Positions 1-64,000 of a stretch of DNA of 64,000 nt are shown here, piece after piece; the stretch's first letter is position 1, and the number at the start of each line of letters is the position of its first letter. A program made the position numbers and the translations under genes. Origin of the DNA: Mustelus asterias (lineage: Eukaryota). The notes under the pieces are model-generated. The model saw nothing but the letters and a program-made list of their open reading frames with translations, was not told the origin of the DNA and did not search any database. The stretch covers positions 87,730,001 to 87,794,000 of the forward strand of contig NC_135813.1 of NCBI RefSeq assembly GCF_964213995.1, in the 5' to 3' direction.

Positions 1-1109
1 GTCTAAGAAAATAAATATTTGTCTTGGAGATGTAAAGTACACTAGATTGGTCCCTGGAATGGGAGGCTGAGTAAATTGGGACCTATACTCTCTGGAATTT
101 AGAAGAATTGAGAATTATTTCATTGAAAGTTACAAGATTATGAAGGAGCATATTAGGCTAGAAACTGAGGAGTTACTTCACCAAATTGGGTTATCTGAAA
201 CATGGGGAACACAGCTCCAGGATAAATGGTTGACCATTTAGGACTGAGATGAGAAATGTCTTCATGGAGTGTTATGAATCATTGCAGTTCTCTACCCTAG
301 AGGTTTGTGGATGCACCATCATTGAATATATTGAAGAATGAGATAGATTATTGATATCTCAGGGAATCCAAGGATATGGGGAGCAGGTACAAAAGTAGAG
401 TTGAGGCTGAAGATCAGCCGTGATTGTATTGAATGACAAGAACAAGCTTGAGGGGTAACATGGTCTAACTCTTTTCCTAGTTCTTAGATTCTCATTTTCT
501 TCTAACTTGAGGCTTGAAGCTCACTTTCAAAGAATGGTCAAAGCTTTATGTCAATGTGGATCCCAATCCTGAAATATGCCATAATTAAAATGCAAAAGAA
601 AATCCATGCTGCAACAAGTTTAATGCGTAGCGCAAATCCAACAAAGCGGTGCATCAGTATCTTTTCCTCTTGAATAGCCCATTGTTTTAGAGAAAACTCT
701 GAGCTGCTAATATCTTTAATATTTTGTTTGAGGGAGAAAATGCTTGGCGACTTTTGAGCCATTCAGTATTGTTTTAGAAAGGAGTGAATTATAACTAAAT
801 ACAAATGTTAAATTAAGTTCTCTAGAATACTGTTTTGCAATTTAATTATTGCATTTTACAAGAATAAAGTTATATTTTCCCATATGTCCCTTTTGAAGCA
901 CCTTTGATCATACTTTTACATTGAAGGCACTATATGAGCTATAGTTACCATTATATTCATATCATTTAGAGTTTGGGCTGCACCACATTTCTGGACAGGT
1001 GTACAAAAGTTCAACACATTTTGAGCAAAATGAAGTCCTTACTGCCAAAATGTGCTTAAATAGCAGGGGTCAGATCTGATCTTAGATTATTTTTCAAATA
1101 AAATTTTAC

Positions 1110-1392
1110 CTTTTTCATCCCCTACATTCATTGCCCACTCCTTCTCCCTGCAGTATTTGTCAATGTTGTCCACCACACTCTTTGCATCACCTTTCACAGC
1201 ATTTTGCAGCACAAATTCTAAAATTCTCTCCTCTTTGCTTCTTCCGGTTATGAGCTGTGTCATTTTCTCTTTCAGGACGGTGTGCCAGAAAATTGCAGCT
1301 GTGCTGTTGTTCCGAACCAGGATAGGGAACAGTAGGAGAAGGAAAAGTAGACTTGCCACAAAGATGCCAAGGATTGTGAGATAGTCCAGCAT
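1110..1392 (-). CDS. COMT: Second (duplicated) copy of COMT coding exon 1; remaining exons expected left of the window
   Basis: Same translation and splice sites as 33831-34113 at offset 32721. Confidence 0.88.
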
Positions 1393-3569
1393 CTAGAGAG
1401 GGTAAAATACACAAACTACAAATGTGCACAAAAGGAACAGGCTTGTTCCAAATTAACAATATTCATTAAATAATTATAATCTATCACCAAGTCAAGTCCA
1501 GAGATGTGTGGGTTAGATAGATTGGCAATGCTAAATTGCCCCTTAGTATCAGGGGGACTAGCTAGGGTAAATGCATGGAGTTATGGGGATCAGGCCTGGG
1601 TGGGATTGTGGTCGGTGCAGACTCGATGGGCCAAATGGCCTCCTTCTGCACTATAGGATTCTATGATCACCATGGGCGCAGTGGCTGAATTCAGTTACCC
1701 AGTCCATCCAATTGTACCATCTCCTGCCCTGATTGAAATCAACTGGCCCTGCATTCACCAGGAATTGAATGTGGATTAATATGGCTTCATCAGACACTGA
1801 AGTGGTTGAGAGGGAGCTATGAATGATCTACTTGTAGTTGGACTGTATAGTATTACAGTTCCTGCAGATGCACACACAAGAGTAGCAGTTTTCTGCCACC
1901 TATTTCGGTCCTTGTCAATGCTCGCCTGGTGACTATTAGTTTAAATAGTCAACTTGAATCTTGTATATAGAAATTAATAGAGACCAATAGGGAGAGAGAG
2001 CCAAAGGTTGCAAACTCTGGCCATGTTTCGGGAGGTTTCACCACATGATATCCCACCTCCAACAACCTTTCCCTCCCCAACAGACTTCTAACATCATTTG
2101 TTAATATTTTGATAACTAACTAAAATGAAAACTACTCTCAATTAATTAAACATCCCCAATTATTTTTCTCCTGGGTTGCCATCCCTGAAGACTAATCTTC
2201 AGTTTGTGGGCTCTTCAGGACAATTCTGGAGAGTTGGCAACCCTCAGATAACCTCAACATCTGGCCTCTGCAGCCAGATTCTGAATGAGTAAAGCAACAG
2301 ATTACGAGTCAGAAGAATGGCGTTTCTTACCTATGCTTTTTCACCTGGTGAAAAGCCAGCTTTAAGCAGTGATTTTTCTTTGCTCTGCCAACCCTCCCCA
2401 CCCCAGCAGCCGAATGATTAATTGTTCACACGTTCGCTGTAGATTGTCTATTCCTCGTTCCAGACAAATCTTTCCCCTCCCCTGCCAACATCTCCTTGTT
2501 ATGCTGCCTCTTGGATTAAACAAAGTACGTTGTGTTTTGTTTGCTCGGTGAAGGAGCTGGTGTAATGGAAACATGCTTCCCGGAACATCCTGTTGCCACG
2601 GAAACATTCTGAAATCCCACTGGCACTAATAAATAACAACACGCCCTTACGGAAATACCGAAGTGCGTTTTTGAACAGTGATCTCTCAATTGTAATTACA
2701 TTAATCCTAAAATGAGAGTACCTTTCAACGAATAATCATGTCAAAGATGTAAGGACAATCAATTAAGTTGTTCATTTATCTTTGCACCCTGAATGATGAA
2801 AGTTAAATTCTAGACCTTAACTGTAAAACAGATTTATCACGGTAATAACAGTGGAGTATAGGATTACACTTAAATTACATTCTTCATAAAGAAAAATAAA
2901 TGTACAGTTTAAGCACCTGTACTTAATACAGGAAGTTACATTTACAGCTGGTAATTACCTTTTGTAGAAGCAGAATTGTTCAGTCCCAGGCACCTTGTTG
3001 AAAACTAGCTGGTTTATTAAAGATCATATTTGGGTCGAGTTTCTGAATGCCAATCACACACGATTGCATCATTCTACATTCACTACAGCTGACATCTAGA
3101 AAGCGTTAAAAAGGTAACGTTTGACCTTTTCTACTGCATCGCCCGTGGGGGAGGGAGGAGGGAGCATTGCTTTGTTTTAGTGTCTCAGATTTATCTTTAG
3201 CCTTGCTTTATACTTCAAATTGTAATTTTATTTTTACCTTCATCCAATTCTCATCTTCTGAAGGCACTAAATTCACAGTGTGTGGTTGCAGGGAGAGTTT
3301 GACTGCTATCTTTTCCTGCAGCTGTGCACCCCACTCTCCGCCTTCGCCAGCTGGTCCATCACACTTGCCCCACATCAAACTGGCTGCACCATTGTGGCTA
3401 AACACTTCTTCTCCCCTCTTCTCTCTTTCTCCGCCCCCCCCCCCCCCCCCCCCCCCGAGAGACAACAAGGGGGGGAAATCCTAAAATTTCTCTCTCCAAC
3501 CCCTTGAAATGGTAGAAAGCTGTCCAGGAGATCACATCGACCCAGTATCACCTTTGATGAGCAAGTTAC

Positions 3570-3885
3570 CGGCATAGTGGTTAGCACTGCTGTCTCTCAG
3601 CGCCAGGGACCCAGGTTCGATTCCCGGCTCGGGTCACTGTCTGTTTGGAGGTTGCACGTTTTCCCTGTGTCTGCATGGGTTTTCTCCAGGTGCTCCGGTT
3701 TCCTCCCACAGTTCAAAGATGTGTGGAGTAGGAGCATTGGCCGTGTTAAATTGACCCTAGTGTCGGGGTTAGTGGGGTTACGGGAATAGGGCCTGGGTGG
3801 GATTGTGGTCGGTGCAGACTCGATGGGCCAAATGGCCTCTCTCTGCACTGTAGGGATTCTATGATTCTATTCTATGATTCTGTGA
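3570..3885 (+). mobile_element. HE1-type tRNA-derived SINE with CR1-type tail (copy at 36291-36606)
   Basis: A/B boxes (tggttagcactg; ggttcgattcc), central domain ggtgctccggtttcctcccacag, (attctatg)n tail. Confidence 0.85.
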
Positions 3886-4369
3886 ATTGCCAATTATTAT
3901 CTTTTCCGATCAGGGAATGGAATCTGGGGGTGACCATCCCAATTGTATCACCCACATTGTTACCATTTTGGGGGTTGAATCTGTCATCCTTTTGATCTGT
4001 GAGACTCAGCCACACTAACTTCATCGATTGAAGCATCAGAGGAACCTTTTACTGAAATCGCTGAATTTGAGGGGAGTGGTCATTCAGCCCATCGTGCTTG
4101 TGGAGGCTTTTCTATCAGTTAGTCTGGCTGCCTTTTTTTTGTAATAGCCTGACAAATATGAATACTGATACAGTTTGTATCTCGTGTTTTATGATTACTT
4201 TTATATTCAACCTTGTATTTATGATCCTTTTTCACTTGGGAGGGCTGTTCTACATAAATCATTTCAATTAAAGAAACTGCCATGACCAGTAGTTAACAAC
4301 TGTATAATGCAATACCAGAAAGATTTACTATTGATGTTTAATATATTTCAAAGGCTTGATACATAACTT

Positions 4370-4471
4370 AATATACAATGGCTCACAGTGGTTAACATCC
4401 TCGTATGGTTTGATATTATTACTAATATCAAACCATACGAGGGTGTTGACCATTGTGAGCCATCGTATATT
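4370..4471. repeat. Inverted repeat / hairpin, 49-bp arms, 4-nt loop (copy at 37091-37192)
   Basis: Arms 4370-4418 and 4423-4471 with 4 mismatches, all transitions. Confidence 0.92.
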
Positions 4472-5280
4472 GTAAAGTAATTGATGATATAAATCTGCAG
4501 GATGAGTACAAGACAGTAGTTGGATCGAGTCCAATGCTCATTACAAAATTCAATCTTCCAAAAAGCATGCGCCAGATAAAGTGGCAATAGAACCGAGAGA
4601 GGAAGGATTTTTTTTACAGTAGTGCATTCTTATGACCTGGAATGTAATGTCAAGGATAGTGAAACATAGAAGTTAGAAGCAGGAAGAGGCCATTTGGCCC
4701 TTTGAGCCTGCTCCGCCATTCATCACGATCATGGCTGATCGTCCAACTCAGCAGCCTAATCCTGCTTTCTCCCCATAACCTTTGATCCCATTCACCCCGA
4801 GTGCTATATCCAGCCGCCTCTTGAATACATTCAATGTTTTGGCTTCAACTACTTCCTGTGATAATGAATTCCACAGTGAAAACAAATTCAGTACAAAATT
4901 TGAAATGGAATTTGAGAAGTACTCGTTAAGGAAAAATTTATGGGTCCTTGGGGAAAGGGACGGTGAATGGATGCAATTGGATAGGTCTACTGAAGAGCTG
5001 GCACAAGTGCAATGGACATGAGGACCTCCTGTGTGCTATAATTCCAAGTATTGTGATTTTTAGTTAAAAAAATTACTGTGCTATATGTCCAGAAACAGCT
5101 CAACCGGAGTGTTGAACAATTCAATCAGTTTTGATGGCCTGATTTTGACTTCATAAAATTGTCTCTGGGTGGCAGTCTCCTGTACTGTTCATCATCTTAC
5201 CAGAATCCTGGGTTTTAAGATTGAACATCTCTCTCTCCCCTCACATCTCTACATCTCAGAAAATCTCCTCAAACTCAAAC

Positions 5281-6041
5281 TGGACTATTATTTAAATGGT
5301 AAAAAATTGCAGCATGCTGCTGTGCAGAGGGACCTGGATGTCCTTGTGCAAGAATCACAAGGAGTTGGTTTACAGGTGCAGCAGGTAATTAAGAAGGCAA
5401 ATGAAATTTTGTCCTTCATTGCTAGAGGGATGGAGTTTAAAAACAGCGAGATTATGTTGCAGCTGTATAAGGCACTGGTGAGGCCACATCTGGAGTACTG
5501 TATACAGTTTTGGTCTCCTTACTTGAGAAAGGATATACTGGCACTGGAGGGGGTGCAGAGGAGATTCACTAGGTTGATTCCGGAGTTGAGAGGGTTGGCT
5601 TATGAGGAGAGACTGAGTAGACTGGGGCTATACTCATTGGAATTCAGAAGAATGAGGGGAGATCTTATAGAAACATATAAGATCATGAAGGGAATAGATA
5701 AGATAGGAGCAGGGAAGTTGTTTCCACTGGCAGGTGAAACTAGAACTAGGGGGCATGGCCTCAAAATAAGGGGGAGCAGATTTAGGACTGAGTTGAGGAG
5801 GGACTTCTTCACACAAAGGGTTGTGAATCTGTGGAATTCCCTGCCCAGTGAAGCAGTTGAGGCTACCTCATTGAATGTTTTTAAGGCAAGGATAGATAAA
5901 TTTTTGAACAGTAAAGGAATTAAGGGTTATGGTGAGCGGGCGGTAAGTGGAGCTGAGTCCAAAAAGGATCAGCCATGATATTGAATGGCAGAGCAGGCTT
6001 GAGGGGTCAGATAGCCTACTGCTGCTCCTAATTATGTTCTT
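5281..6041 (+). mobile_element. CR1/HER1 LINE, 5'-truncated RT C-terminus plus 3' UTR (copy at 38002-38762)
   Basis: LYKALVRPHLEYCIQFWSP...LERRR-like...TRGH motifs, uninterrupted frame. Confidence 0.9.
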
Positions 6042-6648
6042 CAAACCATAGGTGTCACATCTTGTATGTCATAAGCTGCAACTGAACGTGACTTCATGAA
6101 ATCTGAGCATGATATCAACTTAAAGCATTTTTTCTATTGTTTTGATATAGCAAGATCTTAGCAATGACCGATGAGATGAACGATTAATTAATGTTTGTTC
6201 TACTGGTTGAGGATTGAATGTTGGCCAGGATGTATTATTTGAAGAGCAGGACTGACTTTGAGGTAGATCAGCCATGATCCAGTTAAATGGCAGAGCATAA
6301 TTGAGGGCTGAATGACCACCTCCTGCTCTTATGTTCCTGTTGTATTCCTTAAATATTGTAGTTGATTGTTGAAGACGTTGACTCCTGGATGATGATTTCA
6401 AGGATCTCATTACTCTCCATTACCATCCAGGTGACCATTTGTCTGTCAAAGTCCAAACAGTAAACTTGGCAGTCTATTCGGGAGTCGCAGCCAAGCCTGA
6501 TACATCGTCACTTGCAGTGGGTATTGATGCATAATAATCAGGAACAAAAATCCGGCTGATTCATTTTTCCCTACATCTTTTCATGGGATAATCAATTGTT
6601 CTGCCTGTATTATCATCTTGGCCAAGATCGGTCAACTCAGTAAAGTGA

Positions 6649-7012
6649 TTAATAAATAAACTTTACTTTTTACAAGTAAGGCTTACATTAACACTGCAGT
6701 GAAGTTACTGTGAAATTCCCCTAGTTGCCAGCACTCCGGCACCTGTTTGGGTCAATGCACCCTAACCAACACATCTTTCAGAATGTGGGAGGAAACCGGA
6801 AACCATGTCCCCAATGTGGGCTGGCACGGTGGCACAGTGGGTTAGCACTGCTGCTTCACAGCGCCAGGGACCCGGGTTCGACTCCTGGCTTGGGTCACTG
6901 TCCATGTGGAGTTTGCACGTTCTCCCCGTGTCTGTGTGGGTTTCCTCCGGGTGCTCCGGTTTCCTCCCACATCCTGAAAGACGTGTTGGTTAGGTGCATT
7001 GACCCGAACAGT
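6649..7012. mobile_element. Two divergent partial HE1-type SINEs (copy at 39370-39733)
   Basis: Minus-strand piece with the alternative tail at 6649-6803; plus-strand head at 6818-7012. Confidence 0.75.
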
Positions 7013-8850
7013 AGAGATCATGGGTTGAATGTGGCACCCTGCCATGTTACACACCGGATAGATTCTGAGTGTTTTTGGCAACTTGAGCATTTCCTTCAAT
7101 TGTACAAATCATATTTAATATTCAGATCCCAAAGCTATATAAATCTTTTGGCATTTGAAATGTTTTTATTGAGAAGTAAAGGATTTTTTGAGCAAATCGA
7201 TTCACAAATGTGTCACAGTTTGTTCTGTCACGGAACGTTTGGTTATTCAATATCTTTGTTTTTGTGCTATTTCCTCCTCTAGTTAGAGATGGTGTTGCAC
7301 TATAATAAACATGCATTTTCAACTTGCGACATCTCACCGTCTGGTGCATGCAGTTATTTAACAGCACCTGCAAACACTTGTATCAGAGCTTCCAAAACTG
7401 AATCGCAATGACGAGATTTTGAGGTTGTGAGCTTTGAGGGTGAATTTCGGATGGATTTCTGCTGGTTGTAATCCCTTGCTTTTTATAATGGTGGGTGCAG
7501 CTGAATGGACAGCTCTCTGAGGCCCAATTGCTGCTGCAAAAGAAGCCAGTAAAAAGGTGAAAGCAAAATACTGCAGATGCTGGAATCTGAGTCAGTAAAA
7601 AGGTAGGTTTTTTTTTGTAGAAAGCCTATTTCCTTAATAACCAGGATCATTTTACATCAATAATCAGGATCATAATGTGTTACTAATTGTGATTAAATTA
7701 CAATAATTTGAATCCTATTGTATCAGCGATAAGGATTCTATTACATAATTATAATTGCTCACTCTTACTTCATTAACAGTCAGATTACTATTACATTCAT
7801 AATCTGGTGTCCGTTCCATCAAAATCCAATTCTTATTGCATAAATAATGAGTATCCTATTTAATTAATCAGGATTCTGTTACGTTAATCAGGATCCAGTT
7901 GCATTAATTATACTTTCAATTGCACTAATAATAAACTGCAACATAATCCCTTTTTGCATTAATAATAATTATCCTGGCAGCTGTAGCCTCCCCAACCCCC
8001 CCACCCTCCCCCAGCAACACTCAGACCACCAACATTCTCATTATATGATCACACAAAGGAGTCTGACGTATTAAAATGGAATCACACCAGGAAAATGTTT
8101 GGGCAGCACTGACTTGTGTTATGATCCTTGCTCAGACCCTCAAGTTTTTGGTAAGAATCGTTTATGTACCAGTAACATCTTGTTTAAAATAGACAAAGGT
8201 TGAGATTCAAGACACATACTCAGAAGATAAAGCCACAAGACTCCCATGGGTTTTTAACAAACAAGAATAAATGTGTAAAGATGGGAAATATAAAACAATT
8301 CATAATGTCTAACTTATACTCTAACATTCAAGGTTTATGCAAAGTACATATAAGTTAACAGACAAACTGTGGTCAAATACACCACACCATAAATGGCAGA
8401 TGTGACCAAGATGAAGTCGAAGGATTTCTTAACCCACATAAATGTCAGTCACACTGAAAGTCGACCAATTTCACAAACTCTACCCCTCTCTCATGAGGGA
8501 TTCCGTCTTCACCTTCGAAGATCTAACCTCGGAATTCTCTCCACAAGTCATTCCAACTTGGAGGGCCTCAACGACATCCAACCTCACGGGGTTTGAGTCT
8601 TGTCTTCCGAGAGTTTGTTCCTCTAATTCCCAAATCTGAACTCCAGCTACAATCACAAGCACAACTTCAGGTCTTCAGCCAAGCTAAGCAGATTTCTCCA
8701 AAGGAGTATCTTCATTCCAGTGACCTGCGGCATGGCAGAACCAACCTTCTGCTGCCATCTTAGGTCTTCAGGGCTTCTCCTGAGCACTTTACGATTAAGA
8801 AGTTTAACAACACCAGGTTAAAGTCCAACAGGTTTATTTGGTAGCAAATG

Positions 8851-8887
8851 CCACTAGCTTTCGGAGCGCTGCCCCTTCGTCAGGTGG
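8851..8887 (-). ncRNA. Minimal hammerhead ribozyme motif in Penelope terminal repeat
   Basis: Minus strand: CCAC-CUGACGA-A-GGGGC-AGC-GCUCC-GAAAGCU-A-GUGG (stem I CCAC/GUGG, stem II, palindromic AGCU in place of stem III). Confidence 0.65.
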
Positions 8888-9444
8888 AATGGAGAAATGC
8901 TCACAAACAGGGCATACAGATTCACAAACTCAATTTACAGAATAATAATTGGAATGCAGTCTTTACAGATAATCAAGACTTAAAGGCACAAACAATGTGA
9001 ATGGAGGGAGCATTAAGCACAGGTTAGAGAGATGTGTATTGGAGAGATCCTCCGGAGCCTTCAACATGTCATTGATGAAGACGAACATCTCGCCAAGGCC
9101 ATCCCCACACCCCCACTTCTTGCCTTCAAACAACTGCACAACCTCAAACAGACCATTGTCCGCAGCAAAATACCCAGCCTTCAGGAGTACAGTGACCACG
9201 ACACCACACAACCCTGCCACAGCAACCTCTGCAAGACGTGCCGGATCATCGACACAGATGCCATCATCTCACGTGAGAACACCATCCACCAGGTACACGG
9301 TACATACTCTTGCAACTCGGCCAACGTTGTCTACCTGATACGCTGCAGGAAAGGATGTCCCGAAGCATGGTACATTGGGGAGACCATGCAGACGCTATGA
9401 CAATGGATGGATGAACACTGCTCGACAATCACCAGGCAAGACTG

Positions 9445-9660
9445 GTTGAAAAAGAGTGGTTGGGGTGTGGAATGGACTGCCTGCAGTGATAGTGGAGTCA
9501 GACACTTTAGGAACATTTAAGTGGTTATTGGATAGGCACATGGAGCACACCAGGATGATAGGGAGTGGGATAGCTTGATCTTGGTTTCAGATAAAGCTCG
9601 GCACAACATCGTGGGCCGAAGGGCCTGTTCTGTGCTGTACTGTTCTATGTTCTATGTTCT
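9445..9660 (+). mobile_element. CR1 3' tail inserted in Penelope (second copy at 42166-42381)
   Basis: Ends in (ttctatg)n tail; flanked by 7-bp target-site duplication aagactg (9438-9444 and 9661-9667). Confidence 0.85.
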
Positions 9661-11519
9661 AAGACTGTTCTCTTCCTGTTGGGGAGCACTTCAGCGGTCA
9701 CGGGCATTCGGCCTCTGATCTTTGCGTAAGCGTTCTCCAAGGCGGCCTTCATGACACACGACAGCGCAGAGTCGCTGAGCAGAAACTGATAGCCAAGTTC
9801 CGCACACATGAGGATGGCCTCAACCGGGATCTTGGGTTCATGTCACACTAATCCCACCAAAACAGTCAGCAAGAAATGTATTTGCAACTAGTAAATTGAG
9901 AGGATGAGGTTAAGTAGGTTTTTCTTTCCTGTTGGTTCCCAATGCAGACCCAGTCTTGCCACTATGCACTCAGAGCTCAGTCAGTAGTGGTACTATTGAA
10001 GCACTCTTGGTGATGGACATTGAATGCCCCCACCCAGTGTACATTCTGTGCCCTTGCCACCGTTGGTGCTGCTTCCATTGGGGTTCAACATGGTGGAGTA
10101 CCAATTTATCAGCTGATGGGGTGTGGTAGTTGGAAGGTTTCTATGTTCTTGGTTGATCTGATGCCATGTTGAGGACTCTCAGAACAACTCCCAACTGTAT
10201 GCCACTGTGCTACCACCACTTCTGGTGGATCTAACATGCCAGCATAGCAATAGAGGAGCCTGGGCCATTGGCTTTAAGGTATGATTCAGTGAGTATGACT
10301 TGGTCTGGCTGTTGCTTGCCTAGTCAGTGGGATGCTTTCCCAATTTTGGCACAAAACCCCAGATGTTAGTATGGAGGACTTTGCAGGGTTGACGGGGCTG
10401 GGGTGTCACTTTTGTTTCTGGTGCCTCGGTCAATATTGGGTGGTCTGTCTGGTTTCATTCCTTTCTAATTTTTTGATGGTTTGATACAACTGAGTGGCTT
10501 GCTAGACCATTTTGGGGTGCAGTTAAAAGTCAAAAGTGTTGTTGTGGGTCTGGAATCACAGCTAAATCAGACCAGGTAAAATGGCAGATTTTCTTCCCTC
10601 AAGACATTAGCAATACACTTTGGTTTTTACAATAGCCGACAATAGTTTCATGGTCACTGTTACTGGGACTGGCTATTTTAATTCCAGATTTATTAATTAA
10701 ATTCAAATTCCACCAGCTGTCACAGTGGGATTTGAGCCTGTGTCCCCAGGGCATGAGTCTGGGCTTCTGGATTAGTAGTCCAGTGACACTATGTCATCAT
10801 CTCCCCTTTAATAGAAATGATCAGAAAGTAAGATTCAATTAACCTGTGCTGAACTGTAACATTAAGGAACGACAGAAAGAACTTGTATTTAGTACCTTTC
10901 AGGACCTTAAGATTTCCCCAGTGTTTCACAGCCAATAAAGTACTTTTGAAGTGTACCCACTATTGTAATGAAAAAATATTGTAACAATTCAGTACTTTAT
11001 GATTTCAAAAAACGCTGATGACATCTTTAATAAACTTGGCCGAATAGTGCAGCTATTATTTTGAATGTGCAGAAGCACCAACTCTATCAAAATGAAATTT
11101 AATCAGAAAAGTGTTCAAATATTTTTGAGTTTACTAAACCCCGTCTGTTACAGTGATACAGACAGCCCTGTGTCTTGGATTATCTGAAATTTCTTATTTG
11201 TCCTATAATATTTGCTTTTCTCAAGATGCTGATTCTCTGTTGAGGTGAACTTAGGTGACTGGCAGGTACCCTCCAGTTGCTCAAGGAAGTGGCCTTTTGT
11301 CATGTGTACCACAGGGCAAGTCATATGCTGTCCTTTGGGAATCCAACATTGATTGCTGGATAACAATATGGAGCAGAATTTTCCCCTACCTATTCCCATG
11401 GTAAGACTTGCATTTATATAGTCTCTTCATGATAACCAGACATCTCAAAATCTTTTGAAAGGTTGTCCACTGTTATCATGTAGAAAATGGGGGAACTAAT
11501 CTGCGTCCAGCAATCTTCT

Positions 11520-12695
11520 GCAAACTGCATACTGATAATGTGGATGCAGTTTATATGGACTTTAGTAAGATGTTTGACAAGGTCCCGCATGGCAGACTGG
11601 TACAAAATTTAATATCACGTGGATTCGGGGTGGGCTGGCTAGATGGATACAGTACTGGCTTGGTCATAGAAGACAAGAGTAGCGGTGGAAGGGTGTTTTC
11701 AGAATTGAGATATGTAGCTAGTGCTATTCCATAGGGATCAGTGCTAGTACCTCTATTGTTTGTAGTATATATAAATGGAGGAACATGTGTTTGGTCTGAT
11801 TTAGTAAGTTTGTGGATGACACAAAGATGAGTGGAGTTGCTAATAGTTCCGGGGATTGTCAGAGGACACAACAGGAAATAGATTGATTGGAGACTTGGGC
11901 ACAGAAATGGCAGATGGCGTTTAATCCAGACAAATGCAAGATGATGCATTTTGGAGGATCAAATTTAGGTGTGAATTATACTGTAAATGGCAGAACCCGT
12001 GGGAACATTAACATAGAGGGATCTGGGTGTGCAGGTCCACAGTTCCCTAAAAGTGGCAACATAGGTGGCCAGGGTGATTAAGAAAGTATATGGCATGCTT
12101 GCCTTCATTGGCTGAGGCATTGAGTACAAGAGTTGGAAAATCATGTTGCGCCTATATTAAACCTTGGTTAGGCTACATTTGAAGTATTGTGTGCAGTTCT
12201 GGTCACCACACTACCAGAAGAATGTGGAAGCTTTGGAGAGAGTGCAAAGAAGGTTCACCAGGGTGTTGACTATGAGGAGAGGTTAAATAAACTCGGATTG
12301 TTTTCACTGGAAAGACGGAGGCTGAGGAGGAGACCTGATAGAGGTCTACAAAATTATGCGAGGCATAGACAGGATGGATAGTCAGGCTTTTCCAAGGGTG
12401 GAAGTGTCAATTATAAGGGGGTACAGGTTCAAGGGTGGGGGGGGGGGGGGGGGGTGCGGATGTGCAGGGGAAGTTTTTCACGCAGTAAGTAGTGGGTGCC
12501 TGGAACGCGCTACCAGAGGAGGTGGTGGAAGCAGGCACATTAGCAACATTTAAGAGGTATCTGTATGGGTACATGAATAGGGAGGGAATAGAGGGATACG
12601 GGCCAAGTAAGGGCAGAAGGTTTTTTAAGTTTAGTTGGGCTATCATGATCAACACAGGCTGGAGAGTCGAAGGGCCTTTTTTTTTGTTCTATGAC
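11520..12695 (+). mobile_element. CR1 LINE RT fragment, frameshifted
   Basis: DAVYMDFSKxFDKVPH, WQMAFNPDKCK and LGLFSLERRRLR peptides in different frames. Confidence 0.88.
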
Positions 12696-12699
12696 CACA

Positions 12700-12960
12700 T
12701 GATCAGTTTTTGAGATGATGATTGAGGGAGAAGTTGCTAGAAAATCTTTACTCTTATTCAGAATAGTGCCACGGATTGTTTTGCATCCACCCACGGAAGT
12801 AAATGGGACCTTGGTTTCATGTCTTATCTGAAGAACAGCATCTCTGACAGTGCAGCACTCATTCAGTCCAGCAGTGTCACTAGCATCACACACTCTCAGG
12901 TCAGCTAGCTCAGCACAAACTGGGAGTCAAACATGGGATGTTCCTGAAATACATGGGCCA
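12700..12960 (-). mobile_element. DeuSINE (SacSINE1/AmnSINE1-like) remnant
   Basis: catccacc...cttggttt...gtcttatctgaa...gacagtgcagcactc resembles the Deu domain. Confidence 0.6.
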
Positions 12961-15900
12961 GCAGTTCATTATCTTAACCAGCTGGACCATGTAAAAGCAA
13001 TATTCTAGTTTAAAACTGTAATTTCCTATAAGAGCCCTTAAATCTCCAGGCATGTACAGCTAAATACTTAGTTTTTATTTTCCACCAGTCGCCAAAAACG
13101 AATACGCTGCAAAGTGACACACTATGGGCAGGATTCTCCAGCTGCACGTGCCCCAAGACCCAAAATTCCCACCCAAGCTCAACAGACCTGTGAAATGGTC
13201 CACCGAATTTTCTGTCTTGCCTGCTACGATTCCCACAGCGGGCAAGATGGGAGAATTTCAGCCAATGTATCCAAACAGTCAATGAAATGATTCTTGTGCA
13301 TAGTTTATCATTAGTTTTCATTGTACGCTGGATGTAAAGAGTCAGCAATTTAATGGACCATTCAACCCCAAACATGTGTCATTCTTTTTGCCTGGTATTG
13401 TTCAGCAGTCCCCCACCAAAGCGGCTCCAACAAGCAGAATAGAGTGCTTTCTCATCTTGCCTTTCCAATGCTATCAATGAAGATCACTATTAGCAACATT
13501 AGCCAAATTTGGCATTGCCTTTAGCAATATCATTCGGAGCTGCAACAGGTCTATCCGAGCCTGCAAATTTTATTCAAACGTTTAAACAAAGGACCTCCTC
13601 TTCTGAGAATGCAAATTTTCTAATTGACTTCATATAAGATTCTGCAGTTTTGTCGGTATTTGATCAGGTGGAAAAATATTTAGTCTGCAGTAAATTGTAA
13701 ACCATTGAAATCTTGATTGAACTTGTATGCAATGTGCAATTGTCCCAACCACCAAACCTTTGTCCCCTGCATCAATGCAACTGCCCTTTCCCATTAATTT
13801 CATCCCTTTGGCCATACTCAGGGCTGAACCAACATATTCAAAACTTGGTAGCCTGAGTTGAACTATAATCCCATGTTTTATCATCAAGACCATTCATAAC
13901 ATTGCCCATTTTTGCAATTGAAATGTAAACATGAATCAGTCACCTTCAGATTATTATTTGTTGTGATCACATTCCTTTGCACCGATCCGTGAAGTACATT
14001 GAGATATTTCTTCATATTTAAGGTCTCAAGTAAATTGTGGTGGTTGTTCAAAATAGTAAGAAAGGAATCTGTTGCTCATGTGTACCATTTTGAGGAAAGG
14101 GCAACTTGAAGTCATACATTTCAAATGAGGTAATGGGTTACCTGGAGAAATGGCATCTTGCTGAGCTGAGTTAACATGTTATATGATGTGTGTGTCCGTA
14201 AAAAAGCATTTCTGTAAGTTAACTTTGAAGCTGCATTTATTATAGATTGGAAAAACTTACATATACTTAATACAATTGAGAGAAGAATTTTAACAGCACA
14301 TACGACAAGAGGTTAATTTCAGTTGTTGCTCTTTTTGCTTTTCCCAAGTAATTCGCACTTCAGTTACTTTTCACTCTTAAAATTTTAATTTTAACCCTCT
14401 AGAAATGTTACATAGTGTAATGTTGTGTACATGTACCTCCAACAAATCCTTGATTGAAGTTCTTCCCAACAATACTGAGGCAATGACACCATTTCACCTA
14501 TCCGATCCACTTACACTGGCTGTGCATGGTGATTGGTGCCTTCTGAGGAACAGCAGAAACTTCAGTTCACACAATGTTTTGAAAAATAATAATGTCTGGA
14601 AAGGATATACAAAATGAATAATATGGTTAATGGGGCAATTTTTAAAATCCAATTCTGTTTGTCCTCTGGAAGTGGGTGATTCATGATCAGGTACTGTTGT
14701 CTCCACACCAGAAGTTATGTGCAAGACTGTGTGCCTTTCTAACCATGGAGGGGCTTTCACAAATGAACCTGATCTCAACATCCATGGGTTATATTCCAAT
14801 TATTCTGTGTAGCCCTTCACTCTGAAGCATAGGCTATCACTGGAAGGCCTGTATAAAAGTATTTGCTGATACTGTATAGAAAAGCACATTTTCTGCAAAT
14901 AATACATTTCTCTCATTTAATTTGATATTGCCTTTCTGGTTAAGATGAGTACCTCCCCTAATCTATAAAATGAAAATCCAGCTAAGTATTAACGTAGTTA
15001 TGTAACATTATTTGTATTGGGTCAGCCAGAGAGAGATTTGCACCACAATAAAAGGTTAATGTCATCTGCTTTGACATAAACTTCACTTTCCTTGTGTCCC
15101 AGTTGCCACATTTAACCTTTGAAATACACCTTGTGACTCTAGACATCTTCATTTGGTGCTGTCACTCCCTTTTGCTTGGGTGAATCACTTGTAAACAAAC
15201 TTTGACCAAGGACCAATACATTGTGATTGTCACTTATGATTTTGGTAAGAGCAATGCATCTTCATCACAATTCAAGAATCTCATCATAGTTTCAACTAAA
15301 ACATCCTTAATGTTGTTAAAAGTATAAAACCACTTTCCCTTAACAGTATTGATTTAAACTGGGGCATAATTCTTAATTTGCCATTAGCACCCCTCTCCCC
15401 ATCCCTAATATTAAGGCTGTTTTTCTTGTGGGCTGACATTGCACTTGTAAAGTCCCTCGATCTTGTCAGACATCAGAGCTTGGGCCCCATCTTGTTTTTT
15501 TGTCATGGAAGAGTTCCTAATCCAACATCCATGAAGCCAATTGTTGAGCATCTACCACCACCCTGACAGAACTCGAGAGGCCAAATTTGGGACCAACCTT
15601 GTTTTTGATGATGTAGTACCACACTGGATTGCACATTTACTGACCAAGGCACTGTAGGATCAAATATTTTTGGAATGTCAAGTTTGTGATCTTAAAAAAT
15701 CAAACCATGTAATTTGGCATAAGGATTTGAACTTGTGTATGTTGTGTACTCTGTTGTTGCCAGAAGTACAAGTTTAGATGAGGTCAGTTTGTTTTGTTTT
15801 TGTAACCCTTTATATTTTTGCAATTAGGGCTGTTTTGCTCATTGGCAGCCTCCAAAACGTTGAATGGCACAGATTGAAGTGCCGTCCACACCAGAGAGCA

Positions 15901-18058
15901 CAGGCAATTTCATGAAACTGACTTTATCTGTGGAAATAAAACTAAATTGCATTCCTCTGAGGACTGCTGGGTATGTATTACTCTGGATTACTTTGGATTA
16001 CTTTAAATTCTGCTTACAGATTCGTTTCCTCAAGTGAGTGAGCATTAATTATCTTCATAAATGGATGTTGAAATCAAAGCAAACTGCATTTTTTAAAAGT
16101 CAAAATTGAGCAATTATTTTATACAAAAGTAAAAGAACTTTAAAAGCAGAGATTGTTATTAATTTGCAGATGATTCCTTCACTGTTCTCTTAAATTCTCT
16201 ATGATGTTTTGGCGATTTTGATGTTGGATTTTTAAAATCATTTTTGTAAGTTTGTGATGGGTTCCACAGCCACTTATGGTAAAAAGAGGTGATGCACAGT
16301 GGTCCTTGTACATGAGCCACAAAGTTAATGTGCATGTACATCAAATAATTAGAAAAGCAAAAGTAATTTTGGCCTTAATTACAAGGGGGATGGAGAATAC
16401 AATCCTATAGAACATTGGTGAGACCACGCAGGAGTGCAGTGTACAAATTTGGACATCTTGCCTTAGAAAATATGTACTTATAATGATGAAAGAGATTGAG
16501 ATTCTCTGGAGTTTAGAGGAATGAGAAAATTGCAATATAAAATTCTTGAGCTTGCCAGAGTACATGCTGAGAGGCTGTTTCCCTTTACTGGTTGTTTAGG
16601 ACTAGGAGGGCATACGGTATTAGCCATTTGGGACTGAGTCGAGGCAAAATTTCTCATTTGGAGAGCTGATGCAGACACAGTAGGTCAAATGGCCATCTCC
16701 TGCACCGTAATGATTCTGTGATTCTTCAGAGTTGTGTGGAATTATCTTCCTGTCTGAAGTCAACGATACTCAGTTGTTGAGTCATCAAAACTAGGATTCA
16801 ATAGGTCTTTACAAACTAATGGGATTGAGAGATGTGGGGATAGCACATGGAAAATATGTTTTTATGTTCTTATTCAGCATTAAAAATAATTCCAGGAGGG
16901 GATTGCTGTCAATGGAAGATGCATCTTCTCAGCTTAATATTTTTAAATTCCAGAACAATCTGGTTAAAGGCTGCGCCATGGAGACCAACAGACTAATGCT
17001 CTATTCAGCAAGGAAATCCACTAATGTGATTCTTACGATGCTGATATTTTACCCCAGACTAGAACAACTAGGCTCTTTGTATGGATTATTAGTATTAACA
17101 AAATTCATCAGGAAATATTGAGAGTTTCATTGGAATTTGCAATCAAAGATCTATACAATCTAGAGAGCAATTCAATAGTAATCCAAGCTCAGCTATAAAA
17201 ACCTACTGATTAATACCAGGAAATTGCCTCTACTTCACAGGAACCTTTTGACACAAATAGAGAACAACCCTCCTCTTCTCCCCCATCCCTTCCAATTTTT
17301 TCCCTTCTACTAAATACTCTGACCCATTGGGATTCAGTTCCACTGGCGTTGGCAGCCTTGTGTGAGCCAAGGGAGTGAGTGTCAGCAGGTCATTTGTGAA
17401 TGGAATCGTGGCCAGACCTTTTTACCAAGAATATTGGCTGATCCATGGCCTCATTGCTCTTTCTCTTTGTAACCTCTTTTTCATAACTCTGCACCCCTCT
17501 AAATCAAGTCTCTTGTTCATCTCCCACTTCGATGATTTTGAATTTCAATGCCATGTACATCAAAACGGCAACATAACTGCAGTTGTGATTAAATTTGCAT
17601 TTCTAACCAAGCTGTTAAGTACAAATTCGGTCAACATGAGTGTCACCTACACCCATGCCCACCCCTGCCCCAATAGGCAAGGGTATTTAATGATAGAATG
17701 GCTAGGTACATAATTTAAGCATAAGGAAACAGCAGAAAGAGTTGCAGGAGGTACATAAAAGTGTGCTAAGTCTCTGGGTGGATTGCTGAAATGGTGTGAT
17801 TACAAGAAGAAACTTGAATGAATTTTGGTGGGGAATGAGACAGGTTCTTGTTTATGAACACAGACAGCAAGGCAATACTGTGGATTAGGTGAACCAGATA
17901 GACAAAGTAACAGTTTCAGGCTGGAGACCATGTACAGATTTCACATGCACAGTACAATTCCTCACAATATTATAAAAATCTGCACAAAAGGAGAATTTGG
18001 ATCACTTATCCTTACATAAACTCTGACACCTTAATTAGGTTCTTTGTATTTTCCATCT

Positions 18059-18238
18059 TTAACCCTTAAAAATAGCCTTTTCCATTCCGTCTCTCAACTT
18101 TGTGTATTCCAAGTTTGAGGCGTAGTGCGTGCACACATAGTGGGGATTGTTGCGTACATACTGGAGAAATTCTGGGGCTCCTGGTGCAATGACGTTGTCT
18201 GCCAGCAAAACAGTGCCCTTTCTCAGCAGACCACATTC
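18059..18238 (-). CDS. COMT: COMT terminal coding exon
   Basis: ttgcag|[29 protein letters not shown]...LEY...[10 protein letters not shown]; contains the DN Mg ligands; 180 nt including TAA. Confidence 0.96.
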
Positions 18239-19164
18239 CTGCAAGTAAAGAAAATAATTCCATAATTAATAAAGACAATATTATTTCAATTGAAAACTGT
18301 AGTGGCACCTGATCGATGAAATAAAATGCCTACTGGTAGATCTCACTTCTCTGCCAGGCTTTCCATATCAGTCAAAGAGACTTGTGCAGGATTCCAGTCC
18401 CTAGATAGATTGATTGATTGATTCAAGGCTGCTTGGTGCCACCCATACAAAGCACTATATACAATGAACATCACCTTTTATGTAGAGTAAATCAAAACTG
18501 AGTTAAGGAACAAATCTGTGACCTTGCAGGTCCATGTGACTCCATGCACCACCTTGTGAAACGTTTATACAATGCACCACAGAATTCTATTCATTTACTT
18601 TTAGATATAAATAAACACAAATGGCTTTAAATAGATCCTAAATCCCAAACTTTTAGATTTTGAAGCATGTATTCTAATCAAAAAAGTAATCCTGCCCAAA
18701 GGGCTACTGAGTGAGGGTTGGGTACAGACTGTTATCAACTGCGACATATTTGGGGATCTATCAAAATCAAGCTCTCAAATTCTGGAAACACAGCAAAGGT
18801 ACTGGTGCTGATCTTTTCCTTCCCTCATCCTCCCTTGAAGGCATTAAATCCTCATTGTGGAACGTAACACCACTCTCCAAAACCACACCTGGTTGATTGT
18901 TATTGATGTTTTCGATCCTGCTGGTGTATAGGCAAGCTATTTGATTGCAGGGTACCTCATGTTCTGGACAATATTACCCCTCCACCAACATCATTAAAAC
19001 AGACTGGACATTGCCGTTTGTAAAAGCTTAGCTGTTGCTTTTCCCACATCACAACACTAACTACACTTCGAAAATGCAAAATGCTTTGGGATAGACTGGA
19101 AAGTACAGCATAAATGCAGGACTTTTTTCTATGCCCATCCTGATCAGGAGCATTGTGTTTCTCA

Positions 19165-19294
19165 CTCCCACAGTGTCAGCCCTCTACTAACCCCCTCCCA
19201 CAGTGTCAGCCCTCTACTAACCCCCTCCCACAGTGTCAGCCCTCTACTAACCCCCTCCCACAGTGTCAGCCCTCTACTAACCCCCCTCCCACAG
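19165..19294. repeat. 30-bp minisatellite, about 4.3 copies
   Basis: (ctcccacagtgtcagccctctactaacccc)n, near-perfect. Confidence 0.95.
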
Positions 19295-19702
19295 CAGTAA
19301 TTGATTGGAAATAGCTCAGGAACCATAATAAGTTAATGTACATTAGAGCAAAGAATGTAGAAAAGATAGTAAACAGCTGTGAAATGCATTTTGATTCCCT
19401 GCTTTATATTAATTCTTATGCTGTGTTATGAACCCTGCTGATGTTCAGTGCGAGGCATGCCAGAACACATGCCGGTTCTTAACTATTTTTGTGATTCGGA
19501 AAAAAACATGAGAAAAGAGATACGACCTACTAAGGAAAGGTGTCAGACTTGTAAATAATCACACAACAAAATGTCTAATAAACTTCAAACACAAAACAGA
19601 AAGATAACAGTAAAGGACAACATTCACAATTAACTGCAATAATGGCGACCCAGGCAGTATAGTCAAATTAGCCCCCCTTCCCCCAGCCATCTAAATCTAT
19701 CT

Positions 19703-19992
19703 ACTTTTTTGTTTATTTATTGGTGTCACAAGTAAGCTTACTTACACAATTAAGTTACCGTGAAAATCCTAGTCACCACCCTCAGGCGCCTGTTCGGGTA
19801 CACTGAGAATTTAGCATAGCCAATGCATCTAATCAACACCTCTTTCAGACTGTGGGAGGAAACCGGAGCCCCTGAAGGAAATCCACGCAGATATCAGGAG
19901 AACGTTCAGACTCCGCACAGGCAGTGACCCAAACCGGGAATCAAACCCAGGTCCCTGGTGCTGTGAGGCAGCAGTGCCACCGCGCTGTCCCC
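19703..19992 (-). mobile_element. HE1-type SINE with alternative tail
   Basis: Reverse-complement head at 19920-19992; tail ...ttgtgacaccaataaataaac. Confidence 0.8.
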
Positions 19993-21064
19993 TACTTTCC
20001 TAAACTCTGAGAATACCTTCCCAAAAGTAACAGCCCATAGGTTTGAACACAAAGCCACATCCAGCAAATAATTACCATACAGGGCCTGTAGCTTTCTTTT
20101 GGGAACTGTTCTCTTTGTTTAGGGTAGAACAGTAAAGGAATTGAGGGTTATGGTGAGCGGGCGGGTAAGTGGAGCTGAGTCCACAAAAAAATCAGCCATG
20201 ATCTTATTCAATGGCAGAGCAGGCCCGAGGGGCTAGATGGCCTACTCCTGCTCCTCGTTCTTATGTATCTTATGGGGTCCGACGCAGACAATCATCTGCT
20301 GCTTTCTGTTCTACCCAACAGCTTGATTCTTTCTGAGAGGGCTCTGCTTTTCACCTGGGTGTGGTTATGATCTAGATCCCTAGACTGCTAGTTTCCACTT
20401 TGCTTAACAAAGTCACTATTTCTATATATACTAGGCTAATCTACATGTCACATGTCCTCAGTGTGGCTAAATACCTATTAGTTCCCTTTTTATCCAACTC
20501 TTTTAATTTCATTCCAACGTCCTGATGTAAGAACTAAGCTCTCACTTTGATCTTTATTTAGTTGCCATTAGCATCAGCAGCATCCATATAAGAATATGTT
20601 TTTACATTCTATTATTTAACAACTAATGTGGGCAGAATTGGTTAAAAAATTGCACACTCAAATTGTATTACTTTCCCTCAATAGCATTGGATAAGGTTGA
20701 AGTTTAATGCTGAAGATGTTGCACTCTGAGGGTTCGCACAAGTGGATTATCCAATAAATCAGTTGGCAATAATACAACATGGACCTAAAGGGGTTGTTAG
20801 GTTAGAAGAAATCAAGGATTATATAACTGGGGAGGTGTAAAATAAGGAAATAGCTGCAGTGTAGCTAAGGGAATAGGTTTCCTTTGCTATACAAGATTGC
20901 AAGAAATAAGATATCCACAAGATTTTTATAACAGGCTATAATTGGGGAAGAACAAAGATAGAAAATGAAGATAGTGTAACGGGGCTTAAAGAAGCAATAG
21001 CCCAGCGCAGATGATCTAGATCTTTTATGAATGAAATGGACTTGCTTCCATGGCAGAACCTATC

Positions 21065-21165
21065 TCATGATGTGGAGATGCCGGCGTTGGACTGGGGTAA
21101 GCACAGTAAGAAGTCTCACAACACCAGGTTAAAGTCCAACAGGTTTATTTGGTAGCAAATACCAT
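21065..21165 (-). mobile_element. Penelope extreme 3' terminal fragment
   Basis: tcatgatgtggagatgccggcgttggactgggg...ggtagcaaa, same terminus as 61060. Confidence 0.8.
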
Positions 21166-24100
21166 CTCGGCAGGGATAAGTTTTGAGCAAATTACTTAGT
21201 ATCAATTTTCTCATGTTATCTCCTCATTCACTCTTATAACATTGAAAGGGGGGGGGGGGGGGGGGAGGTTTGATGGGCTATTGTTATATTTGGCCCCTCA
21301 TGGCATTAAGTCATTAAATACTAGACATTTTTCTTTAAATTTGCAGAAGGTAAAAAGAACAGGGTTCAGGTGCTGGTGTTCCCATGTATCTGCTACCCTT
21401 GGCCTTCCAGCTAGTGGTGGTCATGGGTTTGGAAGGTGCTGTCTAAGGAACCTTGGTGAGTTGCTGCAGTACGAGTGGAAGTAGCACAAGAGACGATAGT
21501 TGCTTAATGTCAGGAAAGCTGCAGCTGTCAGTTGCCAACTTGGTGTGAGGCTGAGCAGAATATTCTAATTTGCAGAAATAAGCATTTCAGTGTCTTTCAC
21601 TGCTCTTAAATTATTCCACCAAAAGAAAATTATTTAAACCCAGAGCAGAATTGTTTTGAAGGCTCTCAAAACCGAATCCGTATCCTGAGTGCTGTGACAG
21701 AGAATCTGTGTAAACTGATTAAAGCTAGTTCAGATTAATCTCTGAATAGAAATGGGAATGGATATGTTGGGTGTATTACAGAACAATGAATTACAGAATT
21801 TGAAGTCATGCAAAAGCGTAATGGAATTCGATCAGAGTATCTGTAACTGATTTATACTAAAAAGTAATAAAAGAATTGTCCGTTTCAATTAAGCCAGCAC
21901 CTGGTAAATGAGCTTTGTAATTCTGTTGAGTAAAAATGATCGCGACTTTGCTGTCACTGTTCAATCTGTAGTTCAGGAATGTTAGCCAAGCATTTCCCTT
22001 GTAAACTCCTGTTAATGAAAGACCTTGCAAGTCGGATAGATCTCATCAACTCATGACTTAGAGATGACAAATTCATCCCTGGACTGTCACATATTTCTCT
22101 CAAATGGATTAAGTACGTATTTCATCGATGATTTGCTTCATTTGTACGAAGTAAAAAGATTTATTTTTAAATATATTAAATAGGCTGTGGAATTGCCCAC
22201 AGTGAAGTAGAAGGTACACCTTTTATGATAGTGCAATTCTGCATTATGTACACTGTCTTGTCATACAATTGCTGTAATTTGGCATTGCAAATGCTCAGAA
22301 GTTAATCCTAACTATTCAGGTAGTTGATACTCTGGGCTTGCCCATTTGCTCTGGACCATTTCCAGCCCCAGCCATACCTTGACCCCATTTTTATGCTTGT
22401 GATCCACCGCTCTTTTCAAGAGGGTTATCCCCTTGCCTTGATACTCCCAGATGATGACTTGCATTTATACAGAACCTTTAGGATTGTAAAACCTCCAAAT
22501 GCATTTTAAAGTCAAGCCAAGTAAGGAGATATTAGAATAGGTAACTAAAAGCTTGGTCAGAGAGGGTAGCTTTTTAGGAGTGACTTTGAGGTGAGAAAGG
22601 CAGTGGGATTTAGGAATGACATGCCAGAGCTTCCAGTCTAGGTAGCTGAAGGCATGGCACCAGTGATGTGCAATGAAAATTATGGATGTGCGACAGGAAA
22701 GAATTGAAGGATAGCAAAAATCCAGGGAGTCAGAGTTCTTTTGTAGGGCTGGAGGAGGTTAGAGAAGAAGGGAAGAGGCCATGGAGGGATTTTACCTGCA
22801 CAAACATCCATGGAGACTTTGAAGGAGTAGACACCAAACATTTACTACTGAAGCTTTTGTCTTCATGGCTACATGGATGTATACCACAAAGCATCAAGAC
22901 ACACATTAAGTTTAAACTCCTGTTCCGATGAATTTGCATAGATGTAAAGTTGCTGATAACAGATTTTGGTAAACTGATTTAAGATTTATTAATTGATGAG
23001 TCAACTTTGTTAAAAATACGTTTTTCCAAACCTCCTGCTTGAGATATAAGAAAGACAAACCAATATCTAACACTGAAATGCAGATCGGACTGAATTGTCT
23101 GAGATGCTTGGGGCTCCCTCAGACTGCAGGTTAGACAACCCTGTCCAATTGTGCTTGTTCACTGAACTAAAACTTGCAGTGGGCAAGGAGAAAAAGCAAA
23201 AACTGCCAACGAAGGATTCAGCAAGATGGGTTTAAGTCCACATCGTCGTTCCAGGCAAGTCTGGTGTGCCAATATGCGTGCTTCCTGCAGCAGCCTGAGT
23301 GGCCACAGCTCAGGGTGGGTCTGTTCAGGCAGCTGCAGGGAACACACAGAGCAGGTCAATACAGACAGCACAGATGATTTGGACAAATACTTGCTTTTAA
23401 CTGAAATAGGCTGCAACCAAAGCAGGAAAAACCATAGCGTTTGCAAGGGTAAAATGTCAACAAAACCAACTGAAGCTCCAGTTAAATTCTCCAGATTGAA
23501 TCACAGGCTCTCAAAATAAATTTTTGGGGGGGGGAGGGAGAGAGGTATGTTCCAGGGATCATTAACATTGCTTTGAACTTGGAATAAGAATAAATATTTA
23601 ATTCAGAATTAATGTTTGTGGATTTGTTAAATGTTAATTTTACTGGGAGTTTTCAGTTGTGGGGAAAATGAAAGGTTATGATTGAAAGTTTTAACATTGA
23701 AGAAATGATTTGATTGTTTCCTGTTGCACTCCAGTTTTGAATTGAAAGCTTTCAACAAAAAACAGTTTTCTGCTGGTTGATGCTGAGCAGAATCAAACAG
23801 CTTGGTTTTGATTTGTTTACATTTAGTTAATGAGATAGTTATGTTACAGCAGAGAAACAGTCCATTCAGCTTAATTAGTCCATCTTGGTCTTTATACTCC
23901 ACCCGAGCCTCTTCCCATCCTCTTCATCCATCCCTATCAACATAGCCTCCTCTTATCTCCCTGCTGCGTTCATCTAGTTTTGCCCTCATCTCTGCCGTTT
24001 GCCTCTATAAATCCTTATTTTAGCTCAGCTAATCTACAGCTTTTGCCCGACGGACATTCATTGTTGCCAAGGTATGACACTTTTTGAGGCACTTGATACA

Positions 24101-26296
24101 ACAATGCAACTTCTATACATAATTGAATAGGTTTTTTACACAAGTATTATCAAGGAAGAATGTAAGGGGGTGATGTTACGACCAGATGTGGAGAGGTGGA
24201 ATGGCTCCCTTCTTTCCCGACTCCTTATTTGACTGCAACAGGAGTTTTTTAAGCCAAGGATGCCAAACTATTTACATGCTGCAACTATAAAAGACGCAAA
24301 CTAACCGGTTCAAAAAGAGAATAGTATTTATTTTACTTTTCCTCAGCACCGTCCAAACCCACGATCGCTAGCATCAGGAAGGACAAGAGCAGCAGATGCA
24401 TGGGAATGCCACCACCTGTGAGTTTCCCTCCAAGTCACTTATCAGCCTGACTTGGAAATATATCGCCATTCCTTCACTGTCGCTGGGGCAAAATCCTGGA
24501 ATTCCCCCCCCCCCCCCACAACAGCACTGTGGTGTGTCTACTACATGGACTGCAGTGGTTTAAGAAGGTAGCTCACCATCACCACCTCGAGGATAATTAG
24601 GGTTGGCAATAAATGCGGGCTTAACCAGTGGTGCCCAGATCTCATTAATTAAATTTTAAAAACTAAACCCAGTCTAAGGAAAAGGTAATGTGATGATACT
24701 GTACCTGGGCTGTTTTACACTTCAACTCTGATTATGGTGCCAATTGTCTGCAACCAGCAGCCCACATGCTGATTAATGCAGAAGAATAATTGCTTCTAAT
24801 TATTGGAGTGTTTGTTTCAAGCTGAGTTAATGCAGTTTTGTCAATGGTAGTTTATCCCCTGGGGTTCTAGAGTAGGATTTAATTAGTTTGATAGACAAGA
24901 AGAAAATTGGTTTCTGCCAAACTGAAAGTAACTTCTTGGATTTTTTTCTTAGGGGGGGAAGCTGTCTCACTTGACCTGTCAATCATTCCTTCCCCAACAA
25001 TTCAAAAAGTGCTATAAACCCCAGGACACTGCAGTAGGCCCAGATTAAAAATAAACAAAAGGCACATTATATGACTATAGCAATAATAAAAGCTTGGGGC
25101 CAATAATGGAAAAAAAAACAGGTCTGCTTCCCAACTGCAGAAAACATTCTTAAAGTACATTTCTTAAAGGCACAGTAGTGACACAATAGTCAAAGTCATC
25201 AGAGGAGGTTCAAAATTTGCAAGTTAGATGCAGAGAGAGAGGGGGAGCCCACTCAGGGTCTATCTTCCTCCATGTCTCATTTGCATGCTGATCTGCACCA
25301 AAAATAAGGGCTTAACAACAATGGGTTGGCTGACTTGTCACATGACTCTCCAACTGCCCAGTGAACCAGATATGGTCACAGTTAGTCAACTAGTTGGCAT
25401 ACTTGATTAGAATACATCTGGGCAAATCCTTTCACAGCCAGGGTCCCATTATCTACTGGTTTTTTTTTGGTCACCCAGTTGAGTACCCTTTATCAATGGG
25501 GTAGGAGATGGCCCCTATTCATACTCTTTCAAAGCAAATCTTCTGGCACGTTCTCCCCATGTCTGATGGCATTTCCTCCCACAGTCCAGAGATGTGCAGG
25601 TTAGGTTGATTGGCCAAGTTAAATTGCCTCTTAGTGTCAGGGGGATTAGCAAGGTAAATACATGGGATTACGGGGATAGGTCCTGAGTGGGATTGTTGTC
25701 GGTGCAGGAATGATGGCCTCCCTCTGCACTGTAGGGATTGTATGATCCATTAACTGTGATTTCAAGCCATTGGAATGTGGATTTAAAAGCTTCAGTTTGT
25801 GGTTTCCTGCCAGCAAATTCATAGTTTTTTTTATAAAGCATAGCTTCATATGTGAAAATCTATTTTGACCTGTTCTGGGGGTTGTAGTGGTGGCATGCTG
25901 GAACCTCCAGCTTCTCTACATTAAAATATGGTGTGAAGATTGAGATGCCATTGGGTATGTTTGTATGCCAATCATATTCAATGTCCCGTGAAGCTAAGTT
26001 CTCAGTCTGTTTCTTAGTTTCTCCATTCTCATAAGTCACTGATTCCAGTTTTTCTAATTACTTGTAATCTCTGTTGTATTAAAATAGTTCAAATTAGTTT
26101 TCATAAAGATATTGATGCTCAAATTAAAATGAAATCAACTCCAAGTTATTGAAATGCACAAAAAACAATCTTTACTGAGACAATGTCTTTATTTCCTTGG
26201 ATGATATTTATGCATTGAAGGCATATATTTCTAAAGCTGTCCTGTGCATATTTCAAGCTATATTGGCCTGGTGTAGAAGGAAAACACAGCTCTTAC

Positions 26297-26428
26297 CTCC
26301 AGGAGTTGGGTGTCAGGTTGATATCTGTCCTTCCAATGATCAAGGAAAACAAAATCTAAAGTGTCCACCTCATATTTTTTCTTCAGTTGTGGAATAATAT
26401 TTCCAGATGAGCCTTCCAAGATCTCCAC
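26297..26428 (-). CDS. COMT: COMT coding exon 3 (DHWK catalytic/Mg-binding motif); absent from the ORF track
   Basis: Manual reverse-complement translation: aag|[44 protein letters not shown]|gtaag; 132 nt, phase 0/0. Confidence 0.96.
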
Positions 26429-26589
26429 CTTAGTTCATTGGACCAGGAGACAAATGATTAGAACTATTTTTCATTATGGGAATAATATGTTGAACTTGGC
26501 AACCGTCTGAATCCCTGTTTTGGAAAACACTTTCATCGTTGGCTACAGTGTCAGAGTATAGCAGTTCTAACCTGTTCCTCCCTTTAGGG

Positions 26590-26963
26590 CAGTGATGGGC
26601 AACCTAGCTTAGTGAATGGGTTGCATGAGTGGCCCTGCTAGGCTTGTTCACTAACTGTGACCCATGAATAAGTTTAAATACATGCTGAATGTTTCATAAC
26701 GAGTATAGAAAATACTGAACCATTTATATATTAATAGAACTCTCCATCAAATTCAAATGGTAACAACAAAGAAATATTAACACTTTGGATGCAGAGGGAG
26801 CCCACAGCTCTCGCAGTCAATGTTGTGAGCCATCACTTCAATCATACGTGGGCGGAAATCAATGTAACATGGCAACTGCGCACGAGCAGCAGTCAACAAA
26901 ATGTCTCCTGGGCGGCATTCAGAAGCCAGGCGTGGCCTCCAGGCTGCAAGTTATCCACTACTA
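26590..26963. mobile_element. Possible non-autonomous hAT (Charlie-like) element
   Basis: 5' end cagtgatgggcaacct, degenerate 3' inverted end, imperfect 8-bp TSD ctttaggg/ttttatgg. Confidence 0.45.
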
Positions 26964-28737
26964 TTTTATGGCGATTGAGGCCTTCCAATGGCTGAGCGAT
27001 GGGTCATCCTGGCATTCCTCTAACCCCATGGTAATGTGGCTACAATGCATACGAAGTACAAGATGCACTGCAGCAACTCACCAGTGCCTTTTCACACCGC
27101 CGCCACCTCACAAGTTCCACTCTGAGTCTCGCATCATCCCGCCTTGGAGCCATATCCCTATTCCTTGAATGCCATTGGGTTAAAAAATCTTGAAGTTCCC
27201 CTCAGACAGCACTATGGTTGTATCTGCACAACAGACTGTGACTGTTCAAGAAGGTGGCTCATTACCACCACCTTGAGGACAATTGGGGACCTTGCCCACA
27301 TTCCGTGAAATTAATTTTTAAAACTCTGGCAAATCTAAATATGAGGTGGCAACCTGGTGAAGCTGCAACACAGGACTACTTGCATGCCAAACAACATAAG
27401 CAGCAAGTAGTAGACCGAGCTAAGTGATTCCACACCCAAGGGATCAGATCGAAGCTCTGCAGTCCTGCCACACCCAGTTGTGAATGGTGGTGGACAATTA
27501 AACAACTCACTGGAGGAGGAGGGTCCACAAACATCCCCAAACTTAATGATGGGGGAGCAGCATATCAATGGGGAAGATCAGGCTGAAGCATTTGCTACTC
27601 TCTCCAGCCAGAAGTGCCAAATTTATAGAAATATCAAAACATAGAAAATGAGAGTATGCCATTCGGCCCCTCAAGCCTGCTCTGCCATTCATTATCCCGC
27701 TTCTCCCCCCATATGCTTTGATCCCCTTCACTCCCAGAGCTATGTCTAACTCCTTGGAAACTACAATGTTTTCTGTGGTGGTGAATTCCACAGGTTCACT
27801 ACTCTAGGTGAAGAAATTCTTCCACATCTCAGTCCTAAATAGTTTATCCAGTATCTTTAGATTGTGGCCCCTGTTGGACTCTTTCTCATTTCTCTCTCCT
27901 CCCTCTTCTCTCTCTCTCGCCCCCCCTTCATAGAGTTTTACAGCATGGAAAGAGGTCCTTTGGCCCATCATGCTACACTGGCCATCAAGCACCTATTTAT
28001 TCTAATACCATTTTCCAGCACTGAGTCCATAGTCTTGTATACTATGGTGTTTCGAGTGCTCGTCTAAATGTTGAGGGTTCCTGCCTCTACCACCCTTTCA
28101 GACAATGAGTTCCAGATTCCTGCCACCCTCTGGGTGAAAAAGTTTTTCTTCAAATCCCCTTTAAACCTCCTGTCCTTGACCTGGTTATTGACCCCTCTAC
28201 TAAGGGAAACGCTTTTTTCCCCATCTATCTCCCTCATAATTTTGTAGACCTCAAGTCAGATCTCCCCCTCAGCCGTCTCTACTCTAAGGAAAACAACTCA
28301 ACTGTGCTTTCGTATTTTTTTTACTTATTGGCTTTAATCAACGTTCTCTTTAAATTTAGCTTCTGTGAGCTGCTAATTTTTTTTTTACAGTGCAAGATCC
28401 TTTTGAATTTTTTTGCGTGGACATTAACAGTTTCTAACTTGGTGCAAAGACTATATTAGTATATCCAAGGCCACACCGTTTCATTGGCCGTAATGTTTTT
28501 GGGGTGCTCTGAGATTATGAAAGGCACTATTTGCAAGTGTTTTTTATTAACCAAGCTCCTCATCCTTTGAGAAGATTTCCATTACCTAATTTTAAAACCT
28601 ATTTTCTCTTTATGGAAGTTGGATGGTTATAAATTAATATCTAATCATCCCGATATCATATGAAAAAGAATTGCAGATTTTTAACAAACTATTGAATTTC
28701 TCCTTGTGGTTTTAGGAGACCAAATGAGATCTTTTAC

Positions 28738-28931
28738 CTTGTCCTCAACTGCAGCAAAGCGGAAGATCTGTTTTGCAATGTTTGCATTGGCTGGATTGAA
28801 CTCGATGGTCAGCAAGCGAGCACCTGATCTAAGCACACGGACCATGCGCAGGGCTGAGTAACCACAGTATGTCCCCAGTTCCAACACGGTTAATGGATTT
28901 GCCTCCTCCAACACTCTGTCCAAGATCGCAC
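28738..28931 (-). CDS. COMT: COMT coding exon 2 (SAM-binding motif)
   Basis: cag|GT GCG ATC...; GAILDRVLEEANPLTVLELGTYCGYS...FAAVEDK|gtaaaa; 194 nt, phase compatible with both neighbours. Confidence 0.96.
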
Positions 28932-29239
28932 CTGCATATAAATACATAACAATTACAATACAGAAACAGGCCATTCAGCCAGTCAACCTCTGTTGGTGTT
29001 TATCCTTCACCTGTTAGCGTTTATCCTTCACACAAGCGAATCACTCTGATCACGTTAATCCAGTGTTCCCGTTCACCTTCAACCCCTTTCTTTTATGCAG
29101 GTATCAAATGAAAAATGTTAAGTGCGTCGACACAACTTCTTGCTATGGGTTACTTCTTTAAACAGGCTAGGCAAGTAAACTGTGAGCCACAAGTTACATT
29201 GAGCTTTCTTTCATTTGTCTCAGTCATATCTTATTTTTG

Positions 29240-31056
29240 TCGCACACCAAAAAAAAACTTCTGAAATCTGTTACTGAAGAATTCCAGCTGCGATTATTGG
29301 AGCGATTTGAAATTGGGGAATCATAGTTCAGTATTCTTTCTTTGCAACTGTGCATTCAGTTTTGATCCAGCTCGCTTATTTTGCACTTCTTGGCAAGAAC
29401 CATGACAAATAGAGTAATGTTGTGCCTGTGTAGTGTGTCCAGCATTCATGGAAAACCTTGTTTGCAAATAAAGCTGTATTCATCTGCCAGCAATTCTTTG
29501 CACCACTTACTGACCCCAGAGCAAGATAATCAACTGCCACACTTTTAAAGATTTGAGAATTTCTTTGACAACTAAAATAACCTTTGGAACAAATTTGGTG
29601 ACTCTCTTCAGGTTATTCTCTGGTTCCCTTTGCTTGAGTTTTATGGTTGGTCATCATTGGCCAGGAGAGGATAGGATGGTTTGGACTATAGACATTCATA
29701 GATGTTACTTAGGTGGATTGAGTTGAAATAGTGTCATGTCCTTCAACATATTCTGTCTAAGCTTTCTATGCCATCTAACTAAACCCTTTGCTATTGTGTA
29801 GTGTGGAATATTCTCAGCCAGTTCATGAGTGTTTTACTGGATTTTTCTGCTGAATTTGTAATTAACATTGCCTAGTTTTTCATCACTTTTCTGTGCTGAA
29901 GACTATGACTCATGAAGGGGTATACCCCTGTGGGTGTCAAGGTGGTCATTGTTCATATGTGAACTTAAAATAGACAATTTGATTGCGGGAGACCTTTTAA
30001 TTTTCAATCAAAGTCCAAACATGCACACCTTTCAGCAAATGGAACTGGATAATAGTTATAAGCAGGAACTTTAGTTGAATTCCTTTTGACCGACTCATCC
30101 CATTGAAGCCAATTGTATGATCATAGGTCCCATTTTGGCCATCCTGAAGAGATCAACCAACTAAGCACAGACATGGAATCGTCCCTCCTTGCATTGCTTC
30201 GATCAGTACTGGAATGTGATCCAGTTTTTTTTTCCCTTCATAAACTACTCCTGTGAAAAGAAATGCACTCCACCATAGGTTGTGCGACAAAGTTCTGTTT
30301 GGGATTTGCCCCTCAGGAGCAAGTAACAATGTAGACTTATGTGGATGTACATTATCCTTGCTTACTTAACACACTTACTATGAATAATTTAATCTTATTT
30401 ACAAACGCAGACTTGCATAATGATGCCCTAAATCGATGTTTGTACTTTATTCTTTCTGTAAAACAATTTTCGCAAAGTATGGTGGCATCAAAGGATAAAT
30501 TATTCTGTGATCATATCAGTTTTTATATATTAAATTTGGCAGGCAATCTTCAATGTCCCTCGACTCAGTCTACCCAGTAGATAGCTACCATGGTAACTGA
30601 CAGGAACACTGAACTCAGCTCCACATTTCAGTTTAAGTACATTGTCTTCTGGTATGGTTCATTTATTATTTAAGGCATGGACTCCACACAGATTTTATCA
30701 CTGAATCCAGAATAATCTGACAGCTCATTGATGTGTCTGAAAATCCAAAATACTTTGACCAAGAAAGGTCACATTCATCGCACACCAAAAAAAGACTTCT
30801 GAAATCTGGTACTGAAGGAACTTATTGTCAGAACCCCAGCTGCGATTTTGATTCCCCAATCAAACTTGGGGAATCACAGTTCAGTATTTTTCATAGCGAT
30901 TGTGGATTCGGTTTTGATCAGCTCACTTACTTTGCACTTTTCTTGGCAAGAACCATGACAAATAGAGTAATGTTGTGCCTGTATAGTGTGTCCGGCATTC
31001 ACGGAAAACCTTTTTTGCAAATAAAACCATTCATCTGGCAGCAATTGTTTGCACCA
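29240..31056 (+). repeat. Diverged direct repeat of about 270 bp (29240-29505 and 30778-31056) in a COMT intron
   Basis: Shared blocks such as cttggcaagaaccatgacaaatagagtaatgttgtgcctgt. Confidence 0.9.
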
Positions 31057-31529
31057 ATAGTTGGTGTCAACATGCCTGCCTGAGCTAGAGCCAAGATGAC
31101 TTGGTCAACTTATAGCATCATGGAATCGTTACAGCACAAGAGGCCATTTGCAAGAGCAAATTTAACTTGTGCCATTCCTCAGCCCTTTCCCCGTAGCCCT
31201 ACAATTGTTGGCTTTTCAGCTGCTTATCCAATTCCCTTCCGAAAGCCATGATTAAATTTGCCTGCACCACCCTTTCAAACAGTGCATTCCAGATCACAAC
31301 CACTCACTGCTTAAGCATTTTTTCTCATGTTGCCTTTGATTCTGTCCTCTGGTTCTTGACCCTTCTGCCAATGGGAACAGTTTCTCTCTATCCATTCTAT
31401 CAAGATGTCTCATGATTTTGAACAATTCTACCAAATCTTCCCATAGACAAAGAACTGCAGCTTCAGTCTTTCTATATAATTTAAGCCCCTCATCCCTGAT
31501 TCTCAACTTTTTTGCACCTCCTCAGCCAC

Positions 31530-31965
31530 ATGAGGAAATATCAGACAGCTTGCGCCTGTATTCTTGAGTTTCAGAAGAAAGTGAGGTGATATGATTGAAA
31601 CATCTAAGGTTTTTTGAGGGTTAGACAGGGTAAATGTTGGGAGGATGTTTCCACTCATGGGAGAGTGTCGGACCAGAAGGCATAGTCGCATAATAAGGGG
31701 GTGCTCATTGAAGATCGATTTAAGAAAGAATTTCCTCTCAGTGGTGAATCTACGGAATTCTTTACCCCAGGAAGCTGTGGAGGCTGAGTCCTTGAATGTT
31801 TTCCAGGCTGAGATTGATAGGTTTTCCATTAAGTAGGGGAATTAAGGATTAGAGAGATAAGGCAGGAAAGTGACCTTAATGTGTGTTAGATCAATCATCT
31901 TATAAAATCGCAGAGTAGGCTTGAAGGGCTGAATGGCCTACCCCTGTTCCTATTTCTTATGGTCT
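31530..31965 (+). mobile_element. CR1 3' fragment
   Basis: FPLMGECRTRRH...VVNLRNSLPQEAVEA peptide plus CR1 tail. Confidence 0.8.
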
Positions 31966-32529
31966 TGTCTAATCTCTTCTCATTGCTATGCAGGGTTGGG
32001 GCACCATGGTATATTCTTAGTTGCAAAGGCCATGAAGCTGGCAATCCTAGTTGGGAAGGTCATTCATCTATAAAAGTAATATTCTTGATTGGGTCTGTAT
32101 TTTTCAAATGCTCCCTGCTTTGAGGAATAGGAAGGAATAGATTTTGTCCAAGGATAAGATGGGGCTTTAAAACAGAAAATGAGAAACGGTTAACCTTTTG
32201 GGTCTGGTGAAAGGTAACAGACCTGAAACGTTAATCCTCTTTTTCTCTCTCCATTGATCCTGCCAGGCCTGCTCATTATTTCTAGCATTTTCTGTTTTTT
32301 CAGATTTCCAGCATCTACAGTATTTTGCTTTTGATAAAATAGTTGTGATGAGATGATCGAAACTTCTGATTTTACTTCCTCACTTCTCTCTCGCAACTTG
32401 AGGCCTATCATCTCAAAAAAAATAGTTTCAGGATTTTGTCATCGAGGAGCTCTTTCCAAGATCATCATGCTTTTGATCTCTCCAACATATGTGAGCTCCA
32501 ACATCAAGTATTTAAAAATACTTTGTTGG

Positions 32530-33220
32530 ATTGTGAAGGGTTGATGTTCCGAGAGACTTGGGTGCACTTGTACAAGGTGCAGCAAACAATTAGGAAGACA
32601 AATGGCATGTAGGTCTTCCTCGCAAGTCAACTGCAGTACAAGAATAAGGAAGTCTCGCTACATTTGTATAGGGCTTTCGTGAGACAACACCTGAAGTACT
32701 GTGAGCAGTTTTGGTCTTTATGTCTAAGAAAATAAATATTTGTCTTGGAGATGTAAAGTACACTAGATTGGTCCCTGGAATGGGAGGCTGAGTAAATTGG
32801 GACCTATACTCTCTGGAATTTAGAAGAATTGAGAATTATTTCATTGAAAGTTACAAGATTATGAAGGAGCATATTAGGCTAGAAACTGAGGAGTTACTTC
32901 ACCAAATTGGGTTATCTGAAACATGGGGAACACAGCTCCAGGATAAATGGTTGACCATTTAGGACTGAGATGAGAAATGTCTTCATGGAGTGTTATGAAT
33001 CATTGCAGTTCTCTACCCTAGAGGTTTGTGGATGCACCATCATTGAATATATTGAAGAATGAGATAGATTATTGATATCTCAGGGAATCCAAGGATATGG
33101 GGAGCAGGTACAAAAGTAGAGTTGAGGCTGAAGATCAGCCGTGATTGTATTGAATGACAAGAACAAGCTTGAGGGGTAACATGGTCTAACTCTTTTCCTA
33201 GTTCTTAGATTCTCATTTTC
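32530..33220 (+). mobile_element. Degenerate CR1 3' fragment (its 3' part recurs at 1-500)
   Basis: Remnants of the cacctggagtactgtg...ttttggtc segment and CR1 3' UTR. Confidence 0.7.
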
Positions 33221-33830
33221 TTCTAACTTGAGGCTTGAAGCTCACTTTCAAAGAATGGTCAAAGCTTTATGTCAATGTGGATCCCAATCCTGAAATATGC
33301 CATAATTAAAATGCAAAAGAAAATCCATGCTGCAACAAGTTTAATGCGTAGCGCAAATCCAACAAAGCGGTGCATCAGTATCTTTTCCTCTTGAATAGCC
33401 CATTGTTTTAGAGAAAACTCTGAGCTGCTAATATCTTTAATATTTTGTTTGAGGGAGAAAATGCTTGGCGACTTTTGAGCCATTCAGTATTGTTTTAGAA
33501 AGGAGTGAATTATAACTAAATACAAATGTTAAATTAAGTTCTCTAGAATACTGTTTTGCAATTTAATTATTGCATTTTACAAGAATAAAGTTATATTTTC
33601 CCATATGTCCCTTTTGAAGCACCTTTGATCATACTTTTACATTGAAGGCACTATATGAGCTATAGTTACCATTATATTCATATCATTTAGAGTTTGGGCT
33701 GCACCACATTTCTGGACAGGTGTACAAAAGTTCAACACATTTTGAGCAAAATGAAGTCCTTACTGCCAAAATGTGCTTAAATAGCAGGGGTCAGATCTGA
33801 TCTTAGATTATTTTTCAAATAAAATTTTAC

Positions 33831-34113
33831 CTTTTTCATCCCCTACATTCATTGCCCACTCCTTCTCCCTGCAGTATTTGTCAATGTTGTCCACCACACT
33901 CTTTGCATCACCTTTCACAGCATTTTGCAGCACAAATTCTAAAATTCTCTCCTCTTTGCTTCTTCCGGTTATGAGCTGTGTCATTTTCTCTTTCAGGACG
34001 GTGTGCCAGAAAATTGCAGCTGTGCTGTTGTTCCGAACCAGGATAGGGAACAGTAGGAGAAGGAAAAGTAGACTTGCCACAAAGATGCCAAGGATTGTGA
34101 GATAGTCCAGCAT
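33831..34113 (-). CDS. COMT: Catechol O-methyltransferase (membrane-bound form), coding exon 1
   Basis: Translates [26 protein letters not shown] (signal anchor)...[14 protein letters not shown]...[10 protein letters not shown]. Acceptor tctctag sits directly before the ATG; donor AAAG|gtaaaa (phase 1); 283 nt. Confidence 0.96.
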
Positions 34114-37100
34114 CTAGAGAGGGTAAAATACACAAACTACAAATGTGCACAAAAGGAACAGGCTTGTTCCAAATTAACAATATTCATTAAATAATTATAA
34201 TCTATCACCAAGTCAAGTCCAGAGATGTGTGGGTTAGATAGATTGGCAATGCTAAATTGCCCCTTAGTATCAGGGGGACTAGCTAGGGTAAATGCATGGA
34301 GTTATGGGGATCAGGCCTGGGTGGGATTGTGGTCGGTGCAGACTCGATGGGCCAAATGGCCTCCTTCTGCACTATAGGATTCTATGATCACCATGGGCGC
34401 AGTGGCTGAATTCAGTTACCCAGTCCATCCAATTGTACCATCTCCTGCCCTGATTGAAATCAACTGGCCCTGCATTCACCAGGAATTGAATGTGGATTAA
34501 TATGGCTTCATCAGACACTGAAGTGGTTGAGAGGGAGCTATGAATGATCTACTTGTAGTTGGACTGTATAGTATTACAGTTCCTGCAGATGCACACACAA
34601 GAGTAGCAGTTTTCTGCCACCTATTTCGGTCCTTGTCAATGCTCGCCTGGTGACTATTAGTTTAAATAGTCAACTTGAATCTTGTATATAGAAATTAATA
34701 GAGACCAATAGGGAGAGAGAGCCAAAGGTTGCAAACTCTGGCCATGTTTCGGGAGGTTTCACCACATGATATCCCACCTCCAACAACCTTTCCCTCCCCA
34801 ACAGACTTCTAACATCATTTGTTAATATTTTGATAACTAACTAAAATGAAAACTACTCTCAATTAATTAAACATCCCCAATTATTTTTCTCCTGGGTTGC
34901 CATCCCTGAAGACTAATCTTCAGTTTGTGGGCTCTTCAGGACAATTCTGGAGAGTTGGCAACCCTCAGATAACCTCAACATCTGGCCTCTGCAGCCAGAT
35001 TCTGAATGAGTAAAGCAACAGATTACGAGTCAGAAGAATGGCGTTTCTTACCTATGCTTTTTCACCTGGTGAAAAGCCAGCTTTAAGCAGTGATTTTTCT
35101 TTGCTCTGCCAACCCTCCCCACCCCAGCAGCCGAATGATTAATTGTTCACACGTTCGCTGTAGATTGTCTATTCCTCGTTCCAGACAAATCTTTCCCCTC
35201 CCCTGCCAACATCTCCTTGTTATGCTGCCTCTTGGATTAAACAAAGTACGTTGTGTTTTGTTTGCTCGGTGAAGGAGCTGGTGTAATGGAAACATGCTTC
35301 CCGGAACATCCTGTTGCCACGGAAACATTCTGAAATCCCACTGGCACTAATAAATAACAACACGCCCTTACGGAAATACCGAAGTGCGTTTTTGAACAGT
35401 GATCTCTCAATTGTAATTACATTAATCCTAAAATGAGAGTACCTTTCAACGAATAATCATGTCAAAGATGTAAGGACAATCAATTAAGTTGTTCATTTAT
35501 CTTTGCACCCTGAATGATGAAAGTTAAATTCTAGACCTTAACTGTAAAACAGATTTATCACGGTAATAACAGTGGAGTATAGGATTACACTTAAATTACA
35601 TTCTTCATAAAGAAAAATAAATGTACAGTTTAAGCACCTGTACTTAATACAGGAAGTTACATTTACAGCTGGTAATTACCTTTTGTAGAAGCAGAATTGT
35701 TCAGTCCCAGGCACCTTGTTGAAAACTAGCTGGTTTATTAAAGATCATATTTGGGTCGAGTTTCTGAATGCCAATCACACACGATTGCATCATTCTACAT
35801 TCACTACAGCTGACATCTAGAAAGCGTTAAAAAGGTAACGTTTGACCTTTTCTACTGCATCGCCCGTGGGGGAGGGAGGAGGGAGCATTGCTTTGTTTTA
35901 GTGTCTCAGATTTATCTTTAGCCTTGCTTTATACTTCAAATTGTAATTTTATTTTTACCTTCATCCAATTCTCATCTTCTGAAGGCACTAAATTCACAGT
36001 GTGTGGTTGCAGGGAGAGTTTGACTGCTATCTTTTCCTGCAGCTGTGCACCCCACTCTCCGCCTTCGCCAGCTGGTCCATCACACTTGCCCCACATCAAA
36101 CTGGCTGCACCATTGTGGCTAAACACTTCTTCTCCCCTCTTCTCTCTTTCTCCGCCCCCCCCCCCCCCCCCCCCCCCGAGAGACAACAAGGGGGGGAAAT
36201 CCTAAAATTTCTCTCTCCAACCCCTTGAAATGGTAGAAAGCTGTCCAGGAGATCACATCGACCCAGTATCACCTTTGATGAGCAAGTTACCGGCATAGTG
36301 GTTAGCACTGCTGTCTCTCAGCGCCAGGGACCCAGGTTCGATTCCCGGCTCGGGTCACTGTCTGTTTGGAGGTTGCACGTTTTCCCTGTGTCTGCATGGG
36401 TTTTCTCCAGGTGCTCCGGTTTCCTCCCACAGTTCAAAGATGTGTGGAGTAGGAGCATTGGCCGTGTTAAATTGACCCTAGTGTCGGGGTTAGTGGGGTT
36501 ACGGGAATAGGGCCTGGGTGGGATTGTGGTCGGTGCAGACTCGATGGGCCAAATGGCCTCTCTCTGCACTGTAGGGATTCTATGATTCTATTCTATGATT
36601 CTGTGAATTGCCAATTATTATCTTTTCCGATCAGGGAATGGAATCTGGGGGTGACCATCCCAATTGTATCACCCACATTGTTACCATTTTGGGGGTTGAA
36701 TCTGTCATCCTTTTGATCTGTGAGACTCAGCCACACTAACTTCATCGATTGAAGCATCAGAGGAACCTTTTACTGAAATCGCTGAATTTGAGGGGAGTGG
36801 TCATTCAGCCCATCGTGCTTGTGGAGGCTTTTCTATCAGTTAGTCTGGCTGCCTTTTTTTTGTAATAGCCTGACAAATATGAATACTGATACAGTTTGTA
36901 TCTCGTGTTTTATGATTACTTTTATATTCAACCTTGTATTTATGATCCTTTTTCACTTGGGAGGGCTGTTCTACATAAATCATTTCAATTAAAGAAACTG
37001 CCATGACCAGTAGTTAACAACTGTATAATGCAATACCAGAAAGATTTACTATTGATGTTTAATATATTTCAAAGGCTTGATACATAACTTAATATACAAT

Positions 37101-38001
37101 GGCTCACAGTGGTTAACATCCTCGTATGGTTTGATATTATTACTAATATCAAACCATACGAGGGTGTTGACCATTGTGAGCCATCGTATATTGTAAAGTA
37201 ATTGATGATATAAATCTGCAGGATGAGTACAAGACAGTAGTTGGATCGAGTCCAATGCTCATTACAAAATTCAATCTTCCAAAAAGCATGCGCCAGATAA
37301 AGTGGCAATAGAACCGAGAGAGGAAGGATTTTTTTTACAGTAGTGCATTCTTATGACCTGGAATGTAATGTCAAGGATAGTGAAACATAGAAGTTAGAAG
37401 CAGGAAGAGGCCATTTGGCCCTTTGAGCCTGCTCCGCCATTCATCACGATCATGGCTGATCGTCCAACTCAGCAGCCTAATCCTGCTTTCTCCCCATAAC
37501 CTTTGATCCCATTCACCCCGAGTGCTATATCCAGCCGCCTCTTGAATACATTCAATGTTTTGGCTTCAACTACTTCCTGTGATAATGAATTCCACAGTGA
37601 AAACAAATTCAGTACAAAATTTGAAATGGAATTTGAGAAGTACTCGTTAAGGAAAAATTTATGGGTCCTTGGGGAAAGGGACGGTGAATGGATGCAATTG
37701 GATAGGTCTACTGAAGAGCTGGCACAAGTGCAATGGACATGAGGACCTCCTGTGTGCTATAATTCCAAGTATTGTGATTTTTAGTTAAAAAAATTACTGT
37801 GCTATATGTCCAGAAACAGCTCAACCGGAGTGTTGAACAATTCAATCAGTTTTGATGGCCTGATTTTGACTTCATAAAATTGTCTCTGGGTGGCAGTCTC
37901 CTGTACTGTTCATCATCTTACCAGAATCCTGGGTTTTAAGATTGAACATCTCTCTCTCCCCTCACATCTCTACATCTCAGAAAATCTCCTCAAACTCAAA
38001 C

Positions 38002-38762
38002 TGGACTATTATTTAAATGGTAAAAAATTGCAGCATGCTGCTGTGCAGAGGGACCTGGATGTCCTTGTGCAAGAATCACAAGGAGTTGGTTTACAGGTGC
38101 AGCAGGTAATTAAGAAGGCAAATGAAATTTTGTCCTTCATTGCTAGAGGGATGGAGTTTAAAAACAGCGAGATTATGTTGCAGCTGTATAAGGCACTGGT
38201 GAGGCCACATCTGGAGTACTGTATACAGTTTTGGTCTCCTTACTTGAGAAAGGATATACTGGCACTGGAGGGGGTGCAGAGGAGATTCACTAGGTTGATT
38301 CCGGAGTTGAGAGGGTTGGCTTATGAGGAGAGACTGAGTAGACTGGGGCTATACTCATTGGAATTCAGAAGAATGAGGGGAGATCTTATAGAAACATATA
38401 AGATCATGAAGGGAATAGATAAGATAGGAGCAGGGAAGTTGTTTCCACTGGCAGGTGAAACTAGAACTAGGGGGCATGGCCTCAAAATAAGGGGGAGCAG
38501 ATTTAGGACTGAGTTGAGGAGGGACTTCTTCACACAAAGGGTTGTGAATCTGTGGAATTCCCTGCCCAGTGAAGCAGTTGAGGCTACCTCATTGAATGTT
38601 TTTAAGGCAAGGATAGATAAATTTTTGAACAGTAAAGGAATTAAGGGTTATGGTGAGCGGGCGGTAAGTGGAGCTGAGTCCAAAAAGGATCAGCCATGAT
38701 ATTGAATGGCAGAGCAGGCTTGAGGGGTCAGATAGCCTACTGCTGCTCCTAATTATGTTCTT
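38002..38762 (+). mobile_element. CR1/HER1 LINE fragment (duplicate)
   Basis: Identical ORF at +32721. Confidence 0.9.
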
Positions 38763-41516
38763 CAAACCATAGGTGTCACATCTTGTATGTCATAAGCTGC
38801 AACTGAACGTGACTTCATGAAATCTGAGCATGATATCAACTTAAAGCATTTTTTCTATTGTTTTGATATAGCAAGATCTTAGCAATGACCGATGAGATGA
38901 ACGATTAATTAATGTTTGTTCTACTGGTTGAGGATTGAATGTTGGCCAGGATGTATTATTTGAAGAGCAGGACTGACTTTGAGGTAGATCAGCCATGATC
39001 CAGTTAAATGGCAGAGCATAATTGAGGGCTGAATGACCACCTCCTGCTCTTATGTTCCTGTTGTATTCCTTAAATATTGTAGTTGATTGTTGAAGACGTT
39101 GACTCCTGGATGATGATTTCAAGGATCTCATTACTCTCCATTACCATCCAGGTGACCATTTGTCTGTCAAAGTCCAAACAGTAAACTTGGCAGTCTATTC
39201 GGGAGTCGCAGCCAAGCCTGATACATCGTCACTTGCAGTGGGTATTGATGCATAATAATCAGGAACAAAAATCCGGCTGATTCATTTTTCCCTACATCTT
39301 TTCATGGGATAATCAATTGTTCTGCCTGTATTATCATCTTGGCCAAGATCGGTCAACTCAGTAAAGTGATTAATAAATAAACTTTACTTTTTACAAGTAA
39401 GGCTTACATTAACACTGCAGTGAAGTTACTGTGAAATTCCCCTAGTTGCCAGCACTCCGGCACCTGTTTGGGTCAATGCACCCTAACCAACACATCTTTC
39501 AGAATGTGGGAGGAAACCGGAAACCATGTCCCCAATGTGGGCTGGCACGGTGGCACAGTGGGTTAGCACTGCTGCTTCACAGCGCCAGGGACCCGGGTTC
39601 GACTCCTGGCTTGGGTCACTGTCCATGTGGAGTTTGCACGTTCTCCCCGTGTCTGTGTGGGTTTCCTCCGGGTGCTCCGGTTTCCTCCCACATCCTGAAA
39701 GACGTGTTGGTTAGGTGCATTGACCCGAACAGTAGAGATCATGGGTTGAATGTGGCACCCTGCCATGTTACACACCGGATAGATTCTGAGTGTTTTTGGC
39801 AACTTGAGCATTTCCTTCAATTGTACAAATCATATTTAATATTCAGATCCCAAAGCTATATAAATCTTTTGGCATTTGAAATGTTTTTATTGAGAAGTAA
39901 AGGATTTTTTGAGCAAATCGATTCACAAATGTGTCACAGTTTGTTCTGTCACGGAACGTTTGGTTATTCAATATCTTTGTTTTTGTGCTATTTCCTCCTC
40001 TAGTTAGAGATGGTGTTGCACTATAATAAACATGCATTTTCAACTTGCGACATCTCACCGTCTGGTGCATGCAGTTATTTAACAGCACCTGCAAACACTT
40101 GTATCAGAGCTTCCAAAACTGAATCGCAATGACGAGATTTTGAGGTTGTGAGCTTTGAGGGTGAATTTCGGATGGATTTCTGCTGGTTGTAATCCCTTGC
40201 TTTTTATAATGGTGGGTGCAGCTGAATGGACAGCTCTCTGAGGCCCAATTGCTGCTGCAAAAGAAGCCAGTAAAAAGGTGAAAGCAAAATACTGCAGATG
40301 CTGGAATCTGAGTCAGTAAAAAGGTAGGTTTTTTTTTGTAGAAAGCCTATTTCCTTAATAACCAGGATCATTTTACATCAATAATCAGGATCATAATGTG
40401 TTACTAATTGTGATTAAATTACAATAATTTGAATCCTATTGTATCAGCGATAAGGATTCTATTACATAATTATAATTGCTCACTCTTACTTCATTAACAG
40501 TCAGATTACTATTACATTCATAATCTGGTGTCCGTTCCATCAAAATCCAATTCTTATTGCATAAATAATGAGTATCCTATTTAATTAATCAGGATTCTGT
40601 TACGTTAATCAGGATCCAGTTGCATTAATTATACTTTCAATTGCACTAATAATAAACTGCAACATAATCCCTTTTTGCATTAATAATAATTATCCTGGCA
40701 GCTGTAGCCTCCCCAACCCCCCCACCCTCCCCCAGCAACACTCAGACCACCAACATTCTCATTATATGATCACACAAAGGAGTCTGACGTATTAAAATGG
40801 AATCACACCAGGAAAATGTTTGGGCAGCACTGACTTGTGTTATGATCCTTGCTCAGACCCTCAAGTTTTTGGTAAGAATCGTTTATGTACCAGTAACATC
40901 TTGTTTAAAATAGACAAAGGTTGAGATTCAAGACACATACTCAGAAGATAAAGCCACAAGACTCCCATGGGTTTTTAACAAACAAGAATAAATGTGTAAA
41001 GATGGGAAATATAAAACAATTCATAATGTCTAACTTATACTCTAACATTCAAGGTTTATGCAAAGTACATATAAGTTAACAGACAAACTGTGGTCAAATA
41101 CACCACACCATAAATGGCAGATGTGACCAAGATGAAGTCGAAGGATTTCTTAACCCACATAAATGTCAGTCACACTGAAAGTCGACCAATTTCACAAACT
41201 CTACCCCTCTCTCATGAGGGATTCCGTCTTCACCTTCGAAGATCTAACCTCGGAATTCTCTCCACAAGTCATTCCAACTTGGAGGGCCTCAACGACATCC
41301 AACCTCACGGGGTTTGAGTCTTGTCTTCCGAGAGTTTGTTCCTCTAATTCCCAAATCTGAACTCCAGCTACAATCACAAGCACAACTTCAGGTCTTCAGC
41401 CAAGCTAAGCAGATTTCTCCAAAGGAGTATCTTCATTCCAGTGACCTGCGGCATGGCAGAACCAACCTTCTGCTGCCATCTTAGGTCTTCAGGGCTTCTC
41501 CTGAGCACTTTACGAT

Positions 41517-42880
41517 TAAGAAGTTTAACAACACCAGGTTAAAGTCCAACAGGTTTATTTGGTAGCAAATGCCACTAGCTTTCGGAGCGCTGCCCCTTCG
41601 TCAGGTGGAATGGAGAAATGCTCACAAACAGGGCATACAGATTCACAAACTCAATTTACAGAATAATAATTGGAATGCAGTCTTTACAGATAATCAAGAC
41701 TTAAAGGCACAAACAATGTGAATGGAGGGAGCATTAAGCACAGGTTAGAGAGATGTGTATTGGAGAGATCCTCCGGAGCCTTCAACATGTCATTGATGAA
41801 GACGAACATCTCGCCAAGGCCATCCCCACACCCCCACTTCTTGCCTTCAAACAACTGCACAACCTCAAACAGACCATTGTCCGCAGCAAAATACCCAGCC
41901 TTCAGGAGTACAGTGACCACGACACCACACAACCCTGCCACAGCAACCTCTGCAAGACGTGCCGGATCATCGACACAGATGCCATCATCTCACGTGAGAA
42001 CACCATCCACCAGGTACACGGTACATACTCTTGCAACTCGGCCAACGTTGTCTACCTGATACGCTGCAGGAAAGGATGTCCCGAAGCATGGTACATTGGG
42101 GAGACCATGCAGACGCTATGACAATGGATGGATGAACACTGCTCGACAATCACCAGGCAAGACTGGTTGAAAAAGAGTGGTTGGGGTGTGGAATGGACTG
42201 CCTGCAGTGATAGTGGAGTCAGACACTTTAGGAACATTTAAGTGGTTATTGGATAGGCACATGGAGCACACCAGGATGATAGGGAGTGGGATAGCTTGAT
42301 CTTGGTTTCAGATAAAGCTCGGCACAACATCGTGGGCCGAAGGGCCTGTTCTGTGCTGTACTGTTCTATGTTCTATGTTCTAAGACTGTTCTCTTCCTGT
42401 TGGGGAGCACTTCAGCGGTCACGGGCATTCGGCCTCTGATCTTTGCGTAAGCGTTCTCCAAGGCGGCCTTCATGACACACGACAGCGCAGAGTCGCTGAG
42501 CAGAAACTGATAGCCAAGTTCCGCACACATGAGGATGGCCTCAACCGGGATCTTGGGTTCATGTCACACTATCTGTAACCCCCACAGCTTGTCTGGACTT
42601 GCAGAATCTCACTGGCTGTCCTGTCTGGAGACAATACACATCTCTTTAACCTGTGCTTAATGCTCCCTCCACCCACATTGTCTGTATCTTTAAGATCTGG
42701 CTGGTTGTAGGGATTCGCATTCTAATCAGTATTCAGTAAATTGATTTTGTGTCTCTGTGCCCTGTTTGAGAGTACATTTCCACTCCATCTGACAAAGGAG
42801 CAGCGCTTCAAAAGCTAATGGTATTTGCTACCAAATAAACCTGTTGGACTTTAACCTGGTGTTGTTAAAACTCTTACTGT
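41517..42880 (+). mobile_element. Penelope-like retroelement fragment (GIY-YIG endonuclease end) with inverted terminal repeats
   Basis: Peptide ...CKTC...HQVHGTYSCNSANVVYLIRCRKGCPEAWYIGET (GIY-YIG). Termini aacaacaccaggttaaagtccaacaggtttatttggtagc and its reverse complement at about 42825-42870. Confidence 0.88.
41572..41608 (-). ncRNA. Minimal hammerhead ribozyme motif (duplicate copy)
   Basis: Identical to 8851-8887. Confidence 0.65.
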
Positions 42881-43701
42881 GGGACTCTCTTGCCAGCCCC
42901 CCTCCCTATGGGACCACTCCTTTGGATTTTTGCTTTCAACGGCTCTGCTCTCCAGGTCATATGACCCTCTCTGCACAGGGGCTCTGGGACAGACCTCAGC
43001 CCAAAGAGCTCAAAATGTCAAACTGCACGGGCTGCAGATACATAGAAGCTCCAAAGTCTTGGAGTTGACGACTAGCTGCTCTCCAGTGCTTTTATAACAC
43101 TTTCATCTTCATTCTGAGTTTCTACAATTTGTTCCATGCTGACTTTGATAAAGTAGAATTGAAGAAATGCACTTTGCTGATACTACATCCACAGGAAGCT
43201 TTGAAAGCATCTTCAACCAGGGAAATTGAAAAAGAATAAATGTTTGTTTATTTATATAAATGAGGATCTTACCCTGGAGGTGGGAAGAGCTGTGAACAAC
43301 AGATGAATCAGATTCAGAAACCAAACAAACAGTAAGGGATGGAAGAGATGACAAATGTCTTGAGATGAGATGTTCTCTCTGGATTTGTTATTTGAGCAGT
43401 GAAGAAAAAGATTAGTTTTGCTTCTTTGAACATTGGCAGGAAGTTTGAGAAACTTCAAACAAACCTTTAATTTTCAAATGAAAACCGATTTGGGAAAAAC
43501 TGTATTCAGTCAGAAATCTTTGAGCAAGAAATGAAGCGCAGCACCTGGTTTCACACCGACCTGAGGCCAGAGGGGATTTCACATTCTGACTTCATGGTTT
43601 TCAGTGACCCAGCCAACTCGCTGATCATTCATGCAACACGGGTGTTGCCCAAATGGAACCTCCCTTTCACCGTAGTCCTGCAAATTCTTAACTTTTAAGC
43701 G

Positions 43702-43984
43702 GCGGTGTGGTGGCACTGTGGTTAGCACTGCTGCCACACAGCGCCAGGGACCCGGGTTCAATTCCCGGCTTGGGTCACTGTCTATGTGGAGTTTGCACGT
43801 TCTCCCCGTGTCTGCGTGGATTTCCTCTGGGTGCTCCAGTTACCTCCCACAGTCCAAAGATGTGTGGGTTAGGTGCACTGGCCGTGCTAAATTCTCCCTT
43901 AGTGTACCTGAACAGGCACCGAAATGTGGCAACATTTTCACAGTGTTCATGTAAGCCAACTTGTGACGAATAAACTTTACTTTA
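43702..43984 (+). mobile_element. HE1-type SINE with alternative tail
   Basis: Full head and core; tail gtaagccaacttgtgacgaataaactttacttta. Confidence 0.82.
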
Positions 43985-44346
43985 TCCACTTCTTTGTGAA
44001 AGCCGTGCTTGAATCCGCCTCAATCACCTTTTCCAACAGTGCATTCCAGATTGTAGACACTCACTGTTTAAAAAGGATTTTCCCCATGTTGCCTTTGATT
44101 CTTTTGCCAATCACTTTAAACCTGCGCCCTCTGGTTCTTGACCTTACCGGTTGCAGTTTTTTTAAGTCTACTTTGCCAAGAACCCTCCACCAAATCTCCT
44201 CTAAATCTTGTCTGGAGAACCAATCCCAGGTTCACTAATCAGTCCATGTAACTGAAGTCCCACATCCCTGGAACTCACCTTGTAAATCTTTTCTGCACCC
44301 TCTCAAAAATCTGGTGTCCACAATTGGTGAGACTGAAACAGTGTTC

Positions 44347-44620
44347 ATCGAATACCTACGCTGCAGAAAGAGGCCATTGGGCCCATCGAGCCTGCACGGA
44401 CAACAATCCCATCAAGGCCCTATCTTTATGCTTTAACCCTGCCAATCTCCATGACACTAAGGGGCAATGTAGCATAGCCAATCAACCTAACCTGCACAGT
44501 TTTGGACTGTGGAAGGAAACCAGAGCAAACACTGGAAGAACGTGCAAATTCCACAGTCACCCCAGGCCGGAATTGAACCCGGGTCCCTGGCATTGTGAGG
44601 CAGCAGTGCTAACCACTGTG
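44347..44620 (-). mobile_element. HE1-type SINE
   Basis: Reverse-complement head and CR1-type tail. Confidence 0.78.
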
Positions 44621-45944
44621 TTCTCTAAAGGTTGGATGTAACTTGTTTGCTTTTGTACATTATGCCTCTATTTATAATGTTCCCTATGCCCCACCTGCAC
44701 TTTAAAGCCACTGCATCTTTTTTTTAATGGGATGCACTGTCTGCAAGGAAGGCGGAAGTAAATTCCGGGGAAGCGGGACTAATTGAATGGCTTTTTCAAA
44801 GACGCCCCGCAGGTCAAACGGGTCTCTTTCTGTGGTGGACAATTCAATGATTCTATGAATGCTTTGGGTGAAATTTCTCATGACATCATGAAGTTTCATT
44901 CAATGAATATCATGATGAAGACTAGGATTCTGAATCCCTGGTGAGCACATTAGTCCGAGAGAAATCATGCATACGGTTATTCTCAGCCTATCTTTTAATC
45001 TGTATTCTTCGTGTATCTAAAAGGTTGAAACAAAGAAAGGGCTTGGAAGGCAATAGCAATCTTTAATAATACATCAGTGACTGCACTTCAAGAAGTACTT
45101 AATTGGCTGTAAAGCACCTTGGAACATTTTGAGGTCATAAAAGGTGATTTATAAATGCAATTCTTTAGCAGCCATTTAAAGTCAATTACAGTTCTGCTTT
45201 AAGAGACATGTTCTAGTTACATAAGGTAGAATTATACGCAGCAGCTGTCTGAGCTCCCTCAGCTACCTGGCCTTTAAATCCATCCACTCCAATTATGATG
45301 GCTTTAGTCAGTTCTGAAAATACAGAAATAAGCTATCTGGCCTGGGGCAAGTCTGCACAGTCGAGCAGCAGTGTTAAAGTCAGGCAGAAATCCACAGGTG
45401 ACTTGCCAGGTCTCCCAGCTGCAAGCCTGCAAATAAAACAGACGTGGGTGGGAGAGATGGGGGAGAATGCAAAGAGAAAAGAATTAAAATCACTCAGATA
45501 ATCATCTTTAACAACTGCATTATTGCACTTCTACACTCCTTAATCCCTGTCTAGAAATATTCAGGCCGGTGAAAATGTTCAATTTCCTGAGTTCACAGAC
45601 ATTTTCTTCCAGACTCTGTTTTCAGAGAATATAGCTCAAAACAGAGATTGCTAAAACCATAAGATATAGGAGCAGAATTAGGCCATTCGGCCTATCGAGT
45701 CTGCTCCAGCGTTCAATCACGGCTGAGATGATTCTCATCCCCATTCTCCTGCCTTCTCCCTGTAATCCTTGACCCCCTTATTGATCAAGAACCTGGAAAA
45801 GTGGGAAATGTTGAGATTGGTTCAGTAATTTCAACCTTTTCGTTTGGATGTTTCCCCTTTTTTGTTTGTCCCCTTTCCTTTGCCGATCGAGCTTGATAAG
45901 AATAGGGGAGAGAGCAGTGGCTCCTGGCCAATGCCAGTTCCAAA

Positions 45945-46270
45945 GGGGAGACGGTGGCATGGTGGTGTTGTCACTGGACTCGTAATCTAGAGACCCAGGG
46001 TAGTACTCAAGGGACCCATCACGGCAGATGTTGAAATCTGAATTCAATAAAATCTGGAGTTGAAAGTCTGACCATGAAACCATTGTCAATTGTTGTAAAA
46101 ACCCATCTGGTTCACTGATGTCCTTTAGGAAAGGAAATCTGCTGTCCTTACCTAGTCTGGCCTACATGTGACTTCAGAACCACAGCAATGTGGTTAACTC
46201 TTAAATGCCCTCTGGGATGAGCAATAAATGCTGGACCAGTCAGCGATGCCCATATCTCATAAATTAATAT
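45945..46270 (+). mobile_element. Second tRNA-derived SINE family (related pieces at about 10490-10806 minus and 48128-48262 plus)
   Basis: Head gtggtattatcactggactagtaatcc; core ggaaatctgctgtccttacc; three related copies in the window. Confidence 0.65.
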
Positions 46271-46835
46271 TTTTTAAAGAGATCATGTGGACTCCATGTT
46301 AACTCCAGATGCTGCCAAACCAGCTCGGTTTGTCTCGCCTTTTCTGTTTTCAGCTCAAATTTCCAGTGTCCACAGTTTTCCAGGGGCCGTTTGATTGACC
46401 TTTCACCCTTGGCGAGATGCTGCAGCTCAGTTCTGCTCAAGTGCTGGGAGCTCGGCTATGTGCCTCTCTGGACTTTGCTCAGCACATCCCCACCACCATC
46501 AAGGTTTGTCTCCGTCACGTAATTTATCCTGAGGTCCACAAATCAGAAAGACTATATGAGTGTTGGAAGGGTTGCTATTCAGATTTACCAGAATGATACC
46601 TGAGCTAAAAGGGTTAAATCACGAAACTACATTACACGGACCATTACCCTGAACATAGAAAGTTCAGCAAGTGATCTAATTGAGGTGTTCAAGTTGAATA
46701 AAGGATTTGATAGAATAGATGGAGAAAAACTATTTCTGTTTGAGAAAGAGTTAGAACAAGGGGGCAGAACCTTAAAATTAGTGCCAAGTCATTCAGCGGT
46801 GATATCAGGAAGAACTTCCTCCTTTAAAGGGTAAT

Positions 46836-47142
46836 TGTGGTGAACCATAGTTGGTTACCACTATGAGTACTGAACCATAGATGGTCAGCACTATGAGTAC
46901 TTGTAGATATGTTACTGTTATCACTGTTGGGGTCAGGGTTGGGGTGTTCTACCTGTTGATATTGTTCTGTGGTACACTCCAGTTGGCTCCGCCTACCAGG
47001 AGGAGTATAAAGGTCACTGCACTGCCTGGTGACCCTTTAGTCTGGGATTGTATTGTATATAGTATGGTCCATTCTTGTTAGTAATAAAAGCCTTTATTTC
47101 CCGGGTACGATCCAGCCTCCCGAGTGATTTAATCGCGCATCA
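46836..47142 (+). mobile_element. Solo LTR (307 bp)
   Basis: TG...CA ends, perfect 5-bp target-site duplication gtaat, internal TATAAA (about 47006) and AATAAA (about 47083). Confidence 0.85.
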
Positions 47143-47732
47143 GTAATCATAGAATCCCTGTAGTGCAAAAGGACGCCATTCGACCCATCGAGTCTGCAAC
47201 GACCACAATCCCACCCAGGTCCTTTCCTGTAATCCCACATATTTGCCCTGCTAATTCCCCTGACACCAGGATCAATTTACCATGGCCAATCAACCTAACC
47301 ACATCTTTGGAGTGGAAATCTAACTCTAATCCCCAGAAAGCTGTTGACACAGATAATCAATTGTAAATTTCAAAACAAAAATGAATGTTAGCAAACAAAA
47401 ACATCTATTAAAATTGCGGAATGAAAGTGGGTAGATAGAGTTGACATACAGTTCAGGTGGTTGGCAGAATGGGTTCAAGAGCCTGCTCCTATTTCCCTAA
47501 CCAAGGCAGCAGGACCTGCACCACCGCCCGTGTCAAAGAGATTCTTTGTTACATTCACGAGATGTCTCCCTCCCACTTTGTGATAAACACTTGCCCTCCT
47601 AGAGTCAGTAAGCATATGAAATAAGAGCAGGTGTGAGCCACTTAAAGCCTGTGTTCCAGGAAACGGTGTGTGCGGGTTGTGTATGTGTGTTCTCGTTTAC
47701 TGTAGCATACATCTCCCAGCTGCTTTCTGAGA

Positions 47733-48037
47733 GAATCATAGAATCACTACAGTTCAGAAGGAGGCCATTTGGCCCAACGAGTCTGCACTGACCACAATCC
47801 CACCCAGGCCCTGTCCCTGTAATCCCATGCATTTTCCCTAGTTAGTCCCCCTGACACTAATGAGAGGCAATTTAGCATGGCCAATCCACCTAACCCGCAC
47901 ATCTTTGGACTGTGGGAGGAAACCGGAGCACCCGGAGGAAACTCACGCAGACACGGGGAGAAGGTGCAGACTCCACATAGACAGTGACTCAAGCCGGGAA
48001 TCGAACCTGGGTCCCTGATGGTGAGAGGCAGCAGTGC
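47733..48037 (-). mobile_element. HE1-type SINE
   Basis: Near full length, CR1-type tail. Confidence 0.85.
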
Positions 48038-48267
48038 ATTCGTGCATTCAGAGGTCAAACTACACCTCCCCCCGCGCCCCCCCCCCCCTCTTGTATACAA
48101 GGTACTATTGATGCTGCTTGATCTGTATGGGGAGGGAATGGCATAGTGGTATTATCACTGGACTAGTAATCCCGGGACCAATAGTAATGCTCTGGGGACC
48201 CGGGTTCAAATCCCACAGCAGACATTGAAATTTGAATCCAATAAAAATCTGGAATTTGATTTATTTG

Positions 48268-48587
48268 GGGCAGCACGGTGACACGCAGTGGTTAGCACTG
48301 CTGCCTCACAGCGCCAGGGACCTGGGTTTAATTCCGGCCTCGGGTCACTGTCTGTGTGGAGTTTGCACATTCTCCCCGTGTCTACATGGGTTTCCTCCGG
48401 TGCTCTGGTTTCCTCCCACATCCAAAGATGTGCGGGCTAGGTTGATTGCCCATGTTAAATTGACCCGAGTGTTAGGGGTATTAGCAGGGTGAATATGAAG
48501 GGTTATGGAAATAGGGCCTGGGTGGGATTGTGGTCGGTGCAGACCCGATGGGCTGAATGGCCTCTTTCTGCATTGTAGGATTCTATG
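48268..48587 (+). mobile_element. HE1-type SINE
   Basis: Full length, CR1-type tail. Confidence 0.85.
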
Positions 48588-49409
48588 TTGAGTCTCTGCA
48601 GCAAACTTTATTTTCTATATTCTGCACCGACCTGCTCAGTTCATGCTCTGGAGATTTCCTTCCAGCTGTGCACTGAATCCTTGCCATGTGAAAGAAGAAC
48701 CGCAGTGTTTTGTGTTTAATGAAACTGCAATCATTCTGAAATAAAAACAAAAAAATCCTGGAAGCACTTTGAAGGTCAAGCAGTAACTCTGGAGAGAAAA
48801 ACTGGGTTAACCCTTTATTCTCCACAGTCAACTAATCATCCTCTGTCATTTACGTCACCTCCAGTGTGATGCCAGCAGCAGGCACATCTTCCCCATGCCC
48901 CCTTCAACATTCTGTAGGGACTTTGTGATTTCCTGATCCACTCCTCAATTCACCATTACCTCTCCGTTGATGAGGGGTCATCTTGACTCGAGACATTGGC
49001 TCTATTCTCTTCCCCACAGATGCTGTCAGACCTGCTGAGATTTTTCAGCAGTTTCTCTTTTTGTTTCAGATTCCAGCATCTGCAGTAATTTGCCTTTATA
49101 CCTTCTCCCTTCTCACTGCACCTTCTTGTGGCATCACAGGAGCTGTTCTCTCTTCCCTTCTTCCCTTTTTTCCTTCCATTTATTTTCCACATTCTCACCA
49201 GCCAGGGTCCCAAATACTCCATGTAGCATTTCTACTTCTTTCAATTTGCTGCTTCTGTGCCGCCTCTTCATCGACGAGACCAAGTGTAGCGTTGAACATT
49301 TGCTTTTCATCTGCAGATGTGACTCTGAGCTTCTACTTGCTGACCTCACTCTGAAACCTCCATCCTTGGCTCTTGCACTGTTCCAATGAAATTCAAAGTA
49401 TACCCAAGA

Positions 49410-51098
49410 AACAGGCTACCAGATGAAGGCAAGTAAAATCGCCGGCTCCAACACACCCCTCTCTGTTGAGCTCAATGCATTCTACACCGGTTTTGAGCAA
49501 GAGGCCAGCGAGAGCATGCCCTCCACCCTGGAAGCCCTGGATGAACCTGTATCTGGGGTCACCACTGCAGATGTAAGAGCAGCTTTCTTTTAGGTCAACC
49601 CATGGAAAGCAACTGGCCCAGATGGAGTACCTGGACATGCACTCAGATCCTGTGTGGATCAGCTGGCGGATGTATTCACAGACATCTTCAACCTCTCTTT
49701 ACAACAATCTGAGGTCCCTATCTGCTTCAAGAAGACTACCATCATCCCGGTACCTAAGAAAAACCAAGTAGCATGCCTTAATGACTATCGACCGGTAGCT
49801 CTGTCATCCATCATTATGAAGTGCTTCAAAAGATTAGTCATGGCACAAATCAATTCCAGCCTCCCGGACTACCTGGATCCACTACAGTTTGCCTGCTGCC
49901 GCAACAGATCCACAGCAGATGCCATTTCCCTGGCCCTGCACTCAACCCTGGAAACCTAGATAACAAGGATACCTATGCCAAACTCCTATTTATTGACTAC
50001 AGCTCAGCCTTCAACACTATTATTCCCACAAAACTCATCTCCAAACTCCGTGGCCTGGGCCTCGGCACTTCCCTCTGCGACTGGATCCTAAACTTCCTAA
50101 CTCACAGACCACAATCAGTAAGGATACTGAGGCAACAACACCTCATCCACGATCATCCTCAACAACGGTGCCCCACAAGGCTGTGTTCTCAGCCCCCTAC
50201 TATACTCCTTATACACCTAATGACTGTGTGGCCAAATTCCCCTCCAATTCGATTTTCAAGTTTGTTGACGACACCATCGCAGTGGGTCGGATCTCAAAAA
50301 ATAACGAGACAGAGTCCAGGAATGAGATAGAGAATCTGGTGAATTGGTACAGCAACAATAATCTCTCCCTCAATGTCAACAAAACGAAGGAGATTGTCAT
50401 TGACTTCAGGAAGTGTAAAGGAGAACATACCCCTGTCTACATCAATGGGGACAAAGTAGAAAGGGTCGAGAGCTTCATGTTTTTAGGTGTCCAGATCACC
50501 AACAATCTGTCCTGGTCCCCCCATGTTGACACTGTAGTTAAGAAAGCCCACCAACGCCTCTATCTTCTCAAAAGACTAAGGAAATTTGGCATGTCAGCAA
50601 TGACTCTCACCAACGTTTACAGATGCACCATAGAAAGCATTCTTTCTGGTTGTATCACAGCTTGGTATGGCTCCTGCTCTGCCCAAGACCGCAAGGAACT
50701 ACAAAAGGTTGTGAATGTAGCCCAATCCATCACGCATCTCCCATCCATTGATTCTGTCTACACTTGTCGCTGCCTCGGCAAAGCAGCCAGCATAATTCAG
50801 GACCCCACACACCTCGGACATTCTTTCTTCCACCTTCCATCGGGGAAAAAGATACAGAAGTCTGAGGTCACGTACCAACCGACTCGAGAACAGCTTCTTC
50901 CCTGCTGCTGTCAGACTTTTGAATGGACCTATCTGCATTAAGTTGATCTTTCTCTACACCCTAGCTATGACTGTAACACTACATTCTGCACTCTCTCCTT
51001 TCCTTCGCTATGAACGGTATGTTTTGTCTGTATAGCGCGCAAGAAACAATACTTTTCACTATATGTTAATACATGTGACAATAATAAATCAAATCAAA
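49410..51098 (+). mobile_element. Rex1/Babar-type non-LTR retrotransposon, 5'-truncated and frameshifted
   Basis: [15 protein letters not shown]...IIPVPKK...[35 protein letters not shown] motifs; tail aataaatcaaatcaaa. Confidence 0.85.
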
Positions 51099-52324
51099 GA
51101 AACAGCACCTCATTTTCAATTGGAAGCTTCTATAATATTCTAAAAAGGAGAGTGGGAATGGAGAAGTGGAAAAATGGAAAAGAAAGAAGGATGATAAAAA
51201 TGGATGAATGAGATGAAAAGAGGATACAGAATGAAATAAAATAACTTCATCTCCAGTTATTTTATTTTATATGATATTGTTGCAGTGATATATGACACAC
51301 AAGCAGGCCATTTGGCGCAACTAGTCTGTGCTGGTATTAATGCTCCACTTGAGCCTCCTCCCATTTTTCCTCATTTAAATCCATCATCGTAACCCTCCAT
51401 TCTTTTCTCCCTCATATGCTTGTCTGGCCTCTCTCTACATGCAGCTGTACGATTCATTTCCACCTTCTCACTACCCTTTGGATAAAAAAAAGTTTCTTCT
51501 GAATTCCCTGTTGAATTTCTTGTCTCCATGACTGCATCTGAGAGTTCATTCCTTGTGCGAACCACTTGTGGTTTTGGAAGAATTTACTCATGTCACACCT
51601 ATATTTGTCTTTTACTGGTTTGAACCTGTGTCACCTTGTTATACAATTTGGTCCCAAGTATTCAACTGGATTTAGCTTTTAATACAATTTACTTTCATAC
51701 GTATCTTTAATCACCCGGTAATCATGTCATTGCAAAGCTTATAAATCTGACCTTTGACAATAGTCCAGAATTTGCTGAAAACCTAAGCGTAGGAACAATA
51801 AATACTATTATTTATGTGAAAATTATCCAGCAAGTTGTTGAAAAAGAGTCCACGAATTGTGAATCATTGCAAGTTGTTGGACAATTACCTTTACTCCACT
51901 GTTAACTTTGTTGAAAATGGCATTACACTCTTACTCTTGTCGTAATTTCATGAAGTCACTATTTGCACACTGCCATTTAAACTCACCACGGAGTTAAATC
52001 TGATAATAAACAGTGTAAATACTCCTTAATGGCCTCATGATTAATAGTTGCCAATCAAAGTGAACAATTAACAGTGGACAGTCTGCTACGTGAATTGTTG
52101 TGGATTTTGTTCCTTTTTTTGTTCCTGTAATTTTGTTTGTTCTTTTGTCTTTGTTATTTTTCTTTTTCTTTTAGCATCTGCGATGACATTGAATTCACCC
52201 ACTCCAACTCGTCGTCCCCTTCAGTCCTTTTCCACGCACCTTCAGTCTCATTGCAGATGCACTGGGTCCTGTCACTTGGTTTTACCAACTGGGTGTATTT
52301 GTGACACCAACACCTTACAGCAAC

Positions 52325-53108
52325 CTCCCCACCCCTCCTCCTCCCCCCCCACCCCTCCTCCTCCCCCCCACCCCCTCCTCATCCCCCCCACCCCCTCCTC
52401 CTCCCCCCCACCCCCTCCTCCTCCCCCCCACCCCCTCCTCCTCCCCCCCACCCCCTCCTCCTCCCCCCCACCCCCTCCTCCTCCCCCCCACCCCCTCCTC
52501 CTCCCCCCCACCCCCTCCTCCTCCCCCACCCCTCCTCCTCCCCCCCACCCCCTCCTCCTCCCCCCACCCCCTCCTCCTCCCCCCCACCCCCTCCTCCTCC
52601 CCCCTCCCCCTCCCCCCCCTCCTCCCCCCCCCCCCCCCTCCTCCCCCCCCCACCCCCTCCTCCTCCCCCCACCCCCTCCTCCTCACCCCCACCCCCTCCC
52701 CCCACCCCCCTCCCCCTCCCCCCACCCCCCACCCCTCCCCCGCACTCCCACCCCCTCCCCCCACCCCCTCCCCCCACCCCCTCCTCCTCCCCCCACCCCT
52801 CCTCCTCCCCCCCCACCCCCTCCTCCTCCCCCCCCACCCCCTCCTCCTCCCCCCCCACCCCCTCCTCCTCCCCCCCCACCCCCTCCTCCTCCCCCCCCAC
52901 CCCCTCCTCCTCCCCCCCCACCCCCTCCTCCTCCCCCCCCACCCCCTCCTCCTCCCCCCCCACCCCCTCCTCCTCCCCCCCCACCCCCTCCTCCTCCCCC
53001 CCCACCCCCTCCTCCTCCCCCCCCACCCCCTCCTCCTCCCCCCCCACCCCCTCCTCCTCCCCCCCCCCTCCTCCTCCCCCCCCCCCCTCCTCCCCCACCC
53101 CCTCCTCC
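52325..53108. repeat. C-rich low-complexity minisatellite (about 18-21 bp unit acccctcctcctccccccc)
   Basis: About 780 bp almost entirely C/T/A; runs into the N gap. Confidence 0.95.
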
Positions 53109-53279
53109 NNNNNNNNNNNNNNNNNNNNNNNNNNNNNNNNNNNNNNNNNNNNNNNNNNNNNNNNNNNNNNNNNNNNNNNNNNNNNNNNNNNNNNNNNNNN
53201 NNNNNNNNNNNNNNNNNNNNNNNNNNNNNNNNNNNNNNNNNNNNNNNNNNNNNNNNNNNNNNNNNNNNNNNNNNNNNNN
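53109..53279. other. Assembly gap (171 N)
   Basis: Run of n. Confidence 1.
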
Positions 53280-53419
53280 TCTTCCCCCCCCCTCCTCCTC
53301 CCTGACCCCAGCACTCCTATGGTCAATCCGCCTACCTGCCAACAGCCAATTAGAAATGGAAGAAATGAACTAATAACCAAAAGTATACAAAGCAATACAA
53401 TACCTTTCAAAACCACAGG

Positions 53420-53725
53420 CTGTCCTGTTGATAATGTAGTGACTGTTATAATGGAGGAAACAGGGTGGCCAATTTGCACACAGCAAGATCCCACAGGCAG
53501 AAATGTGATAATGACCAGATAATCTGTTTGGTGATGTTGATTGAGGGGTAGCCAGGACACTGGAGGTAACTGCACTTCTTCAAACTAGTGTCTTGGGATC
53601 TTTTACATCCACCTGAGAGGGCAGACCTAGTCTCAGTTTAATGTCTCATCTCTGGAGTGGGACTAGAAGTCCCATCCTTCTGTCCCAGAGATGAGGGTGC
53701 TGTCCTCTGAAGCTACAGCTGATAA
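53420..53725 (-). mobile_element. DeuSINE remnant
   Basis: gggatcttttacatccacctgagagggcagac...gtttaatgtctcatc Deu-domain signature. Confidence 0.65.
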
Positions 53726-54427
53726 ACAAAATATATTTTTAACAAAGGGCCTTTAATGTGGTAAATTATCCCAAAGCACTTCAAAGAGCATTAGAGAAGG
53801 CAATGAAACAAAATTTGTCATCAAGTCATGGGACAAACTAGGGGAATAAATACACGATTCCATAAATAAAATATAGAAAACACAGAGGCAGCCCAATACC
53901 CTCTTGAATATGAAAATGACTGGGAATTAACTTGACTTGACAACAGACGATTTATGGACTTTAATACAAAATGCAGAGTGCATTTTTGTTTCAATTCTAT
54001 AAATTAAGGAGATCTGCATTTTGCAATGTTGTAATTATTTGTATACTGAATATTTGTGCAATCCTTTTATGTTTTTGTCTATAACATGACTATTTGTTTT
54101 ATTTGTGTTGTCAATTCAGCACCTGCTATGATGTTTTTTATGAATAAATGATCCATCTATAGTGAGATATTAGGACAGGTGACTAAAGGTTTGGTCAAAG
54201 AGTAGGTTTTTAAGAAGTGTCTTGAGGGGAGATGCTGCAATGATTTTCTACTGGGGTTGTTGCAGTATATTGGAGATTAATCTTCAGTGCCTGGACACTC
54301 CAGGATCATACTGAAGTTTGCTAACACTCTGAGAATCAGAATGGTGCAACACAGGAGGCCATTCAACCCATCCAGTCAACTGCTGTTATTGCGAAGGTGT
54401 CAGATATGATCACTTCCAGCAACTTTG

Positions 54428-54583
54428 TTTGATTTTGATTTCTTGTCATGTGTATTAGTATACAGTGAAAAGTATTGTTTCTTGCGTGCTATACAGATAA
54501 AGCATACCGTTCATAGCGAAGGAAAGGAGAGAGTGCAGAATGTAGTGTTACAGTCATAGCTGGAGTGTAGAGAAAGATCAACT
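54428..54583 (-). mobile_element. Rex1-type 3' end fragment
   Basis: Reverse complement of about 50940-51098. Confidence 0.8.
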
Positions 54584-54839
54584 TTGTCGGCAAAATGTTT
54601 CATGAAGTAAATGTGGAGGAATAATAACTTTCGGAACACTGAAACAACATTAAAGGTTTTTCAAAATTAAAGGGAATTTTCACAGTAACTTCATTGAAGT
54701 GTTAATGTAAGTGTTTGTGACACTAATAAATAAACTTTAAAGGTTAAAATAAATACACATTAAAGAAGGTAACACTTAACATGATAAAGATAGGGCAGCT
54801 CAAAACAAACTGCAGCAATCACTTGTTCAAAGTTAGGCT

Positions 54840-55133
54840 TGGTTAGTATGTTGTGTGTGTATTTAGCATGTGTGGGGATGGTTAGCATGTTCTGTGTGTT
54901 TAGCATGTGGGGATAGTTAGCATGTTGTGTATTTAGCACGTGTGGGGATGGTTAGCATGTGTGTATTTAGCATGTTGTGCTGTGCAGGGGTGGTTAACAT
55001 GTTGTGTGTATTTAGCATGTTGTGCTGTGCAGGGGTGGTTAACATGTTGTGTGTATTTAGCATGTTGTGATGTGCAGGGGTGGTTAACATGTTGTTGTGT
55101 GTATTTAGCATGTTGTGCTGTGTGGGGATGGTT
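54840..55133. repeat. CATG-rich minisatellite (about 45-bp higher-order unit) abutting the promoter
   Basis: (ttagcatgttgtgctgtgcaggggtggttaacatgttgtgtgtat)n. Confidence 0.9.
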
Positions 55134-55174
55134 GGAGTGTCTTTGGGAGCAGGTTTGATGAAATTGAAATTCCT

Positions 55175-55410
55175 AATTTCCCAATCAGGCAGCGCGGGGG
55201 GCAGGCGGCCCGGGGTCCTCAGGCCGGGCAAGATGGCGGCGCTGAGGCTGTGGAGCCGTTGGAGGAGGAGAGAGAGCGGGGCCCGGGTCTGGGGGAGCGG
55301 AGCCCCGGCCTGGGGGAGCGGGGCCCGGGGACTGGCAGGTAGGGGTCACCGGGGACCGGGGTTGCTCAGAGGCGCCGACCTGAGCGCGAGCTCGGACTGG
55401 TTTACATCCC
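55175..55410. promoter_or_regulatory. CpG island / putative bidirectional TXNRD2-COMT promoter with CCAAT box
   Basis: Only strongly GC/CpG-rich non-repeat segment in the window; ccaatcag at 55181-55188, about 50 bp upstream of the TXNRD2 ATG. Confidence 0.7.
55233..55338 (+). CDS. TXNRD2: Thioredoxin reductase 2 (mitochondrial), exon 1, targeting peptide
   Basis: aagATGG strong Kozak context in a CpG island; Arg-rich MAALRLWSRWRRR...GLA; donor CAG|gtagg phase 1, in frame with the next exon; head-to-head with COMT as in mammals. Confidence 0.88.
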
Positions 55411-55972
55411 CACTCTCCCCACTTCCCCATTTACAACGTATTCCCCCCTCTCATTCCCCCCGCCTCATTCATCCCTATTCCCCCTTCCCGCTCTCCCACT
55501 TCCCGCTCTCCCACTTCCCCCTTCTTCTCCCTCCTCTCATCCCCCCCACTTCATTCATCTGTATTCCCCCATTTGCCCCTCTCCCCACTTACCCCTTCTT
55601 CCCTATTTCCCCCCCTGTCCTATTTTCTTCTGCGCTGCATTTTCCTCACACTTTTAAGTTCTCCATTTCAGGCAGAAAGATGATTGCCTGAGAATTTCCC
55701 CCAACAGTTTGATATTTATCCTCTAAGAGAGAGCCTGAAGCTGTTTGGGTGACTTGTGTACCAATTCGTTCAGGGCTTTTTAACCTTGTTCTCTATGGTG
55801 GGGCGCCTGACCTTTTTATTTGTAAAGGAACTTTAATACTCCGGGACTAGCAACCATCATCTCAAATCCTGTCTGCTGAATCTGAGAATGACCATTGTAA
55901 AGCTGTTTATCTAACTTGAACAATCTCCTCCACTCAACTGTTTTTCATGTTGGTTGTTTCTTTAATTTGCAG

Positions 55973-56038
55973 GAAAATACGAGTACGACCTGTTGGTCAT
56001 CGGTGGTGGCTCTGGTGGTCTTGCCTGTTCTAAAGAAG
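55973..56038 (+). CDS. TXNRD2: TXNRD2 exon 2, FAD-binding GxGxxG motif; absent from the ORF track
   Basis: tttgcag|GA AAA TAC GAG TAC GAC CTG... = (G)KYEYDLLVIGGGSGGLACSKE, then G|gtac; 66 nt. No further exon recognised in the window. Confidence 0.95.
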
Positions 56039-56589
56039 GTACAATTTAATTCACGCTAACCAGGATACTTGTAATTGAGTATATATCCTGACAGACATCT
56101 CTCACAGTTATTATTGTCAAGTTGGGGACCAACTTTGGTTTAATGAGGAGTACAGGACAGGATGGCAAGAGGAGGTGTCTCTAAAAATGAGGTGCCAACT
56201 TCATGAAGCTACAACACAAGTCTACATGTTGTTAAACAGCATGCTCTAGACAGATATGAGCAGTCCTGCAACTAGGGGATTAGATCAAAGCTTTGCAGCC
56301 CAGCTGTATCCAGTCGTGATGTATTTTTAAATTTGTGGACATTGTTGGCAAGGCCAGCATTTATTGCCCATCCCTAATTGCGCTTGAGAAGGTGATAGTG
56401 AGCCACCTTCTTGAACTGCTGAAGTCTGTTTTGTGTAAGTACACCTACAGCACTGTTAGGAAGGTAGTTGCAGGTGCTGCCCTTATCCTACCAGGTGGTT
56501 GAGGTTACAGGTTCGGAAGGTGCTGTCAAAGGAACCTCAGTGGGTAGCTGGATTGCATTTTGTAGTTCGTACACACTGCTGCCACTGTG

Positions 56590-57640
56590 CATCAGTGGTG
56601 GTTAGGATACCAGTCAAGTGGTCTGCTTTACACACTCCTCCGTGGAGGTGGCTAACGAACCAACAAATGTGAGGAGGAGGCTCAACAATGACAGAACCCA
56701 GTACATTAGTACAAAGGACAAGGCTGAAATAACTCTGCCGGCCTCTTGACGTCCCCCCATTCACAGATGCCGGTCTTGATTCAGTCCACATAATATCAAG
56801 AAATGGCTGAGTGCTTGGGGTACAGTGAAGGCAATGGGATCCAACAAAACCCTGGCTGTCGTGATGCAGGCTCGTGCTTCCAGAACCAGCTGTGTCTCCA
56901 GCCAAGCTGCTCCAGTATAGCGACATCACTGAAGCCTGCCTAGAATGTGGAAGGTTGCCTGGGGGTGTCCTATTAAGGAAAGGCAGGACATATCCAATCA
57001 GGCCAATTACTGCCTTATCAACATGTACTCCATCGTCAGCAAAGGAAGGTGTCATCAACAGCGCTATCAAACAGCAAAAATACTCAACAATAACCTGCTC
57101 ATCGATGTTCAGTTTAATTTAGCCAGGATCACTCGACTCCAAACTTCATTGCAGCCTTGGTCTGAACATGGACAAAAGAGCTGAATTCCAGAAATGAGGT
57201 TAGACAGATTGTCCTTGAGACTAAGGCAGCATTTGATTTCGTGTGGCATCAAGGAGCCCCAGGAAAATTGAAGTTGATGGGAATTGGGCAAACTCTCCAT
57301 TGGTTAGAGCCATATCTACTGTAGTGGAAGATGGTTGTGGTTTTTGGAGGTCTCATGACAGTATTGCCGGAGTTCCTCAAGATAGTGTCCTAGACCCAGC
57401 TAATTATAGCTGCTTCATCAATGACCTTCCTTCCATCATATGGCCAGAAGTGAGGATATTTGATGAATGTTGAACACCATTTGATGATGAAGCAGTGTGT
57501 CTGCACGAATTGGACGATATCCATGCTTGGGGTGATAAGTGGCAAGTAACATTTGTGCCATATGCAGGTGCCAGGCAATGACCATCTCCAGCAGATAATC
57601 TAAGCACCTCCCCTGGTCATTCAGTGCCATTACCATCACT
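56590..57640 (+). mobile_element. Degenerate CR1-group LINE RT fragment
   Basis: GVPQDSVL...CFINDLPSII remnant and WGDKWQVTF-like segment. Confidence 0.7.
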
Positions 57641-58327
57641 GGGGGCGGGTGGGGGGACGGGGACCAGAGCAACGGCTGGATATGCTCTTTCATTTACTGT
57701 TTTGATCAGTCAAATTACCTCATTTACTCATCCAGAACCATAATAACTTCAGTATACTTATTCGGTACATAATCGCTCAACAGGAACATTAATCAATAAT
57801 GTTCAGAAGGGGCCTGCATTTGGAAAATCCACTTATTGCTTCCAAAGTGTGGCTTAAGGACACACACATCAGAGTGCAGCACATTTCCCTTTTCTCTTAT
57901 ACCTCCTACAGATTTCTACACTGTTTAGGATGCATGATTATACCCACTGATGAAGCTGTATTGTTGAGCACAAAGGTTTTCACACAGTGGGTTGAAGTGC
58001 TTCAGGCTAGTATAATTATAATGAGTGCAGTATAAACAAATATTTAAACCTTTTAGCCCCTACAGTGGGCCTCAGTGTAAATTACTCTTATTAGCCTGTT
58101 AATAAGTTCATCGTTTAAGCACCTGTTTCCTCCCATATTGTCACTTTTCTCCTTTCTCCCCCTGCTGTTTTGTTGATTCTGAATGTTGAGATGGCCCTTT
58201 TTAAATTTGTTTTTGGAAACAGACTTCCAGCAGACTGGCAAATACTTTGGAAAAGAAATTAAATTCAGGCCAACCTGTCTTTTTGGGTCAACACCAGGGA
58301 TCTTTTAAGGCAGAGCTAGATAGATTA

Positions 58328-58627
58328 GAATCATAGAATCCCTATAGGGCTGAAAGAGGCCATTCGGCCCATCGAGTCTACACCGACAACAATCCCACCC
58401 AGGCCCTATCCCTGTAACCCCAAGTATTTACCCTGTTAGTTTGCCTGACAAGGGGCAATTTAACTTGGCCAGTCCACCTCACCCGCACATCTTTGGACTG
58501 TGGGAGGAAACCGGAGCACCCGGAGGAAACCCACGCAGACATGGGGAGAACATGTAGACTCCACACAGACAGTGACCCAAGCGGGGATTGAACCCTGGTC
58601 CCTGGCGCTGTGAGGCAGCAGTGCTAA
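58328..58627 (-). mobile_element. HE1-type SINE
   Basis: Near full length, CR1-type tail. Confidence 0.85.
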
Positions 58628-59160
58628 GGGGTGGAAGGTTATTGGGGGTCGGCAGGAATGTGGGGTTGAAGTTACATACAGATCAACCATGATCTTATTG
58701 AATAGCGGAGCAGGCTCAAGGGGCCGAGTGGCCTCCTCCTCCTAATTCATATGTTCATATCTATCTCATGACCCTATTCCAGGTGACATTCTCCCAGTGT
58801 CCTGGCTAACGCTGCTGCCAACTTAACCAAAACCAGATTGTTTGGTCACTTAACTTTCCGCGCTGTTAGTGACCCAAGTCTGACTACAGAGGAATTGCGA
58901 CAGCTCCTCAAAATAATTCATTTCCTGTGCATGATGTTGGGACTCGATAAGAGATTTGACGAAGTAAAGCATTGCGAAATACAGGTTCTTTTCTGTGTTT
59001 TATAGTTTGCAGCTGGTCTATATCTTAATAGTTCAAGAAAGTGTCTATTAAAATGCTTTATTTGCTTACTGTTATTTTTGTTACGAAAATGCTGAATGTT
59101 TGTAAGTTTTGAATAGCATGTATTGAATAAGTGGAAATGAATAACAGGAAGTAGTATTAT

Positions 59161-59477
59161 AGAATCATAGACTCCTACAGCGCAGTAGGAGGACATTCGG
59201 AACATCAAGTCTGCACTGACCACAATCCCACCCAGGCCTTATCGCTACAACCCTGTGCATTTACCCTAGCTAGTCCCCCTGACATTAAGGGGCAATTTAG
59301 CATGGCCAATCCACCTAACTCGCACATCTTTGGACTATGGGAGGAAACCGGAGCGCCCGGAGGAAACCCACGCAGACACGGGGAGAACATACAAACTCCA
59401 CACTGACAGTGACCCAGGCCAGGAATCAAACCCAGGTCCCTGGCACCGTGAGGCAGCAGTGCTAACCACTGTGCCAC
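59161..59477 (-). mobile_element. HE1-type SINE
   Basis: Full length, CR1-type tail. Confidence 0.85.
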
Positions 59478-60019
59478 TAAAAGTCTAAATATGGGGCTTC
59501 CTTAGATCAGAGAAGTTTAAAGGGAGAAGAGTCATGTCGATTCAACATTATATTTTCTTTCTCCACAGATACTGCCTGATTTTCTTTTTCCTCCCAGAAT
59601 TTTTACTTTTGTTTTAAGGTTAAGGGGAGATCTGATAGAGGTTTCCAAAATTGAGGGATTTTGGTAAACTAATTCAGGAAAAAACTTTTAATTGAAACCA
59701 GAGGACATAAACTTAAAATCATCACCAAAACACAGTGTAGAAGGTTCAGAGAATTTTCTGTGCAGAGGTTTGTTAGAATATGGAATGCTGTATCAGAATC
59801 ACGGATGAACCTAAATCCATCATGGCTTTTAAGATGCAAGGGAATTAATTTTTCAAGAAAAAAACGTAAACACATTTTTCAGAGTTTGCAACACAGAAAC
59901 AGATCATTCAGCCCAATTGGTCCGTGCTGGTGGTGGTGCTTCAGACAAGCCTCTTCTCATCCCTCTGCATTTCACTGTCAGCGTAACCTTCTATTCCTTT
60001 TTTATCTCATAGAAATATA

Positions 60020-61059
60020 GAAGAAACATAGAAAAACTACAGCACAAACAGGCCCTTCGGCCCACAAGTTGTGCCGAACACATCCCTACCTTCTAGACCT
60101 ACCTATAACCCTCCATCCTATTAAGCTCCATGTACTCATCCAGGAGTCTCTTAAAAGACCCTATTGAGTTCGCCTTCACCACCACTGACGGCAGCCGATT
60201 CCACTCGCCCACCACCCTGTGTGTGAAAAACTTATCCCTAACATCTCCCCTGTACCTACCCCCCAGCACCTTAAACCTGTGTCTCCACCCTGGGAAAAAG
60301 CCTCTGAGAGTCCACCCGATCTATGCCTCTCAACATCTTATACACCTCTATTAGGTCTCCTCTCATCCTTCGTCTCTCCAAGGAGAAAAGACCGAGCTCC
60401 CTCAGCCTATCCTCGTAAGGCATGCCACTCAATCCAGGCAACATCCTTGTAAATCTCCTCTGCACCCTTTCAATCTTTTCCACATCCTTCCTATAGTGAG
60501 GCGACCAGAACTGAGCACAATACCCCAAGTGGGGTCTGACGAGGGTCTTATATAGCTGCATCATTATCCCCGGACTCCTAAACTCAATTCCTCGATTGAT
60601 AAAGGCCAGCACACCATACGCCTTCTTAACCACCTCCTCCACCTGCGGGGCCGATTTCAGAGTCCTATGGACCCGGACCCCAAGGTCCTTCTGATCCTCT
60701 ACCGTACTAAGAGTCTTTCCCTTTATATTGTACTCCTTCATCCCATTTGTCCTACCAAAATGGACCACTACACGTTTATCTGGGTTGAAGTCCATCTGCC
60801 ACTTGTCCGCCCAGTCTTGCATCCTATCTATGTCCCTCTGTAACTTCTGACATCCCTCCAGACTATCCACAACCCCACCAACCTTCGTGTCGTCGGCAAA
60901 CTTACCAACCCATCCCTCCGCTTCCTCATCCAGGTCATTTATGAAAATGACAAACAGCAAGGGTCCCAGAACAGATCCCTGGGGCACACCACTGGTGACC
61001 GACCTCCATTTAGAAAAAGACCCATCTATCCCCACTCACTCTCTGCCTCCTTTGGGCAA
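60020..61059 (-). mobile_element. CR1 LINE RT fragment (young)
   Basis: 254-aa ORF with SGVPQGSVLGP, KFADDTK and LVRPHL motifs; tail at about 60020. Confidence 0.92.
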
Positions 61060-61536
61060 TCATGATGTGGAGATGCCGGCGTTGGACTGGGGTAAACACA
61101 GTAAGAAGTTTAACAACACCAGGTTAAAGTCCAACAGGTTTATTTGGTAGCAAAAGCCACACAAGCTTTCGAGGCTCTAAGCCCCTTCTTCAGGTGAGTG
61201 GGAATTCTGTTCACAAACAGAACTTATAAAGACACAGACTCAATTTACATGAATAATGGTTGGAATGCGAATACTTACAACTAATCCAGTCTTTAAGAAA
61301 CAAAACAATGGGAGTGGAGAGAGCATCAAGACAGGCTAAAAAGATGTGTATTGTCTCCAGTTTCACTGGCTGTCTTGTCTGGAGACAATACACATCTTTT
61401 TAGCCTGTCTTGATGCTCTCTCCACTCCCATTGTTTTGTTTCTTAAAGACTGGATTAGAGCCTCGAAAGCTTGTGTGGCTTTTGCTACCAAATAAACCTG
61501 TTGGACTTTAACCTGGTGTTGTTAAACTTCTTACTG
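61060..61536. mobile_element. Short fold-back Penelope terminal-repeat insertion inside a CR1
   Basis: Begins tcatgatgtggagatgccggc; nested inverted arms; 12-bp target-site duplication tcctttgggcaa (61048-61059 and 61537-61548). Confidence 0.88.
61160..61196 (-). ncRNA. Minimal hammerhead motif variant
   Basis: CAC-CUGAAGA-A-GGGGC-UUAGA-GCCUC-GAAAGCU-U-GUG. Confidence 0.55.
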
Positions 61537-61564
61537 TCCTTTGGGCAAGCCAGTTCTGGATCTC

Positions 61565-63880
61565 GTATAAACATCGAAAATAGGAGGAGGCCATTTGGCC
61601 CTTTAAGCCAACTCAATAACCCATTCTCACTTTCCCCCCCATATCCTTGATGATTTTAGCCCCAAGAGTTAAATCTAACTCCTCCTTGGAAACATACAAT
61701 GTTTTGGCCTCAACTGCTGTCTGTGGTAGCGAATTCCACAGGTTTACCACCCCCTGGGTGAAGACCTTTCTCCTTATTTCAGTCCTAAATAGTTTCCCCG
61801 TATCCTCAGACAGTGACCCCTGGTTCAGGACTCCTCTGCCATTGGGAACATCCTTTCTGCATCTACCCTGTCTAGTCCTGTTCAAATTTTATAGGTCTCT
61901 ACAAGATTCCCCCCCCCCCCCCCCCCCCCCCCGCCCCTCATTCTTCTAAACTCCAGTGCATGTAATCCTAACCACTCAATCTCTTGTCATACATCAGTCT
62001 GCACTCCCTCCATTGCAAGAATATCCTTCCTCAGATAAGGAAACCAAAACTGCACACAATATTCCAGGTGTTTCCTCATCAAGGCCATGTATAATTGCAG
62101 CAAGATATCCCTGCTGCTGCCCTTGAATCCCCTTGTTATCAAGGCCAATATACCATTTGCCTGCTGCACCTGCATGCATGCTTTCAGCGACTGATGTACA
62201 AGGACACCCAGGCTTCATTGCATATTCCCCCTTCTTAATTTAAAGCCATTCGGATAATCTGCTTTCCTGTTTTTGCTCCCATAGTGGATAATGTCACATT
62301 TATCCACATCATACTACATCTGCCATGCATTTGCCCACTCACTCAGCTTGTCCAAATTATCCTGAAGTATCTCCGCATCCTCCTCACAGCTGATCCTCCC
62401 AGCTTTGTCATCTACATTTTGGAAATACTACATTTAGTTCACTCATCAAAGTCATTAATATACATTGTGAATAGCTGGTGTCCAAGCACTGATCCCTGTG
62501 GTACCCCACTATCCACTGCCTGCCATTTGGAAAAAGACCCATTTATTCCCACTCTGTTTCCTGTCTGCCAACTCGTTTTCTATCCATCTCAATACATCAC
62601 TCCCAATCCCCAGACAATCTGGAGACGATACACATCTCTTTAACCTGTGCTTAATGCTCCCTCCACTCACATTGTCTGTATCTTTAAGACCTGGTTGGCT
62701 GTAGAGATTTACATTCCAATCAGTACTCTGTAACTTGATTTTGTGTCTCTGTGCCCTGTTTGAGAGCAGATTTCCACTCCATCTGACGAAGGAGCAGCGC
62801 TCCAAAAGCTAATGGCATTTGCTACCAAATAAACCTGTTGGACTTTAACCTGGTGTTGTTAAAACTCTTACTGTGTTTACCCCAGTCCAACGCCGGCATC
62901 TCCACATCATGACTTTAATTGGTCAGCCATTTCTTTGTTCCCTGTTATAAATTGCCCTGTTTCTGACTGTAGAGAGCCTATATTTGTCTTCACATACCTA
63001 TAGAAGCTTTTGCAGTCAGTTTTTATGTTCCCCACAAACTTATTCCTGTACTCTCTTTTCCCCTTCTTAATCAATCCCTTTGTCCTCCTTTGCTGAATTC
63101 TAAACTGCTCCCAATCCTCAGGTCAGCTGTTATTTTTTTACTGGCCAACTTGTATGCCTCTTACTTGGATCTAATACTATCTCTAATTTCCCTTGTAAAA
63201 CATGGTTTGGCCACCTTCCCTTTTTTTGCGTCAGACAGGAATAGACAGTTGTTGCGGTTAACCCAAGCGCTGTTCGAATGTTTGCCATTGCCTATCCATC
63301 GTCATCCCTTTAAGTAACATTTCTCAATCCATCATAGCCAACTCACAACTTATACCATCGTAGTTTTCTTTATTTAGATTCAGGATTCTAGACTCAGAAT
63401 CAACCATGTCACTCTCCATCATCCCCAAGGGCCTCACAACAAGATTGCCAATTATTCCTTTCTCATTACACAATACCTAGTCTCGGATGGCCTGTTCTCT
63501 ATTTGGTTCCTCAACTTATTGGTCCAGAAAACCATCCCAAACACGCTCCAGGAATTCCTCCTCTAGGATATTGTTGCTAATTTAATTTGTGCAGTCTATA
63601 TGCAGATTAAAGTCACCCATACTTACAGATGTTCCTTAATTGCATGCGTCTCTAATTTCATGTTTATTGCCATTCCCAACATCACCATTACAGTTTGGGG
63701 ATCTATGTACAACCCTCACTAACATTTTTTGCCCCTTGATGTTTCTCAGCTCTACCCTTGCAGATTGCACATTTTCAGAACGAATGTCCTTCCTCGCTAT
63801 TGCGTTAATTTCCTCTTTAACCAGCAATGCAACCCTGCCTTTTTCCTTTGTGTCTGTCCTAAATACTGAGTGCCCTGGAT
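61565..63880 (-). mobile_element. Degenerate CR1 LINE (endonuclease to RT remnants) interrupted by Penelope
   Basis: HLEYCVQFW and VVNLWNSLPQ peptides; APE-like VELRNIKGQKMLVRVVHRSPN at 63640-63830. Confidence 0.8.
62612..62912 (+). mobile_element. Penelope terminal repeat (solo) within CR1
   Basis: Similar to 42620-42880; ends ccggcatctccacatcatga; degenerate hammerhead at 62779-62815. Confidence 0.8.
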
Positions 63881-64000
63881 GTTCAGTTCTCGTGTGTTCT
63901 CCTGTTTATCGAGCTCTCCCTTAAATGAATCTGTACTGTTTTTCACCACTACTTCCTATGATAGTAAGTTTCACATTCTAACAACTCTGTGGATAAAGAA

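Follow-up and report, generated by a model that had tools for sequence, protein, structure and literature searches.

A gap-free 32.7-kb tandem repeat of the COMT coding exons in the genome assembly of the shark Mustelus asterias: recent duplication or assembly error

COMT is a dopamine-clearing enzyme, and in mammals its gene lies in the order TXNRD2-COMT-ARVCF, with the starts of TXNRD2 and COMT head to head. Young tandem duplications and copy-number variants (CNVs) with a non-homologous joint constitute a class in which 0-2 nt of microhomology and a small insertion are found at the joint. With respect to its expression, mammalian COMT is described as having a distal promoter, P2, for the membrane-bound form (MB-COMT) and a second, proximal promoter, P1, which drives the soluble form (S-COMT) (PMC2662804, PMC1282571). 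For tandem copies in genome assemblies, Ko et al. (2022) describe a gap between the copies as a main mark of a false duplication, and they also describe a true tandem duplication that was allele-specific and contained in a single contig (PMC9516828).

The COMT locus of M. asterias shares features with all of these systems. Like young tandem CNVs, it comprises two head-to-tail, gap-free copies of the whole coding region with unrelated breakpoints and one inserted base; unlike them, its copies lack any distinguishing base, and the joint is known from the assembly alone. As in the false duplications described (PMC9516828), the copies are adjacent on one scaffold and, as in the homotype class, devoid of copy-specific words; in contrast to these, there is no gap, there are no allelic differences, and the sole depth hint lies above that of the flank. 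The neighbours and their orientations, the four coding exons, the N-terminal hydrophobic segment and the ATG at the start of an exon correspond to the mammalian locus, whereas the methionine of the mammalian S-form is not conserved in sharks, the shark methionine lying five codons earlier. Finally, human 22q11.2 gains are described as spanning many genes, while the shark unit contains COMT coding exons only.

The repeat and its joint

Alignment of the window (the whole 64,000-nt stretch of DNA analysed here), extended by 100 kb upstream and by 40 kb downstream, reveals a repeat of 32,720 bp (Table 1) that is 100.000% identical with 0 mismatches and 0 gaps, the left end of copy A lying 22.9 kb beyond the window's left edge. 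The copies are arranged head to tail and adjacent, separated by a single A, and do not differ in any of the homopolymers G18, G18, C14 and C23 inside the repeat. The sole run of N in the 204 kb (53109-53279) is found beyond the repeat, with no N inside it or at the joint. The first-pass annotation had matched 1-9850 to 32722-42571, which holds with 0 mismatches, the first one occurring at offset position 9851; of the unit it had given as 9851-42571, the end is correct, and the start moves by one base to 9852.

Table 1. Features of the COMT locus in window coordinates; negative positions lie before the window
Feature	Position	Strand	Remarks
Copy A, right-hand 9,850 bp	1..9850	+	whole copy -22869..9850 = NC_135813.1:87707131-87739850
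Extra A at inner joint	9851..9851	+	matches neither outer flank
Copy B, 32,720 bp	9852..42571	+	same letters as copy A, by alignment
COMT first coding exon, copy A	1110..1392	-	remaining exons -3790..-3983, -6293..-6424, -14483..-14662
COMT first coding exon, copy B	33831..34113	-	hydrophobic N-terminus; second Met (Met44) at 33984
COMT coding exon 2, copy B	28738..28931	-	
COMT coding exon 3, copy B	26297..26428	-	
COMT coding exon 4 including stop codon, copy B	18059..18238	-	
Repeat-poor stretch past stop, copy B	12641..18058	-	AATAAA at 14241, 13574, 13079
Candidate internal promoter / non-coding exon	35000..35500	-	CpG o/e 0.55-0.77, mild retention; weak, picked post hoc
Truncated retroelement, presumably Penelope-like	41517..42881	+	inverted terminal piece, nested ~200-bp insert (42174-42379); copy A's version stops at 9850
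TXNRD2-like first coding exon	55233..55338	+	Arg-rich targeting-like peptide, GC/CpG-rich, 12.7 kb outside unit
Thioredoxin-reductase second exon, YDLLVIGGGSGG	55973..56038	+	

The joint can alternatively be viewed as an A inserted directly ahead of a 2-nt TC found both at the start of the unit and in the right flank. The left edge falls into an old repeat which aligns across the edge at ~71% to other copies, and the right breakpoint (42571/42572) cuts a retroelement that continues across the outer edge and that we take to be Penelope-like and to carry a YIGET word. A 96% relative of this element has an 868-aa frame with the Pfam domain RVT_1 (E 2e-8), and the element has direct as well as inverted terminal pieces; there was no Pfam match for a GIY-YIG endonuclease and no Rfam match for a hammerhead ribozyme at E <= 0.1. 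Since both breakpoint repeats run unbroken over the outer edges, the ancestral state was a single copy. Because the two breakpoints sit in unrelated repeats, with at most the TC in common, unequal homologous crossover (NAHR) was rejected as the origin of the repeat. We also considered that a polymorphic insertion of the retroelement at the unit start had been mistaken for a loop, and set this aside because the cut in the element would lie on its 3' side and the common part is short.

COMT gene bodies, neighbours and promoters

Four COMT coding exons, all intact and with GT-AG splice sites, are present in each copy and form a 789-nt CDS for an identical 262-aa protein, which equals the protein P0001 exactly. 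The unit thus carries the full COMT CDS, as had been claimed, and the sequence before the window, where a lack of the other COMT exons had been envisaged as an argument against the duplication, does contain the three others of copy A. The protein matches Pfam Methyltransf_3 (E 1.5e-21), its residues 50-262 match mammalian COMT chains of solved structures at ~1e-90, and its identity to seven other vertebrate COMTs is 66-92%; by domain, intact four-exon frame and neighbours alike it is a vertebrate COMT orthologue. In a genome search, both candidates for the first coding exon (2/2) were placed at this locus, and no third, unplaced copy of the COMT exons was found. The two consecutive accessions of P0001 were rejected as a sign of two gene models, as a shark relative with a single cluster has four accessions. 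The repeat-poor stretch past the stop codon likely represents the 3' UTR together with its poly(A) sites, and it also lies within the unit.

The locus is situated between an ARVCF-like gene (p120-type catenin, tail to tail) and a TXNRD2-like gene (head to head), names that we assume from synteny and motifs. The thioredoxin-reductase gene starts on the plus strand where the first-pass annotation had put TXNRD2, near 55 kb and outside the unit, with a GC/CpG-rich patch at its start (55000-55500) and a CVNVGC exon at about window 67,400; its matches to TXNRD1 and TXNRD2 (85.6 and 85.4 bits) do not separate the two. The ARVCF-like coding exons are not duplicated, because they end ~12.5 kb left of copy A. 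The unplaced sequence C4175 (armadillo match) was rejected as a haplotig of the stretch compared, since comparison of the first 10 of its 20.6 kb with NC_135813.1:87600001-87610000 gave one 300-bp, 73% match only.

In the first coding exon of copy B, the COMT ATG follows immediately upon a pyrimidine tract and AG; as it stands directly after a splice acceptor, there must be a non-coding exon further upstream. The minus strand has no strong donor just past the TXNRD2 start (best 5.6 and 5.7 within 0.8 kb). An approximate matrix finds 4 strong donors over the 8.4 kb within the unit and 8 over the 9.7 kb beyond it, a chance-like density, so that a donor scan does not place the 5' exon. The candidate patch inside the unit contains an X-box-like word (35326), a GAS-like word (35306) and a donor TAG/GTAAGA (35052). 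Of the proposal that two gene bodies stand behind one upstream promoter, the two gene bodies are retained and the single promoter is a conjecture at most, given Met44 and this weak promoter-like patch. The far copy A need not be promoterless, because mammalian COMT has the proximal P1 for its soluble form. In the portions of the literature covered, no shared COMT/TXNRD2 promoter was found, the "bidirectional promoter" of one review being that of TRMT2A/RANBP1.

Met44 is conserved. It is conceivable, albeit improbable, that copy A, having lost the distal promoter and retained an internal one, makes soluble enzyme only (from Met44) and copy B the membrane-bound form, i.e. that a segregating duplicate is beginning an isoform split. 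In several frogs, more than one COMT-like protein of ~214 aa without the anchor is listed; such sets may be what a split into two genes finally leads to.

Real duplication or assembly error

A real and recent tandem duplication, probably heterozygous, is the best explanation of these observations, to which we assign a probability of roughly 0.52. It is favoured by the absence of any N gap around the joint within the 204 kb, by the continuity of the outer edges, by zero differences, which make it very unlikely that two alleles were assembled one after the other, and by a hint from contig depths in one public sample (see below). In particular, 6.5 to 98 differences between alleles would be expected at assumed heterozygosities of 0.0002 to 0.003, and the probability of observing none is 0.0014 even at 0.0002, so that a heterotype false duplication is very unlikely.

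The homotype kind of error, in which one 32.7-kb stretch was written twice and each chromosome carries one COMT, is a serious contender, although we hold it at less than even odds. It could arise if a graph loop created by a chimeric or somatic read, or by a few of them, was unrolled, or if two overlapping contigs were joined with a one-base gap closure. The absolute identity over 32,720 bp, long homopolymers such as G18 and C23 included, is just what an assembler writing a stretch twice would yield, and the lack of copy-specific words is a trait of homotype false duplications. Also, the sequence on one side of the joint is a repeat, for which a first look gave 48,408 candidates. False duplications within the same scaffold, sometimes with an unsupported joining sequence, are known from long-read assemblies of vertebrates; however, homotype errors are described as a small share of them, 0.4-0.9 Mb per assembly (PMC9516828). 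Moreover, no gap separates the copies, and a random library chimera that happens to join points 32.7 kb apart in tandem orientation would be improbable in 3.7 Gb.

The public data listed comprise 23 runs stored as cleaned contigs and no reads, two of which (X1 and X2) come from the same sample, S1, with library type unspecified; such Logan contigs have passed through SPAdes-like cleaning heuristics (PMC12424806). In all three covered runs (X1, X2 and X3) the contig at the unit start extends to the left unbroken, by 378, 385 and 45 letters that are not joint sequence and, by their length, appear to be outer left flank. This argues for the assembly error, as a real joint should break the edge contig there, unless it was lost in graph cleaning. 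Cleaning could have dropped a short edge beside a deep repeat; short low-depth contigs did, however, survive it within the neighbouring repeat. Among the matches listed, no contig crosses 9851 in any of four runs, and the bin 9865-9895 holds one edge contig in X1-X3 and is empty in X4; the blank at 9851 proves nothing, because contigs drop rare variants.

Contig depth, which does not equal copy number, gives a hint in the other direction. In S1 the in-unit contig has depths of 29.2 (X1) and 39.9 (X2) vs 19.4 and 27.3 for the mostly-outside edge contig, i.e. raw ratios of 1.51 and 1.46 from a single contig pair in a single sample, where 1.0 would be expected without duplication, 1.31 with three copies and 1.56 with four. 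With a rough baseline of hand-picked lowest-depth pieces of other repeat copies (3/6 listed in X1, 2/6 in X2), the three-copy model, predicting 21.2/27.8 and 27.9/36.7, comes closest among three models, and the four-copy model overshoots the observed in-unit depths (37.1 and 48.9 predicted). These depths are unlikely to be much inflated by shared words, since no other genomic copy of the in-unit stretch exceeds 88% identity among the 40 of 2337 candidates that were scored. Restriction sites or GC content might also account for the depth step: GC is 0.47 vs 0.49 and GATC/GANTC sites number 3 vs 4.

That the duplication is homozygous, or common in the species, older, and kept identical by slow shark mutation, leaving two working COMT copies, is very improbable. 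The two-contig arithmetic alone does give unit/flank ratios of 1.89 and 1.78, but with the outside baseline the four-copy model overshoots. Samples S2 and S3 show no excess, with in-unit depths of 3.3-8.6 vs 10.3-11.6 for the lowest other pieces, at low depth, which also counts against a real duplication on one chromosome. Long homopolymers are expected to drift sooner than single bases, and hence should have done so in an old duplication. At the mutation rate of the epaulette shark (7e-10 per base per generation; PMC10587355), zero differences are compatible with up to ~65,000 generations, so that the "very recent" proposed at first calls for softer wording; an assembler can also yield identical copies.

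The first-pass annotation had aptly offered both a recent duplication and a false one, which the present tests do not firmly separate; both are ordinary kinds of event, and a recent copy-number variant is slightly more likely than an assembly error. If the duplication is real, non-homologous break repair would have made it, probably on one chromosome only: through a break or template switch, position 42571 in the Penelope-like element may have been connected to sequence lying 32.7 kb before it, a single A being inserted next to the 2-nt TC match. Copy B, the nearer one, would still have its usual promoter and non-coding exon upstream and would produce membrane-bound COMT. Copy A, the farther one, with just 8.4 kb ahead of its ATG, would either stay silent or depend on a P1-like promoter inside the unit. 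We predict no effect, or a modest gain in dosage.

Implications

In the titles and abstract openings searched, which covered few subscription papers, there was no report of a COMT duplication in sharks, and the literature covered contained nothing relevant on assembler-made identical tandem copies. Both outcomes are of a known kind. If false, the repeat would be a gap-free, curation-proof false gene gain that inflates COMT counts in comparative work. If real, it would be a dosage variant of one gene only, that of the main enzyme clearing catecholamines and catechol-estrogens, in a vertebrate with slow mutation; it would also allow one to test in nature whether a duplicate severed from its upstream promoter is expressed from the outset.

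Extent and gene content of the repeat

The first-pass annotation had described positions 1-9850 and 32722-42571 as identical, and direct comparison found no difference between them; comparing both copies together with the preceding sequence gave a repeat of 32,720 bp with 0 mismatches and 0 gaps (copies A and B in the table). Chance could not plausibly produce such a repeat, and it stands out from its surroundings, since the second-longest repeats in the 204 kb searched (the window extended by 100 kb on its upstream and 40 kb on its downstream side) reach only about 1.5 kb at 76-95%.

Features around the repeated unit and COMT relatives elsewhere in the assembly (window, G000:C13:87730001-87794000, C13 being NC_135813.1; negative positions lie left of it, other C numbers are other contigs)
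Feature	Position	Strand	Remark
Copy A (far copy)	-22869..9850
Inner joint	9851		single additional A between the copies; no N bases
Copy B	9852..42571		near the TXNRD2-like gene
Nested insert	42174-42379 and 9453-9658		~200 bp, short-repeat tail, in breakpoint retroelement
Candidate internal promoter / non-coding exon	35000-35500	-	mild CpG retention; equivalent place in copy A
Splice donor	35052	-	good to strong; 940 bases before COMT acceptor
C-rich low-complexity array	52321-53108		long; between unit and TXNRD2-like start
N run	53109-53279		171 N, following the array
Minisatellite	54840-55133		units of about 20-40 bp; directly upstream of TXNRD2-like start
Thioredoxin-reductase gene, start	55233	+
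Inverted pair (loci L016-L018)	71630-73125 / 86133-87626		1.5 kb, 95%; downstream of window, thioredoxin-reductase region; probably two LINE copies
Second COMT-type gene	G000:C1966:15799-37015	-	unplaced; four-exon layout as in COMT; 42-59% identical to P0001
More distant COMT relatives	C10:123857736-123864036; C16:12010672-12013073		last exons merged

The top protein match is P0001, a COMT-like protein of 262 aa with the source label smooth-hound shark, followed by other sharks at 79-88% over the first exon. Each copy contains four GT-AG exons whose translation equals P0001 exactly, a standard COMT according to both Pfam and its match to solved structures. The unit comprises the COMT coding exons, the 8.4 kb preceding the ATG and a stretch with poly(A) words that is likely the 3' UTR. 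Neither neighbour, the thioredoxin-reductase gene or a p120-catenin-type gene (+ strand) whose coding part stops some 12.5 kb to the left of copy A, contributes a coding exon to it. These neighbours agree with the mammalian gene order TXNRD2, COMT, ARVCF.

Several frogs have multiple clusters of COMT-like proteins of 212-217 aa (P0054, P0059, P0061, P0064, P0075 and others), which would be short enough to be without a membrane anchor, and four Pyxicephalus clusters come from source contigs of equal size, hinting at a local expansion.

Breakpoints and age

The right edge lies inside a truncated, very abundant element (48,408 first-look candidates), presumably a Penelope-like element, of which a 96% relative has a reverse transcriptase domain. 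In public contigs the right-flank sequence runs on directly from 9850, and the left edge interrupts an old repeat, other copies of which align through that point; therefore, the outer edges are ancestral and the inner joint, found once in the assembly among the best 40 of 141 candidates scored, is new. As the left flank ends in ...GGTCAT and the right flank starts with TCTGTAAC, the additional A derives from neither; a TC is found at the start of the unit as well as in the right flank. No homology was found between the left and right edges, which excludes unequal crossover and, provided that the joint exists in the animal, is compatible with its formation by end-joining or template switch. The insert nested in the retroelement, which we take to resemble a LINE 3' end, matches a copy lying 124 kb upstream at 99% and is skipped by many public contigs.

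With 7e-10 mutations per base per generation, as given for another shark (PMC10587355), zero differences allow an age of up to about 65,000 generations, and of up to about 4,600 at 1e-8 (computed). The description of the duplication as very recent is thus too strong, and identity alone is insufficient for a de novo origin.

Real duplication versus assembly artefact

Two alleles placed in tandem are expected to differ, and the computed chance of zero differences is 0.0014 even at a heterozygosity of 0.0002; this leaves either a true duplication of young age or a false one of the identical kind. Tandem duplications of single genes and false duplications are both familiar types of event. Of the marks of false duplication named by Ko et al. 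(PMC9516828), namely gaps, low depth and discordant pairs, the gap is absent here. Of 23 public runs, all available as cleaned contigs, four were compared over 9400-10300. In X1 and X2 (both from sample S1) and X3, the unit-start contig crosses 9852 without a break into other sequence, its extensions agreeing in length with the outer left flank. A real joint makes a branch at this position, and the unbroken contig thus argues for an artefact, a reading only somewhat less probable than that of a real duplication. As its origin is a very deep repeat, the branch could have been lost in the SPAdes-like cleaning of Logan contigs (PMC12424806); however, that repeat retained other contigs that are short and of low depth.

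Against an artefact, the adjacent contig, wholly within the unit, has 1.51 and 1.46 times the depth of the edge contig in the two S1 runs, which favours a real duplication, although this is one contig pair from one sample of library type not given, and contig depth does not equal copy number. A three-copy model fits the S1 depths best on a rough baseline, the pair alone implying a ratio of 1.8-1.9; two other samples, at depth 3-9, have no excess. On balance, we slightly favour a real and probably heterozygous duplication (probability roughly 0.52); that it is real and common appears very unlikely.

Promoter use and isoforms

The COMT ATG lies directly downstream of a splice acceptor, and a non-coding exon therefore lies upstream of the coding part. 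The TXNRD2 start is GC/CpG-rich, the minus-strand donors just past it are weak, and the minisatellite occupies the place required for a head-to-head COMT first exon. The single promoter for two gene bodies proposed in the first-pass annotation would accordingly be one option among others. The candidate internal patch holds an X-box-like and a GAS-like word separated by 20 bases (171 kb contain 22 and 8 of them, respectively), but is a lead only, because donors of like strength are frequent by chance.

Met44, situated after the hydrophobic segment, is conserved in six of six cartilaginous fishes and neither of two reptiles (8 of 89 matches aligned); an annotated 219-aa sawshark form begins there. 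Mammalian soluble COMT is described as arising from a proximal promoter (PMC2662804, PMC1282571). The far copy may thus either not be expressed or make COMT from an internal start.

A literature search over titles and abstract starts found no published report of a COMT duplication in a shark. An isoform-splitting COMT duplicate caught at birth, which would require a real joint, an expressed far copy and a start past the ATG of the membrane-bound form, is a reading that we regard as improbable.
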